Source: an uncultured Gemmatimonadales bacterium
GTDB taxonomy: Bacteria; Gemmatimonadota; Gemmatimonadetes; Gemmatimonadales; GWC2-71-9
DNA: 64,000 nucleotides
Reading direction: 5' to 3'
Assembly: GCA_963842945.1 (NCBI GenBank)
Contig: CAWJIM010000023.1
Coordinates: 160,001-224,000, forward strand
Within the stretch, counting starts at the first letter, position 1. Each line of letters opens with the position of its first letter. Below the pieces are notes generated by a model. It made no database searches. It worked only from the letters and a program-made list of their open reading frames with translations, and was not told where the DNA came from. Made by a program: the position numbers and the translations under genes. Positions 1-64,000 of this stretch are shown in pieces.

Positions 1-1626
<1,626 letters not shown>

Positions 1627-1688
1627 CGAAACGGGAGGAAGCATGGAACGGGTCACAATCGGTCGAGCCGGGATACTACTTCCTGGGA

Positions 1689-2111
1689 TTGCTGAGCGTC
1701 GGATCGGCCTCATGCCGACCAGCGCTGGGCGGAAACGATGAGGTTGAAACCATCAGGGCAACGGAACGCGCCCGCCTCAAGGCGCTGGTCGAGGCCGATC
1801 TGCCGAGAGCCCGCGAGCTCCACGCGAACGACTTTCAGCTGGTAACCCCCGGCGGACAGACCTACTCCAAGGAGCAGTATCTCGGCGACATCCAGTCCGG
1901 CGCAGTAGATTATCTGGTGTGGGAGCCCGACTCGGCTATCCAGGTGAGGCCGCTTCGAGACGCTGCGGTGATCCGCTACCGGTCGAGGCTGGAGATCGTG
2001 GTGGGCGGCGAAAAAATCCCACTTCAGAAATACTGGCACACAGACTCCTATGAAAAGCTGAACGGGCGCTGGCAGGTCGTGTGGTCGCAGGCGACACGGA
2101 TCACGGACTGA
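1689..2111 (+). CDS. NTF2-like / DUF4440-type protein, probably secreted (true start may be ATG 1643 with a frameshift)
   Basis: RLKALVEADL..LHANDFQLVTPGG..SKEQYL..HTDSYEKLNGRWQVVWSQAT is typical of the SnoaL/NTF2 fold; GGAGG RBS precedes ATG 1643. Confidence 0.8.
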   Translation: MLSVGSASCRPALGGNDEVETIRATERARLKALVEADLPRARELHANDFQLVTPGGQTYSKEQYLGDIQSGAVDYLVWEPDSAIQVRPLRDAAVIRYRSRLEIVVGGEKIPLQKYWHTDSYEKLNGRWQVVWSQATRITD

Positions 2112-2137
2112 CGGATGATGCCAGGAGGGACAGCGGG

Positions 2138-2230
2138 GTAAGCAGTGAGCGGTGCTACCGCCGCCGCTTACGGATCATAGGCTACTTCTTTACTATTCCC
2201 GCTCACCGCTGACCGCTCACCTCTTACCGT
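2138..2230. repeat. Inverted pair of heptamer arrays (GTRAGCR / CCGCTCA)
   Basis: gtaagca gtgagcg gtg at 2138 and ccgctca ccgctga ccgctca cctctta ccg at about 2199-2230. Confidence 0.8.
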
Positions 2231-2237
2231 TTTTGAT

Positions 2238-2822
2238 ATGATCGACCAGGCATCACGTCAAACCCCCGCTGGCCTTCGGCTCGGCCGGAAGGTCATCCAT
2301 CAACTCCGCGCCTCGCTGGAACGCGACGCCGGGATCCAGGCCGCCACCCATCTGCAGGAGGCCGGCTTTGCCGGGGGCGAGGAGCTGTACGAAGCCTTTG
2401 CCCGATGGCTCAAGGCCGAGCGAAACGTGGATCCGCCGTCGGACCTCGACGTGCAGTTCCTGGGCGAGTTACTCTCCGACTTCTTCGCCGAGCAGGGCTG
2501 GGGCAAGCTGACAGCGATGCCGCTGGGCGAGGCGGTGCTGGCGCTCGACTCGGACAAGTGGGCCGAGGCACTGGATCAGCCGGAGGGACAGTACCCATCG
2601 TGCCATCTGAGCTGCGGCTTGCTGGCCGATTTCCTGGGGCGGGTGTCCCAGGGGCAGGTGGCGGTGATGGAGGTGGAGTGCCGCTCGCGGGGAGATCGGA
2701 AGTGCCGCTTCCTGGCCGGCGCGCCGGAGACGCTCAGCGTGCTCTACGAGCGGATGGCGCAGGGATCGGGGTATGTGGAGGCAATCGCGGGACGTGAGGA
2801 ACGTGGAACGTGGGGAACGTGA
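2238..2822 (+). CDS. Stand-alone V4R (4-vinyl reductase-like) domain protein
   Basis: GWG motif, CHLSCGLLA and EVECRSRGDRKCRF signature. Confidence 0.85.
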   Translation: MIDQASRQTPAGLRLGRKVIHQLRASLERDAGIQAATHLQEAGFAGGEELYEAFARWLKAERNVDPPSDLDVQFLGELLSDFFAEQGWGKLTAMPLGEAVLALDSDKWAEALDQPEGQYPSCHLSCGLLADFLGRVSQGQVAVMEVECRSRGDRKCRFLAGAPETLSVLYERMAQGSGYVEAIAGREERGTWGT

Positions 2823-3044
2823 GGACCACGGAACGACGGAAGGTGCGGTACGACAGGACGTCGGAAGAATAGCGAAACTCATCCCCAACACAGCGAGAGG
2901 CTTATTCGATAGGCATCTGCACGCCACGTGATCGGAGCGGGACGGGCATGGTCCCGAAAGGCAGGCTCCCGGGGAAGGGTTGGGCGGTTGTCGCTTAGCC
3001 TGCCGGAGGGCCCATGCCCGCCCGATAGCGCGATCTCTGCTCCG

Positions 3045-4136
3045 TTAGCTACCCTTAACCAGCTTGATCCCGCCCGACCCAGTCTCGATATCGATCTTCC
3101 CCCGCCCATCGCCGATTCGCCCCGTCATGTGATCCCGCGCGTGCCGAGTGACGGCGACCTCGAAGTCGGTCTCGATGTCGCCGCTCGAGGTCTCGATGTC
3201 CACCTCGGCGCCGATGGTCGGCGGGACCTTGAGGGTGATGTCGCCCGAGCCGGTCTCCACATTCACGTTCCAGAGCTCCCCGCTCACATCGGCGGTCACC
3301 GCACCGCTCCCGGTCTCCAGCTTCACCTGCGGGCGCGGTGAGTCCGGCCAGCTGGATGTCGCCCGAGCCGGTCTGCACGGAGATCTGGCCGCTGCTTCAC
3401 GCCGGTGCCGGTCACGTCGCCCGAGCCGGTGTCGACCGAGACGTCCTCCCCCGCACATCGGTGAGCGACACCGCGCCGGAGCCGGTGTCCACCGAGAGGT
3501 CGCCCCGCGACTTGGTCACCTGCACCGTCGCCGGAGCCCACGTCGATGTTGAGCTCGCCCCGGGTGTTCGAGGTGGTGACCGGCGCCGAGGCGGCGTCGA
3601 TATGGAGGTCGCCCTCCACGTTGGTGACGGAGACCTTGCCCACCGCGAGATAGAGCGACAGCTGCTTGCCCATGGGGACGGTGATCCGGAGATCGGCGTG
3701 GGCGTCGAGCCCGCCGCCGCCGCTGCTGATGGTGACCCGCCGGCCTTCGTTCCGGTGCTCCTCATCGTCGTGCCGGTCGGAGAAGGTGCCGTCCTCCCGG
3801 ACCCGGAGCTGGGTGGACGAGCCGCTGCTCAGTTTGCCGTAGGTGATCCGGTCGGCGGGATAGACGAAACGCAGGGTCTGGGTCCCGTCGATCTCGCTCT
3901 TCATCACCTTGAGCTTGGCCGCGTCGGCGCCACCCCGGGTGGCCTCGGCCACCACATCGGGTCCCGGCCCCGCCTCCACCCGGATCTCGCCCACCAGGTT
4001 GTAGATGGCGACCTCGTCGGCCGGAGACGGCGTAGCGCTCGGGTTGCTGGGCAGAGAGTCCGCTGGAGGGCACCAGGACCGCGCCGATGAGTCCGGGGAC
4101 GATCCAGGGCGAAAGGCGACACGCTATGGCCTGCAT
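3045..4136 (-). CDS. DUF4097-type beta-strand repeat protein with signal peptide (frameshifted)
   Basis: Many xETGSGDI / DTGSGAV repeats; hydrophobic N-terminus ending LSAQQ. Confidence 0.85.
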
Positions 4137-4299
4137 GGCACGCTGCTCCTTGAGGGGAAACTGGGGGTTAGACGTGGCCTAGGCTATAAAGGTTGCAACC
4201 CAATAACGGAAAATTCACGGGCACACCCCCACCTTCGTTCAGTCTGGACGACCCGGGTACCGAGCCGTAAGCTAGTGTCGCTCCCCTTAGGAGGGGCCT

Positions 4300-7200
4300 A
4301 TGCAGGCCCTGGCAGACTTTCAAGACGCGCTCGGCGACCGTTATCAGCTCGAGGATGAGTTGGGATCGGGTGGCCAAGGCACGGTGTTCCGGGCTCGGGA
4401 TCTGCGTCTGAGCCGGCCCGTCGCCATAAAGTTTCTGCGCCCGGATATAGCCCCCCTGCTCGGCCCCGATCGGTTTCAGCGCGAGATCGCGATCGCGGCT
4501 TCGCTTTCCCACCCCAACATCGTCCCTCTCCTGGATTCCGGCGGTGAGGGCGAGCACCTGTTCTACACCATGCCGTTGGTCGAGGGCGAAAGCCTCCGCC
4601 GCCGGCTGACCCGTCAGACTCAGCTTCCGCTGGAGGACGCCCTCCAGATCACCACCGATGTAGCGAGTGCCCTCGATTACGCCCACAAACGCGGGTACAT
4701 CCACCGAGATATCAAGCCGGAAAACATTGTGCTGACCGAACAGGGCGCCATCGTCCTGGACTTCGGTATTGCCCGCGCCATCGAAGTGGCGGGAGAATCC
4801 GCCATTACCTCGGGCGCCCTCGCCCTCGGTACCCCCCTGTACATGAGCCCGGAGCAGGCCTCCGGCCAGCAGCAGCTCGACGGACGCAGCGATATCTACG
4901 CGCTGGGATGTGTGCTCTACGAAATGCTGGCCGGCGAGCCGCCGTTCACCGGGGCGACGCCGCAGGCCGTGGTTGCGCGCCATCTGGTGGATCCGCCACC
5001 GAAGCTCTCCGTCGTGCGCCGAAGCGTGTCTCCGGCACTGGAGGAGGCGATAGAAAAGGCGCTGGCCAAGGTCCCGGCCGACCGGTATGCCTCGGCCGCG
5101 GAGATGGTCGCAGGCGCTGCGGAAGGCGCAGCGACATCCGGGTGGGCGCGCGCTGATTCGCCGTCGGCTGAAGCAGGCCGCCCTGGTGGGGGTGCCCGCG
5201 ATGGTCGCCATGTCGGCGTATCTCACTTGGCCCAGCGTGGTGCTCGACTCGAACAATGTGACAGCCTTTCCGGGCTGGTCCGCGCCGGTGATGGATCAGT
5301 CCCTCTACATGGTGCTGCCCTTCCGGCACCGGGCGGCATCGGCTCCCCGTCTCCTCAACGGCGATCAATGCGAATCGCTGCTCCACGATGCGCTGGGTCG
5401 GTGGCGCGGCGTGCAGCTGGTCGATCCACTGTGGGTCGCCGATGCCCGCTCCCGCCGCGGAGGAGGCGGCAGCATCGAGGACGGACTCTCGATTGCCCGG
5501 GAGCGTCGGGCGGGGCGGGTGGTCCTCGGTGAAGTATGGGAGTTCAAGGACACCATTTACGTGCGGGGCCTGCTCTACGACGCTGCCGGCCAGAAGCTGG
5601 TGCGGGAACAGTCGATCCGCATTGCACCCGATCTCAGCGATGCGCAGGTCACGGTTTGAGGAGCTGGCCGATTCGCTCCTGATCGGCGGTGGGGTGGCGA
5701 CCGGCGCTCCACCCCGGAGCGGCGACCGGCTCTCCCTTCCAGCCTGGCGCGCCTTTCAGGACGCGTATCTCGCGATGCAGCGCTGGGACCTTGATTCGGC
5801 CAAGGCCAGGCTGCAGCGGGCGCTCGCCATCGATCCTGACTACGGCCTGGCACAGCTCTCTCTGGCGCAGGTGCTGGCCTGGAGCGGGGAGGACCCGAAA
5901 TCCTGGAGAACGCTATGCGGCCGGCGGCCCTGAGCTCGCGGGACAGTCTGCCGGTCACGGGAGCGCGGGCTTGGCCGAAGGGATGCTCGCCCTGGCCGAC
6001 CAACGCTTCCCTGAGGCGTGCGACAGATTCCGCGCCTTGGTCGCCCGGGACTCGCTCGACTTTGCGGCGTGGTTCGGCCTGGGGGAGTGCCAGGGTAAGG
6101 ATCCGCTGGTGGTGCGTGATGCGGCCAGCCCATCGGGATGGAAGTTTCGCGGTAGCTATCAGGCCGCGGTCGAACGCCTACCGCCGGGCGCTGGAGATCG
6201 TGCCCTCGGTGCATCTGGCGTTTCGGGGTGAGGGGTTCTCCCGTCTTCGCCGGCTGCTGTATCACCGAGACCAATCGCATACGACAGGGCTATGCGCTCG
6301 ACCCCCGACACAGTGCGCTTCGGGGCTTTCCCCTCGATGACGCGCGATACTCTGGAGTTCGTGCCCTGGCCGATCGAAGCGGTGGTGGCCGCGGAGCCGC
6401 AGGCGATGCCGTCAACAATCAGCGCCGCGGTGGAGCATAACCGAGAGCTCATGCGAGACATCGCGGTGAGCTGGGTGCGCGCGTTCCCCCGACAGCGCCG
6501 ATGCGCACGAGACCCTGGCGCTGGTGCTGGAGACGTTGGGTGAGCTGAGCGCGGGCCGCTCCAAGGATATTTCGGCCTTAGGCGAGATTCGCCGGGCCCG
6601 AACAATGACCACGAAGCCTGCCGTCGCGCTTCGGCTGGCGAATGTCGAGACCCGCTTTCTGCGTGAAGTCGGAGCAGATGGCGGCGGCCCGCGCTCTCGC
6701 CGATTCACTCCTGAGAGCCAATCCCAAGCCCGACATGGACGATGCCAGACAGCTCCGCGGGTTGGCCGCTCTGACGCGGGCACGTCCATCTGACGGCTCA
6801 GCTGCAGCGCCGGGCGGCTCCCGACTTCACTTTTCTGACTCCGGACTGGGAAGAGGTAAATGTCCCGCTTCCGCTTGACCGATGCCGCCCTGGGGCTCTT
6901 TGCCTACGCGGCCTTCGGTAATCCCGAGGACAGTCTGGTGGCCCTGGAGCAGCGGGTGGAGCGGCTGATTCCCAGCTACGTGAAGCGTCGCGGCGACTGC
7001 GCGCGCGCCAGGCGATGCTCGACGTCCCGGCCGTGCTCGCTTTTCCGGAACGGGGCATCCGCCCTATGCACCGAGCCCAGGCTGGTGGGAACTACCTGCT
7101 GGTCATGCAATGGAAGCTTGGCGCGGGGCGATACGCGGGAGTGCGGGAGGAGTTCCGGACGTTGCGATCGGCTACGCCGAGGCCTACGTCCGGGCGACGT

Positions 7201-7508
7201 GGCCTTCGATGGCACCTACCATGAGGCGCGGTTGCTGCTCGCTCTTGGCGATACCGCGCGAAGCCACACGGCTGCTGGATCTGACGCTCAATGCGCTTCC
7301 GACGCTGGGAGCGGACCTGCTGGATCAGGTTCCCCAGGTGGCGACTCTTGGTCCGGGGAATGGCGCTGCGGGCGGAGCTGGCGGCCACAGCCGGCGATCA
7401 GGCAACCGCGAAACACTGGGCCGAGAATGTGTCGCTCCTGTGGTCGGCGCAGATCCGGAGCTGGAACCTCACCACGAGGATGCACGCCATACTGCGGGTA
7501 TCCAGTGA
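4300..7508 (+). CDS. Hanks-type Ser/Thr protein kinase with TM segment and long helical/TPR-like C-terminal region (multiple frameshifts)
   Basis: GSGGQGTVF, VAIK, HRDIKPEN, DFG, GTPLYMSPE, SDIYALG; downstream fragments ARLQRALAIDPDYGLAQLSLA and YRRALEIVPS. Confidence 0.88.
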
Positions 7509-8276
7509 GATCGCGCGACTCCAGAGGAGATTCTTATGCCGAGGAGCTGGTAGGACCAAGCAGGACGAAGCGAGCAAAGCTCGAGGCCTGTGCGTATAGA
7601 GGCACCTCGTGTCGCTTGCCTGGTCTCACCTGCTGCATGTGGGCCGCAGGATAACCAGGGCCGAACGTAGCCTTCACTCAGTGCCCTCGGACCGGCTGCC
7701 CGGAAGTCGCCGCGCCGAAGTTCACCACTCCATTCGAGCTCCAGCGCAGCATTGATACTCTACTAGTTTGACACGATTCCAGCAGTAGGGATGAGCGAGA
7801 TGGCTGCTGGTGACGCGGCAGCCTGCCTGGACCATTTTGCCAGGCATGCCCGCATAACTGCCGGTACGGTCCACTGGTCGAGATCCACCCGGAGCGGAGA
7901 TCGCACCAGAACAGCAGCAACAGCCTGTCGCAGGGGCCCGGCCGGATAATCGCCCGGATGTCATCGAACTGGTCGAAACCGAAGGCATATCCCAAGCTGA
8001 ACCTGGCTGCTAACGACACCGTCGTACTGGGCGGTAGACCGGTGAATGCCGGTGAACGGACAGCTTTCCCGAGGTCGTTCTCTGTTCATCTCGACCAAGC
8101 AACTCAGGCGCACAGCGCGCCTGCTGCGCACCAGGGAGCCTCGACGTCGAGCCGAACACCCCGAGCGGCTATTGGAGACAGGCCTTGGCCCGATGGGTCT
8201 GGAGCGAGACGCTGATGCGAGAACCGGCGTCGGGGCAACTGCAAGGACAGGCGGTGCTGCCGTTAACGAGGCGTGA

Positions 8277-8798
8277 CTATAGCCGGGCCGCGTAGTCCGG
8301 CCGGACGATTATCTCGCCGCCCTGGATGATCTCCCGGTCCCAGGGAAGGATGATGAAGTTGTCGGTCTCGAAGGCGTGGAAGTCGGGCGCGTAGTCGCCG
8401 GTCTTGAACGACACCGCGCTCCGTACCTCCGAGGGCTTGCGCGCCCGCACCTCGCTCAGGGCGAGCTTCATGGTGCTGCCGGTGTCGCAGGTCTCGTCCA
8501 CCACCAGCACTCGGCGGCCCTTGATGGAAGGCGGCGGACCGGAGACCAGAACCGGCTGCGAGTCCGCATCCTTCCGGGTGACCACCATCGAGGTGAAGTC
8601 GCACTGCAGAATCGAGGCGACCACCACGCCCGGAATGACGCCGGCCTTGGCGATGCCGAGCACGATCTCGGGCTGATACTCCCGGGCCACCCGCAGCGCC
8701 AGCGCGCGGCAGAGCTCGCCGAAGAACGGCCAATCGACTTCGAGTACTCCTCGCGAACTGGGGCGCACGGCGCATGCGATCGCATCGCGGATTCTCAC
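8277..8798 (-). CDS. Type I phosphoribosyltransferase
   Basis: PRPP-binding motif VLVVDETCDTGSTM; GIAKAGVIPG; IILPWD. Confidence 0.9.
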   Translation of the reverse strand: MRIRDAIACAVRPSSRGVLEVDWPFFGELCRALALRVAREYQPEIVLGIAKAGVIPGVVVASILQCDFTSMVVTRKDADSQPVLVSGPPPSIKGRRVLVVDETCDTGSTMKLALSEVRARKPSEVRSAVSFKTGDYAPDFHAFETDNFIILPWDREIIQGGEIIVRPDYAARL

Positions 8799-8967
8799 TC
8801 CGGGTCTTCCTCAACCATACGCCGCATTCCAGAGGCGTCAGTCAACGTGTAGTGCTTCCGCTTTCGACTCGCGTTGCGGGTCCGTTCTCCTCGACGCCTC
8901 AGGACTATCTTAGGCCTTCCCCAACGCCTTGCGTCCATTCGACTTTGCTCGGAGACTCCCGCTCGGC

Positions 8968-9411
8968 ATGAGCTTCTGGCATCGCATGTTCGGTAAGGGA
9001 TCGCGGGAAACCGTGGCCCCCCAACGACTGGATTATCTGAACGAGGGTCTGGCCCTGGAACGTCAGGGCGACTTCGAGGCGGCGCTCACCTCCTACCGGC
9101 TCGCCTTTCGGGACAATCCGGCCGACTCGCGCATCCTGCTCAACATGGCGATCGCGTGCACCAAGACCGGCCAGGAGGAGGAAGCCATCCGGCACTACAA
9201 GCGAGCCCTCGAGCTGGACGACTCGCTCGGCGGCGCGCACTACGGCGTGGCGTTTCTCCTGAAGAAGCGGGGCGACACTCAGGAGGCGGCCAAGCACCTG
9301 CGAGCCTTCCTCGCCCGCCCTCCCAAGGGGCCCGACGCCGAGCGGTGGGTGCGCCACGCCGAGTCGGTCCTCCGCGAGATCGCAGGCAGCCCCGCATCGG
9401 AGACGATGTGA
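8968..9411 (+). CDS. TPR repeat protein
   Basis: Three TPR-like helical repeats (GLALERQGDFEAALTSYRLA; AIRHYKRALELD). Confidence 0.85.
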   Translation: MSFWHRMFGKGSRETVAPQRLDYLNEGLALERQGDFEAALTSYRLAFRDNPADSRILLNMAIACTKTGQEEEAIRHYKRALELDDSLGGAHYGVAFLLKKRGDTQEAAKHLRAFLARPPKGPDAERWVRHAESVLREIAGSPASETM

Positions 9412-10091
9412 GCCGTTCGGCTCTCCTGCTTTCCCTCCTGCTGGTGCTCGGTTGCAGCGATCTGACGGAAGAAGAGGGCGGCGCGGTGGCGCTGCAGATC
9501 AATGAGCCCGCGGCCACCACCCTCGAGGTCGGAGAATCGATGGCCCTCACGGCCCAGGCGCTGGGCAAGGACGGCAACCCGGTGGACGCCACGATCACCT
9601 GGCGGGCGCCGGACCCGACGCTCACGGTGGAGGAGACCACCGGCGTCATCACCGGGGTCTCGCCCGGCCCCGGCCGGGTGCAGGCTTTTGCCGGAAGTCT
9701 GTCCTCCGCACTGCTGCAATTTACAGTCACCGCCACGGCCGACACCCTGATCGTCACCGATTCCGTGTTCACCGTCGCCCCGGGCGAGACGGCTTCCCTG
9801 CCCCTGGTGGCCCAGATTCAGACCTTCAATCCGGCGGGACCACTGGCAGACTGGCCGGTGATCTACACCATCACCGATCCGGCCGAGGTGATCCCCCACC
9901 TGGTTGAGCTTCCCGGAGGCGTGGTTACCGACACGGTCAACACTGGCACGGATGGTGCGGTCACGACTGTGACCCTCAACCGAGTCGCGCTTGCTCAACC
10001 AGACACCGCCATCGTCGAGGTACGCTCCTTCCGCTCTGGCGGAACCCCTGTACCCGGCTCCGGACAGCGGTTCATCGTCATCTTCCAGTAG
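9408..10091 (+). CDS. Lipoprotein with Ig-like domain(s)
   Basis: GTG start overlaps the upstream stop; lipobox VLG-C; Thr/Val-rich beta strands (TLEVGESMALTA..ITW..GVITGVSPG). Confidence 0.75.
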   Translation: MSRSALLLSLLLVLGCSDLTEEEGGAVALQINEPAATTLEVGESMALTAQALGKDGNPVDATITWRAPDPTLTVEETTGVITGVSPGPGRVQAFAGSLSSALLQFTVTATADTLIVTDSVFTVAPGETASLPLVAQIQTFNPAGPLADWPVIYTITDPAEVIPHLVELPGGVVTDTVNTGTDGAVTTVTLNRVALAQPDTAIVEVRSFRSGGTPVPGSGQRFIVIFQ

Positions 10092-10092
10092 C

Positions 10093-11915
10093 GTGTCGGC
10101 GCCCGCGGCGCGAACCCTCAACGAGCTCTACTTCGGGGCGCTGGCGCGGTTCGGCACCCGGCCGGTGGCCGCCCGCTCCAAGCGCGACGGCCAGTGGCTC
10201 GACCTGAGCTACCCCGATCTGGCCAACCGGGTACAGGACCTGAGCCTCGGCCTGCACGAGCTGGGCATCCGCCCAGGCGACCGGGTCGCCATCCTGTCGG
10301 AGAATCGCCCCGAGTGGGCCATCGCCGACTACGCCTGCCTCACCGCCCGCTGCACCGACGTTCCGATCTATCCCACGCTGCCCGCCCAAACAGGTGGAGT
10401 ACAGCCTCTGCGACTCGGGCGCGGTCGCGGTGTTCGTGTCCACCCGCCACCAGCTGGACAAGGTGCACAGCATCCGGACGCGGGTACCGGCGCTCCGGCA
10501 CATCATCGCGTTCGAGGACGATGTCGGTGGGAATGGACGTGAAGAGCCTGGGGCAGGTGATCGCCCTGGGACGCGGGCCGCGCGGGTGCGGCATCCGCGC
10601 TGGAAGGACGATGCGCTCGCCGTGCAGCCCGACGACCTCGCCACGCTGATCTACACCTCGGGCACCACCGGCGAGATGAAGGGCGTGATGCTGACCCACG
10701 GCAACATCGCCTTCGACGTGTCCACCTGCTGCACGCTCTTCAGCTTCAGTCGAGAACGACGAGTGCCTCTCCTTCCTGCCGCTCTCGCACATCTTCGAGC
10801 GGATGTTCGGGCACTACTGCATGTTGCACTCGGGCGTGATCATCAACTACGCCGAGAGCGTGGAGACCGTGGCGGCCGACATGGAGCACTGCCGTCCCAC
10901 CCTGATGGCCTCGGTGCCGCGGCTGTATGAGAAGATCTACGCCCGGGTGCTGGAGCGCGGTGCGGAGCAGGCTCGAGGGTCCGGCAGCAGCTCTTCTTCT
11001 GGGCCAAGAGTGTGGGCGAGAAGTGGGTGGAGCAGCGGCTGGAGCGGGCGACGGGTATCCCCGGCGCTCGCGCTCCAGCACTGGCTGGCCGACCATCTGG
11101 TGTTCGCCAAGCTGCGGGCCCGGACCGGCGGACGGATCCGGTTCTTCATCTCGGGCGGCGCGCCGCTGCTCGGCCGACATCGCCCGGTTCTTCCACGCCG
11201 CGGGCATGCCGATCCTGGAGGGGTACGGACTCACCGAGACCTCACCGGTCATCGCGGTGAACACCTTCGAGCATCTCCGGCTGGGCACGGTGGGCCGGCC
11301 CGATTCCCGGAGGTGGAGGTGACGATCGCGCCGGACGGCGAGATCCTCACCCGGGGGCCCAACGTGATGGCGGGCTACTACAAGAAGCCGGAGGCCACCG
11401 CGGAGGCGCTGGACGCCGACGGCTGGTTCCACACCGGCGACATCGGCCTGCTCGATCCGGACGGGTTCCTCAAGATCACCGACCGGAAGAAGGACCTCAT
11501 CGTCACCGCCGGCGGCAAGAACATCGCGCCCCAGCCGATCGAGGGCCTGGTGAAGACCAGCAAGTTCGTCTCCAGCGCCGTGATGCTGGGCGACCGGCGC
11601 CGGTTCCCCATCATGCTGATGGTGCCGAACTTCGAGCACCCTGTCGGCGTGGGCCGAGCAGCAGGGGATCCAGGCCACCGACGGCGGCGGCGCTGGTGCG
11701 CGGCGCCGGAGGTGCAGGAGAAGATGGACCGGGAGGTGCGGACCACGCTCCGCGACCTGGCCAGCTTCGAGATGCCGAAGAAGCTGCTGCTGCTGCCCCG
11801 GGACTTCAGGGTCGAGGCGGGTGAGCTGACCCCGACGCTCAAGGTGAAGCGGCGAGTGGTGGAGCTCCGCTACCGAGAAGCGATCGAGAAGCTGTACGGG
11901 GAAGAAAGAGCGTGA
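10093..11915 (+). CDS. Long-chain fatty-acid--CoA ligase (frameshifted)
   Basis: [60 protein letters not shown]. Confidence 0.93.
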
Positions 11916-11925
11916 GCGGGAAACG

Positions 11926-12519
11926 CTTACGCTTTTCTTGTCCCCACCCAGACCCCGTCCGCACTCGCCATCAGATCGATCAGATCTTCCGGCGGCTGAT
12001 CTCCCTCTCCCACCACACGCAGTCCCGGTAGCACCAGCCGGCCGCTTCGCGGACCCAGGCGGGATCATCGGCGTAAGGCTTCCCCAACACCACCCCGCGC
12101 ATCGAGCGGGACTTGAGCGGAAGCATCCCGCCCCGGACCACGCTGATTCCGTCCGAGTCCGTTACATCCTTCGGGGGATTTACCGCCACCAGCGCCACGC
12201 CGGGATTGAGCGCCGCCACCTCGCTCCCACAGCGAAGCCACCGGCCCCACCAGCGCGAGGTATCCTCCCGGCCCGCTGAGTCCGATCAGGCACCGAGACG
12301 TTCTCGGCGTCTGAGCTTGGTGTTCTCGCTGCGAATCCGCCGGCGCCCCTCCGGCATCGAACACGCCGTCCATCAGCTGAAAGGTCCGGCCGCAGACCGG
12401 GCAGCCCAGCTGTCCCGTTCTCACCGACCGGCCATCCATCTGGTCGGGCAGCAGGACGAGAAAGCTCTCGTCGTGGTCGGATTGGGACAGCGGAGAAGGT
12501 CGGTGAGCTCGATGAACAT
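11926..12519 (-). CDS. Hypothetical protein with Trm112-like Zn-ribbon N-terminus (frameshifted)
   Basis: MFIELTDLLRCP..GQLGCPVCGRTFQLMDGV. Confidence 0.6.
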
Positions 12520-12531
12520 CAGTGAAAGATC

Positions 12532-12648
12532 GTAAGCGGTGAGCGGTAAGCGGTAAGCGGGCCACCCAACCCGTGCCCGCTAACGCTCGAGCTTCTCCCG
12601 CTCACCGCTCACGCCTTTGCAGTTACCGCTCACGCTTCCGCTCACGGC
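12532..12648. repeat. Inverted heptamer arrays (GTRAGCG / CGCTCAC)
   Basis: taagcgg tgagcgg taagcgg taagcgg followed by ccgctca ccgctca ... accgctcacgcttccgctcac. Confidence 0.85.
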
Positions 12649-14298
12649 TTAAACACCACCCAGGTCAGCTTGCCCGCCTCGACCGTGACCTGCCGGAACA
12701 CCTTCTTCCCCTCGATCTCGGTGCCGATCGTGTAGGTGCCGATGGGGACGTCGCTCACCGCGAAGTGCTCGCCGTAGAGCGGATGCGGAGTGGGCCTTGT
12801 CGCCGTAGGTCTCGGCGAAGGAGAAGGGCGTTTCCGCCGGCTCTCGCTTGATGATGCCGTAGATCCGCGCCTGGGGCATCGGCTTGCCCTGCGCCGTCGA
12901 AGACCTGCCCCGCCACGATTCCGGTGTTGGGCAGCGGCTCGATCCAGAGCTCGGGATTGGTGGTGTAGGGCGGGAAGCGCTGCAGGGAGTCCACGATCGC
13001 GCCCATCGAGTCGGTGGGCGACGCCGACATCTCCAGGTGAAGATGGTCGTTGGTGGCCCGGCCGGTGTTTCCCACCCGGGAGATCACGGTGCCCTTGGTC
13101 ACCTGCTGGCCCACCTTCACCTCAGCGCGGAGTTGTGGTAGTAGGTGGAGTAGATGCGGTAGCGCTTGCCGTTGGCGGTCACCGTGGTGTCGTGCCGGAT
13201 GGTGACGGTGAGCGCGCCCTGCTCCGCCGGTCCGGCGTAGACCACCTTGCCCGAGCCGATGGCGTGCACCGGCGTCCCGTCGGGATTGTTGAACTCGACG
13301 CCCTGGTGCTGCTGGAAGTTGCCGCCCATGGTGGAGCCGTAGCGGTAGGTCTGGTCGATGAAGCAGTTGTCGGTCGGAGCGATGGGCCGGCGGAACCAGA
13401 TGGTGAGCGGAGTCTGCGGGCGCCGCGATGGTGTCCTGGCCTGCTGCCGGAGACAGGGCAAGCGTATCGGCGTTCGGGCCGGAGGCCGCACGGGCGTGCC
13501 CCGGATCAGCTGCTGCCCGATGAGCAGCGCGTTGGCCGGCGCGAACGCCGCGGCGGTGAGCGGCTCGGCCACCCAGCCGGTCGGGGCCGCGCCGGAGCCG
13601 CTGGCTGCCCCGGAGCGTAGCCACGGTCCAGCCCCGGCGGTCCGCCGCCACCCGGCGGACGTATTCGCTCTTGAGCACCGGGAAAGACGGTGTCGGCCGG
13701 GCCCTTGGCCGGCGGGCCGACGGCATCGCCGATGGCGGTCCAGTTGTGCGCCATCGTTGGTCGTCACCTGGAGGCCGTCGGCCGTGCCGATCACGGTGGT
13801 GTCGCCCCGCACCACGATGCCCGACGGCGCCACGTACTGCCATTCCGGCCCCAGCTGATTGTAGGTCCAGTTCTTCCAGGTGGTCGCCGCCGTCGATCGA
13901 GAGTCCCCAGCCGTTGCCGACGGTGCCGTACCAGATCTGGCCCCGGGCGCCGAAGGCAAACGCCTGGACGAAGTCCCAGGAGATCGAGCTGTGCCGTGCT
14001 GGTGGTGTCGTGGCGAATCGACTCCCAGGCGCTGGCGCCCGCCGGGAGACGGTAGATCCCCTGCCCGTAGGTTCCGACCCAGATGGTGCCCTGCGCGATC
14101 GCGCGCGACGGCGAGCACGTGCACGCCCCAGCCGGTGCTGTCCGGCAGCGGCGGCAGCTTGGCCTGCGCGTCGGCCCGGTGCTGACCGCATAGCGCAGGA
14201 ACATCAGCCGCCGAGAACGCAGACGAACGCAATGCCACTGATGAACACGCGATCGAGACACGGATTGGCTGCACGACTGCGACTTGATGCATTGCCAT
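12649..14298 (-). CDS. Secreted M23-family peptidase with N-terminal beta-propeller-like repeats and C-terminal beta-sandwich (frameshifted; start uncertain)
   Basis: HQGVEFNNPDGTPVHAIGSGKVVYAG, STYYH, VGNTGRATNDHLHLE; N-terminal IWVGTYGQG / IWYGTVGNG repeats. Confidence 0.8.
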
Positions 14299-14362
14299 CT
14301 GCTGAACGCAGACGAGTTACTGCCTTCGTGAACGCATGCAGCATGGATCGAGTCATCTGCGT

Positions 14363-15097
14363 TTATCTGCGTTCATCCGTGGCTAAGCTCTTCCCTGTCG
14401 GGCCCAGACGAAGCCAGTCGATGAGCACGTGAGCCGGCCGGGTGGCGACGAAGAGCGACCGCTTCGGCCACATCCGCCGGGCGCAGCATCGCCGCCCGGG
14501 GAATGAACCCTCCCGGCGATCGGGGTCGAACGGGTCCCAGACCGAGGTGTCGGTGGGGCCGGGAGACACCAGCGTCAGCCTGCACGCCGGTGCCGCGGTA
14601 TTCCTGGCGACCAGCGTCTCGTGCAGCCCGCGGAGACCGTACTTGCTCGCGGCGTAGGCGGCGTTCTCCGGAAAGCCCACGTGGTCGGCCACGCTGCCGA
14701 CGGTGATGAAGCTGCCCCGCCCGAGCGCGCCATGCGCCGGCAGAAACGCCTGGGCCACGTAAACGGGGCCCGCAGGTTGACCGCCAGCTGCCGGTCGAGC
14801 TCCGCCGGCCCGGTGTTCTCCAACCGCCGGAGCAGGAACGCGCCCGCATTGCTCACCACGATATCGGGCGGGCCATACTCGAGTCCATGATCCGCGACGC
14901 CGAGCCGGCTCACCTGGTCCCATCGGTCAGATCGCAGGGCATGATCCTGCACGTCGCCGCTGGTCCGGCGCTCGCAGCGTCCGCGCCACCCGGACGACGC
15001 GCGCGCCTTCGCCGGCCAGCGAGCTCGGCCACGGCGGCGCCGATGCCGCGGGAGGCCCCGGTCACGAGGGCCACGCCGCCCCTGCGAGCCGGCTCAC
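14363..15097 (-). CDS. SDR oxidoreductase, candidate sepiapterin reductase (frameshifted)
   Basis: [11 protein letters not shown], catalytic [13 protein letters not shown]; start overlaps the folE stop. Confidence 0.88.
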
Positions 15098-15718
15098 TCG
15101 GAGAAGCGGCCTCCGTACGCCAGGCGCAGGAACTCGTCCCGGGTCTTGGAGTCGTCCCGGAAGATGCCGCGGAGCGCGCTGGTGACCGTGCGGGAGTTCT
15201 GCTTCTCCACCCCGCGCATCATCATGCAGAAGTGGGCCGCCTCGATCACCACGCCGACGCCGGTGGGCTGCAGCACGTCCATGATGGCGTCGGCGATCTG
15301 GTCGGTCAGCCGCTCCTGCACCTGCAGCCGCCGGGCGAAGACATCCACGATGCGGGCGACCTTGGAGAGCCCGAGGATCTTGCCGTTGGGGATGTAGGCG
15401 ACGTGGGCCCGGCCGAAGAACGGCAGCAGGTGGTGCTCGCAGAGCGAGTAGAGCTCGATGTCGCGCACCATGATCATGCTCTGGTGCTTCTCCTCGAACA
15501 CCGCGTCGCCCACCACCTCCTCGACCGTCATCCAGTAGCCCTGGGTGAGAAAGCGGAGCGAGGCCTCGACCCGCTCCGGCGTCTTGAGCAGCCCCTCGCG
15601 TCCCGGATCCTCTCCCAGCGCGGCCAGGATCTCCCGGACCTTGTCGGCGAACGGCTCTGGGAGGGCCTCGGATGGGTCCCGGGTCGCTCGGCCGTCGGCA
15701 CGGTCTAGGCGCCTTCAT
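15094..15718 (-). CDS. folE: GTP cyclohydrolase I (frameshifted near the 5' end)
   Basis: [42 protein letters not shown]. Confidence 0.96.
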
Positions 15719-16120
15719 AGTCGACATAGTTCCTCGGGGTCTCCCAGAGGCGGAGCGCGCAGGCGCCAGCTCGGCCGGCAGCGCCGGCGCGAGCTCGCGC
15801 CAGCAGACCAGCGCGATGTTCTCGGAGGTGGGATTCAGGATCTCGAACCAGGGCACGTCGAGATTCAGGTTCTTGTGATCCAGGTGCCGGAGCAGCCGCT
15901 CCTGGGCCAGCTCCTTCAGCTTGTTGAGGTCCATCACATAGCCGGTCTCGGGATTGATCTCGCCCTCGACGGTCAGCTCCAGCTCGTAGTTGTGGCCGTG
16001 GAAGTTCGGGTTGCTGCACTCCCCGAACGTCTCCCGGTTCCACTCGTCGGAGAACCGGGGATTGTGCAGGCGGTGGGCGGCGTTGAAGTGCACGCGGCGG
16101 GTGACGGCGCAGCGGGGCAT
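15705..16120 (-). CDS. 6-pyruvoyl-tetrahydropterin synthase family protein, PTPS-II type
   Basis: [18 protein letters not shown] (CX5HGH), [23 protein letters not shown]. Confidence 0.9.
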
Positions 16121-16126
16121 GTTAGC

Positions 16127-16258
16127 GAGAGCTGGAGCTATGAGTCTGGAGCTCAGGAGCTGGGAGCTGGGAGCGTGGCAGTGAAGCGCCATGAGAACGA
16201 AACTACTCGGTCCACGGAGTCAGCTCCTAGCTCCCGACTCCCGAGCTCCCGACTCCCA
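16127..16258. repeat. Inverted heptamer arrays (GGAGCTG / CAGCTCC-like)
   Basis: ggagctc aggagct gggagct gggagc ... cagctcc tagctcc cgactcc cgagctcc cgactcc. Confidence 0.85.
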
Positions 16259-16261
16259 AAC

Positions 16262-16285
16262 AAAACGCCGACCCGAAGATCGGCG
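16262..16285 (-). terminator. Intrinsic terminator
   Basis: Minus strand CGCCGAUC-UUCG-GGUCGGCG followed by UUUU. Confidence 0.85.
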
Positions 16286-16287
16286 CA

Positions 16288-16450
16288 GAGTGGAACGGCA
16301 GCGGAAGGATTATTGAAGCCCAATGAGAAAGCTTGGCGCCCTCACCATAACGTCTGTCTTCCCCCGAGGGGCATGACATCAGCCACAGCATTCGGGCCCT
16401 TCATCGGACCTGTTGGCTCAATAACGTGGCTCCCCGCTACCGCCCACTCC
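16288..16450 (-). ncRNA. ssrS: 6S RNA-like long hairpin RNA
   Basis: About 163 nt; 5' and 3' ends pair (GAGUGG/CCACUC, GCGGUAGCGG/CCGCUGCCGU, GUUAUUGA/UCAAUAAU); internal unpaired region and apical hairpin; flanked by promoter and terminator. Confidence 0.75.
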
Positions 16451-16455
16451 GATGT

Positions 16456-16483
16456 AAAATAGGACTGCACTCTGCACGGTCAA
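16456..16483 (-). promoter_or_regulatory. Sigma70-type promoter for the 6S-like RNA
   Basis: TTGACC-N16-TATTTT, with predicted +1 G at 16450. Confidence 0.65.
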
Positions 16484-16510
16484 CCGACACACCACCGAGG
16501 TGATACGTCC

Positions 16511-16663
16511 ATGCTCGCCACGCTTCTGCTGGCCCTCGCGTCTCTCGTCGCCTGGGCGGTGCTCACCTTCGGCCTGGGCCCCCAGCCCGGCGTCGTCCAC
16601 CTGCTGCTCGCCCTCGGCACCACCTCCTGGTGCGCTGGTGGGCCCTCCGAACCTAGCCTGTAG
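16511..16663 (+). CDS. Small two-helix membrane protein, resembles lmo0937/DUF5670 family (absent from the ORF track)
   Basis: MLATLLLALASLVAWAVLTFGLGPQPGVVHLLLALGTT; a likely frameshift would give ..LLVRWWALRT. Confidence 0.6.
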   Translation: MLATLLLALASLVAWAVLTFGLGPQPGVVHLLLALGTTSWCAGGPSEPSL

Positions 16664-17013
16664 CATTTTGGGAAGTCGTGTTGACGAATCACTACACGGA
16701 TTGAGGACTTTCGGACCTCGACCCGACCTTCACGGACCCGAGGTATTCCCTTGCCCGCCAAGCTCTTGCGGCAGCAGGTCCCGAGGCAATACTTAGGGAA
16801 GGTGATGGGCACAAATAGTGCTTCCCACCGCCGTTCTCGACGCCCCCACTTGTCAGCTCTGCCGGGATGGTGCGCTTGGAACTCCGCGGTTCGCTCAAGG
16901 CCTTCGCATGATGCGCTGGATGGAGTCTCTGGTCGAGCGAGCCGGCGCGGGCGGCCTCCCTACCATCCAGAGGCTCTGGGCCTTCGACCGGCAAGGACCA
17001 GAGCGGCGTTGGG

Positions 17014-17664
17014 GTGGGCGAGCGCGATTACCTGCCGCGCCGCGGCCTGAACGTTCTGGTAGCGCTGATCGCACTGATCCTGCTCTTCCCTCTGCTCCTG
17101 ATGATTGCCCTGCTGGTCTGGCTCACCTCGCCGGGCCCGATTCTCTACACCCAGGTCCGGGTGGGTCTCGACCGCCGACTGCCGGTGGACGCCAACCAGA
17201 ACCAGCGGCGTGAGCGGGACATCGGCGGCAAGCCCTTCACGATTTACAAGTTCCGCACCATGCGGGTGGACGCCGAGCATCAGAGCGGCGCGGTCTGGGC
17301 CCAGCAGCGCGATCCGCGGGTCACCTCGATCGGCCGGCTCCTGCGCCAGTACCGCCTGGACGAGCTGCCCCAGCTGATCAACGTGCTCAAGGGCGAGATG
17401 AACATCGTGGGTCCCCGCCCGGAGCGGCCCACCATCTTCGCCGAGCTGCGGGAGCACATCGCCGAGTACCCGCTGCGGCAGCGGGCCCGGCCGGGAATCA
17501 CCGGGCTGGCTCAGATCAATCACCACTACGACCGCTCGCTGGACGATGTGCGCACCAAGGTGCGCTACGACCTCGAGTACCTGCAGCGCCAGTCGGCGGC
17601 CGAAGACTTCCGCATCATGCTGAAGACCCTCCCCGTGATACTCCGCCGTCGCGGCGGCTGGTAA
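17014..17664 (+). CDS. Priming sugar (phosphoglycosyl) transferase, Bac_transf family; N-terminus may extend upstream
   Basis: [56 protein letters not shown]. Confidence 0.95.
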   Translation: MGERDYLPRRGLNVLVALIALILLFPLLLMIALLVWLTSPGPILYTQVRVGLDRRLPVDANQNQRRERDIGGKPFTIYKFRTMRVDAEHQSGAVWAQQRDPRVTSIGRLLRQYRLDELPQLINVLKGEMNIVGPRPERPTIFAELREHIAEYPLRQRARPGITGLAQINHHYDRSLDDVRTKVRYDLEYLQRQSAAEDFRIMLKTLPVILRRRGGW

Positions 17665-17766
17665 GTCCGGCCTCGCAACCAATCCCTACAACTGTTAGAG
17701 TTCCCCGGCCATTGAGCTCGGCGCACCCTTTATGCCCGGGCCGTCCGACGTCTACCCGAGGCTGTG

Positions 17767-19302
17767 ATGGAGCTGGCGGAATCTCGCACTGTGGAGCGAA
17801 GCACCAGCCGGAGCGCGACCCTGCTGCTCGGCGCGCTGGTGCTGTTCGGATTCGTGCTGCGCTTCTGGCGCCTGGGGAACTGGAGCTTCGAGAGCGATGA
17901 GGTCTTCATGCTCCGGGATTCGCTCCATCCCGCGATCCGAAACCCGAGGCCGCTGCTCTACTTCCTGAACCATTACGTGATTGCACCGTTCATCCCCCTC
18001 GACGAGTTCGGGCTCAGGCTCCTGCCTGCACTGTTCGGGGCGTTGGCCATTCCGGCGTTCTACGCAGTGAGCCGGCGTCTGGTGGGGACTCGATCCGCGC
18101 TGTTCGCCACCTTCCTGCTGACCGTCAGTCCCCTGCTGGTGATTTTCTCCCAGTTTGCCCGCTACTGGTCGCTCGTCTTCCTGCTTTGCGCGGTGTATCC
18201 CTACGCGCTCTACCTGGGCGTAAGAGAGCGGGACCGGCGGATGCTGATCCTGGGCCTGGTGACGCTGGTGCTGGCTTGCCTGGCCCATCCCGCATCGGCG
18301 CTGTTGCTTGGCGGGCCGGGCGTCTGGCTCGCGTTCACCTATCTGCGTCCCACCTACATCCGGCGGGCCTGGGATCAGAAGGTCGTGCGCTGGGGGATCA
18401 TTGCCGGGCTGGTCGTGGCCATGATCATCGCGATGCGCTTCGTTCCTATCCTGCTGCGCTGGGTGTCACTGCACGATACCAAGGGACCGTTCGGGCAGTA
18501 TCTGTTGGGTCCCAAGCTGGCTCCCGGGCTCAAGCAGCTCAAATACCTGCTGGCGTACGCCGAGGGTCTGACTCTCACGGTCACCGTGACCGGAGCGGTG
18601 GGCGTGTATATCCTGGCTAAGAGAGGCGACCGAGCGCTGGCCGCCTACCTCGCCAGCGTGGCGCTCTTTCCCATAATCTTTCTGACACTGGTGTCGCTCC
18701 GAACGCCGGTATCCACCTATTATCTGCTCCCCACCACGCCGGTGTTCTTCATCGGGGCGGGCGTGTTTCTGAGCCGGATATTGGAGATGGACTGGGGACT
18801 GCGGGCCCGGTGGCTGATGCCGGCCACCGTGCTGCTGCTGATCCTCCACGCGGGCACGCCGACACTGATCTCCCAGTACCGCAACGGCCGGCGCTATGAC
18901 TTCCGGGCCGCGGCGCGCTGGCTGGAGAAGCGACTCAAGCCCAACGACGTGGTCTTCTCCGACCAGCCGGAGGCGATGGGCTACTATTTGCCCAAGAAGG
19001 GTGTGCAGCAGCTCAGGTTCAACACCGAGCCGCTTAAGGATTCGCTGCAGGCCATGCGCCGCGATGGCCGGGAGGGGACACTCTGGATCGTTGCTCCGGC
19101 GCCGGCCCACGCTTTTCGCACCAATCTGAGGCAGGGCGGCCTGGCCACGTGGATGTACGGCAATTGCCAGCTGCGGAATTCGCTGGGAGCCGGGCGGCTC
19201 GATTTCCGGCAACAGTACCTGCAGATCTACCGGTGCCCACCCGAGGTCCCCAGTATGGCAGACCCACCTTCGGTCTCGAGGGTCAAGCCCTCAGCGCGAT
19301 AG
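17767..19302 (+). CDS. Multi-pass membrane glycosyltransferase (GT-C fold, PMT/GT39-like)
   Basis: LRFWRLGNWSFESDE loop, LRLLPALFG, SQFARYWSL, many TM helices. Confidence 0.8.
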   Translation: MELAESRTVERSTSRSATLLLGALVLFGFVLRFWRLGNWSFESDEVFMLRDSLHPAIRNPRPLLYFLNHYVIAPFIPLDEFGLRLLPALFGALAIPAFYAVSRRLVGTRSALFATFLLTVSPLLVIFSQFARYWSLVFLLCAVYPYALYLGVRERDRRMLILGLVTLVLACLAHPASALLLGGPGVWLAFTYLRPTYIRRAWDQKVVRWGIIAGLVVAMIIAMRFVPILLRWVSLHDTKGPFGQYLLGPKLAPGLKQLKYLLAYAEGLTLTVTVTGAVGVYILAKRGDRALAAYLASVALFPIIFLTLVSLRTPVSTYYLLPTTPVFFIGAGVFLSRILEMDWGLRARWLMPATVLLLILHAGTPTLISQYRNGRRYDFRAAARWLEKRLKPNDVVFSDQPEAMGYYLPKKGVQQLRFNTEPLKDSLQAMRRDGREGTLWIVAPAPAHAFRTNLRQGGLATWMYGNCQLRNSLGAGRLDFRQQYLQIYRCPPEVPSMADPPSVSRVKPSAR

Positions 19303-20493
19303 TGTAGGGGCGAGCTTCAGTCCCTTCCGGGCCGACACCTGACGGTACAGATCCTCCCATCGCTCGACCACTCGGCCCAATCCGTAGTGCACCCGGACGT
19401 GCTCTCGCCCGCGCTCGCCCATGGCTCGGCGCTCCTCCGGCGCCTGCTGCATCAGCCGCAACATGGCCTGTCCCAGAGCCTCGTGGTCTCGGGGGGGGAC
19501 CAGATATCCGCTCTCGCCGTCGCGCACCACCTCGTGGTTTCCTCCCACCCGGGTGGCCACGATTGGGAGACCGGCGGCGGCCGCCTCGAGCAGCGCGATC
19601 GGCATCCCCTCCCAGGCGGAGGACATGATGTAGCCGTCGGCCGAGGCCATGACCTCCGGCACGTCGGAGCGGATGCCGAGGAAACGGACCCGATCGCCCA
19701 GGCCCAACGACTGGGAGAGCGACTCAGTCTCCTCCTGCAAGGAGCCGTGCCCAACCAGGAGCAGCACCGCGCTCGACTCGCGCTGACGCACCTGGGCAAA
19801 GGCATGAAGCATGTTGGGATAGTCCTTGGCGATCTCGAAGCGCCCGACCGCGAGCCAGACAAACTCGTGATCCTTGACGCCGATCGAGGATCGCAGCGCC
19901 TCACGCGTTCCCGGCGCCACCTGCCGGAATCGCTCGGTGTCGACGCCGTTGGGGACGCAGGTGAGCAGCTCCCGGGGGACGATGCGCTCGTTGACAAACC
20001 GGTCGGCCGCCGCCTCACTGATGATGGTCATGTGGTCCACCAGCCCATTACTGATCCGATAGGCCGCCATCCAGAGTGGGCCGCCCTCGTAGATATTGTG
20101 AATGGTGGAGACCATGACCGGAATGGGGGCAAAGAGCCGGGCCACCCGCGCCATGAGATTGGCGTGGACCATGTGGCTGTGCAGCACATCCGGCTTCCAG
20201 GCCCGCACCAGCCGGATGAGGCGAATCAGGCCTCGTGGGTCGGGAACACCGCGGCGCATGTCCAGGCTCTCGGTGCGGATCCCCTGGCCTCTTGCCTCGA
20301 GGCCCATGGGTCCGAGCTCGGTGAGCGACACGATGCATACGTCGTGTCCCTGAGCGTGCATCAGCTGTGCGGCGGAGAGCAGTTGCTTGTCCGCTCCGCC
20401 CATGCCCATGCTGGTGGAGAGAAACATCACGCGCATGGCTGGCGGCTTAGCAGTCCCATTGTGTTCGTCGCCTGACCCGGGCATACTCAACAT
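19291..20493 (-). CDS. Glycosyltransferase family 4
   Basis: GGADKQL, VPNGVD, KDYPNML, SSAWEGMPIALLEA. Confidence 0.93.
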   Translation of the reverse strand: MLSMPGSGDEHNGTAKPPAMRVMFLSTSMGMGGADKQLLSAAQLMHAQGHDVCIVSLTELGPMGLEARGQGIRTESLDMRRGVPDPRGLIRLIRLVRAWKPDVLHSHMVHANLMARVARLFAPIPVMVSTIHNIYEGGPLWMAAYRISNGLVDHMTIISEAAADRFVNERIVPRELLTCVPNGVDTERFRQVAPGTREALRSSIGVKDHEFVWLAVGRFEIAKDYPNMLHAFAQVRQRESSAVLLLVGHGSLQEETESLSQSLGLGDRVRFLGIRSDVPEVMASADGYIMSSAWEGMPIALLEAAAAGLPIVATRVGGNHEVVRDGESGYLVPPRDHEALGQAMLRLMQQAPEERRAMGERGREHVRVHYGLGRVVERWEDLYRQVSARKGLKLAPTLSR

Positions 20494-20532
20494 CCACCGG
20501 ATGACCTGGTTGATCCCACTCCACTCGACTTC

Positions 20533-21303
20533 ATGCCAGCAACGCTCCGACGTTTTATAGACCTGAACCGTCGGGTTTCCCGCTGGGAACGCTCTCTGGT
20601 TTCCCGGCTGGTTCCCGGCTGCGCCGCCGACGGCACCGTGGATTTTCGCGACCGGGTGCTTCCCAGCCTCATCCGGCCCGGCATGCGCCTGCTCGACGTG
20701 GGCGGCGGGAAGGAGCCGGCGATCTCACCCGCCATGAAGCAGCGATACGGGTTGCGGATTACCGGCCTCGACGTCTCCGCCAACGAGCTGGAGCAGGCGC
20801 CGGCCGGCTCCTTCGACCAGACCATCGTGGGGGACGTGGCCACCGTCAGCATTCCCGGCAGCTATGATCTGATCTTTTCCCGCGCCGTGCTGGAGCACGT
20901 GGCTAACCCTCGCGCGGCCGTTGCCAATCTTGCCCGCGTGCTCGCGCCGGGCGGCACCATGGCGCACTTCATGCCCTGCGGCAACGCGCCCTTTGCGGTG
21001 CTGAATCGCTGGCTGGGGAACAAGGCCGCTCGGCGCCTGCTCTTCAGCATTTTCCCGGAGAAGGAAAAGGGAAGCGGATTCCTGGCCTATTACCGGGAAT
21101 GCACCCCCAGCCGGCTGCTCCGGATCTGCCAGGAAAACGGCCTGGAGCTGGACCGGATCTATCCCTACTACAACTCGGACTACACCTCGTTCTTTGCCCC
21201 GGCGTATACCCTCGAAACCATTCGCCAGGCGCTGATGTGCACCCTGCGTCTGAGCGACTTTGCCGAGTCGTTTGCCGTGGTGGTTCGCAAGCCCTCAGGT
21301 TAG
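20533..21303 (+). CDS. Class I SAM-dependent methyltransferase
   Basis: LLDVGGG, GLDVS, YDLIFSRAVLEHV, LAPGG. Confidence 0.9.
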   Translation: MPATLRRFIDLNRRVSRWERSLVSRLVPGCAADGTVDFRDRVLPSLIRPGMRLLDVGGGKEPAISPAMKQRYGLRITGLDVSANELEQAPAGSFDQTIVGDVATVSIPGSYDLIFSRAVLEHVANPRAAVANLARVLAPGGTMAHFMPCGNAPFAVLNRWLGNKAARRLLFSIFPEKEKGSGFLAYYRECTPSRLLRICQENGLELDRIYPYYNSDYTSFFAPAYTLETIRQALMCTLRLSDFAESFAVVVRKPSG

Positions 21304-22119
21304 GTCTCGCTCCTCCGACCCGCCCAGGGTGCGGCGGAGCACTCGCTTCAGCGGCGTAGGACAATAGGCGTAGCCATATCGCCCCAGGGCGAACAGGTAC
21401 ATCCAGGGCGGCAGCTTGAGCTCGCGGACAACCTTTGCCTGCACCTTGGCCAGCGCTCGCTGGCGGTCCACATACTTGAACGACCGGTGGAAGAAGCTGG
21501 TGGAGTGCACGTAGTGCTCTCCCAGAAGCTCGGGCACATTGGCAAAGCGCCACCCCAGCTTGGCCGCCTTGAGCCAGAGAAGCTGGTCCTCCAGGTCGGC
21601 TACCTCGGGGTAGCCGCCTGCCTCGGTCCACACCCGCTTCCGAAACATCGCAATGGTATTGGCCATGGGGATTGCTCGGGCCATGGCCGGAATGATCTCC
21701 TCGTGCTGGCTGGGCGGCATGCGGACGTAGCGCTCGTTCCGGTTCTGATCGATCACGAGATAGTGTCCCCCGACGACGCCGACCCTGGGGTTGGCATCGA
21801 GCACGGCGACCTGGAGCCGGAGCCGGTCAGGGTAGCTGCGGTCATCGAAGTCCTGCCGAGCGACGTACTCACTCCGTGCCTGGTTGACTCCGAAGTTGGC
21901 TGCTCCGGTGATGCCGAGCCGTCCGGGTGAGAAGACTCGCACCCGGGAATCGCGGCGCTCGAGATCCCGGAGGATCTCCTCGGTCTTGTCCTGAGAGCCA
22001 TCGTTCACCAGCACCCACTCGAAGTCGGTCAAAGTCTGGTTCAGGATTCCCGGGATGGCGCGATCAACATACGGCTCGCCGTTGTACACGGTGGTTACTA
22101 CGCTCACCCGCGGAGTCAT
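21295..22119 (-). CDS. Glycosyltransferase family 2
   Basis: VSVVTTVYNGE, VNDGSQD, ARQDFDD, LED. Confidence 0.92.
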   Translation of the reverse strand: MTPRVSVVTTVYNGEPYVDRAIPGILNQTLTDFEWVLVNDGSQDKTEEILRDLERRDSRVRVFSPGRLGITGAANFGVNQARSEYVARQDFDDRSYPDRLRLQVAVLDANPRVGVVGGHYLVIDQNRNERYVRMPPSQHEEIIPAMARAIPMANTIAMFRKRVWTEAGGYPEVADLEDQLLWLKAAKLGWRFANVPELLGEHYVHSTSFFHRSFKYVDRQRALAKVQAKVVRELKLPPWMYLFALGRYGYAYCPTPLKRVLRRTLGGSEERDLT

Positions 22120-23369
22120 CGGTTGGTCCCTCGCCGCGCACTGGGCGCCCCGATGGGACCCGGCCGGCCCCGCACCGGCCCGCGGAACTGAGGAGCACCG
22201 GCGTACTCCGGAGTTGGGGCCGCCGGCCGCCAGGCGAGCGAAGGCGCCCGGGCTAGTCCAACCAGGGCGGCGAGCACGAACCAGACGCTCTTTCGGTCGT
22301 CCCAGCTCAGCGGCAGCATGGCTACCGCAATGGTGGCGAGTAGCACCAGCGCAAAGCGGCGCTCCATCCCTCGCAGCCGCATCAGGGAGAGGAATACCGC
22401 GATAAACATGGTCAGGTATAACAAGAGCCCGATGAGGCCCTCTTCGACCAGCACGGAGAGATAGGAGTTGTGGGCCACCTGGGTGGCCGACCCCAGCTGC
22501 GGCATCACCGCGATCTTGAACGAGCCGCTGCCGTATCCGATCAGCGGCCGCTGGGCGAACGCGTTGATACCGGCCTTCCAGATTCGGAGGCGCCCGCCCA
22601 GGCTCATATCCTCCACTGCGGTCGTGGTGCTCGAGAGCCGGCTGACGATAGTCTGCGGGACGTAGGCCACCGCGACACCGCCCGAGATCGCCAGCAGAGC
22701 GATCGCGAGCGCCAGCTTTCCCGGCGAGAGTCGAGTCATGGTGAGTGGCACGATGAGGAGGGCCACAAGGCTTGCGATCATGCCGCCCCGCGACCCGGTG
22801 AGCGCGATGGCGAGGAGACCGATCGGGAGGTATCCCCGGCAGGCCCAGCGTATGATGGGCCGGTGATAGGTCATGCCGAGATACCACGCCATAGGGATGG
22901 CGGCGGCGAGCGTCATCGCCAGGTCATTGGGGTCTCCGCCGCCGCCGGCAAAGCGCCCGGCGGCGCCGCCCGCTCTGCGGTAGAGCAGGATGGTGTCCAG
23001 GGCCGAGACATAGGAGCCCAACACATACGCGCTCAGCAGCCCGATCAGCCGCGGGCGCGTGGGGGCAAGCTCCCAGATCATCCAGACCATCACCAGCAAC
23101 TGCACGAAGGTCCAGAATTTCCTGGGCATGACCGCCGGATTGTAGACAATCAGCAGCACGCCTGCGGCCCAGACTACGAATAGCAGCGCGGCGACATGGA
23201 AGACGTGCCACCGCCGAAACCGGCCGGATGTGACATTGAGCACCAGCGTCAGAGCAACCGCCACCGCACCGATCACCCGGCTGAATACGCCGACGCCGGG
23301 GATCACGATGAAGTTCTCCCAGGGCAGGGAGAAGACGAAGAACCAGACGGCGGCATAGCCAATCGACAT
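22116..23369 (-). CDS. O-antigen ligase / Wzy-type polymerase family membrane protein
   Basis: DPNDLA, LTGSRGG, RLRIWKAG, GYGSGSF, AHNSYLSVLVEEGLIG. Confidence 0.88.
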   Translation of the reverse strand: MSIGYAAVWFFVFSLPWENFIVIPGVGVFSRVIGAVAVALTLVLNVTSGRFRRWHVFHVAALLFVVWAAGVLLIVYNPAVMPRKFWTFVQLLVMVWMIWELAPTRPRLIGLLSAYVLGSYVSALDTILLYRRAGGAAGRFAGGGGDPNDLAMTLAAAIPMAWYLGMTYHRPIIRWACRGYLPIGLLAIALTGSRGGMIASLVALLIVPLTMTRLSPGKLALAIALLAISGGVAVAYVPQTIVSRLSSTTTAVEDMSLGGRLRIWKAGINAFAQRPLIGYGSGSFKIAVMPQLGSATQVAHNSYLSVLVEEGLIGLLLYLTMFIAVFLSLMRLRGMERRFALVLLATIAVAMLPLSWDDRKSVWFVLAALVGLARAPSLAWRPAAPTPEYAGAPQFRGPVRGRPGPIGAPSARRGTNR

Positions 23370-24469
23370 TAGGCTGTCTGCTCGATCACGCTGAGGTAAT
23401 GATCCACTGCTGCATCCATGGTGTATGGCTTGAGTGCATCCGGATCCACGGTATCTCCCGGCCGATCTAGCGCAGCTTCCATCGCGCCCGCCAGGGCGGC
23501 GGCGTCTCCCACCGGCACCAGCGCGCCCAAACGGCCATCCTGGAGAATTTCCCGCGGCCCACTAGGGCAATCGGTCGAGACCACCCGCGTGCCAGCAGCC
23601 AGCGCTTCGATCAGCACGGTAGGCAGTCCTTCCCACGCCGACGACAGCACGAACAGGGCTGAACGGGCCATGTAGGCCATCGCGTTCTGGAAGCCCGGCA
23701 GTGCCACATCCTGGGTCAGCTGCAGTTCTCCAATGAGGCGCTCCAAATCCGCCCGGTCTTCTCCCTCCCCCAGGATAATCAGGCGGGCCTCCCGGCGGCT
23801 CCGCAGCCGGGCAAAGGCGCGGATCAGCGTAGGAAAGTCCTTCTGCCGGGTGAGACGCCCCACTCCGAGAATCACCGGCGGCTGGCCCGGCTCTAGCCAG
23901 GGGTGGCCCGGCTCCTCCCGGGCGAGCGCCATGACGCTGCGGGTGATCACGGGATTGTACACCACCTCGACTTGACTGCGGGGAAAGCCGGAGGTGCGAG
24001 CCAGATCGTCAGCCGCTCCGCGGGACACTGCGACCACACTGCTGGCCCAGGGATAAAAACGCCGCAGCAGGATGGGCCACAGATTTCGCGAAACCACGTT
24101 CTCATGCTGGTTGGCCTGCGACATCGTGTTGTGCTCGGTGACCACCACGGGAGTGACCCGGCCGGCCAACCGCGCAGCCCAGAGCGCCACCAGATTCGCG
24201 TGGCTCATCGACGACACCAGCACTCGCGGGCGTTCGCGTCTCAGGTAGTCCGCCAGCGGGCGGAGACTCCCCAGCAGGCGGCGAGCGCCGAGATCCACCA
24301 TTCGCACTGCCGGTGGAAGGCTCTGCAGGAATACGCCGTCGGCCTCGGCGAGCACCAGATCGACGGGATGGCCCCGCTCAGCGATGCCTTCGACCAGATT
24401 CACCACCACCCGCTGGGCCCCTCCACCGCGGACCGCAGGCAAGAAGAAGGCAATGCGACCGTTCTTCAT
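23369..24469 (-). CDS. Glycosyltransferase family 4
   Basis: GGGAQRVVVNL, GRLTRQKDF, SSAWEGLPTVLIEALAAG. Confidence 0.93.
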   Translation of the reverse strand: MKNGRIAFFLPAVRGGGAQRVVVNLVEGIAERGHPVDLVLAEADGVFLQSLPPAVRMVDLGARRLLGSLRPLADYLRRERPRVLVSSMSHANLVALWAARLAGRVTPVVVTEHNTMSQANQHENVVSRNLWPILLRRFYPWASSVVAVSRGAADDLARTSGFPRSQVEVVYNPVITRSVMALAREEPGHPWLEPGQPPVILGVGRLTRQKDFPTLIRAFARLRSRREARLIILGEGEDRADLERLIGELQLTQDVALPGFQNAMAYMARSALFVLSSAWEGLPTVLIEALAAGTRVVSTDCPSGPREILQDGRLGALVPVGDAAALAGAMEAALDRPGDTVDPDALKPYTMDAAVDHYLSVIEQTA

Positions 24470-24473
24470 CGGC

Positions 24474-25361
24474 TCATGCCCAATCGAACTCTTCCCCCAA
24501 CCACCGGTATAGCTCCCGATTATGGGGCTCGAAGTAGCTGGCCAGCCGGGCTCGCAACTCGGGAGGCAAACCGGAATCGTAGTTCCCAACCAGAAATGGC
24601 CGATATTGTTCCAGGCGGTGCGAGTCGAGTCCAAGAAACCGGTACACGGCCGCGGTTGCGCCGACAGGGTCGCGAAACAGTCGCTCACTCTGCAGGACCA
24701 GAAGCTGCTCCCGGGGAAAATGCTGGGTCCAGCGGCGCAGCTGCTCGAGGTAGAGGCCACGCCGCAGGTACGAGTAGCGGTGGTGATTGAAGCTGTAATA
24801 CTCGGGGTCGCTCTGAAGCCGCTCCTCTTCGCCGGCCAGACGCTCAGGCTCCTGATCGAGCGCGTCCGCAAAGGACAGCGGCTCCCGGCCGTAGCGCACC
24901 TCGTGCTGGTAGTGCGAAAGCGCGCGGTCCACCGGGTTCCGGAGCACCGCGATGAGCCTGGTGTCGGGGAGCAGCTGCGCCGCGCGCGCGGGCACCTGCG
25001 GATGGATCAGGTAATAGGGTGAAGCATCGAGCGTCAGCTTGCCCTCGCCGAGCCGCTGCCGATACGGAAAGTGCCGGCGATACCAGTTCACGCCGCGGTC
25101 GTAGTTGAAATCGAAGTAATGGATCTCTTTCCCTAGCGGCGCCAGCACTCGGGGGTGCTGCGCCAGGTAATGGAAAAGCGATGTAGTCCCGCTCTTCTGG
25201 GCGCCGATGATGAGTAGGCTGGGGAACCCCCGCAGGGACGCCGTCAGCTGCCGGTACTCGGCCCGAAGCCAGCGCAGCGGCTGCTTGGCCTGCCCCATGA
25301 GCCCACGGGGGCGAGCCCGGCCAGGCACCGGCCGGCGGGAAGCAACAGGCGCCATCGTCAC
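24474..25361 (-). CDS. PAPS-dependent sulfotransferase (heparan-sulfate sulfotransferase-like)
   Basis: 5'-PSB loop IIGAQKSGTTSL, KEIHYFD, DASPYY, 3'-PB LRNPVDRALSHY. Confidence 0.92.
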   Translation of the reverse strand: MTMAPVASRRPVPGRARPRGLMGQAKQPLRWLRAEYRQLTASLRGFPSLLIIGAQKSGTTSLFHYLAQHPRVLAPLGKEIHYFDFNYDRGVNWYRRHFPYRQRLGEGKLTLDASPYYLIHPQVPARAAQLLPDTRLIAVLRNPVDRALSHYQHEVRYGREPLSFADALDQEPERLAGEEERLQSDPEYYSFNHHRYSYLRRGLYLEQLRRWTQHFPREQLLVLQSERLFRDPVGATAAVYRFLGLDSHRLEQYRPFLVGNYDSGLPPELRARLASYFEPHNRELYRWLGEEFDWA

Positions 25362-26959
25362 TTGGTGTTCACCCTCCCGGCTGGCGCGTAGCTCCGGCCA
25401 GAGCGGTCGACCTGGGCGAGGTGCCGGCCGCGACGGATCAACTCACTCGCCCGCTTCCAGGCCCACTTGCCGTGGGGCCCCAGGAAGACCTCGGGGCGAA
25501 GCCTGCTGGCCAGCACGGTAACCGCGCCAGCAGTGATGCCAGCGACCAACAACACGGGGATCTTGCCCAAGCTGGCGGCACGGGCGGCCTGGGCCGCAGC
25601 TAATGTGGCACCCCCGAGGACCGTTGCGAGCAGCGCCGCCGGCGCGTGAGCATTGACGAACCGGGTCCATGACAGGCCGGTGACCGAACGGCCCAGCCAC
25701 GCCATAGTCAACCAGTTAATGCCCATGGCGATTGATACGGCGACCGCGACTCCTCCCACTCCCCAGCGCTGTCCAATGAGCGCGCCCAGGACCACCATGG
25801 CGGCGTAGACGCCCTGGATTACCGCCCTAGAGTACACGGCACCGGCAGCCTTGGTGCAGGCATCGCTGATCTTGCTGCTCATCCGGAAGAGCAGCCTAAA
25901 GGTGAACAATCGAAACGGCAGTACGACGGCGGCCCACGCGGGCCCCAGCAGGACCGGGATGAACTCCGGGGCGACTACCCAGAGGAAAGCACTGACCGGC
26001 AGCGAGACCAGGCCACGATCGCCAGCGCGCGCTCGTACGCACCGGCCAGCCGCTCCGGTTCGTCCTGAACCTGCGCCATGACTGGAAACAGCACCCGATT
26101 CACAATTTTTCCGAATACCGTCGCGGGCATGACCATGAGGCTGTACGCGCGGCCGTAGATCCCGAGCGCGGCCGGCCCGAGCCACCGGCCGACAACCAGG
26201 TTGTCGCCCTGCTGCGAGAGCACGGTTCCGACCTGAGCCAGCGAGTGCCCGAGCCCGAAGCTGAGCAGGTCACGGCTGGCCTGCCGGTTGAAGCTCGGGC
26301 CACACCGGATGACGGGTGGCCAGGTACATGCTGACGGTGCGCAAGGTGACCTGCGCGAGATTCGCGGCGACGAGGGCCCACACGCCATAGCCGAGCCAGG
26401 CGAGGAGCGACGCCCACGCAGGCGTAGCCGATGACATAGCTGGCGAGATCGAGCGCGACGTAGAGCCGGAACCGGAGCTGCCGCGTGAGCAGCGACTCGC
26501 CGACCGTATTCAGGCCGTCGATCGGGAACAGGAGGGCGATGCCGCGGAGCACCGGCTCCAACGCGGGAATCCGGTAGAACGCGCTCAGTGCCGGCGCGCC
26601 AGCCACACGGCGACTCCCAGCGTGGACCCAGGACGCAGGAGATGGTGACGGCCGCGCGGATGTGGGTGCGCTCGAGATCCCGCCGCTGCACGATGGCGGG
26701 CCCGACGCCAACCTGGGAGACGATCTGGGAAAGCGCGATGATGACCGTCGCCGCGCCCATGAGCCCAATTCCGCCGGGGTGAGCAGCCGGCCCAGGGCCA
26801 TGATGACCAGCAACTGCACCACGCCTGCACGCCGGTGCCGCTGAAGGTCCAGAACATGCCGCCTAACGCCTGCTCGGTCAGTCCGCGAGGCGCGCCACGA
26901 GAGCGCCCGCGGCCCTGGTCCTCGGCTCCGGGCTGCTCCGGCTGGTCCTGCGGTCTCAC
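25358..26959 (-). CDS. Wzx-type polysaccharide flippase (frameshifted)
   Basis: LGRLLTPAE.G, VGPAIVQR, DNLVVGRWLGPAALGIYGRAY, VLFPVMA. Confidence 0.9.
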
Positions 26960-27031
26960 GCGTGTGCTCCGGAGAGGCGCGAGAGAGGCATGGTGCGGCC
27001 AGGTCGTTCGCGCGGGCAGGGCCGGCGTGCC

Positions 27032-27956
27032 CTACTGCGCGACGGTCTGCCGGAACCGGCTCAGCGCCAGGTGAGGCGTCGTAGCCGTACCGCTGGAGAT
27101 CCTCGCTGCAGCAGGTCGTCCAGAATGGCCTGCTGCACCGGAGTGAGGTCGTCGCGCCAGCGGTTGCTCGTGCTCGCGGATCGAGGCCGCCTTCACCTGC
27201 TCGCTCGAATTCGGCGGACCACGGGCAGCTCGGCGAATTCCAGCACTCGCCGAAAGGTCTCCAGCGGCTGCTCGCAGAAGGCCTCGTACTTCACCTCGAG
27301 GAACAGCTTCGGGTCCAGCGGCCCGGCGAGCCGCTTCCATCGCCCGCATCTGGATACGCCACTCGATCCCGGCGAGCGCGGTGAAGGAGCGGTCGTAGCT
27401 CTCCCAGATGGCCTGGTCCTCCGGAGAGAGGAGTCCCGCCCGCCACCCCTGGGGCCCGTACCAGCCCCGCCAGAAACCCGACGTGCAGCAGCGAGTCGGC
27501 CACCGCGCGGCCGTCGCGTAGAATGTGGATGAACTTCGCGTCCTCGAAGATCTCGTTGAGGAAGCCGATGCGGGGCCAGCCGGTGATCTTGACCAGCAGC
27601 CGGTTGCGCTCGGGCGTGAGCATCGGCCTCGAGGGCGGCCCGGACCTGTTTCTTGACTCTGGCGCTCACGTCGGAGCGCACCAGATCGCGGCAAGGCTCG
27701 GAGAACCCGTAGGCGTAGCGGTCCCAGAAGCCGATAAGCTTCTGCCGGGGCGGATCTTTCCGCCGAGACCGCCGTTGAGCAGCGGATTGCCCACCGCCGT
27801 GACCGCCCAGCGGTTCCAGGCCGGCTTGTCAGGGAACCGGTGGGCGAAACCGGAGAGCCACATCAGCTGGGGATGGGTGGCGAGCAGCCGGTGAAACAGA
27901 GTCGAGCCGCAGCGCCCGGTTCCGACGATAAAGATGGGCTTGGTGATCTGCATCAT
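27032..27956 (-). CDS. Sulfotransferase (frameshifted)
   Basis: PIFIVGTGRCGSTL, AKFIHILRDGRAVADS, EVKYEAFC. Confidence 0.88.
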
Positions 27957-28264
27957 TGGTCCGTAGTCCCTGTCTGAATCACCCCTGAAATCACGGTGCC
28001 TCAGGCCACCTGATCACGACCTGAGGCCCGCTGTAGGGCCTGGGCTAGCACGATCCATGCCTTGGGCGGCAAAGTGCGGGTGGCGCTTGACCCCTCTGCT
28101 TGCGCAGGGCAATCTACCCACCGGCCTGGGGGAACGGCACCGGCGATGTGGCTGGTAGAACCGGTGTTGCCGGGCGAAGCGCCGCTAGTGTAGCGCATGC
28201 GCGACATTCCTCCCGGTCGGGCCGGGGGGGTCGGCCTGGGACAGGACAGGGGGAGGACGGGACG

Positions 28265-29184
28265 GTGCAACAACCTGGACCGCAGAAGCCCAACTTCTTC
28301 ATCGTCGGCGCGCCTAAGTGCGGCACCACCGCGCTGTACGAGTATCTCCGGCCCCACCCGAACATCTTCATGTCTTCGGTGAAAGAGCCGCACTTCTTCG
28401 CCAAGGATTTGGGCAGCTATCCGCGGATCAAGACGCCGGAGGACTACCTGGCGATTTTCGCCGGGACCGGGCCGGACCATCTTCGGGTGGGGGAGGCATC
28501 GGTTTACTACCTGCGGTCAGCGGTTGCCATCGCGAATATCCGCGCAGTTCAACCCCGAAGCCAAACTCATCGCCATGTTCCGCAACCCGGTCGACATGGT
28601 GCATTCCTTCCACTCGCAGCTGCTGTTTGTCGCGCGAGGAGAACGTCAGCGACTTCGAGACCGCGTGGCGACTGCAGGAACGCCGGCGCGAAGGGGTGGA
28701 GCTGCCACCCCGGTCTCGCGGACATTTTCTGCTCCAGTATGCGGAGCTGGGCAGCTTCGGGAGCCAGACCGAACGGATGCTAACCAGCTTCCCCCGGGAG
28801 CAGGTAAAGCTGATTCTGTACGACGACTTCACCGCCTCACCCCAGCGAGTGTACGACGATGTAATCGACTTCCTCGGGATTCCCCACGATCAACGCACTG
28901 ACTTTCCCCGGATCAACGAGAACAAGAAGGCTAAGTCCGATTGGCTCCGGCGATTCACCCGCAAGCCCCCGCCGGTTGTGCGGAGCGCCTTCCGAAGCCT
29001 GAAGCAGGTAGTGGGAGGAGAGGCCCTGGGCGCGATGACCCGGAAGATCGTGGCCTTGAATACCGCGAGGGAGCGGCGGCCGCCGCTCGCCCCGGCGTTC
29101 CGGGCACAGCTGGTGGAGGCGTTCAGCGATGAGGTAGCATTGCTGTCCCGCTTGATCGAGCGGGACTTGAGCCACTGGCGCTGA
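28265..29184 (+). CDS. Sulfotransferase (frameshifted)
   Basis: PNFFIVGAPKCGTTAL, KEPHFF, GEASVYYL, RNPVDMVHS. Confidence 0.9.
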
Positions 29185-29200
29185 TCAGCGCGGCGCTGCG

Positions 29201-30077
29201 TTACAGCCAGTGTTCCAGGCTGCGGCCAATCAGCTCCGATGTCCGGCCGATATCATCCCTGAAATGTCCGGTAAGCTCGCGCCTGAGATCCGGTGGGAGT
29301 GAAGGCGCCTGCCGCAGGTTTCGGCTGCGCAGCCGCTTGACCCAATTGATTGCCTGCTTGGGCACCCAGGGGACGTACCACCTTGCTGATGGCGCTGGTG
29401 GTAAATAACCCCTCCAGGACCCTGCTCGCCGGCATTCCCCCCATGGCGTGCGGGGTCTCGAAGTCGGGAACGAAGCCGGAATCGATGCCCAGCCAGCGAT
29501 AGACCCGCTGCACCGCGCCGGCAGGATTGGTCTTGAAGTCGTCGAACAGCATGACGTGAATCTGGTCTCGCGGAAAGGCCGCGAAGTATCGCGCGAGCTG
29601 CTGGTAGTAGCGGCTGACCTCCATCCAGCGCGAATCGGGACGGGCCCATTCGGCCGCCCGGGTCAGCTGGCGATCGGGATCGAACACCCGCCCCCGCCGG
29701 CGAAGGTACATCAAATAGTCGGAGTAGGCCCGGTCCACTGGATGGCGAATGCTGCAGATGAGCCGAACGTCGGGCAACCGGTTGCGGATCCGAGCCGCGG
29801 CCTGAGGGCACTCCAGATAGAGAGGCGACGCCTCTCCCACCGCCCGCGCGCCTCCGGCACGGTTGAAGAGCTGCTCGTATTCCTCGAGTGTCTTGACCGG
29901 AAAGCGATGGACGTCGGGATCGCCGTAGAGCAGGTTACCGCCCTCGTCTACCCCATAGGCGAAGTAGTTGGTCTCCTTGACCGGACTCATGAAGACGTCC
30001 GGGTGTTCCTCCAAATACCAGTACAGCGCGGTGGTGCCGGCCTTCGCTGCGCCGATCACAATGAAGTTCGGAAGCAC
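29201..30077 (-). CDS. Sulfotransferase (frameshifted near the 3' end)
   Basis: PNFIVIGAAKAGTTAL, KETNYF, GEASPLYL, RHPVDRAYS. Confidence 0.92.
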
Positions 30078-30095
30078 GTGCGGCGTTGCTCTCCA

Positions 30096-31160
30096 TCAGG
30101 TCGGTTGGGCAAAGACTCGAACACTGGTGGGAGAGACGAACACCCGCTCCCCTCTCCGCAGACCCAGGGACTCAAATCTAGCCCGGGGGACGTGGGCCTC
30201 GATGGTCCTGCCCCCGTCCACCAGATCCAGCTCCAGCCGCACCATCGGGCCAAAGGCACGAATGTGCCGGACCACTGCCTCCAGCGAGGAGGGACCCGAG
30301 GCGAAAGCGCCCAGCTCCACGTCGTAGGTGCGGACGTAAGCCACGCCGGCTTGATCGGACACGTGGGCCCATTCCGGGGCCTCCAGCTCGTTCTCCCCGA
30401 TGTTCACGTGGCCCTGGTGGATCCGGCCATGGAACAGGTTCACGTCGCCCAGGAAGCCGTAGACGAAGGGCGTTGCAGGCCGGTCGTAGACCTCTTCCGG
30501 CGTTCCGCTCTGCTCGACTCGGCCTTCGTTCATGATGACGACCCGATCGGACACCTCGAGCGCTTCCTCCTGATCGTGGGTCACGAACACGCTGGTGACG
30601 TGCACTTCCTCGTGCAGACGCCGGAGCCAGCGGCGCAGCTCCTTCCGCACCTTGGCATCGAGCGCGCCGAACGGCTCGTCCAGCAGGAGCACCTTGGGTT
30701 TAACGGCAAGGGCCCGCGCCAGCGCGACCCGCTGCCGCTGCCCGCCGGACAGCTCGGAGGGACGGCGGTCGGCCAGCACATCGAGCTGAACCAGGCTCAG
30801 CAATCCCATCACCGTCTCCCGGATCTCCCGTTCCGGTGGCCGGACCCTGCGGGGCCGGACCCTGAGCCCGAAGGCCACGTTCTCGAAGACGCTCATGTGC
30901 CGGAACAGGGCGTAGTGCTGAAAGACGAAGCCCACCTGCCGCTCACGCACCGGACGGTCGGTCGCGTTCTCGCCGTGGAAGAGGATGGTTCCCTGATCGG
31001 CCGGCTCCAATCCGGCGATGATCCGGAGCAGGGTGGTCTTCCCGGACCCGGAAGGGCCCAGTAACGCTACCAGCTCGCCGCCGGGAACGTCGAGGCTCAC
31101 GTTGTCGAGAGCGACGAAGTTGCCGAAGGTCTTGCGCAGGTTGCGGACCTCGATGCTCAT
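30096..31160 (-). CDS. cysA: Sulfate ABC transporter ATP-binding subunit
   Basis: [50 protein letters not shown]. Confidence 0.96.
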
Positions 31161-32071
31161 GCTGCCATCCTTTCAGGGGTGGACTCGGCGTCCGCGACAT
31201 CGTGGACGGAGCGCCGCTGGTACCATTCAACCAGCGTCTTGAGGGCGAGCGTGACCAGCGCGAGCAGCGTGAGCACCGAGGCGACGGCGAAGCTGGCCGC
31301 GAAGGCGTACTCGTTGTACAGGATCTCGACGTGGAGCGGCAGGGTGTTGGTCTGCCCCCGGATGTGCCCCGACACCACCGACACCGCGCCAAACTCCCCC
31401 ATTGCGCGGGCGTTGCAGAGAATCAGGCCGTAGAGCAAACCCCATTTGATATTCGGCAGCGTCACCCGAAAGAAGGTCTGCCAGCCGCCGGCGCCCAGCA
31501 CGATGGCGGCTTCCTCCTCGTCGGTGCCCTGCTCCTGCATCAACGGGATCAGCTCCCGGGCCACGAAGGGCGAGGTGATGAATGTCGTGGCCAGGACGAT
31601 GCCGGGAACCGCAAAGATGATCTTGATGTCGTGCTCCATCAGCCAGGGACCGAACCAGCCGTGGGCTCCGAAGAGAAGCACGAAGATCATGCCCGAGATT
31701 ACCGGCGACACTGCAAACGGCAGGTCGATCAGGGTGATCAGCAGGTTCTTCCCGGGAAAGTCGAACTTGGTGATGCACCAGGCCGCAGCCACCCCGAAGA
31801 TCAGGTTGACCGGAACGGCAATCGACGCGATCAGCAGCGTCAGCTTGGCCGCGCTGAGGGCGTCGGGCTCGGTGATGGCCTGCCAGTAAACGGAGAACCC
31901 CTTGGAGAACGCCTGGGCAAAGACCAGCACCAGGGGTAGCGCCAAGGTGAACGCCAGGAACGCGAGGGCCAGGGAAGTCAGGGTCCAGCGCACCGCGCGA
32001 GACTCTCCGGTCGCCCGGGCGATTGCGCGGGGCGCCGTGGTGGCCGGCCGAGGTACCGCGATGCTGGTCAT
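31157..32071 (-). CDS. cysW: Sulfate ABC transporter permease
   Basis: [40 protein letters not shown]. Confidence 0.96.
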
Positions 32072-32075
32072 GGTC

Positions 32076-32903
32076 TCACGCCGCCATGCGGCGACGCGCC
32101 GCCCACTGCAGAAGGTTGATGGTGAGCAGGAGCAGGAATGAAGCGAGCAGCATCACCACCGCAACGGCCGTTGCCCCGGCATAGTCGTACTGCTCCAGCT
32201 TGGTGATGATCAGCAGGGGCACGATCTCGGTCTTCATCGGCATGTTGCCCGAGATGAACACCACTGAGCCGTATTCGCCAATGGCCCGGGCAAACGCCAG
32301 CGCAAATCCGGTCAGCAGCGCCGGCGCCACGGTGGGAAATACTACCCGGGCAAATGTCTGCCAGCGTCCCGCGCCGAGACTGGCAGCCGCCTCTTCTACT
32401 TCGAGCTCGAGGTCGTCAAGCACCGGTTGTACCGTCCGCACCACGAAGGGCAGGCCGATGAAGATCAGGGCAACCGTGATGCCGACCCAGGTATACGAGA
32501 CCTTGAGGCCCAGAGGCTCGAGATAACGGCCGAGCCAGCCATTGGTGGCGTAGAGCGTGGTCAGCGCAATGCCGGCCACGGCGGTGGGAAGAGCGAAGGG
32601 CAGGTCGACCATCGCATCCACCAGCCGGCGGCCGGGAAAGCGATAGCGAACCAAAACCCACGCCACCAGCAGTCCAAACACGGTGTTGACCAGCGCCGCC
32701 AGGAATGAGGCGCCGAAGGTAACCCGGTAGGAGGCCAGCACCCGGGGATTCGTAATCGTGGACCAGAACGAATCCCAGGAGAGATCGGTTGTCCGGACGA
32801 ACGTCGTCGCCAGGGGAAGCAGCACGATCAGGCTCAAGTAGGTGCAGGTTATCCCCAGAGACAAACCAAAGCCCGGGAGAACGCTGCGGGATTTCTGCTT
32901 CAT
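32076..32903 (-). CDS. cysT: Sulfate ABC transporter permease
   Basis: [36 protein letters not shown]. Confidence 0.96.
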
Positions 32904-32931
32904 TACTGCCCCCTGTTCCGTGGTAGCGACA

Positions 32932-33942
32932 TCACTGCCCCGGCTGGTAGATCTGGTCGAAGGAGGCGCCGTCGGCGAAATGGGCGGCTTGCGCCTTCTT
33001 CCAGCCACCGAAGGACTCATCCACCGTTACTAGCGTCATCTTGGGAAACTGATTGGCGTACTTCGCCGCCACCGTCGGCATCCTCGGCCGATAGAAGTGA
33101 CGCGCGGCGGTCTCCTGCCCCTCGGGAGTGTACAGGTACTCGAGGTAGGCGCGGGCCACCTCAGTGGTTCCATGCTTCCCCGCGACCTTGTCCACCACCG
33201 CCACCGGTGGTTCGGCCAGAATGCTGAGTGAGGGGGCCACCACCTCGAACTTGCCCTGTCCCAGCTCCTTCATGGCGAGCAGGGCCTCGTTTTCCCAGGC
33301 GATGAGCACATCACCGATGCCTCGCTCCACGAAGGTGGTGGTGGACCCGCGGGCTCCGGCATCGAGCACGGGCACGTTCTTGTACAGACGGGAGACGAAA
33401 TCCTTGGCCTTGGCTTCGTTGCCGCCCGGCTGACGCAACGCCCATGCCCAGGCAGCGAGGTAGTTCCAGCGGGCGCCACCCGAGGTCTTGGGGTTGGGCG
33501 TGATCACCGACACGCCGGGCTTGGCCAGGTCGCCCCAGTCGCGGATGCCCTTGGGGTTTCCCTTTCGCACCAGCAGGACAATGGTGGACGTATAGGGTGA
33601 GCTGTTGTCCGGAAGGCGCTTCTGCCAATCGCCGGAAATGGTTCCCGCCTTATCGGCGATCTGGTCGATGTCGTAGGCCAGCGCCAGCGTCACCACGTCG
33701 GCCTCCAGCCCATCGATCACCGAGCGGGCCTGCTTGCCGGAACCGCCGTGAGACTGACGGATGGTCACGTCCTGCCCGGTCTTGTTCTTCCAGTAGGCGG
33801 CGAACTCCTTGTTGAAGTCTTCGTACAGCTCCCTGGTGGGATCGTACGACACGTTGAGCAAGGTCACCGGCTTCGGGGCCGGAGGCGGCCCGAAGGGTAC
33901 GACCGATCCGGCAAGTAGCAGAGTGAACGCAAACGTCTTCAT
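32932..33942 (-). CDS. sbp: Sulfate-binding periplasmic protein
   Basis: [43 protein letters not shown]. Confidence 0.95.
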
Positions 33943-33958
33943 GGGTAGAAACCTTGGC

Positions 33959-35401
33959 TCAGAATGAGGTCTGGAAACGGGTGATCACGGCGGTTTCGGG
34001 CTCACGGTCTCCGGTGGTAGCCCCACCAGTGAACGTGGTGTGCTCGTAGTCGACCATGACCTTTACTGCCCGGGTAAAGTGCCAATTCACCCCAACACCG
34101 AAGGACTTCGCGTCCTGTACGCTGGTGGTCAGACTCGCGTAGGTGGGGAATGAGGCTGGGTCGAGCTTGAGTTCACCGTAGCGCGCCACCAGCTCGATGG
34201 CGCCAAACCCGCGACTACCCTCGGTGAGGTCAAACGGCTTCTTGATCGTCGGACTCTTGAAGCTGTTCTTCTCACCTGTAAGAAAGAACGAGCCCTCCGC
34301 CTGCCAAGCTTTGTGCTCCAGCTCGGCCACCGCACCCGCTTTATTGACGGTGCTGCGGGAGATGGTGTATTCCCCGAGGAGACCGAAGGGACCGCTATAG
34401 AAGTAGCCCTGAGGTGCTATGCGGATGCGCCTGCCGTCAGCGAATACGTTATTCGCCGGTGTGGTGGTGCTGCTGCCGTATTTAAAGAGCGTATTCTGGC
34501 CAGGAGTACGGTACGAAGGCAGCCCGGTACTGGTAATCGAGGCGCGTTCCAGGCCGGTGCTTCCCGCGATGCCAACTCCCAGGGGTCGGAAACTTCCCGA
34601 TTTGAACGGCTGAATGAAGACGCGAGCGGCGAAATCCTTAGCATCGCTCAGATCGTCGCCACCGTTGGCCAGGTCGGCCACTCCGTTGAACACGCCTGCC
34701 TGGTAGGCAAAGAGTCCCTCGGAAATGTCACCCGCGACCTGGAGGCCGATGTCGCGGCTGGGCACCAGGTTATTGGGAAGACCACGTTCGGCGAACATGA
34801 GATCCTGCGCCGACTGCAGTCGTTCGAGTCCGATCGGCGGCTTGAACTTGCCGGCGCGAACCGTGAATGCAGGGGTGAAGTTTCCGTCAAAGTAGGCATC
34901 GAAAATTGCCGGTGAGGTCCCTCCGAAGTCGGGCATCAAGCGAAACCCGAAGTACCGGCCGACGTAGCCTTCGAGGATTGGCCGAACCCGGCGGAGCAGC
35001 AGGTTGTCTGTTGCGGGAACAGCCTCGTCGCTGGCGAAAAACCTTCCATCGCCCTGGACATACCCCCGGAGCCGGAGGCTGTACTTGCCGTCGGCCGATT
35101 TGAGGCCGAAGCCATCCTTGGCGTTGGCGGTCACCGACTGCTTGTCCTTCGCGGCAGCAGCGGCGCTGTCCGCTGAGATCTCGTGTAACCGGTTCAGGAT
35201 CCGCACCTGCTGGTCAAGCTCTTCGACCCGTGCGGTGAGCGAGGCCATGGTGTCAGTGGGGGTACGAGCGCTGTCGCCCACCACACTGTTTCGCTCTGCC
35301 GTGGTGGCGACGTGCACGTCTTGCTGGGCCCACAGTTGTGGTACCCCACCGACAGCAATCAATGCCGCAAGGCCGATCGCGCGTGACTTCAGACCGCTCA
35401 T
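33959..35401 (-). CDS. OprO/OprP-family outer-membrane porin
   Basis: Signal peptide, coiled-coil N-terminus, [26 protein letters not shown], terminal Phe. Confidence 0.85.
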
Positions 35402-35477
35402 CTTTCTCTCTCCCTGGCAACTGTTTAGGGCCGTTTCGCGATGCGTTCCCGGACCCGATCCGGAGACGCCGCAGACA

Positions 35478-35508
35478 ATAGTCTACTTACTCGATAGAGT
35501 AAATAGGC
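35478..35508. promoter_or_regulatory. Imperfect palindrome, candidate Rrf2 operator
   Basis: GTCTACTTACTC-gata-GAGTAAATAGGC (10/12 inverted match) in the AT-rich gap upstream of the porin-sbp-cysTWA operon. Confidence 0.5.
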
Positions 35509-35547
35509 AAGCGGCATGCCACGAGGCTATGAAGGGGAAAAGGCCTG

Positions 35548-35997
35548 CTAGAAGTCTGACGGAACGGGGGGAATGAGCTGGTCGACCTTGGCGCGCAGTG
35601 AAGCCAGGCTGGTGCCATCCAGGACCCGGGCGGTGGCGTCCCTCACTTCCTTCATGGCCAGGTGCACGCCGCACACTGCTTCGTTCTTGCAGTCGGCGCA
35701 GCGCTGGTAGGCGGTCTGGCTGGCGCAGGGAACCGGCGCGAGGGGCCCATCAAACATCCGGACCACCTGTCCCAGATAGATATCAGCCGGATCCCGGGCC
35801 AGCAGATAGCCTCCGCCCTTCCCTTTCCGGCTCCGCAGGAGTCCCTGGTTCTTGAGACCCAGCAGGATGAGCTCCAGAAATTTCGGCGGGATCTGCTCGG
35901 CCCGAGCCAGATCGGCGATGCGCACCGGCTCCTCGCCGTCATTGTCGGCGAGGGCCAGCAGCGCTTTGATGGCGTACTTGGCCTTCTTGGAGAGCAT
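35548..35997 (-). CDS. Rrf2-family transcriptional regulator
   Basis: KAKYAIKAL, IPPKFLELIL, SRKGKGGGYLLA, Cys cluster CASQTAYQRCADCKNEAVC. Confidence 0.93.
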   Translation of the reverse strand: MLSKKAKYAIKALLALADNDGEEPVRIADLARAEQIPPKFLELILLGLKNQGLLRSRKGKGGGYLLARDPADIYLGQVVRMFDGPLAPVPCASQTAYQRCADCKNEAVCGVHLAMKEVRDATARVLDGTSLASLRAKVDQLIPPVPSDF

Positions 35998-36136
35998 CGC
36001 CCGTGAAGTATAAACTGCCGTGGCATAGGACTAGCGGTTGGTGACTCCGGCAGACCTACCCAACAATAGCAGTAGATTCCGCCATTCACTCGAACGTTTC
36101 GGCCGGCGCCTTGGTCCCGGCCTGGGAGGAACTGTC

Positions 36137-36931
36137 ATGTGGCTTCTCTTGAAGCGCTTGCCGCTGCTCAGAGACCCGGCCGTGAGACGGCGGCTGAAGC
36201 TGCTGCCCGGAGTGCGACCGATCACCCAGGGGATACGGCGGACCCGGCGGCGGTACTATCGGAAATACGGGAGAAGACGGCTTCAGAAGCTGCTGGCCAA
36301 CACACCGCGGAAACGGCTGGTGATTGGAGCCTGGAGCCGGTACGATGAGGGCTGGATCCCGACCCAGCACGAGTTTCTCGACCTGACCAAGCCGGACGAC
36401 TGGGCGCACTTCTTTCAGCCCGACTCTATCGAGGCCATGCTGGCCGAGCACGTGTGGGAGCACATCACGCCCGAAGAAGGATTGGAGGCGGCCAAGACCT
36501 GCTATCGGTATCTCCGCCCCGGCGGCTACTTCCGAGTAGCCGTTCCGGACGGCCTGCATCCGGATCCGGAATACATCGAGACGGTGAAGGTCGGAGTACC
36601 TGGAGTTGAGGCCGGGATCAGCGCCGCTGCTTCGACCGCCATCACTCCCGAGCTGCACGGCAATGCGGCCAACCACAAGGCGCTGTACACCTATCGCAGC
36701 CTGAAGGAGCTGTTCGAGGCCGCCGGGTTTCGGGTTACTCTCTACGAATATTTCGACGAAGCCGGCCAGTTTCACTCCGAAGAATGGAACCGGGAGCTAG
36801 GTACTATCTGGCGCTCCAAGCGGTTCGACCCCCGGAACAAGACCGGCCAGCTGACCAGCGTGTATCCCGGCACCCTGGGCGACTACCTGAGCTACTCGTC
36901 GATCATCCTGGACGCGGTTAAGGATCGCTGA
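36137..36931 (+). CDS. SAM-dependent methyltransferase-like protein with basic N-terminus
   Basis: AMLAEHVWEH, YLRPGGYFRVAVPD; GGAGG RBS before ATG 36137. Confidence 0.75.
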   Translation: MWLLLKRLPLLRDPAVRRRLKLLPGVRPITQGIRRTRRRYYRKYGRRRLQKLLANTPRKRLVIGAWSRYDEGWIPTQHEFLDLTKPDDWAHFFQPDSIEAMLAEHVWEHITPEEGLEAAKTCYRYLRPGGYFRVAVPDGLHPDPEYIETVKVGVPGVEAGISAAASTAITPELHGNAANHKALYTYRSLKELFEAAGFRVTLYEYFDEAGQFHSEEWNRELGTIWRSKRFDPRNKTGQLTSVYPGTLGDYLSYSSIILDAVKDR

Positions 36932-36937
36932 TAAGGC

Positions 36938-36968
36938 AAGAAAAAGGGCCGCCCAACCGGACGGCCCT
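36938..36968 (-). terminator. Intrinsic terminator after cysD
   Basis: Minus strand AGGGCCGUCC-GGUU-GGGCGGCCCU followed by a U-rich tract. Confidence 0.8.
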
Positions 36969-36990
36969 CCTGCGCAGCCACCGCAGTTTC

Positions 36991-37914
36991 TCACATGTAC
37001 CCGTCCCGCCGAAGTGTCTCCAACCCACCACCGCCTTCCTTGTCCTGCGCCCGGCCCGAGCGTTCGGCGATGTTGGCGAACTTTCCGGTCTGCAGCTCCA
37101 AAATGATGTCGTCCACGTTGCGAGCTTCGGACTCCACCGAGTTGGTGCAGGTGTAGCAGCCCAGGGAACGGAAGCGCTTGCCGTCGCCCTGATTGTAGTA
37201 GAGCGAGACAGTCGGGATCTGCTCCCGGCGGATGTATTCCCAGATGTTGAGCTCGGTCCAGTCGAGCAGCGGGTGAATCCGCAGATGGGTGCCCGGGGCA
37301 AAATCCGTCTTGTACTGGTTCCAGAACTCCGGCGGCTGGTCCCCGACATCCCACTGCGACTGTGCCGTGCGAGGCGAGAAGTACCGCTCCTTGGAGCGGC
37401 TGCCTTCCTCGTCGGCCCGGGCCCCCACGATGACCCCGGTGAACGGCTCGGTGTTGCGGTCGAGCTCATACACCTTCTTGGCGTGGTTCAGCCGATATCG
37501 CGGCCACTCCCCGCTGAGCGTGTGCTTGAGCGCATCGGTCTTGAGAGCCTTGCAGCAGGCGATCCGGTCCACGGCTCCATGGGGGAAGGTGCGCTTCTCC
37601 TCCAGCGCCTGGCGATTCTGCCCATAGATCATGGTCAGGTTCCACTCCAACGCCAGCCGGTCGCGATACTCGATCATCTCGGGAATCTTGAACGAGGTGT
37701 CGATGTGGATCAGCGGAATCGGTACGTGGCCGAAGAACGCCTTCCGCGCGAGCCAGAGGAGGACCGTGCTGTCCTTTCCAATGGACCAGAGCATGCCGAG
37801 GTTCTTGAAGTTGGCATACGCCTCCCGGAGAATGTGCACGCTCCGGTTTTCCAGCTGGTCCAGATGATCCATGCTGCCAACATGCGGAGCTGCTTCCATC
37901 AGAGTTGCTTCCAT
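36991..37914 (-). CDS. cysD: Sulfate adenylyltransferase subunit 2
   Basis: [52 protein letters not shown]. Confidence 0.95.
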
Positions 37915-38501
37915 GAGCGTTGGTCCTCGAAAAGTGCCAGTACCTGGTTGACTGACTGTTCCACACTGAGGGCGCGGGTGTCGAGGCTCAGCTCGGGATG
38001 CTCGGGAACCTCATAGGGATCGTCGATCCCGGTAAAATTCCGGATCTCGCCCCGTCTGGCCCGGGCATAAAGCCCCTTCACATCCCGACGCTCACACTCG
38101 TCTAGCGGAGTAGCCACGTAGATCTCGGCGAACCTGGGACACAGCGCCCGGATGAAGTCGCGAGACTCGCGATAGGGCGATACGAGCGACGCGACAACCG
38201 TCACTCCATGCGCCGCCAGCCGGCTCGCCATATACCCGGTGCGGCGCAGGTGCTCCTCCCGCTGCTCCCGGGTAAACCCGGTCTGCGGGAACACCTCACG
38301 GAGCGCGTCGCCATCGATGTACTCGACATCCAAACCTCGGCGCAGCAGCTCCTGATGCACCCGGGTGGCGATGGTGCTCTTGCCCGACCCCGACAGACCG
38401 GTGAACCACAGCACGGGCGCCGTCGGCCGAGTTCCGTCCGCCGGATCGATCGTCTGGCCGGAACCAGCGGGCGTTCGTACGTCGTAGGCGTGCGGTCTCA
38501 C
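37899..38501 (-). CDS. cysC: Adenylylsulfate (APS) kinase
   Basis: [44 protein letters not shown]. Confidence 0.96.
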
Positions 38502-39260
38502 AGCCCGATCACGAAGCTGGTGTTCCGCAGATCCGGCTTGTTGTAGGTGAGCGGCGACTGCCGCTCCCCTTCAGAACCCGATTGCCGATAGACGCAGTCA
38601 CCTGCGGCCACATCCCATTCCATGGTAGGCCCCAGGCGGGGGTAGACATCGGCCCGGCCTTCGGCCACCCAGCAAAATTTGAGCGAGCTGCCGGCTTTCA
38701 CTCGTCGGGCGACCGGAATGGTTTTCAGGTACTGCTCCAGCTCGTCTGAGGGATGCGAGAGACTCTCCACCACCGTCAACGGAGTACCAGGAGCGGGGGG
38801 CCTGGAGTAGATCCGCTCCGGCGCGCCGCCTCGCTCCTCTTTCCACGCGCCCTCACCCTTAACCGCCCAGTACAGAAGCTCGAGCGCAGGGGCCAGTACC
38901 ACACCGAGCACCGGCTCGCCATTCTCGATCAACGCCACGTTGACCGTGAACTCGGCTCTCCGCTTGATGAATTCCTTGGTGCCGTCCAGCGGATCAACCA
39001 ACCAGAAGCGATGCCAGCTTTGCCTGCGATCGAACGAGGCCGCCTCCGCCTCCTCAGAGACCACCGGTGTTCCCGGATCCAGTCGCTCCAGTCCCTGAAC
39101 CAGAATCTCGTGAGCGACCTCGTCGGCCAGGGTGACCGGGACTGCGGTCGTCCTTTTCCCTCACGCCGGCCGCTACGCCGGTGTCATAGTAGGCCATCGT
39201 GGCTCGGCCGGCCTCGCGGGCGAGGCTGGGAACGGCGGACCGCAGCTCAGGCGTTACCAT
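38498..39260 (-). CDS. cysQ: 3'(2'),5'-bisphosphate nucleotidase (frameshifted)
   Basis: SEE, WLVDPLDGTKEF, GSSLKFC, PTMEWDVAAG. Confidence 0.95.
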
Positions 39261-41025
39261 GGCCGGAAGATGATCCCCTTGTCCTGCAGGTGCGACTTCA
39301 GGCTGTCCACCGCCTCCGGCACCGCTCCGCCCGGCAGGTGAAGGTCGCAGGCCAGGTCGGTGGTGATGATGTCGCCGGCCCAGACGGTCTCGATCCAGTC
39401 GGGCTGAACCGCGGTCTTGATGACTTCCAGGTCTTCCTGGGTCAGCTCCGCGGCCGCCACGATGAGGATGATGCCGGCATCCAGCATCAGGTTGGCCACC
39501 TCACCCAGACGCCGCATGTGCTCCAGCCGGTTTTCCTGCTTCCGGCCGATGTCGGCGTCCACCCCGTAGAGCACGTTCCCGATGCCCAGGAAGTAGACCA
39601 CCTTCCCGTCCTCGAACAGCTTTCCTTCCAGCGCCTTGGCCACGCTCTTTCGCTCGGCCTCGTCTTCTCCGGTCACCAGAATGAGCGCCGCCTTCTGATT
39701 GTACTTCTCGGCCCTCCGCTCCGGCTGGATGAAGCTCGGCTCCCACTTGTAATTGCGGAGGAGTACCCGATCGCGCACCGCGGACTGCCGATCGGGCAGC
39801 GCCTCGCGCACGATGCCCCCACCGCGGATCTCGAAATCGTCTACGATCACGAACCGGCTGGTCGCGGCGACATCCTCGGCCAGGTCACAGGCGATGGCCC
39901 GATCCAGCTTGAGCACGCACTCGGCGACATCGTGCCGCTGAATGACGTTCTTCTGCGTGGCATCGAGGGTCGAGGCGTCCATTACGCGCAGGATCTCCTC
40001 CACCCGGCAGACCACGCGGGCCGTGCCCAGCTTGAGCAGATATTCCTTGCGCTTGATCATCGGCTCTTTGCCCAGCCAGAAGAGGCTCACCCGGAGCCGG
40101 GTAGACATCTGAGGGCGAGGCTGAGATTCCAGCGTCGCCATCTCTCCCCGGGTGATGTAGATCTGCTCCTGGAGGGTGAACCCGACGGCCATACCGGCGC
40201 TGGCCTGGGTCTGCGGAGGGCGGTTGAACGCCTCGATGCTCTTGACCCGGCTCTTCTTTCCCGAGGGATAGAAGATGACCGAATCGCCTACGTTGAGCGT
40301 ACCGGAGTCGATGGTGCCTGCGACGATGCGCCGGTCATCGCCCTGCTTGGTGAACTTGTAGACGTCCTGCACCGGCATCCGGAACGGGCGCTCAACCGGA
40401 GCCGGCGCGCTGCGGAATGCATCCAGCGCTTCCAGCACCGTGGGTCCCTGATACCAGGGCAGTGCTCGGACCGGTCCGCGATGTTGTCGCCGCCCCGAGC
40501 CGAGACCGGAATGAAGCAGGCGGGTCGGATGCCGACCTGATCGAGGAACGCGCCATATTCCTGGACGATTCCCTGGTACACGGCGCGGTCCCAGCCAACC
40601 AGATCCATCTTGTTGACGACCACAGCGAGCTGGCGAATGCCGAGCAGCGACATCATGTAGCCATGGCGGCGGGAATTCTCCTGTACCCCTTCGGCCGCGT
40701 CGATCACCAGCAGCGCAGCCTCGGCCCGGGCGGCACCCGTGATCATGTTCTTGAGGAACTCGATGTGGCCCGGGGCATCGAGAATCAGATAGTGCCGCTG
40801 CTGGCTCTTGAAGAACACCCGGGCGGCATCGATGGTGATGCCCTGGGCCTGCTCGTCCTTCAGGGCATCGAGCAGGAAGGCATACTCGAAAGGCTTCGAG
40901 TTCAGCTCGCACTGGGTGCGAACCTGCTCCAGCTTCCCTTCGGGAAGCGAGTGGGTGTCGGCCAGCAGCCGGCCTATGACGGTGCTCTTGCCGTGATCGA
41001 CGTGGCCGACGATCACGATGTTCAT
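39254..41025 (-). CDS. cysN: Sulfate adenylyltransferase subunit 1 (GTPase) with degenerate C-terminal APS-kinase-like domain (frameshifted)
   Basis: [41 protein letters not shown]. Confidence 0.93.
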
Positions 41026-41233
41026 CCGCTGCTGCCCTTCGGGCCTGGACGCTGCCGTGGTCGACGGTCGAGTTGAGACAGAGTGCCCGTCAGACGTGCC
41101 TCCGTGGGTTGTTCAGTTCCGTCGCGCGGCTATGGCCGCGCGGCAAGTAAGCCAGATCACGAAACCCGACGCTCTTTTGTGCGAAAGCGGCGGGTAGGCC
41201 GCCGCTTTCAGAGAATGCAGGGACAGCGACGGG

Positions 41234-43705
41234 TTACTGCTCCTCTACCGCGTAATCGTAGGGGTAGTAGTAATCTCCGTACTGCGAGACCTCGCCACCC
41301 GGATCGTTGAGCACCGTACCCACGACACGGGCGCCCACGTTGACCAGCTGCTGGTGCGCCCGCTTGGCCGCGACCCGGTCGGTCTGCCCCGCCCGCACCA
41401 CGAGCAGCACCCCATCGGCGAGCGAGCGAGGATTCCGGCATCGGCCGTGGCCAGCACCGGCGGCGTATCCAGGATGACTAGGTCGAAGCTCTTGGCCAGC
41501 TCCTGGAGCAGCACCCGCATCCGAACGCCGCTCAGGAGATTGGACGCGTTGGTCGGCAAGGCCCCGCAGGTCAGCAGCGAGAGGCCTCTCACCGTTGTGG
41601 GCCGGACGACGTCGGTAACAGCACGACCGGACTCGGTTCGCCCGATCCCGGGATCGAAGCTGAGCGAATCGCCGGCATCGTTCGCATTGTATGCAGGGGT
41701 CAGAGAGCTCCATGAGGCCGGGGGCGCGGGGCACCTGGAAGAGCCCATGCAAATCGGGCCGGCGCACGTCGCAGTCGATCAGGAGCACCCGCAGGCCATC
41801 GTAGGCAAACGTGACCGACAGATTGGCCGCGGTGAGGGTCTTCCCTTCGCCCGGGGCCGCGCTGGTGATGACCAGCGTCTTCATGTTGTCGCCCTGCTCG
41901 CACCAGACCAGGCTGGTGCGCAGCATCCTGAACGCCTCGAGCGCCGACCGAGAAAGGCTGAGACACCGTGCCCAGCGCGTGGAGCGTTGCTCCTTGGATC
42001 CAGCTCGGCCTTCTTGCCGGGACCGAGCAGACCACCCAACCGGCGGAGCCGGCTGGCCGAGCCCGTGAGCCGAGGAATGACGGCCAGACCGGGGACATTC
42101 AGCGCGAGCTCGAGATCCTCCGGTCGGCGAATGGAGGTGTTCATTGTCTCCAGAAGGAACGCGCCGCCCAGGCCCGAGCAGGAAGCCGAGCAGCAGACCC
42201 AAGTGCGAGCTTGAGCGAGGCGGTGGCCAGATCGGCGCGTAGGGAGTGTCAGCCAGATTGACGATATCCACGTCGCCCGCTTCTACCTCCTCCGCCATCC
42301 GGGCCTTCTGATAGTCCTGCCGGACCTGATCGCTGGTGGAGGTCAGGGTCTGGACCCTCGCGTTCAACCGAGCTTCCTCTTCGGCCATGGCCGGCAAGCA
42401 GTCTGGAGCGAGCGCCGCGCTGGGATCGCGGAGGTCTCCGAGTGCGGCGATCCGCGCGTCCAGCGTAGAGACGTGACTTGCCACCGCCTGCCGCAGCTGG
42501 CCCTTGGTGGAAGTGATGAGGCTCTTGAGCTGGATCAGATCGGGGTTGGTCGGGGCGGCCCGCCAGGGCCCGGTGGTCATGGAGTCGAGCCGGTACTGAT
42601 AGGTGCTCGAGCTGCCGGTAGTAGTTGCTGACCGTCGGGTTATCGGCCAGGGCCGGAGACGAGGCCAAGGCCCGGAGGGCCTCGGACTCCCCGGCAGTCC
42701 CCGCCTTTCTTGAGCTGCGCCATCAGGGCGGCGAAGGTGGTCCGATCGGCCTCGAGCTCGCTTCGGCGGGCGTCCAGCGCCATCATGGAGGTCTGCTGGG
42801 CGTCCAGCGCGTTCTGAGAGCTGGCCAGCTGCTGCCGGCTACGGAACGAGGCCAGCTCGGCCTGCGCCCGGGCCAGCATGCTGTCGGTCTGCCGCAGCTG
42901 CGCCTCGAGGAATTGACGGCGCCGGATCGACTTCTCCTTGGCATCCTGAATGCTGAGCTGCTTGAACGTGTTGACCGCCGTATTCACCACCCGCTGCGCG
43001 CGTGCGGGGGTTCCCCGACGTATAGCGAGATGTCGATCACGTCGGTACCGGCTCTCGGAGCCACAACCAGGCTCTTCAACAGCTCGTCGATGGCCACCTC
43101 GCGGGGCGCGACGTAGAGGGTGGCGCTGGGCACGTCGGGGACTTCGGTGACCGCAAACCGTAGCGATTCCGAGGTCGAGAACCTGCCCGTAGCGGGCCCG
43201 CGCCTCACGATTAGGCAGTCGGCCTTGACCCCGTTCTGGTAGAAGGTCACCTGAATGGTGTCGCCGCGAGCCGCGGGGTTGACCCACACCTGCTCCAGCC
43301 GGGCCGCGCCGAATTCCGGAGTCAGCGACTTCAGCTGCAGACCCAGCGAGTCCACGACCGCCTCCGATGACGCTGTAGCTTCGGACCAGCTGCGCCAGGG
43401 ACAGGAACGGGTCCGCGGTGCGGGGAAGCTGCGGCTCGGGAGTCTCGATCTCGCCGGTGAGCGACTGCCGCTCGCCTGCCAGCCGAATCGTGGCGACCGC
43501 CCGGTAGGTGGCGGGCGACTTAGGCCAGGTAGATACCCGCACCCAGTCCGAGCAGCGTCAGCACCAGAACCAGGCGATACCGCCGGCGGAGGACGCCGAA
43601 GATCTGGCCCAGCGAAATCGAGTCGCCGGCCGGCCGCTCGAAGGGAACCTCGCCCGGAGGCATGCCGGAAGGGAGCTGGCGAACTGGAGGATAGTACTCT
43701 GGCAT
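41234..43705 (-). CDS. Wzc-type polysaccharide co-polymerase / BY-kinase (multiple frameshifts)
   Basis: N-terminal TM, coiled coil, EAFRMLRTSL, Walker A APGEGKT, IDCDVRRP, DTPP, Tyr cluster YGDYYYPYDY. Confidence 0.92.
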
Positions 43706-43708
43706 CTG

Positions 43709-44378
43709 TTATGGGTTCCTGTTGGCCCGATCGATCAGGAGGTAAATGGACGCAACCGACCCGACGACGCTCAGGCCCGGCAGGAAGATGTCCCGAAAGA
43801 AAGACCTTCGGCGATCGACCACGATCTGATCCCCGGAGTGAACTCGCAGAGAAAGATTGGCCTTGGATGGCTCGGAGAGATTGACGTAGAACTCACGCTG
43901 CGCTTGACCGGTACCCTCACGCCGCAAGATCCGAATGTGATCGCGGTTGGCAAACTGGGTGGGTCCACCCGCCTGCGCCACGGCCTCACCGATCGTGGTT
44001 TCCGGCCTCACGGCAAACACCTGGGGACGCCCCACCTCACCAGAGATGGCAATTCGGATCAGGGGCTCGACCACAAATTGGGGATCCTGCTCGAACCGGC
44101 CAAGGAAGGCACGAACATTCGTCTGGGCGGTAGTAAAGGGAATGCCTCCGACCCGGACCGCCTGGTACAGCGGGTGGGTGATGGTGCCGTCGGCCCTACA
44201 ATGAAATCGCCGCTCATCTCCGGCTTGCGCCACACCACGATCCGGACTGAATCGCCGGGGGCCAGAACGACCTGTTCGGGCGGAAGCGGCGAGCCTGGCG
44301 CCCTGGCGCTGCGGCCCTGCTGGAGAAGACCAGGAACGCCAGCAACGGGGGCAGGGATCGGAGGAGCAGATTTCGCAT
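43709..44378 (-). CDS. Polysaccharide export protein (Wza/SLBB-like; frameshifted)
   Basis: LAPGDSVRIVVWRKPEMSGDF, GEVGRP, AVAQAGG, GDQIVV, amphipathic C-terminal helix. Confidence 0.85.
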
Positions 44379-44714
44379 AGACCTCAGTAGGAGTCGAAGA
44401 CTCACAGACCCTCAAACTGGACCGGCTCAGTTCAGATACAGCCGCCGCCGGGGGCGCACGATCTATGCCTTTATGCGGCATGGGTATGGCCGAGCGGCGG
44501 CCCGGAGCGTAAGGCAATGTATCAGCATTGCTTCTGACGTGCAGTGAGGCTTTGGGACGGGGAGAAATCAGCCGCGGGAACGGCGGGTGCAGTCCAGATG
44601 GTAGGGGGGTCAACAACGCTCGGCACAGCCCTGTAGCGCCTCTCCAACACCTACTACAAATCAAGGCCAAGGGCTGACCCATCCGGACCGAGGTGACACC
44701 GACCACAGCGGTAT

Positions 44715-44749
44715 AAAAAACGACCGGAGGGGTGCCCCTCCGGTCGTTT
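44715..44749 (-). terminator. Intrinsic terminator (possibly bidirectional)
   Basis: aaaaaa-CGACCGGAGGG-loop-CCCTCCGGTCG-ttt. Confidence 0.85.
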
Positions 44750-44763
44750 ACTGCTTACTCTGC

Positions 44764-46635
44764 CTACCGATTCCTACAGGATTTGGCCGGTAAAGAGGCC
44801 AGTGCGGCAGCTACATCTCTGAACGCCTGCTGATTCTCGAGATTGGCCATGAAGGCATCGTCGTACTTCCACATCATCAAGCCGCAGCCGGCCGAGCCCA
44901 GAAGGATACCCCACTCTCTGACTTGCTGAGCGGTCATCCGGCAGTTGGGATTGAAGCTGCCCCTGCCGCCGGTGGTATCCAGCGGACAGTTCCACTGGCC
45001 ATCCAGCGCGGCCTGGAAGCCGCCGTTCAGAATATTCATGCTGAAGATGATGCCCATGCCGTCCCGGCGCCCCAGGCGCGAGACCAGCGTCAATGAACTG
45101 ATTCACGTCGCCCTTGCGCCAGGAATACTGGTCCACCAGGAACTCACAGACCTGGTAGGACTTGGTCGGCTCAAAGGTTTGATGGTTGTGAACGACGCCG
45201 ACCAACATGGTCGGGAACATGTTCTTGACGTAGGCACACAGTCCGTCGACACGCGCTTTGGTCATGGTGCCCGCCGGGCCCCACGTATTTCCATCCCCCC
45301 CTCCAGTCACGTTCGGCTCATCCATGACGGAGTTGCCGATGATGGTCCCGTCAGCCACGGCTGCAGCCACTGCGGCCTTGATGGCCGGAGTATTGTAGGT
45401 CTCCATCTTGGCCTGCCACTTGGCCAGATCGAAAACGTCGTTAGTCAGGTAGTTCCAGTGCGATCCGCCGGTCATGGCCAGCACGAGCCGCTTGTGGTTC
45501 TGTCTCGCCACATCCAGCCGGGCAATGATGTTGGTGGCGTTGATCGAGCCGATACCGGCGGTGAAAAATCCGGTGTTCGGCTCCAGCGAGGTATCTCCGG
45601 CCCAGAGGTCGTACGGTCCAAACGGGGATCCCCATCGGCGTGCCGCTGCCCAGCGGGGTGGTGACCGTGATGGCCGACGTATCGGCGAGGGCACCAGCAG
45701 TGGCGATGACCCGATAGTTGCCGGCGGTCTGACCGGCAGTAAAGAGGCCGGCCGCCGTGACGGTACCACCGGTGGCCTTGAAGACCACGGAAACAGGCAC
45801 ACTGTCGCCGGTCGTGGTGGTGCCGTAAGTGGCAAACTGTTTCTTGGTGCCTGGTGCCAGCGTCACACTGATGGGCTTCAAGATGACCTTCGCCAGAACC
45901 GGCTCAGCCGGTGGTGCGGGCGCGGGCGGCGGCGGTGGCGGCGGCGGAGGAGGAGCCGGAGGCGCGCTAATCGTCACCGTTACGGTGTCGGCCAGGGTTC
46001 CAGCGGTGTTGGTTGCCGTTACCCGGTAGGTGCCGGCGGTGTCTCCGGCGACATAGGTGCCGCCGGCATCGATGAATCCTCCGGTGGCTCCCCAGTTCAC
46101 TCCAATGGGGGCGACGACGCCTCCCCTCTGATCGCCCGACCGCGGTGAAGGTCTGGCTGACTCCGGGGGTGAGGCTCACGCTGGTGGGGGAGATCTTGAC
46201 GGCAACCAGGTTGGTATTTCGGCGAACTACAGTGACGAGCGAGGTGTCGACCTGCAGTTTCCCGCGTATGCGGTTCTGGCCGACGACAGTATAGGTGCCG
46301 ATGGCAGCGGCGGAGAATCGTCCGTCGGGCAGAATAGTTCCGCCCGACGTGCTCCACATGACCGCTGCACCGACGCTGTCGCCGGAGCTGGTGCGTCCGT
46401 GCGCTCGGAATTGAATCAGCTGGTTTGTTTCTAGCGTGACGATACGGGGTGAAACCTGTACCGCCACTGGAGTAAGATCTTCTGTTTTTGTTGCCGTACC
46501 GGACGTTGGTTGTTCAGTGGGAGCTTCTGGAGCGGTTGCGTCGCCACCGCAGGCACCCAGCACCAGGAGAAGGGGCAGCATAGCCAAAGTTCGTGAGACT
46601 GCCAGTCTCCGCGCAAGCTTAAAGGTGTACGTCAT
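44764..46635 (-). CDS. Lipoprotein with Ig-like repeats, poly-Pro linker and putative glycoside hydrolase-like C-terminal domain (frameshifted)
   Basis: Lipobox LGA-C; repeats V.ISP.SV.L.PG...F.A.G; PPAPPPPPPPPPPAPAPP; SVMDEPN. Confidence 0.65.
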
Positions 46636-47012
46636 TTGGGCTACCCTTTCATCGCTCTCCTTACAGTGAAGTCCCAACCGTTCCCATCAATCCCCCACCA
46701 CCCTTGGGCTAAGCGTACTTTAACCACCCCTCCGCCACTTTCAATGGCCAAATATTCGACAGCGCGCAATTGCCAGGAATTTTACCTTTAGCATGAACTG
46801 AAAGCGTTTGTGAGCTTTACATGTCAGACTAGGACGTCAATTGTAACAAAAAATTTTGTCAACTACTTAGACGCTAATGATTCAGCTTGCACTGAACTCA
46901 ACCGGTCCGGGCAGTTCACACCCGCCCCCGCCACGAGGTATACTTCCGCTCCTCCAGCCTTCCAGCGGCTGGACCTCCACCGAACTCTGGCCACGCCGGG
47001 GAGCATCGCCGC

Positions 47013-48185
47013 ATGAACATCGCCCTCATGGTGACCCGGGCAGACCCGGTTGGGGGGGCCCAAATCCATGTGCGGGATCTGGCAGCGGCGGCCCGAGCGC
47101 ATGGGCACAGCCCCACCGTGATCACCAGCGGCAGCGGCCCTTTCCTTCAGGACCTGCGAGCGCAGCAGATTCCAGTAGTGGTTCTCCAGTGCTTGGGAGC
47201 CCCGATCTCCCCACTGCGAGACTTCAGGGCGCTGCAGGAGATCCAGGCCACACTCCAGAGCCTCCGCCCCGATTTGCTCGCGACCCACTCCTCTAAGGCT
47301 GGAATCCTGGGGCGAATCGTGGCTCGTCGACTCCGGATGCCGGTCGTCTTCACCGCCCACGGCTGGTCGTTTACCCCTGGAATCGCACCCCCCCGGGCAG
47401 CGCTCTATCGTCTCATCGAGCGGCTGGCGGCCCCTTTGTCCAGCAAGATCATCACGGTTTCCGAGTTCGACCGCCGCCTGGCACTCGATGCCGGAATCAC
47501 GACCGCGGACCGGCTGGCCACCGTGCACAACGGGATACCGGACGTGGCGGCCCAGCGCAGAGCCAGCCCTGGCCGGGATCCGGCTCGACTGGTCATGGTC
47601 GCCCGGTTCGAGCCGCAGAAGGATCACGCTACCCTGCTCCATGCCCTCGGTGGACTGGTGGGGCGACCCTGGGAGCTCGATCTCATCGGGGACGGACCGC
47701 TTCGAGGGCAAATGGAGCAGCTGGCGAGAACACTCGGACTGGGTACTCGAGTCAGGTTTCTGGGACAGCGACCGGATGTGGATGCCCGCTTGGCCGAGGC
47801 CCAAATAAGTGTGCTCACCACCAACTGGGAGGGGTTCCCCTTGACCGTGCTGGAGGCGATGCGGGCCGGCCTCCCGGTTGTTGCCTCTGCTGTTGGGGGT
47901 GTTGCCGAAGCACTTCAGGACGGCGATTCAGGATATCTCGTGCCGCGGGGGGACGTGACGGTGCTGCGCGACCGACTCGGCAGACTGCTGAGCTCTCCCG
48001 GGCTTCGGGAGGAGATGGGAAGTAAGGGTCGTATCCGCTGGGAACAGCACTTTACGATCGAGCAGATGGTGGAGAAGACTTTTGCCATCTACCAGGATGT
48101 TGTGCGAGCAGAGCCGCACGGTCGATCGATCCTCGCCGGGGATTACCGCCGGCGTGACGGCGTGAGCCCGGCTACGCAGTCATGA
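47013..48185 (+). CDS. Glycosyltransferase family 4
   Basis: GGAQIHV, HSSKAG, FTAHGW, ARFEPQKDH, WEGFPLTVLEAM. Confidence 0.93.
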   Translation: MNIALMVTRADPVGGAQIHVRDLAAAARAHGHSPTVITSGSGPFLQDLRAQQIPVVVLQCLGAPISPLRDFRALQEIQATLQSLRPDLLATHSSKAGILGRIVARRLRMPVVFTAHGWSFTPGIAPPRAALYRLIERLAAPLSSKIITVSEFDRRLALDAGITTADRLATVHNGIPDVAAQRRASPGRDPARLVMVARFEPQKDHATLLHALGGLVGRPWELDLIGDGPLRGQMEQLARTLGLGTRVRFLGQRPDVDARLAEAQISVLTTNWEGFPLTVLEAMRAGLPVVASAVGGVAEALQDGDSGYLVPRGDVTVLRDRLGRLLSSPGLREEMGSKGRIRWEQHFTIEQMVEKTFAIYQDVVRAEPHGRSILAGDYRRRDGVSPATQS

Positions 48186-48596
48186 TCCCCCAAGGCCGGA
48201 ACGGGAGCCAGGCCCCGAGCGCCAATGCCACGGTAATGGTCGTGGAGGATGAGGCTGCGCTCCGGCGCGGGCATTCGCCGCATGCTCCAGGAGGAGGGAT
48301 ACAACGTGGTCGAGGCCGAGAATGGAGCAGCGGCGCTTCAGCTTCTGGAGGGACCAGCTTCGGAGACGATCGACCTGGTGCTGACCGACCTCCGAATGCC
48401 GGTGATGGACGGTCGTCAGCTGGCCTCGGCGTTGGCCCGCCGGCGCCCCAGCCTGCCGGTCGTGTTCATGTCCGGGTTTACCGCGCAGCTGATGGACCTG
48501 CGGCTGGTGTCCCCTAACCTCGCCTTTCTTGCCAAGCCGATCCGGAATTCTGATTTGCTGGCGGCAGTGAAGAACCAGCTGTCCCGTCCCCGCTGA
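48182..48596 (+). CDS. Single-domain response regulator (frameshifted)
   Basis: VMVVEDE, DLVLTDLRMPVMDG, FMSG, LAKP. Confidence 0.9.
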
Positions 48597-48604
48597 CTGA
48601 CCGA

Positions 48605-49566
48605 TCAGATCTCCCAGTTTGACATAACCACGCCCTCGGCCGGAATCCGCTGGGGGTAGCCGTGCAGAAGCATCCGGAGATCGGTCCAGTGGACCCGGTA
48701 GCCGAGTTCGATCAGGCGCAGGTAGGTCCGGGTGAATTCAGTTTGGCAGCGGATGGCTATGCGGGTGACCCGCTCGGCTGGCCGCAGAGAGCTGAAGGCC
48801 CTGAAGCAGTCGCTCGAAGGCAGCGGGGTGCGCCGCGACCATCTTCAACACCCGCAGCTCGTCCTTGGGGCGCCCCGCCGCGAGCGGAGTCGAGTGCCAC
48901 AGCGCATATCCGCTCAGCACTCCTCCGTCGCGGACCAAGGTGGTGTCACCGATGCCGAGATCGTGGGTGAGCGCCAGCTCCCGGGTGAAGTCCACGCCGG
49001 GCAAGACCCGGTCAGCCAGCCGGCGGCATTCCTCCAGGCGCTGGTTCCACGCTGATCCGGCGGCGGACAGCAGTTCCGCCGACTCCACTGGGCGGCGAGG
49101 TACGTCATGGACCAGCGTGACGGTCATATGACTGGGCACCAGGCCGATCCGGCTGTAGAACCCGATGTTATCCACCGTCCGGGGCATGGTTTCCAGACCG
49201 ATGGTGGTGGCGCCCTGGGACCGCAACCAGTCGATGCCGGTACGGACCATGACCGAGCCCAGACCTTCCCCCTGGCGATCGGGCCTCACCGCCAGCGGGC
49301 CCATCCAGCCCTCGGTGCCGGAGCGGTGCACCATGTTGAACGCTACCATGTGGCCGTCGGCATCTCGCCACACCATGGACCCGTCACCGGCGTCCTCCAG
49401 GGCGTAGCGCCAGACCAGGTTATTCAGCTGAGGGACCCGCACCCCCACCAGACCGTCCCGGCTGTAGCGATCGGTGAAAGCGTCGGCAAATACCCGGTTC
49501 AGCGAATCGATGTCGCGCAGAGTGGGCCGGTCCGGGCCCTCGAACGCTTCGATCAGGCCGCCACAT
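48605..49566 (-). CDS. GNAT-family N-acetyltransferase, two-domain (frameshifted)
   Basis: Acetyl-CoA motif LAVRPDRQGEGLG, NIGFYSRIG; start overlaps the end of sbcC. Confidence 0.85.
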
Positions 49567-51974
49567 TGCGATCTTCCTGCGGTTCATCGCGCACCGTGGC
49601 GACTCCGCTTGCCACATCCACGCCCACTCGGACAACCCGGTCGAACCCCTCGCGTACGGAATCGATATGGGTGATCAGGATGACCTGAGGGAAGCGATCC
49701 GCCAGGCTCCGCAGAAGGTCCACAACAGCCGTTCGGCGGTCCTCATCCAGTGATCCGAAGATCTCATCGAGGATGAGGAGCGAGAGCGGTTGCCCGGCCC
49801 GTTCCGCTATCATCTGACTGATGGCGAGGCGAAGCGCGAGATTGGCGACATCCTCCTCGCCCCCTGATATCACTGCCTTCGGATCGCCATCGTCGAGCAG
49901 CGTGGCCACATAGTCCTCATCCAACTCCAGATCGGTATAGCGTCCCCCCGTCAGATCGCGAATGAAGCTCGATGCCAAGTAGGAGAGGTCGGGTCGGAGG
50001 GTGGCGTTCAGCTCGGTGCGGAGATCGGTGAGGGCGCGGTCCAGCTCCTGGTGTAGAGCCAGCTCTGATGCGGCCTGGGCCGCCGCACGCTCCCGCTCGG
50101 CGCGCTCGGCCCGCCGGCGAGCCACCTGGGTTACCGCTTCCATGGCGGCCGCCGTCTCACCCCGGGCCCGCACCAGCGCGAGCTCGGCCCGCCTCCGTTC
50201 CGCCTCCGCCGCCAGCTCGGCCGCGCGAAACTCACGGAAGGCAGGTTCGCTGTAGCCCAGCTCAGCCAGCTTGGCTCGGAGCTCGGCGATCAGGGCGGTC
50301 GAGGCCGTCCCCGCCTGGTTAGCGCTCTCCAGCTCAGCAATCACCTCGTCACTGCGGTCGGCCACGGCCCGAAGGCGTTCTGCCTGAAGAGCCAGCGGCT
50401 CCAAAGCACGGGTCTGTTGGAGAACGATCTCGTGCCGTTGCGTGATCGTAGGAACCCAGGAACTGGTCGAGCACGGCTTGAAGCTCTCCTACCCGGACCA
50501 GCAGCCGGTTCTGCTCCTCCTTCAGCGGCCCGGCCTCCTGCGCCTGGGCCCGGAGCCGGGCCAGCTCACTGGTTGCTCCAGTCAGCTCCTGTTCCAGATC
50601 CAGCCGGCGGCGCTCGACCTCGGTCAGGGTCACCGGCTCCTGTTGTAGCTGCTCGATCCGTTGCTTGTAGTAGTTGCCGTTCGAGCGCACCTCTTCCATC
50701 TGTCGATCCAGCAGCTCCAGGACCTTGGCGTACTCGGCTCCCAGCGGACGGGTACAGGTGGGGCAGACCCCATCGGCACCGGCCTTCACGATCCGCTGCC
50801 GCTGATCCTTCAGCTCCTGATACTGGTCGAGCAACCCCTGCCGCTTGGTTTGCGCGTCCTGGGCGTCGCGCACCCAGGCGGTTCGCTGTTCCTCCGCTTC
50901 GAGGGTGGCGGCAGTCAGTGCCGCGCGGGCGGCGTTGACCCTGTCCAGGGCCTGGTCCACGGCCCGGGCGAGCGGCAGGCGGGTGACTCGTTCCTCGATC
51001 GACGTCAGATGGCTCTGCACTTCCTGCAACTGGGCCCCATAGCGCCGGCGGGCAGCATCGTGCTCGGCCTGACGCTCAAGCTGCTGGGCCTCTTCCCGCA
51101 ATGTCGGCAAGGGGCTCAGCTGACGGGAAAGCTCCGCCAACTGTTCGCGGGCGGCAGCGAGCTCCAAAGCCTCTTGTTCCAGGCGCGCGATTCGTTGGGC
51201 GGCGGTGGTGGCCTGATGGTCCGCCACCCGTAACTCGGCCTCGAGCGCCAGGGCTGTCTCCCGCTGCTGCTGCAGCTGTTCCCAGCGGGGTCTGATCTCC
51301 CCCAGCCGGCGCTCCGCCAGATCGCTCGCCTTCCCCACCTCCACCTCCGCATCCTGGGCCCGGGTCAGCCGCTCCTCGGCTTGTGTCTGGGCTTGATCCA
51401 ACTCCGCCAGATCAGGGAGTCCTGCCCGGAGGGCATCGACCCGGGCCCGTAGCGCGGATCGCTTTTCCTTCAATCGATCCTGCGCGGCGCGGAGCCGCTC
51501 GTAGCCCAGAACCCTGGAGAGGAACTGCGCCCGCTCGGGCGCGCTCATCGCCGCCATGACCGCGAGCTCTTTCTGGCCGGTGAAATAGGTATTGAAGAAT
51601 TCGTCTCGGGTCATACCCAGCAGGCGGGTGACCCGCTCAGTCACTGAACCCATGCTGTACGCCACGGGAGCAGCGTCGCCGTCCTGATAGAGCTCAGCCT
51701 GGTTCAGCGAGCGGACAATGCGGTAGTCATGGGCGCCCAGGGTGAACTCGACTTCGACTTCCACCCGGGCTCGGGGCGGAGCGCCGCGCCGCCGGAGCGT
51801 CTCCCGATTGCCCCGGGCGGCAGGCATGCCGTACATCGCCCAGGCAATCGCCTCGAGCAGCGTGGTCTTCCCGGCGCCGTTGGGCCCCACGATTCCGGTG
51901 AGGCCGGGGCCGAACTCGATCTCGGTGTTCTCGTGCTGCCGGAAATTGACCAGTCGAATCCGGTTGATTTGCAT
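49553..51974 (-). CDS. sbcC: SbcC/Rad50 SMC-family ATPase (frameshifted)
   Basis: GPNGAGKTT, coiled coils, zinc hook CPTC, ISGGE, LILDEIFGSLD, ITH. Confidence 0.92.
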
Positions 51975-53154
51975 CAGCCGCCTGCCAGATCCCGTTCGAC
52001 CAGTATCCATCAACTCCTGTCCCAGCCGAACGAATTCACCCCGATCGAGCTCGGCCGGCAACGGCCTTCCAGCCAGATACGAGGAGACCAGCTCCGGCAG
52101 CGTCTGGCGCGGCCCGGGCGCTCCGACGCCGACGGTACGCTGGAGCTCGGGCCGCCGAAGATCGAGGTGAAAATGCAGCGCGTCGGCCTTGTAGCCCCGA
52201 ATCGCTGCATGGTTCAGCTCCCGTGCCACATGCCGCGGGATGTCGTAGACTCTCAGGCGGACGATCTTGTCCGAGATTCCTCCGGGGAGCGTCGCCAGCC
52301 GAAACGCGATCTCCGCGTCGATGGCAGCCGCGGATTTGTTTTCGGCCCGCACCGGCTCGAGATCCAGGACTTCTCGCGCGGCAGGCACTCGGCGCCGCTC
52401 CACCTTGCCGCTGTCCAGGTCTACCAGCAGCCATCCCTTCCCGTGATCTCCGTGCTCCGACTCGTCGGCCCGCTCCCCCCAGATGTTGGGACCGATGTAA
52501 TCCAACGCTCCGGCATACCAGGCGTTTCTGGCGACCTGATGTTGAGTGTGGTAATGGCCCAGCGCGACGTAGGTCCAGTCCTCGAGATTCAGCTCCCGTC
52601 GGTTGACAACCGCTCCGCCAAAATCTCCCGCGCCCCGGTGGATCGAGTATTCACCCTCCACCTCCAGATGTACCACCAGGAGCTGGTGCCGCTCGGGCCC
52701 CTCCGGCCGAAGAACCGGCCGCTCCGGCGCGAGCAGCGCCTGACGGGGGACGGCGAAGATGCTGAGATCCAGATCGGGGTATACCAGCCGGCGGGACTCG
52801 GTCGGTGGCCACCTCGACTCCGACCTCCTCGAACAGACGCAGAATCGATCCGGTCTCGACCGAGCGCGGGGTGTCGTGGTTTCCGGCGATCAGAACTATC
52901 GGGGCTTTCGGGAGTGCGTCCCGCAGACGCTGAAGCTGCCGGAACGCGAAGACGATCGCGGCATTGGTCGGTCGAACCGAATGAAAGAGATCCCCCGCGA
53001 TCACCACGATGTCCGGCACCGCCCGGATGACGCCGTCAATCGCGGCGCGAAAGGCCTGCGCCACGTCGGCTTCTCGCTGATTGATGCCGCCCGCAGTCTG
53101 CCGGTGGTACTGCCGGATACCGAGGTGAGGATCGGCGATGTGTGCGAGTTTCAC
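51974..53154 (-). CDS. sbcD: SbcD/Mre11 nuclease (frameshifted)
   Basis: HIADPHLG, AGDLFH, AGNHD, ALGHYH; TGATG overlap with sbcC. Confidence 0.92.
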
Positions 53155-53200
53155 GGGTGGAGAATGAAGAGCGCAGCGGGAAAGGGCAAGAACTCAGGCG

Positions 53201-55143
53201 TTACCCATAGGGCTCATCGGCGTGCTTCAGTGCGGGTATTCCGCGGCGTGGCGTCACTACCTCGCCGCCACCCGCCGGCCCAGGCACGCGGCAAAGAACG
53301 CGGCCACATCCAGTCGGGCGTTCGCTGCGGGTGACCGCGAGAGCCCGGCGCACGTCTTCGCTTCGACGCCCTTCGATCATCACTCGGATGGTGTCGGCGG
53401 AAACTCTCCGATCCAGCTGCCGCATCTGCTTCACCACCGCCTCTTCGAAGGGAAGCTCGACAGCAGGGGGAAGCGCTCGATGCCTTCTCGGCCGTTGAGC
53501 ACTGCCGGGCGAGGGAACTTGACGAAGATCGGCTGGGTGAAGTGGGGGTGCCGCAGCATCAGCTCACCCTTGGGCAGGGTGGCCATCTTGATCTTGGTGG
53601 CAGGCGAGATGGTGGCGTACCCGGGCATGGCGAGCTCATCCACGTCCATGCGGCCGTAAATCACGGTGCCGGCATTGCCGACCACCCGGCGCTGGACCTG
53701 GGAGCGAAACTGCTGAGCCGAAAAGAGCACCAGTCCGAGATACCGGCCCCGCTCCGAGAGATCCAGCAGCATTTTGCGCACGTAGGTCTCGGGGCCGTCC
53801 GCCGGCGCATACTTGTTGAGCTCATCCACGAAGACCACGACGTGATCGACCCCGAGATCCCGGCGCTCGAGATGCTCTCTGCAGCTTGGAGACCACGCGG
53901 GCAAAGACCAGGTCCTGCGCCAGCGGGTCGAGTCCGGCGACGTCGATGACCTGGATACTCGCGGTCCTCGAAGTGCGCCCCAGGGCAGATCGTTCGACAC
54001 CCCGTCGTCGGTGACCAGACCCTTGGACCGGGTGCTGATGTTGCTCAGCCGGTTGCGGACCTTCCGGATGGTGGCGATGTGGTGGGTCCGCCAGACCTCG
54101 CCACCCTTCCCCAGCGCTTCCATATAGTCGAAGATCCGGCGAAAAAACTCCTCCAGATCGGTGAAGCTCTGAACGGTGAACGGCTTCGGCCGCAGAGTCT
54201 CGTCGAGATATTCGCGACCCACTACTCGCTCAGCCAGGAAGTCGATGAACGCGTCGGCCTTGGCGTCGATGTCATCTCTATTGAGCACCACCTCCGCGTA
54301 GTCCAGCACCTCCCGCAGACCCCAGATCAGCGGTTCGGTGTTCGAGGCCAGCTCTTCGTTGGTGCGGAGCGTGTTGAGATTCACTCCATCGGGCTTGAGC
54401 GGCGCGTAATAGCGGACGGTACTGAAGGGCCGGGGAGCCAGCCCGAGCCGAGCGTACTGCCGCTGGTCACTGGCGCTCAGGCTGGCCGGCTGATCCAGAA
54501 AGCAGAGGTCCGGACCTTTGACATTGAAGCAGAGCGCGGCGACGGTGCCCTTGTGAGCCGGGAAGGTCTGAAAGATGCTGCCCAGCAGAAACTCGACCGC
54601 ACTGGTCTTGGTGGCGAGTCCGGAGACACCGGTGATGTTGAGATGCGCTGCCTCCGGACCGAGCAGGAAATCGGCATCCAGGTATACCGGCGCCTCGAGC
54701 CCACCCGCGGCATAGAGCCCTACCGGGATTCCGGTGGCGCGCTCGTGGGCGGTATAGCCGTCCATCCGGAGTGCCAGGGCCACGTCGCTATCGGAGGCCA
54801 GCCAGACGGGCCCGAGCGGAACCGGCTGGAGCGGTTCCTCCGGTAGCTGGCGAAGAACGGCAGCGGCGTACAGCCGAATCTCCGCCCGCCCCTTCTGCTC
54901 GGAGCCAGCCCCGGCCGGATCGCCCTCAGCGCCGATGACGGCCTGGAGGGGAGAGACCAGGTCAGAGTAGGCAAATCCGTCGGTGACCACCCCGAACACC
55001 GTGCGACCGTTCTCTTCTACCCGAACGATGGCGCCAATACCGATAGGAGACTCTCGGGCAGTCCAGAAATGGAACTGGTGCGGCGTAGAGGGCTTGAGCT
55101 CGGTGGCTACGACCCGGCCGACCGGCTGGAGCGGTGGGGGCAT
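53201..55143 (-). CDS. HerA/FtsK-family ATPase with N-terminal HAS-barrel-like domain (frameshifted)
   Basis: HLNITGVSGLATKTS (Walker A variant), FNVKG, VVFVDELN, ERGRYLGLVLFSAQQ. Confidence 0.82.
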
Positions 55144-55372
55144 TGCTGGATTGTACCAGCAGACCGGGTGTCAGCGCTATGTCGATCTCAGCCTTAACCA
55201 GGGTTGGGCAGCACCGGACAAGGTCCTGGCTCTCGCCGGGACGTGGCGGATCGACCTGATATGTTCCATACTTCATTCTGGGGATGGCCAGTGACGCTGA
55301 ATGACAGGAGGCCCTATCGCTGGTGCCCGAAATATGGGCAACATTGCCGATAGATGACGCTGTGAGGTAGCC

Positions 55373-55825
55373 GTGAACAAAAGTCCAGGAAACCTTGCCC
55401 GAGACCTGAGTCAGCTGCCGCTCGATACCACCGATCGCCTGCGGGATCTGCTTTCCTCATTCTCAGCCCTGCGTAGCAGCAACCGCAATCTAGTGGCCCA
55501 GCTTCGGGGCTCGATCTACGAGCTCCGAGAGCACCGGCGCAGACTTAAACAGCAATACATCCTGGAGATCTCGGCCCAGCGAAACAGCGAAGACCGACCA
55601 AGCGTGCGCCGGGAGTTTGGGTTGACCCGGCGGGAGGAGCAGGTGGCTCACCTCCTGAGCCAGGGACGTTCCAACCAGGCCATTGCCCGCGAGCTCAAGA
55701 TCAGCGAGCACACTGCGCGGCATCATACCCAGAGAATTCTCTCCAAGCTCGAGGTACATTCCCGCGGCGAGGCGGCAGCGAAAATTCGCGGCAGGATCCC
55801 CTCCGTCATCAGCAATTCTCTCTAG
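55373..55825 (+). CDS. LuxR-type HTH regulator without a receiver domain
   Basis: GLTRREEQVAHLLSQGRSNQAIARELKISEHTARHHTQRILSKL. Confidence 0.9.
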   Translation: MNKSPGNLARDLSQLPLDTTDRLRDLLSSFSALRSSNRNLVAQLRGSIYELREHRRRLKQQYILEISAQRNSEDRPSVRREFGLTRREEQVAHLLSQGRSNQAIARELKISEHTARHHTQRILSKLEVHSRGEAAAKIRGRIPSVISNSL

Positions 55826-56258
55826 ATATCTCATCCCTGCTGGTGACGCGGGGTGCGGGCTTCGTTGGCTGCTTGGCCCAGCTGCGGTCAGCTCCTCGAG
55901 GCCGAAGACTGTGGACCCAGGCTCTCCCGCTGAATGGGAGGATTGGCTCGCCGAACTGCGGAATAGGAGTGGGTTGACACTGTCCTGCAGGTTGCGGCGT
56001 CCCGGGAGGAATTCAGCGCTCCGTTCATCCGCCCCGGCAAACCGGCTTGGTGGGAGGAGTGGGGCGAGCGAAACCAGGAAGCCGGTAAGTAGCCGCTAAC
56101 CACTTGTGGCATAACGGCTCGCACCGGCGGGCCGCTCCCACCCCATTGGGGTTCTTCCAGCTTGCCGCAGCAAAAGTAGCCGGAGAGTCGTGCCCAGGGT
56201 CAATGGGAGGCAGGGCATCGAACTTGCTCGTTCGGCCTGCGACTCCATCCCTGCTTCG

Positions 56259-58112
<1,854 letters not shown>

Positions 58113-58545
58113 AAATTATCGGCCGCCCGGACGCACTCGACCGGGCGCCGGGGGCCGATCTGCAGGTGGAACACACTCTCCGCGCTGTTGGTCTGCACCG
58201 AGAGCGTGGTGTCCACCTCGAGAGATGCGACCCCGGGCCGGGAGGGCCGGGAGGGCAGCACCACCCGGCCATCGGTCAGCTTGGCCGGCACCCCCAAGTC
58301 GCCCGGTGGTGACCTCGGGCCAAACCACGACATCCAGGCCACAGATCACTCCGTTGTTCACGTCCAGAACGGCAACGGAGCCCTCTGCGTCGGTCAGCTC
58401 GACCGTGCCGGTCAGCCCGCCGCTCTTCCGGTTTCCCTTGAACGCGCCCGACAGAATGTCCGTCTCGGGATCCCAGCGCCAGTTGATGTTGGGCAGCGCT
58501 CCGCTCAGCGGCTCGATCCTGGCTTCGATGCTCATCCCACCGATC

Positions 58546-59758
58546 TCAGGCTGCACGGGCGGAGGCCAGGCGTCGGATCAGCCGGAGGGTACGGTCCAGC
58601 CCCTTCTCCAGCTCGGCATCGGAAACCGCGTAGCTCAGCCGGACCCAGCGATCATCGGCGAAGGCTGCCCCTGGCACCAGGGCGACACCCTCCTGCTTCA
58701 TCAGCTGCTCGCAGAACCCCTGGCCGGTCACCGGGTCCCGCTCCCGAATGCCGTCCACCCGGAAGAAGAAGTAGAAGGCGCCATGGGGCTCAACGAATTC
58801 GATGCCCGGCACTTCGTCGCGGAATCGGTCCACCAGGTAATCGCGGCGGCGGCGGAATGCAGCAACCATCCGTGACACCTCGGCGTCTACCCGCTCATCA
58901 GTGAATGCTGCGGCGGCGGCCCACTGGGCCGGATGGTTGGCGCCCGTGGTGGTGTGCGACTGAAGCGCGGCCATGGCCTTGGTGACGTGGGGCGGGGCCA
59001 GCGCGGCGCCGATGCGCCATCCGGTCATCGCGTAGGCCTTACTCGCTCCGTAGATGATCACCGTGCGCTCGAGCAACTCGTCGGGCAAATCCAGGAGTGA
59101 TGGCGCAGGGCCCGGACCGTAATTGATCCGGCGGTAGATCTCGTCTGAGATGATCCAGATGTCGTTCTTCTTGGCCCATTCGGCGATGGCCTTGAGCTCG
59201 GCCTGGGTGTAGACCGATCCGGTCGGGTTGCAGGGCGAGCAGAGGATAAGTCCCCGGGTGAGCTTGTGGCTCATCCGGTCCAAGTCCCTGACACTCACCT
59301 TCAGTCCCCACTCGGGGTCGCCCGGCACCAGCACCGGCTCGGCGCGGGTGAGATGCACGATCTGCGGATACGAGACCCATGCGGGCGAAGGGATGAGTAC
59401 CCGGTCCTTGGGCCCGAAAAGGGTAAAGCATGCGTTGAAGATGGACTGCTTGGAGCCGGAGCTGACTACGATCTGTTCGGGGTCGACCGGCCGGCCCCCC
59501 GACATCAGGGACAGCTGCCGGGCAATCCCCCGTCCGAAGCTCCGCGATCCCGACGTTCGGTGGATAGCGGGTGAGTCCTTTCTGGATGGCCTGAATGCCG
59601 GCCTGGGCGGCTGGAGCCGGTGTGTCGAAATCCGGCTCCCCCACGCCGAGATCCAGCACGTCCTCGCCCGCCGCCTTGCGGCGTTTGGCCTCGTTGCTGA
59701 TGGCGACCGTCTCCGACGCCTTGAGATGCTGTACGTTGATCGACAATGGATCGGGCAT
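58546..59758 (-). CDS. PLP-dependent class I/II aminotransferase (aspartate aminotransferase-like; frameshifted)
   Basis: GEPDFDTP, SPCNPTG, SDEIY, SKAYAMTGWRIG, GAFY, VRLSYA. Confidence 0.94.
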
Positions 59759-59889
59759 CCAGCGGGTCCACGATGGGGGTGATGTGCGGAAGAGACCGGG
59801 GAAAACTTTGGCCCACGGGCTGGCGATGTCAACCGCCGCGCACTTAGCTTGGTGCTCTAGCGACGTCCTGCACTCCCGCCGGAGAACCT

Positions 59890-61339
59890 GTGCCCTCCTT
59901 CGAAGAACTCCATATCCACCCATCCATCGCCCGAGTCCTGGACCAGCGAGGGTGGACGCCGGACGCGGCCGTGGCGCGAGACGTGGCTCCGACAGCGGCT
60001 CGGGGCCACAATCTGGTAGCGGTGACTCCTCCCATTCCGGCCTATGCGGCCCCGGCAGTCGCTGGCGTGCTCAGCCGAGTGGAGCGGGGGAAGCCGGCAC
60101 TGATCCTGGTGCCATCGGTACAGCTGGAAGAGTGGGGAGCGCTGATAGCAGACCTGGCCCGGGATGCATCGCTATCGATTCAGGTTGGCCGGGGTCCCAG
60201 TCGAGCCATGCGACGACTGCGGGGAGAATCGCTGGACGTCCTGGTGACCACCCTGGAGACCGCGCTGCAGCTGGTTGCCCGTTCCGCGCTCAGGATGGAA
60301 ACGGTGGGTGCGCTCGTTCTGGCCTGGCCCGAATTGCTGCCCGATGACGACAGCGTCATGCAGCTGATGCAGGATCTGCCCCGGGAGGCGCAACGGGTCG
60401 TCTACACGGCGGAGCCCGCCCGGGTTAACGCATGGGTGGATCGCTACGCACGAAAGGCACTCACGGTTGGCGTCGACCCGGTGGAAAGAAGTCCGCTCGG
60501 CCCGGTCCGCACGGTGGCTACCCCTTGGAACAGGCGAGTTCAGGCCCTGGCTGATGTGATCGAGGTGGTCGATCCAACTTCGTTGGTGGTCTGGACTGCC
60601 GACCGGGGATACCATGAACCAATCCGTCGTTGGGTCGCCGGCAGCCAGTCAGACCTTGAGCTGGCCGTGGGCGATGCGCCGGCGGCCAACACGATTATCG
60701 CCTTTGATCTGCCGGCTCGGGATCGACTCGAACAGCTGCTCGGTGCCGGCGAGGTGATCCTGCTGGTTCCCACCGGTACAGAGAGTTACGTAGCTCGCAT
60801 CGCGGCTCCTCGACGCCCGCTGCAGCTGCCGGGGCCGCTCGACGCGGCGCGGTCGGCCGAATCGCTGCAGCGACAGGAGATCCAGAGCATGATCGAGACC
60901 GGACAGGGATCCCGGGCTCTTCTCACGCTGGCTCCCCTGTTCGAGCGGTACGATGCTCCCAGCGTGGCGGCGGCTCTCTTCGAGCTCTGGCGCGGCACGG
61001 CCAAGGCAGCACCGGCACCGGAACCCCGCGACCTCGGAGACGGCCAAAGTGTATGTCGGAGCGGGCAAGAAGGATGGAGTTACGGCCAACGACCTGGTGG
61101 CGGTGCTCACCAAGGAGTTGCGCTTCGACCGGACTCAGATCGGGAGAATCGAGCTCCGCGACGGGTATTCATTGATCGAGCTCCCGGCCCAGGAAGCGGA
61201 ACGGCTGGCCGGCCAGCTGAATGGCGCCACGATTCGGCGAAAGCGGGTATCCGCCCGAGTGGATCGAGGGCCCACTCGCCCCCGGCCGGAAGAGAGTGGC
61301 GGCCGAAGCAGGCCGGCCCGCAGAACCAACTCGCGTTAA
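59890..61339 (+). CDS. DeaD/CsdA-like protein with degenerate helicase motifs and DbpA-type RNA-binding domain (one frameshift near 61030)
   Basis: N-terminal SFEELHIHPSIARVL; colinear RecA-like strands; C-terminal VYVGAGKKDGVTANDLV..IGRIELRDGYSLIEL. Confidence 0.8.
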
Positions 61340-61626
61340 CGCTTCCGGTTCACCAGGTCTCGCAAGGAGCGACTGGCCCGGAACGTCGGCACCATTCCGG
61401 CTTTGATGTCACTCGCCTTGCCAGTACGGGGGTCTCGCCATTCCCGGGCAGCCCGCTTCCTGGTCTCGAAGGTGCCAAACCCGGAGATCGCAATCTTTCC
61501 CCCCCGCTTGAGTTCCGACGCAAGAATGCCGCTGGGCGAGAAAAAGAGCTCGGCGATCTCGGCCGCCTTGGCCTTGCTGAGGCCCAGCTGCTTGGCAACC
61601 GCGGCAACGAGGTCCTGCTTGTTCAC
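61336..61626 (-). CDS. hup: HU family DNA-binding protein
   Basis: MNKQDLV, ISGFGTFETRKRAAREWRDPRTG, PTFRASRSLRD. Confidence 0.93.
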   Translation of the reverse strand: MNKQDLVAAVAKQLGLSKAKAAEIAELFFSPSGILASELKRGGKIAISGFGTFETRKRAAREWRDPRTGKASDIKAGMVPTFRASRSLRDLVNRKR

Positions 61627-61766
61627 GGAGAGTTCCTTAGTCTAGATCTTTGAGGTACCCTGATAGTAAGCCGCTCTCGGGAATTGGCCACACGGTGAGC
61701 GGCCGTGGTGGCTCTCTGCAGATTCTGGGACGTAGAATGTTCGAGTGACAAATCGAGAGGATGAGC

Positions 61767-62372
61767 TTACAACAACGCCGTTTGATCTTCGTCCCGGCGA
61801 GGCACCTTATGACAGTGGCGGCAGCGCGCCTGGTAGCTCTCCCGGCCTCCGATCATAATGGTCGGTGAGTCGTACCGGGCCGGCTTGCCATCGATCAGCC
61901 GCTGGTTGCGACAGGCGGGGTCACCGCAGAGCACGCAAATAGCCTGAAGCTTGTCCACCATTTCGGCCACCGCCATGAGATCTCCCATCGAGCCGAATGG
62001 CTGTCCCCGGAAGTCAGTGTCGGTACCGGCAAGGATCACCCGCACACCGCGGCCGGCAAGCTCGGTGGCCACGGGCACGATCTGCGGATCCAGGAACTGC
62101 GCCTCATCGATGGCGATGATCTGGGTGTCCGGGCGCACCAGCCGGAATATTTCGCCCGCCGAGTCCACCGGGCTTGCCTCCAGCTCAGTGCCGTCGTGAC
62201 TGGAGACGCTGTATAGCCCGGTGTAACGGCTGTCCAGATGGGACTTGAAGACTTGGACCTTGCGGCGGGCAATGGTGGCCCGGCGGACCCGGCGAATGAG
62301 CTCCTCGCTCTTGCCGCTGAACATGACGCCGCTGATGACCTCGACCCACCCCGGATGTGCCCCGTAGTTCAT
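61767..62372 (-). CDS. tdk: Thymidine kinase
   Basis: [38 protein letters not shown]. Confidence 0.97.
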
Positions 62373-62423
62373 TCCCCGTCCTGGCCGTTGTTATGATGGT
62401 TGCCGAGAAGAGGGACAAAATGC

Positions 62424-62499
62424 AGGGTCGAGGGTCAAGGGTCTAGAGCCTCTATTCGCGACCCTCGACGCTAGACTCTCGACCCTAGACTTTAGACCT
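62424..62499. repeat. Inverted heptamer arrays (GGGTCRA / TMGACYC)
   Basis: gggtcga gggtcaa gggtcta ... accctcg acgctag actctcg accctag actttag acc. Confidence 0.8.
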
Positions 62500-62505
62500 T
62501 CCACC

Positions 62506-63109
62506 ATGCTCTCCGTAGCCCTGACCGGGAACATCGGCGCAGGCAAGTCGACCATCGCGGAGCTGTTCCGCCGCTGGGGCGCCACCATCATAGACTCCGA
62601 CCAGCTCGTCCGTGAGGCCCAGATGCCCGGGCGCCCGGCGCTTGCAGCGGGTCGCCGACCGGTTCGGCCGGCAGATGATCCGTCCCGACGGGACCCTGGA
62701 CCGCGCCAAGCTCCGGGCCGTGGTTCTGGCGGATCCGCAGGCTCTGGAAGCGCTCAACAGCCATCATGCATCCCGAGGTGCACCGGCGCAGGCGGGAGCT
62801 TCTGGCGGAAGCGCGGGCCCGAGGAGATCGGGTCGTCGTCAGCGACATTCCCCTCCTGTTCGAGGCGGCCGATCCATCGGAGTTCGATGCGGTGGTGCTG
62901 GTCGACGCGCCGGAGTCGATTCGCCGGGAACGCTTGCTGACAGTCGCGCTCGTTGCCGGCAGCACGAGCTCGACCGGCTGATTTCCGCCCAGCTCCCGTC
63001 GGCCTCGAAGCGGCGCCGCAGCGATTACGTGATCGAAAACGAGGGGGACCATCAGGCGCTGGAACGGTCGGCGGGATCGGTATGGAAGGCCTTGCTCGCG
63101 CGCGCTTGA
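62506..63109 (+). CDS. coaE: Dephospho-CoA kinase (frameshifted)
   Basis: ALTGNIGAGKST, DGTLDRAKL, HPEV, DIPLLFE, SDYVIEN. Confidence 0.95.
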
Positions 63110-63134
63110 CCTCGTCCCTCGGCCCACCTATCCT
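63106..63134 (+). promoter_or_regulatory. Sigma70-type promoter upstream of gcvH
   Basis: TTGACC-N17-TATCCT. Confidence 0.6.
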
Positions 63135-63158
63135 CCGTCGCGCCACCACATTGGAGAG

Positions 63159-63554
63159 ATGCACGTGTCGAACGTGCCGGACGACCTGGGATACACCGCT
63201 GAGCACGAGTACATCGCGCGCACCGACGATCCCGCCGTGATCAAGATCGGCATTACCGACTATGCCCAAGGTGAGCTGGGCGATGTGGTGTTCGTTCGCC
63301 TGCCCAAATCCGGCGAGCGGTTGGATGCCCACCAGGCCTTCGGTGAAATCGAGGCCGTCAAAGCCGTCTCCGAGCTCTACAGCCCGGTAGCGGGGGAAGT
63401 GGTCGAGATCAACGAGGCGCTGGACGGTGATTCAGGAGTGGTGAACCGGGATCCGTATGGTGACGGATGGATGATCAAGCTTCGGGTCGGCAATCCCGGC
63501 GATCTCAAGAACCTTCTGACCGCCAAGGCCTATCGGTCTCATATCGGTGAGTGA
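63159..63554 (+). CDS. gcvH: Glycine cleavage system H protein
   Basis: GITDYAQGELGDVVFV, lipoyl-Lys motif EAVKAVSELYSP, NRDPYGDGW. Confidence 0.97.
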   Translation: MHVSNVPDDLGYTAEHEYIARTDDPAVIKIGITDYAQGELGDVVFVRLPKSGERLDAHQAFGEIEAVKAVSELYSPVAGEVVEINEALDGDSGVVNRDPYGDGWMIKLRVGNPGDLKNLLTAKAYRSHIGE

Positions 63555-63615
63555 CGGTAGGGTCGATGCTACCAGAAACGGTTACGTCCCGGACACGGAC
63601 GATTCATGACACATG

Positions 63616-63648
63616 ATGCCTCGAGAGCGTGGTTCTCGAGGCATTTTG
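63616..63648 (+). terminator. Hairpin plus U-tract between gcvH and gcvP
   Basis: ATGCCTCGAGA-gcgtggt-TCTCGAGGCAT-ttt. Confidence 0.7.
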
Positions 63649-63669
63649 CTATGTCGTTGAGGAGCAAGG

Positions 63670-64000
63670 ATGGCCTACAGACTTTCTCAGGATGAGATCA
63701 AGGTGACCAGCATCCTTGGTCGGAAGCTGAGTACTCCCACGCTGGACGTGCTGCACCCCTCTCACTTCGCTTATCGGCACATCGGACCGCGCCGCGCCGA
63801 TGTCGAAGAGATGCTGGACCTGCTCGGCTATTCCTCGCTGGAAAGCTTCATTGATGCAGTCGTTCCGGAGGAGATCCGGCTCCGCCGGCCGCTCGCTCTG
63901 CCTCCCGGACGGAGCGAGCGCGAGGTGCTTCAGGCCCTGCGTGGTCTGGCCGGGATGAACCGGGTGTTTCGATCCTTCATCGGCATGGGATACGCCGGCT
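63670..64000 (+). CDS. gcvP: Glycine dehydrogenase (P protein), 3' truncated by window
   Basis: Manual translation: FAYRHIGP..EMLDLLGYSSLESFIDAVVPEEIR..SEREVL..NRVFRSFIGMGY; GAGGAG RBS. Confidence 0.95.
   Translation, partial: MAYRLSQDEIKVTSILGRKLSTPTLDVLHPSHFAYRHIGPRRADVEEMLDLLGYSSLESFIDAVVPEEIRLRRPLALPPGRSEREVLQALRGLAGMNRVFRSFIGMGYAG

Follow-up and report, generated by a model that had tools for sequence, protein, structure and literature searches.

The question raised by this locus, carried by an uncultured Gemmatimonadales genome (G000; 87% complete, 6% contaminated), is why genes for the uptake and activation of sulfate are interleaved with those for the assembly of a surface polysaccharide. 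The preliminary description had proposed that they are dedicated to sulfating that polymer. When considered from the sequence, the locus combines a Wzx/Wzy-type assembly line with the only PAPS genes found in the genome and four sulfotransferases, and it is likely that a sulfated capsule or exopolysaccharide is produced.

Open reading frames of the window, i.e. the whole stretch of 64,000 nucleotides that was analysed, were scanned with Pfam and NCBIfam models, which recovered the entire inventory previously claimed: the Wzx/Wzy set, four sulfotransferases, two methyltransferases, the importer, the Rrf2 regulator and cysN-cysQ-cysC-cysD (Table 1). All genes listed earlier are therefore real, but the priming transferase begins near 16920 and not at 17014, and a lipoprotein gene with Ig-like domains and a barrel (44764–46635) had been missed. 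Rfam gave zero matches within the window, a scan for sigma-70 promoters and terminators yielded no excess over shuffled sequences (3 vs 2.9 and 9 vs 10.6, respectively), and a search of sequencing runs returned best shares of 0.12 or less, with no RNA run among the matches listed. Across one Gemmatimonadales genus (103 genomes, one of which, the unpublished G065, is counted only in the 103-genome tallies and lies outside the 46 high-quality genomes), the locus occupies a fixed site; cysQ is present in 79/103 and sulfotransferases in 87/103 genomes. Since only one cysD, cysN, cysQ and sbp each were found in G000, and a stretch of about 13 kb from the sole cysD takes in four of the five sulfotransferase genes (the fifth being located elsewhere), the grouping is more than chance.

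Table 1. Features of the locus, with positions in the window.
Feature	Position	Strand	Evidence and remarks
Priming (polyprenyl-phosphate) glycosyltransferase, short form	16920..17664	+	PF02397 E 2.8e-59; frameshift near 16993; start from relatives
GT-C fold membrane glycosyltransferase, PMT_2-like, ~8 predicted TM	17764..19302	+	PF13231 E 1.8e-5, just under Pfam cut-off
GT4 glycosyltransferase	19291..20436	-	PF00534 E 1e-40
SAM methyltransferase 1	20533..21303	+	PF08241 E 2e-15
GT2 glycosyltransferase	21295..22119	-	PF00535 E 1.9e-27
Wzy-like polymerase	22116..23369	-	PF04932 E 1.6e-22; family also includes O-antigen ligases
GT4 glycosyltransferase	23369..24469	-	PF00534 E 3e-33
Sulfotransferase D, intact	24474..25355	-	PF00685 E 3e-20; PAPS motifs
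Wzx flippase, several frames in assembly	25358..26960	-	PF13440/PF01943
Sulfotransferase C (Sulfotransfer_3 type), frameshifted	27080..27959	-	PF13469 pieces
Sulfotransferase B, frameshift near 28550	28265..29184	+	PF00685 pieces
Sulfotransferase A, frameshift near 29370	29201..30077	-	PF13469 E 1.8e-18
Sulfate ABC importer sbp-cysT-cysW-cysA	30096..33942	-	TIGR00971, TIGR02139, TIGR02140, TIGR00968 above cut-off; sole sbp found in genome
Anion-selective porin (O/P family)	33959..35401	-	PF07396 E 3.6e-30
Conserved palindromic box upstream of porin, candidate Rrf2 operator	35479..35507	-	De novo motif discovery
Rrf2-family regulator, four clustered cysteines	35548..35997	-	PF02082 E 4e-37
SAM methyltransferase 2	36137..36931	+	PF13489 E 5e-6, about at cut-off
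cysD	36991..37872	-	Sole PF01507 match in genome
cysC, APS kinase, intact P-loop	37899..38501	-	PF01583 E 3e-52
cysQ, PAP phosphatase, frameshift near 39139	38498..39260	-	TIGR01331 above cut-off
cysN GTPase, frameshift near 40462	39254..41025	-	C-terminal APS-kinase-like domain, degenerate Walker A/P-loop
Wzc co-polymerase/tyrosine kinase, frameshifted	41234..43650	-	Walker A and C-terminal Tyr cluster
Compact Wza/OPX export protein	43709..44400	-	PF02563/PF10531 (SLBB)
Predicted lipoprotein, Ig-like domains and TIM barrel, frameshifted	44764..46635	-	Barrel resembles GH5-type glycoside hydrolases; invariant Asp-Glu-Pro
Divergent GT4 glycosyltransferase	47013..48185	+	PF00534 E 1e-35

Many of these genes are frameshifted, namely three sulfotransferases, wzx, cysQ, cysN, wzc, wza, the lipoprotein gene and the priming transferase gene. 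With at least ten genes split across frames, the locus might be regarded as decaying, so that its frameshifts would be genuine and several sulfotransferases, wzx, cysN and wzc would be pseudogenes. Such decay is very unlikely, because unrelated genes elsewhere are split too (thiC, pepP and a nitrous-oxide reductase homologue), and for every split gene of the locus one or more relatives have an intact homologue, the closest relatives being 83–91% identical at the DNA level over long shared blocks. Furthermore, in contigs assembled from short reads of related strains, single bases are missing at 26296 (three runs), 26408, 27107–27319 and 43363 (one run, at a depth of about 5), and several of these differences fall at inferred frame changes. 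The many frameshifts thus look like assembly errors.

The assembly genes comprise what is expected of a Wzx/Wzy pathway: a priming transferase with cytoplasmic glycosyltransferases, Wzx (family match of an intact homologue, E 3e-77), Wzc with kinase motifs (Walker A and 5–7 tyrosines in the last 60 residues of 8/8 intact homologues) and an OPX protein, which in relatives has about 215 aa, a signal peptide and a C-terminal hydrophobic helix. The Wzy-like protein, with orthologues in 90/103 genomes of the genus and 7–9 predicted TM, belongs to a family, PF04932, that spans polymerases and ligases. Another product could be envisaged, namely a short sulfated glycan that either the PF04932 protein, as a ligase, or the GT-C protein would attach to proteins or lipids of the cell surface. 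The GT-C protein is present in every complete locus mapped, sulfotransferase-less loci included, the neighbouring lipoprotein bears Pro/Thr-rich linkers, and the PF04932 protein shows a weak match to the O-glycosylation-ligase model TIGR03097, although the scores (85 and 56) fall far below the cut-off of 188. Nevertheless, Wzc, with its intact Walker A and tyrosine cluster, and the OPX protein belong to the core of the locus and are markers of polymer export; this context favours the polymerase role, and makes a short glycan improbable. The barrel of the lipoprotein was assigned by Foldseek comparison of a model of the G098 homologue (pLDDT 89), a sequence search against solved structures having returned nothing useful for this domain. 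As for the claim that the polymer is probably methylated, both methyltransferases exist but are nearly confined to the sub-clade of G000 (homologues of the first occur in G098 and G114 only, among fetched loci, and the second in the sub-clade plus two other loci), and methylation is weakly supported.

Three of the four sulfotransferases (A, B and D) resemble heparan-sulfate (HS) 3-O-sulfotransferases in sequence. The best solved relative of D is the heparan-sulfate 3-O-sulfotransferase 3A1 (PDB, E 7.8e-34), an intact homologue of A matches both the bacterial sulfotransferase structure 3rnl and HS 3-O-sulfotransferases (E 2e-18), and a K-E-x-x-F/Y-F segment is common to all three; for C, the same kind of search gave no close relative. 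The 5'-PAPS motif is conserved in distinct full-length homologues of each type (A 31/32, B 19/20, C 21/22, D 8/8), at a median of 8–28 residues from the start. Eukaryotic HS 3-O-sulfotransferases have an N-terminal membrane anchor. The enzymes of the locus share homology and PAPS motifs with them but differ in this respect, as no hydrophobic segment, signal peptide or membrane anchor was found in homologues of types A–D (maximum 19-residue hydropathy below 1.4), from which a cytoplasmic site of action is predicted. Both the number of sulfotransferases (1–5 per locus) and their types vary across relatives; four of them for about five glycosyltransferases would mean very dense sulfation, so that some may have other acceptors.

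The linkage of the activation genes to the polysaccharide genes is conserved in related genomes: the order cysN-cysQ-cysC-cysD is kept in 28/29 closest CysD loci, the remaining one being frameshifted, and wzc precedes the block in 22/29, the others mostly lying on short contigs. The APS-kinase-like domain on CysN looks inactive, judging from its P-loop. The block is present in 15/15 near-complete loci bearing sulfotransferases and missing from 6/6 loci that lack them (G105, G107, G035, G024, G008 and G016), which keep the core polysaccharide genes. In the 46 genomes with a completeness of 90% or more, cysQ and a sulfotransferase are both present in 36, both missing in 6 and discordant in 4, kin among these genomes not being independent.

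Alternatively, the cys and transport genes could serve ordinary sulfur nutrition and be located here by chance, with polymer sulfation minor or absent; the cysDN pair is the sole one found, the cysH-sir genes of most relatives have no cysDN of their own, and the importer is preceded by a box of its own and often sits elsewhere. This is very unlikely, since the block is missing where sulfotransferases are missing, and is kept where the slot lacks cysH-sir (G000 clade, G124 and G126). Moreover, five genomes with 0–1 sulfotransferase match (G003, G008, G016, G105 and G125) use CysD proteins of a separate clade (SH-aLRT 99 in a quick IQ-TREE search that excluded frameshifted or over-long CysD rows), encoded beside cysH-sir in 4/5 cases, G008 being split by a contig end, and no cysQ match is listed for any of them. 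It is thus supported that the PAPS genes are tied to sulfation, being gained and lost with the sulfotransferases and kept in lineages, that of G000 included, where no cysH or sulfite reductase was found.

Whether the route ends at PAPS depends on the rest of the genome. The scans confirmed that cysH, sulfite reductase and cysK are absent from the locus, and neither a second cysDN, Sat, cysH or sulfite reductase nor a separate cysDNC-cysH-cysIJ set was found in G000 at its 87% completeness. No cysH or sulfite reductase was found in six close relatives either, and the cysH-sir-cysG slot beside thiC is without those genes on continuous contigs in G000 (where it holds other genes), G098, G011, G126 and G124; two cysK/M-like genes elsewhere in G000 score below the family cut-off. 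For G000, the earlier reading that the route ends at PAPS therefore holds. The term “dedicated” goes too far for the genus as a whole: the PAPS genes track the sulfotransferases, but they include the only cysDN copy found and not an extra set, and 24/36 relatives hold cysD and cysH together. One full-length cysD-type match each occurs in 29/36 relatives (G036 has an extra partial one), and most of the genus combines one cysD with a distant cysH-sir-cysG operon without adjacent cysDN, so that CysDN is likely common to sulfation and assimilation there. The CysH of the genus carries the motif CC-X~80-CXXC in 28/28 cases, which is described as the mark of an APS reductase, although Bacillus subtilis CysH, with an identical cysteine motif, reduces PAPS too (PMC1175818). 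CysC is thus probably unnecessary for assimilation, and CysC and CysQ are likely the sulfation-specific steps.

The importer lies inside 8/15 sulfotransferase-bearing loci and elsewhere, or not found, in 7/15. It is an accessory unit, preceded by a conserved box of its own. An operator pattern guessed at the outset fitted 1 of some 230 upstream regions, and de novo discovery took its place. The resulting box matches 25/29 porins, a circular count, as the matrix was trained on those sites, and is absent upstream of cysH (0/28), cysN (0/48), wza (0/47), sulfotransferases (0/119) and rrf2 (0/30), some genomes being counted twice. Judged through this box alone, there is no sign of the co-regulation with cysH/sir that had been named as an argument against the proposal. 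No description of the box was found in a literature search that fell short of most subscription papers.

In the pathway that we propose, sulfate would be taken up via the porin and Sbp/CysTWA, with Rrf2 probably exerting control at the candidate box. CysDN would form APS, stand-alone CysC would convert it to PAPS, and CysQ would clear PAP, while the sulfotransferases would act in the cytoplasm on a lipid-linked repeat unit of about five sugars (priming transferase, three GT4 and one GT2). The sulfated unit would then be flipped by Wzx, polymerised by Wzy and exported by Wzc/Wza. In the sub-clade of G000, where neither an APS reductase nor a sulfite reductase was found, activated sulfate would go to sulfation only; elsewhere in the genus, the one CysDN would in most cases feed the distant CysH/Sir operon with APS as well.

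The principle is not new, as the design is known from a few other bacteria, and strains with a comparable gene combination have sulfated capsules that are chemically proven (PMC11641403, PMC11766843). For instance, the capsule cluster of Cobetia marina KMM 1449, whose sulfate was shown chemically, likewise contains cysN/C, cysD, cysQ, a sulfate transporter and a sulfotransferase (PMC11766843); its described export is of the ABC (Kps) type and its transporter a permease, in contrast to the Wzx/Wzy pathway, ABC importer, porin, Rrf2, separate CysC and four sulfotransferases seen here. In Vibrio sp. KMM 8419, cysNDC and sulfotransferases within a polysaccharide cluster are called a “hallmark” of sulfated polysaccharide synthesis by the authors (PMC11641403). 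As in both, PAPS genes and PAPS-motif sulfotransferases lie inside the polysaccharide cluster; however, the Vibrio cys genes are reported as second copies beside ABC-type export, whereas G000 has one cysD and no second, housekeeping cysDN was found. The synechan (xss) cluster of Synechocystis PCC 6803, with a proven sulfated product, shares the Wzx/Wzy pathway and sulfotransferases of distinct subfamilies, but is plasmid-borne and regulated by XssQ/R/S; in its description no genes for PAPS synthesis or sulfate import are listed, and PAPS is never mentioned in the main text (PMC8205485). Also from soil is Actinoplanes missouriensis. Its wps-1 cluster resembles the locus in uniting Wzx/Wzy (with Wzz), a methyltransferase and a glycoside hydrolase with two sulfotransferases, of which one contains a heparan-sulfate sulfotransferase domain, and a gene for sulfate adenylyltransferase/APS kinase adjoins it; this organism is Gram-positive, its description gives no OPX, importer or cysQ, and its sulfated product is likewise putative (PMC13390465). 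The putative sulfated glycosaminoglycan cluster of Pontiella sulfatireligans F21, a marine anaerobe of another phylum with a measured sulfated exopolymer, is alike in its glycosaminoglycan-type sulfotransferase, GT2/GT4, methyltransferase and TuaB-like gene, and differs in that no PAPS genes are named in the account of the cluster (PMC7356697). Finally, a branch point at APS like that proposed for most of the genus is described in Mycobacterium tuberculosis, where one CysDN supplies APS reductase and APS kinase/sulfotransferases; there, CysN itself bears the active kinase as its C-terminal domain and sulfolipids are formed (PMC4373884), whereas the corresponding domain of the present CysN shows a degenerate P-loop, CysC is a separate protein and a polysaccharide locus houses the genes.

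To our knowledge, only a few bacteria, most of them marine or cyanobacterial, have been proven to make sulfated polysaccharides. That most members of a soil genus of 103 genomes carry the conserved cluster suggests a producer that is widespread on land, and nothing relevant was found on Gemmatimonadales sulfotransferases or a sulfated polymer of this lineage in a search that left most subscription papers outside. The genus also offers natural controls, as some loci have the sulfation block and others lack it, and some genomes have assimilation and others do not; gene-by-gene predictions can be made from them. Its soluble homologues of HS sulfotransferases, provided that they accept related substrates, could be useful for making sulfated glycans enzymatically. 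A bolder and doubtful extension is that this large, uncultured genus makes densely sulfated, heparan-like surface polymers (hexosamine 3-O- or N-sulfated) by means of soluble enzymes that modify lipid-linked repeat units in the cytoplasm. Sulfate metabolism might then be built around the coat, with the sole activation operon in the capsule locus, assimilation borrowing APS, and several lineages having lost assimilation and kept sulfation. If true, the genus would represent an overlooked source of ester sulfate in soil and a pool of bacterial heparan-type sulfotransferases.

Two features have a narrower distribution. A strong hairpin between wzc and cysN was considered as a feature of the genus and rejected, as it recurs only in the sub-clade of G000 and two other loci and not across 33 intergenic regions. 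In some relatives, the locus also includes an ACP/FabG/LuxCE acyl module, which bears a loose resemblance to the wcb operon reported for Cobetia (PMC11766843).

The cluster is genuine and conserved; all gene classes named in the preliminary description were recovered by Pfam and NCBIfam scans of the polysaccharide locus, from which nucleotide-sugar genes are absent. There is a good probability that it makes a sulfated surface polysaccharide. The overall design is already known in other bacteria: in published capsule clusters of Cobetia (PMC11766843) and Vibrio (PMC11641403), where sulfate is proven, capsule genes are combined with genes for PAPS synthesis and sulfate uptake, CysQ and sulfotransferases, and Wzx/Wzy clusters with sulfotransferases have been published for Synechocystis (PMC8205485) and Actinoplanes (PMC13390465). 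A literature search found no published account of such a system in Gemmatimonadota. What is new here is comparative: the cysN-cysQ-cysC-cysD block moves with the sulfotransferases and persists without assimilation, the CysDN of the locus is the sole copy instead of a dedicated duplicate, and the importer has its own candidate box.

The source genome, G000 (4.3 Mb, 24 contigs, 87% complete; G+C of the window 65%), has frame splits in many locus genes and likewise in unrelated genes elsewhere. Every split locus gene has an unbroken homologue in a relative, and in short-read contigs of related strains, at low depth, single bases are missing at several of these places; the breaks are read as assembly errors. 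In genomes mapped across both flanks, the locus lies between sbcCD/GNAT and PTPS/folE. The conserved flanks comprise FadD, M23 peptidase, SDR, folE and PTPS on one side, and a response regulator, GNAT, sbcCD and a gene without family match, which we label HerA-like, on the other. Two further polysaccharide loci of G000, one of them carrying Wza, Wzc and Wzy-like genes of its own, gave no sulfotransferase match.

Features and their positions
Feature	Position	Remarks
Polysaccharide locus	window ~16.9-48.2 kb	
Flanks	window 10000-16200 and 48200-55200	
Porin box (candidate Rrf2 operator)	window 35479-35507	CCTATTTACTCTATC then partial mirror half, 5' of porin
Hairpin	window 41188-41214	11-bp perfect, directly 3' of wzc
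Lipoprotein	window 44764-46635	Ig-like domains and C-terminal domain
Second box site	C18:137487 (L162:9487)	25.7 bits
Cysteate synthase	L122:10605-12014 (G000 C5, ~70.6-72.0 kb)	TIGR03844, 439 bits, cut-off 325
Fifth sulfotransferase	C23:274829-275462 (L163)	beside peptidase M3 and ECF sigma factor
Further polysaccharide loci of G000	L164-L165 (C23, ~410-427 kb); L166 (C20, ~142-156 kb)	

Synteny across relatives, a comparison suggested at the outset, offers natural controls, because between fixed flanks the block is present in 15/15 near-complete loci with sulfotransferases (G004, G020, G025, G028, G031, G032, G033, G098, G100, G103, G108, G113, G114, G115, G120) and absent from 6/6 without them (G105, G107, G035, G024, G008, G016), the latter retaining wza, wzc, wzx, wzy, GT-C and other GT genes. 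These counts exclude partial loci, namely G017, G073, G087, G096, G097, G119, G124, G126 and the short contigs from the G000 clade. Among the 46 genomes at least 90% complete, which as kin are not independent, cysQ is concordant with sulfotransferases in 42 (36 with both, 6 with neither) and with sulfite reductase in 37, cysQ occurring without a reductase match in seven. Five cysH-bearing genomes in which sulfotransferases are matched once at most have a CysD that forms a separate clade in a quick tree (SH-aLRT 99); this CysD adjoins cysH-sir in four of the five, and the P-loop of the fused kinase is intact in four of the five. Judged from sequence comparison, the co-occurrence, the loci lacking both elements and the separate CysD clade together tie the locus-type block to sulfation. 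In loci without sulfotransferases (L170, L171-L173, L175, L178), genes resembling nucleotidyltransferases and kinases lie near wzx and may serve another anionic modification that replaces sulfate. In some relatives an exchangeable module of polysaccharide deacetylase, ACP, FabG, AMP-binding, LuxE and LuxC genes (L086-L087, L089, L095, L139, L173, L185), found in loci with as well as without sulfotransferases, suggests polymer acylation.

Concerning the four sulfotransferases of the locus, the matches of types A and D are to heparan-sulfate 3-O-sulfotransferases and to N-sulfotransferase domains, type B shares motifs with these heparan-sulfate-type enzymes, and type C is a Sulfotransfer_3 protein with no close solved relative. 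In all four the 5'-PAPS loop is retained close to the N-terminus and hydrophobic segments are absent, from which a cytoplasmic location is predicted; sulfate would then be added to the lipid-linked repeat ahead of flipping. A fifth sulfotransferase of G000 has no glycan genes around it in the fetched 20 kb. Methylation, considered probable in the preliminary description, is possible but not core: the two methyltransferases are present, yet they are nearly confined to the G000 sub-clade, and other relatives, including those without sulfotransferases, have different ones.

Of the 103 genomes of the genus, 93 have a PF01507 match, 69 a sulfite reductase, 87 sulfotransferases, 90 the Wzy orthologue, 79 cysQ and 75 sbp; beyond the genus, 139 genomes of the order were sampled, and 16 of them gave a cysQ match. 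A per-genome tally of the first 36 relatives, with all rows listed, gave one full-length cysD-type match each in 29, a cysH-type match in 28 and both in 24. Among fetched cysH loci, 4/28 have cysD alongside; where a full 20 kb was available, cysD is absent from 12 of 14. All 28 CysH proteins carry CC-X~80-CXXC, the motif given for APS reductases in a study where the B. subtilis CysH enzyme reduces PAPS as well (PMC1175818). From the lone CysDN, the cysH loci mostly without cysD and the APS-reductase motif, we infer that one CysDN, that of the polysaccharide locus, supplies both the reduction and the sulfation branches in most members of the genus, a situation likened to the APS branch point described for M. 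tuberculosis (PMC4373884). The supposedly dedicated cys set is thus no extra duplicate, and the sulfation-specific steps are CysC and CysQ. Walker A is degenerate in the kinase-like domain of all locus-type CysN copies in which the motif was located, and intact in the stand-alone CysC. Other Gemmatimonadales have CysQ-CysC fusions of ~420-460 aa between cysN and cysD (L032, L035-L039, L043, L050, L074), often with sulfatase-family genes and a flippase adjacent; among the non-singleton genes scanned within 10 kb, none was recognised as a sulfotransferase. A single-contig genome of another family (G171, L188), itself without a sulfite reductase match, carries yet another arrangement, cysQ-cysD-cysNC, together with a pair of sulfotransferases, GT4 genes and a P450-like gene; no Wzx/Wzy genes were recognised nearby.

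The sub-clade of G000 departs from this arrangement. In the 87% complete assembly, the one PF01507 match is the window's cysD, neither NIR_SIR nor Sat-type ATP sulfurylase is matched, and tblastn with the relatives' CysH, Sir and CbiX-CysG gave no match; a separate cysDNC-cysH-cysIJ set was thus not found. Since the assembly is incomplete, the site where relatives carry cysH-sir-cysG, adjoining pepP and thiC, was inspected: on a continuous contig with flanks in order, G000 has a GH-like gene, an ATP-grasp gene and cysteate synthase instead. A similar replacement is seen in G098 (95% complete, 3 contigs) and G011, cysteate synthase included (L142, L144), and cysH-sir is also missing from this slot in G126 and G124. 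In the same quick CysD tree G000 and six relatives form one group (SH-aLRT 88), each with a single, cysD-type PF01507 match and none of them returned by the sulfite reductase search. The earlier statement that the sulfate route terminates at PAPS therefore holds for this sub-clade. Cysteate synthase requires sulfite, and no APS reductase that could supply it was found in G000.

The rrf2-porin-sbp-cysTWA unit is part of 8/15 sulfotransferase-bearing loci; for the other seven it lies outside the locus or was not found. De novo motif search revealed a palindromic box 5' of its porin, which went undetected upstream of cysH (0/28), cysN (0/48), wza (0/47) and sulfotransferases (0/119). Thus, the sulfate importer is an accessory unit, probably under Rrf2 control via this candidate box, and the scan gave no sign of a regulon shared with the reduction or sulfation branch, including the co-regulation with cysH/sir once envisaged. 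Across G000, the single further site above 20 bits lies ~80 bases 5' of an unannotated gene, opposite a DUF6817 gene. A hairpin between wzc and cysN, common to close relatives, may end or process the transcript ahead of cysN.

Finally, the lipoprotein gene is present both in sulfotransferase-bearing loci and in loci that lack these enzymes. The C-terminal domain of its G098 homologue is modelled as a TIM barrel (25-sequence alignment, pLDDT 89), with GH5 mannanases as best Foldseek matches (E ~3e-7, TM ~0.5). The barrel has an invariant Asp-Glu-Pro and an invariant Asn at what we take, from GH-A geometry, to be the nucleophile position, and its glycoside-hydrolase activity is uncertain because of this Asn. 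The family matches neither Pfam nor NCBIfam, and several stand-alone paralogues are present in G000 (C18, C19, C2).
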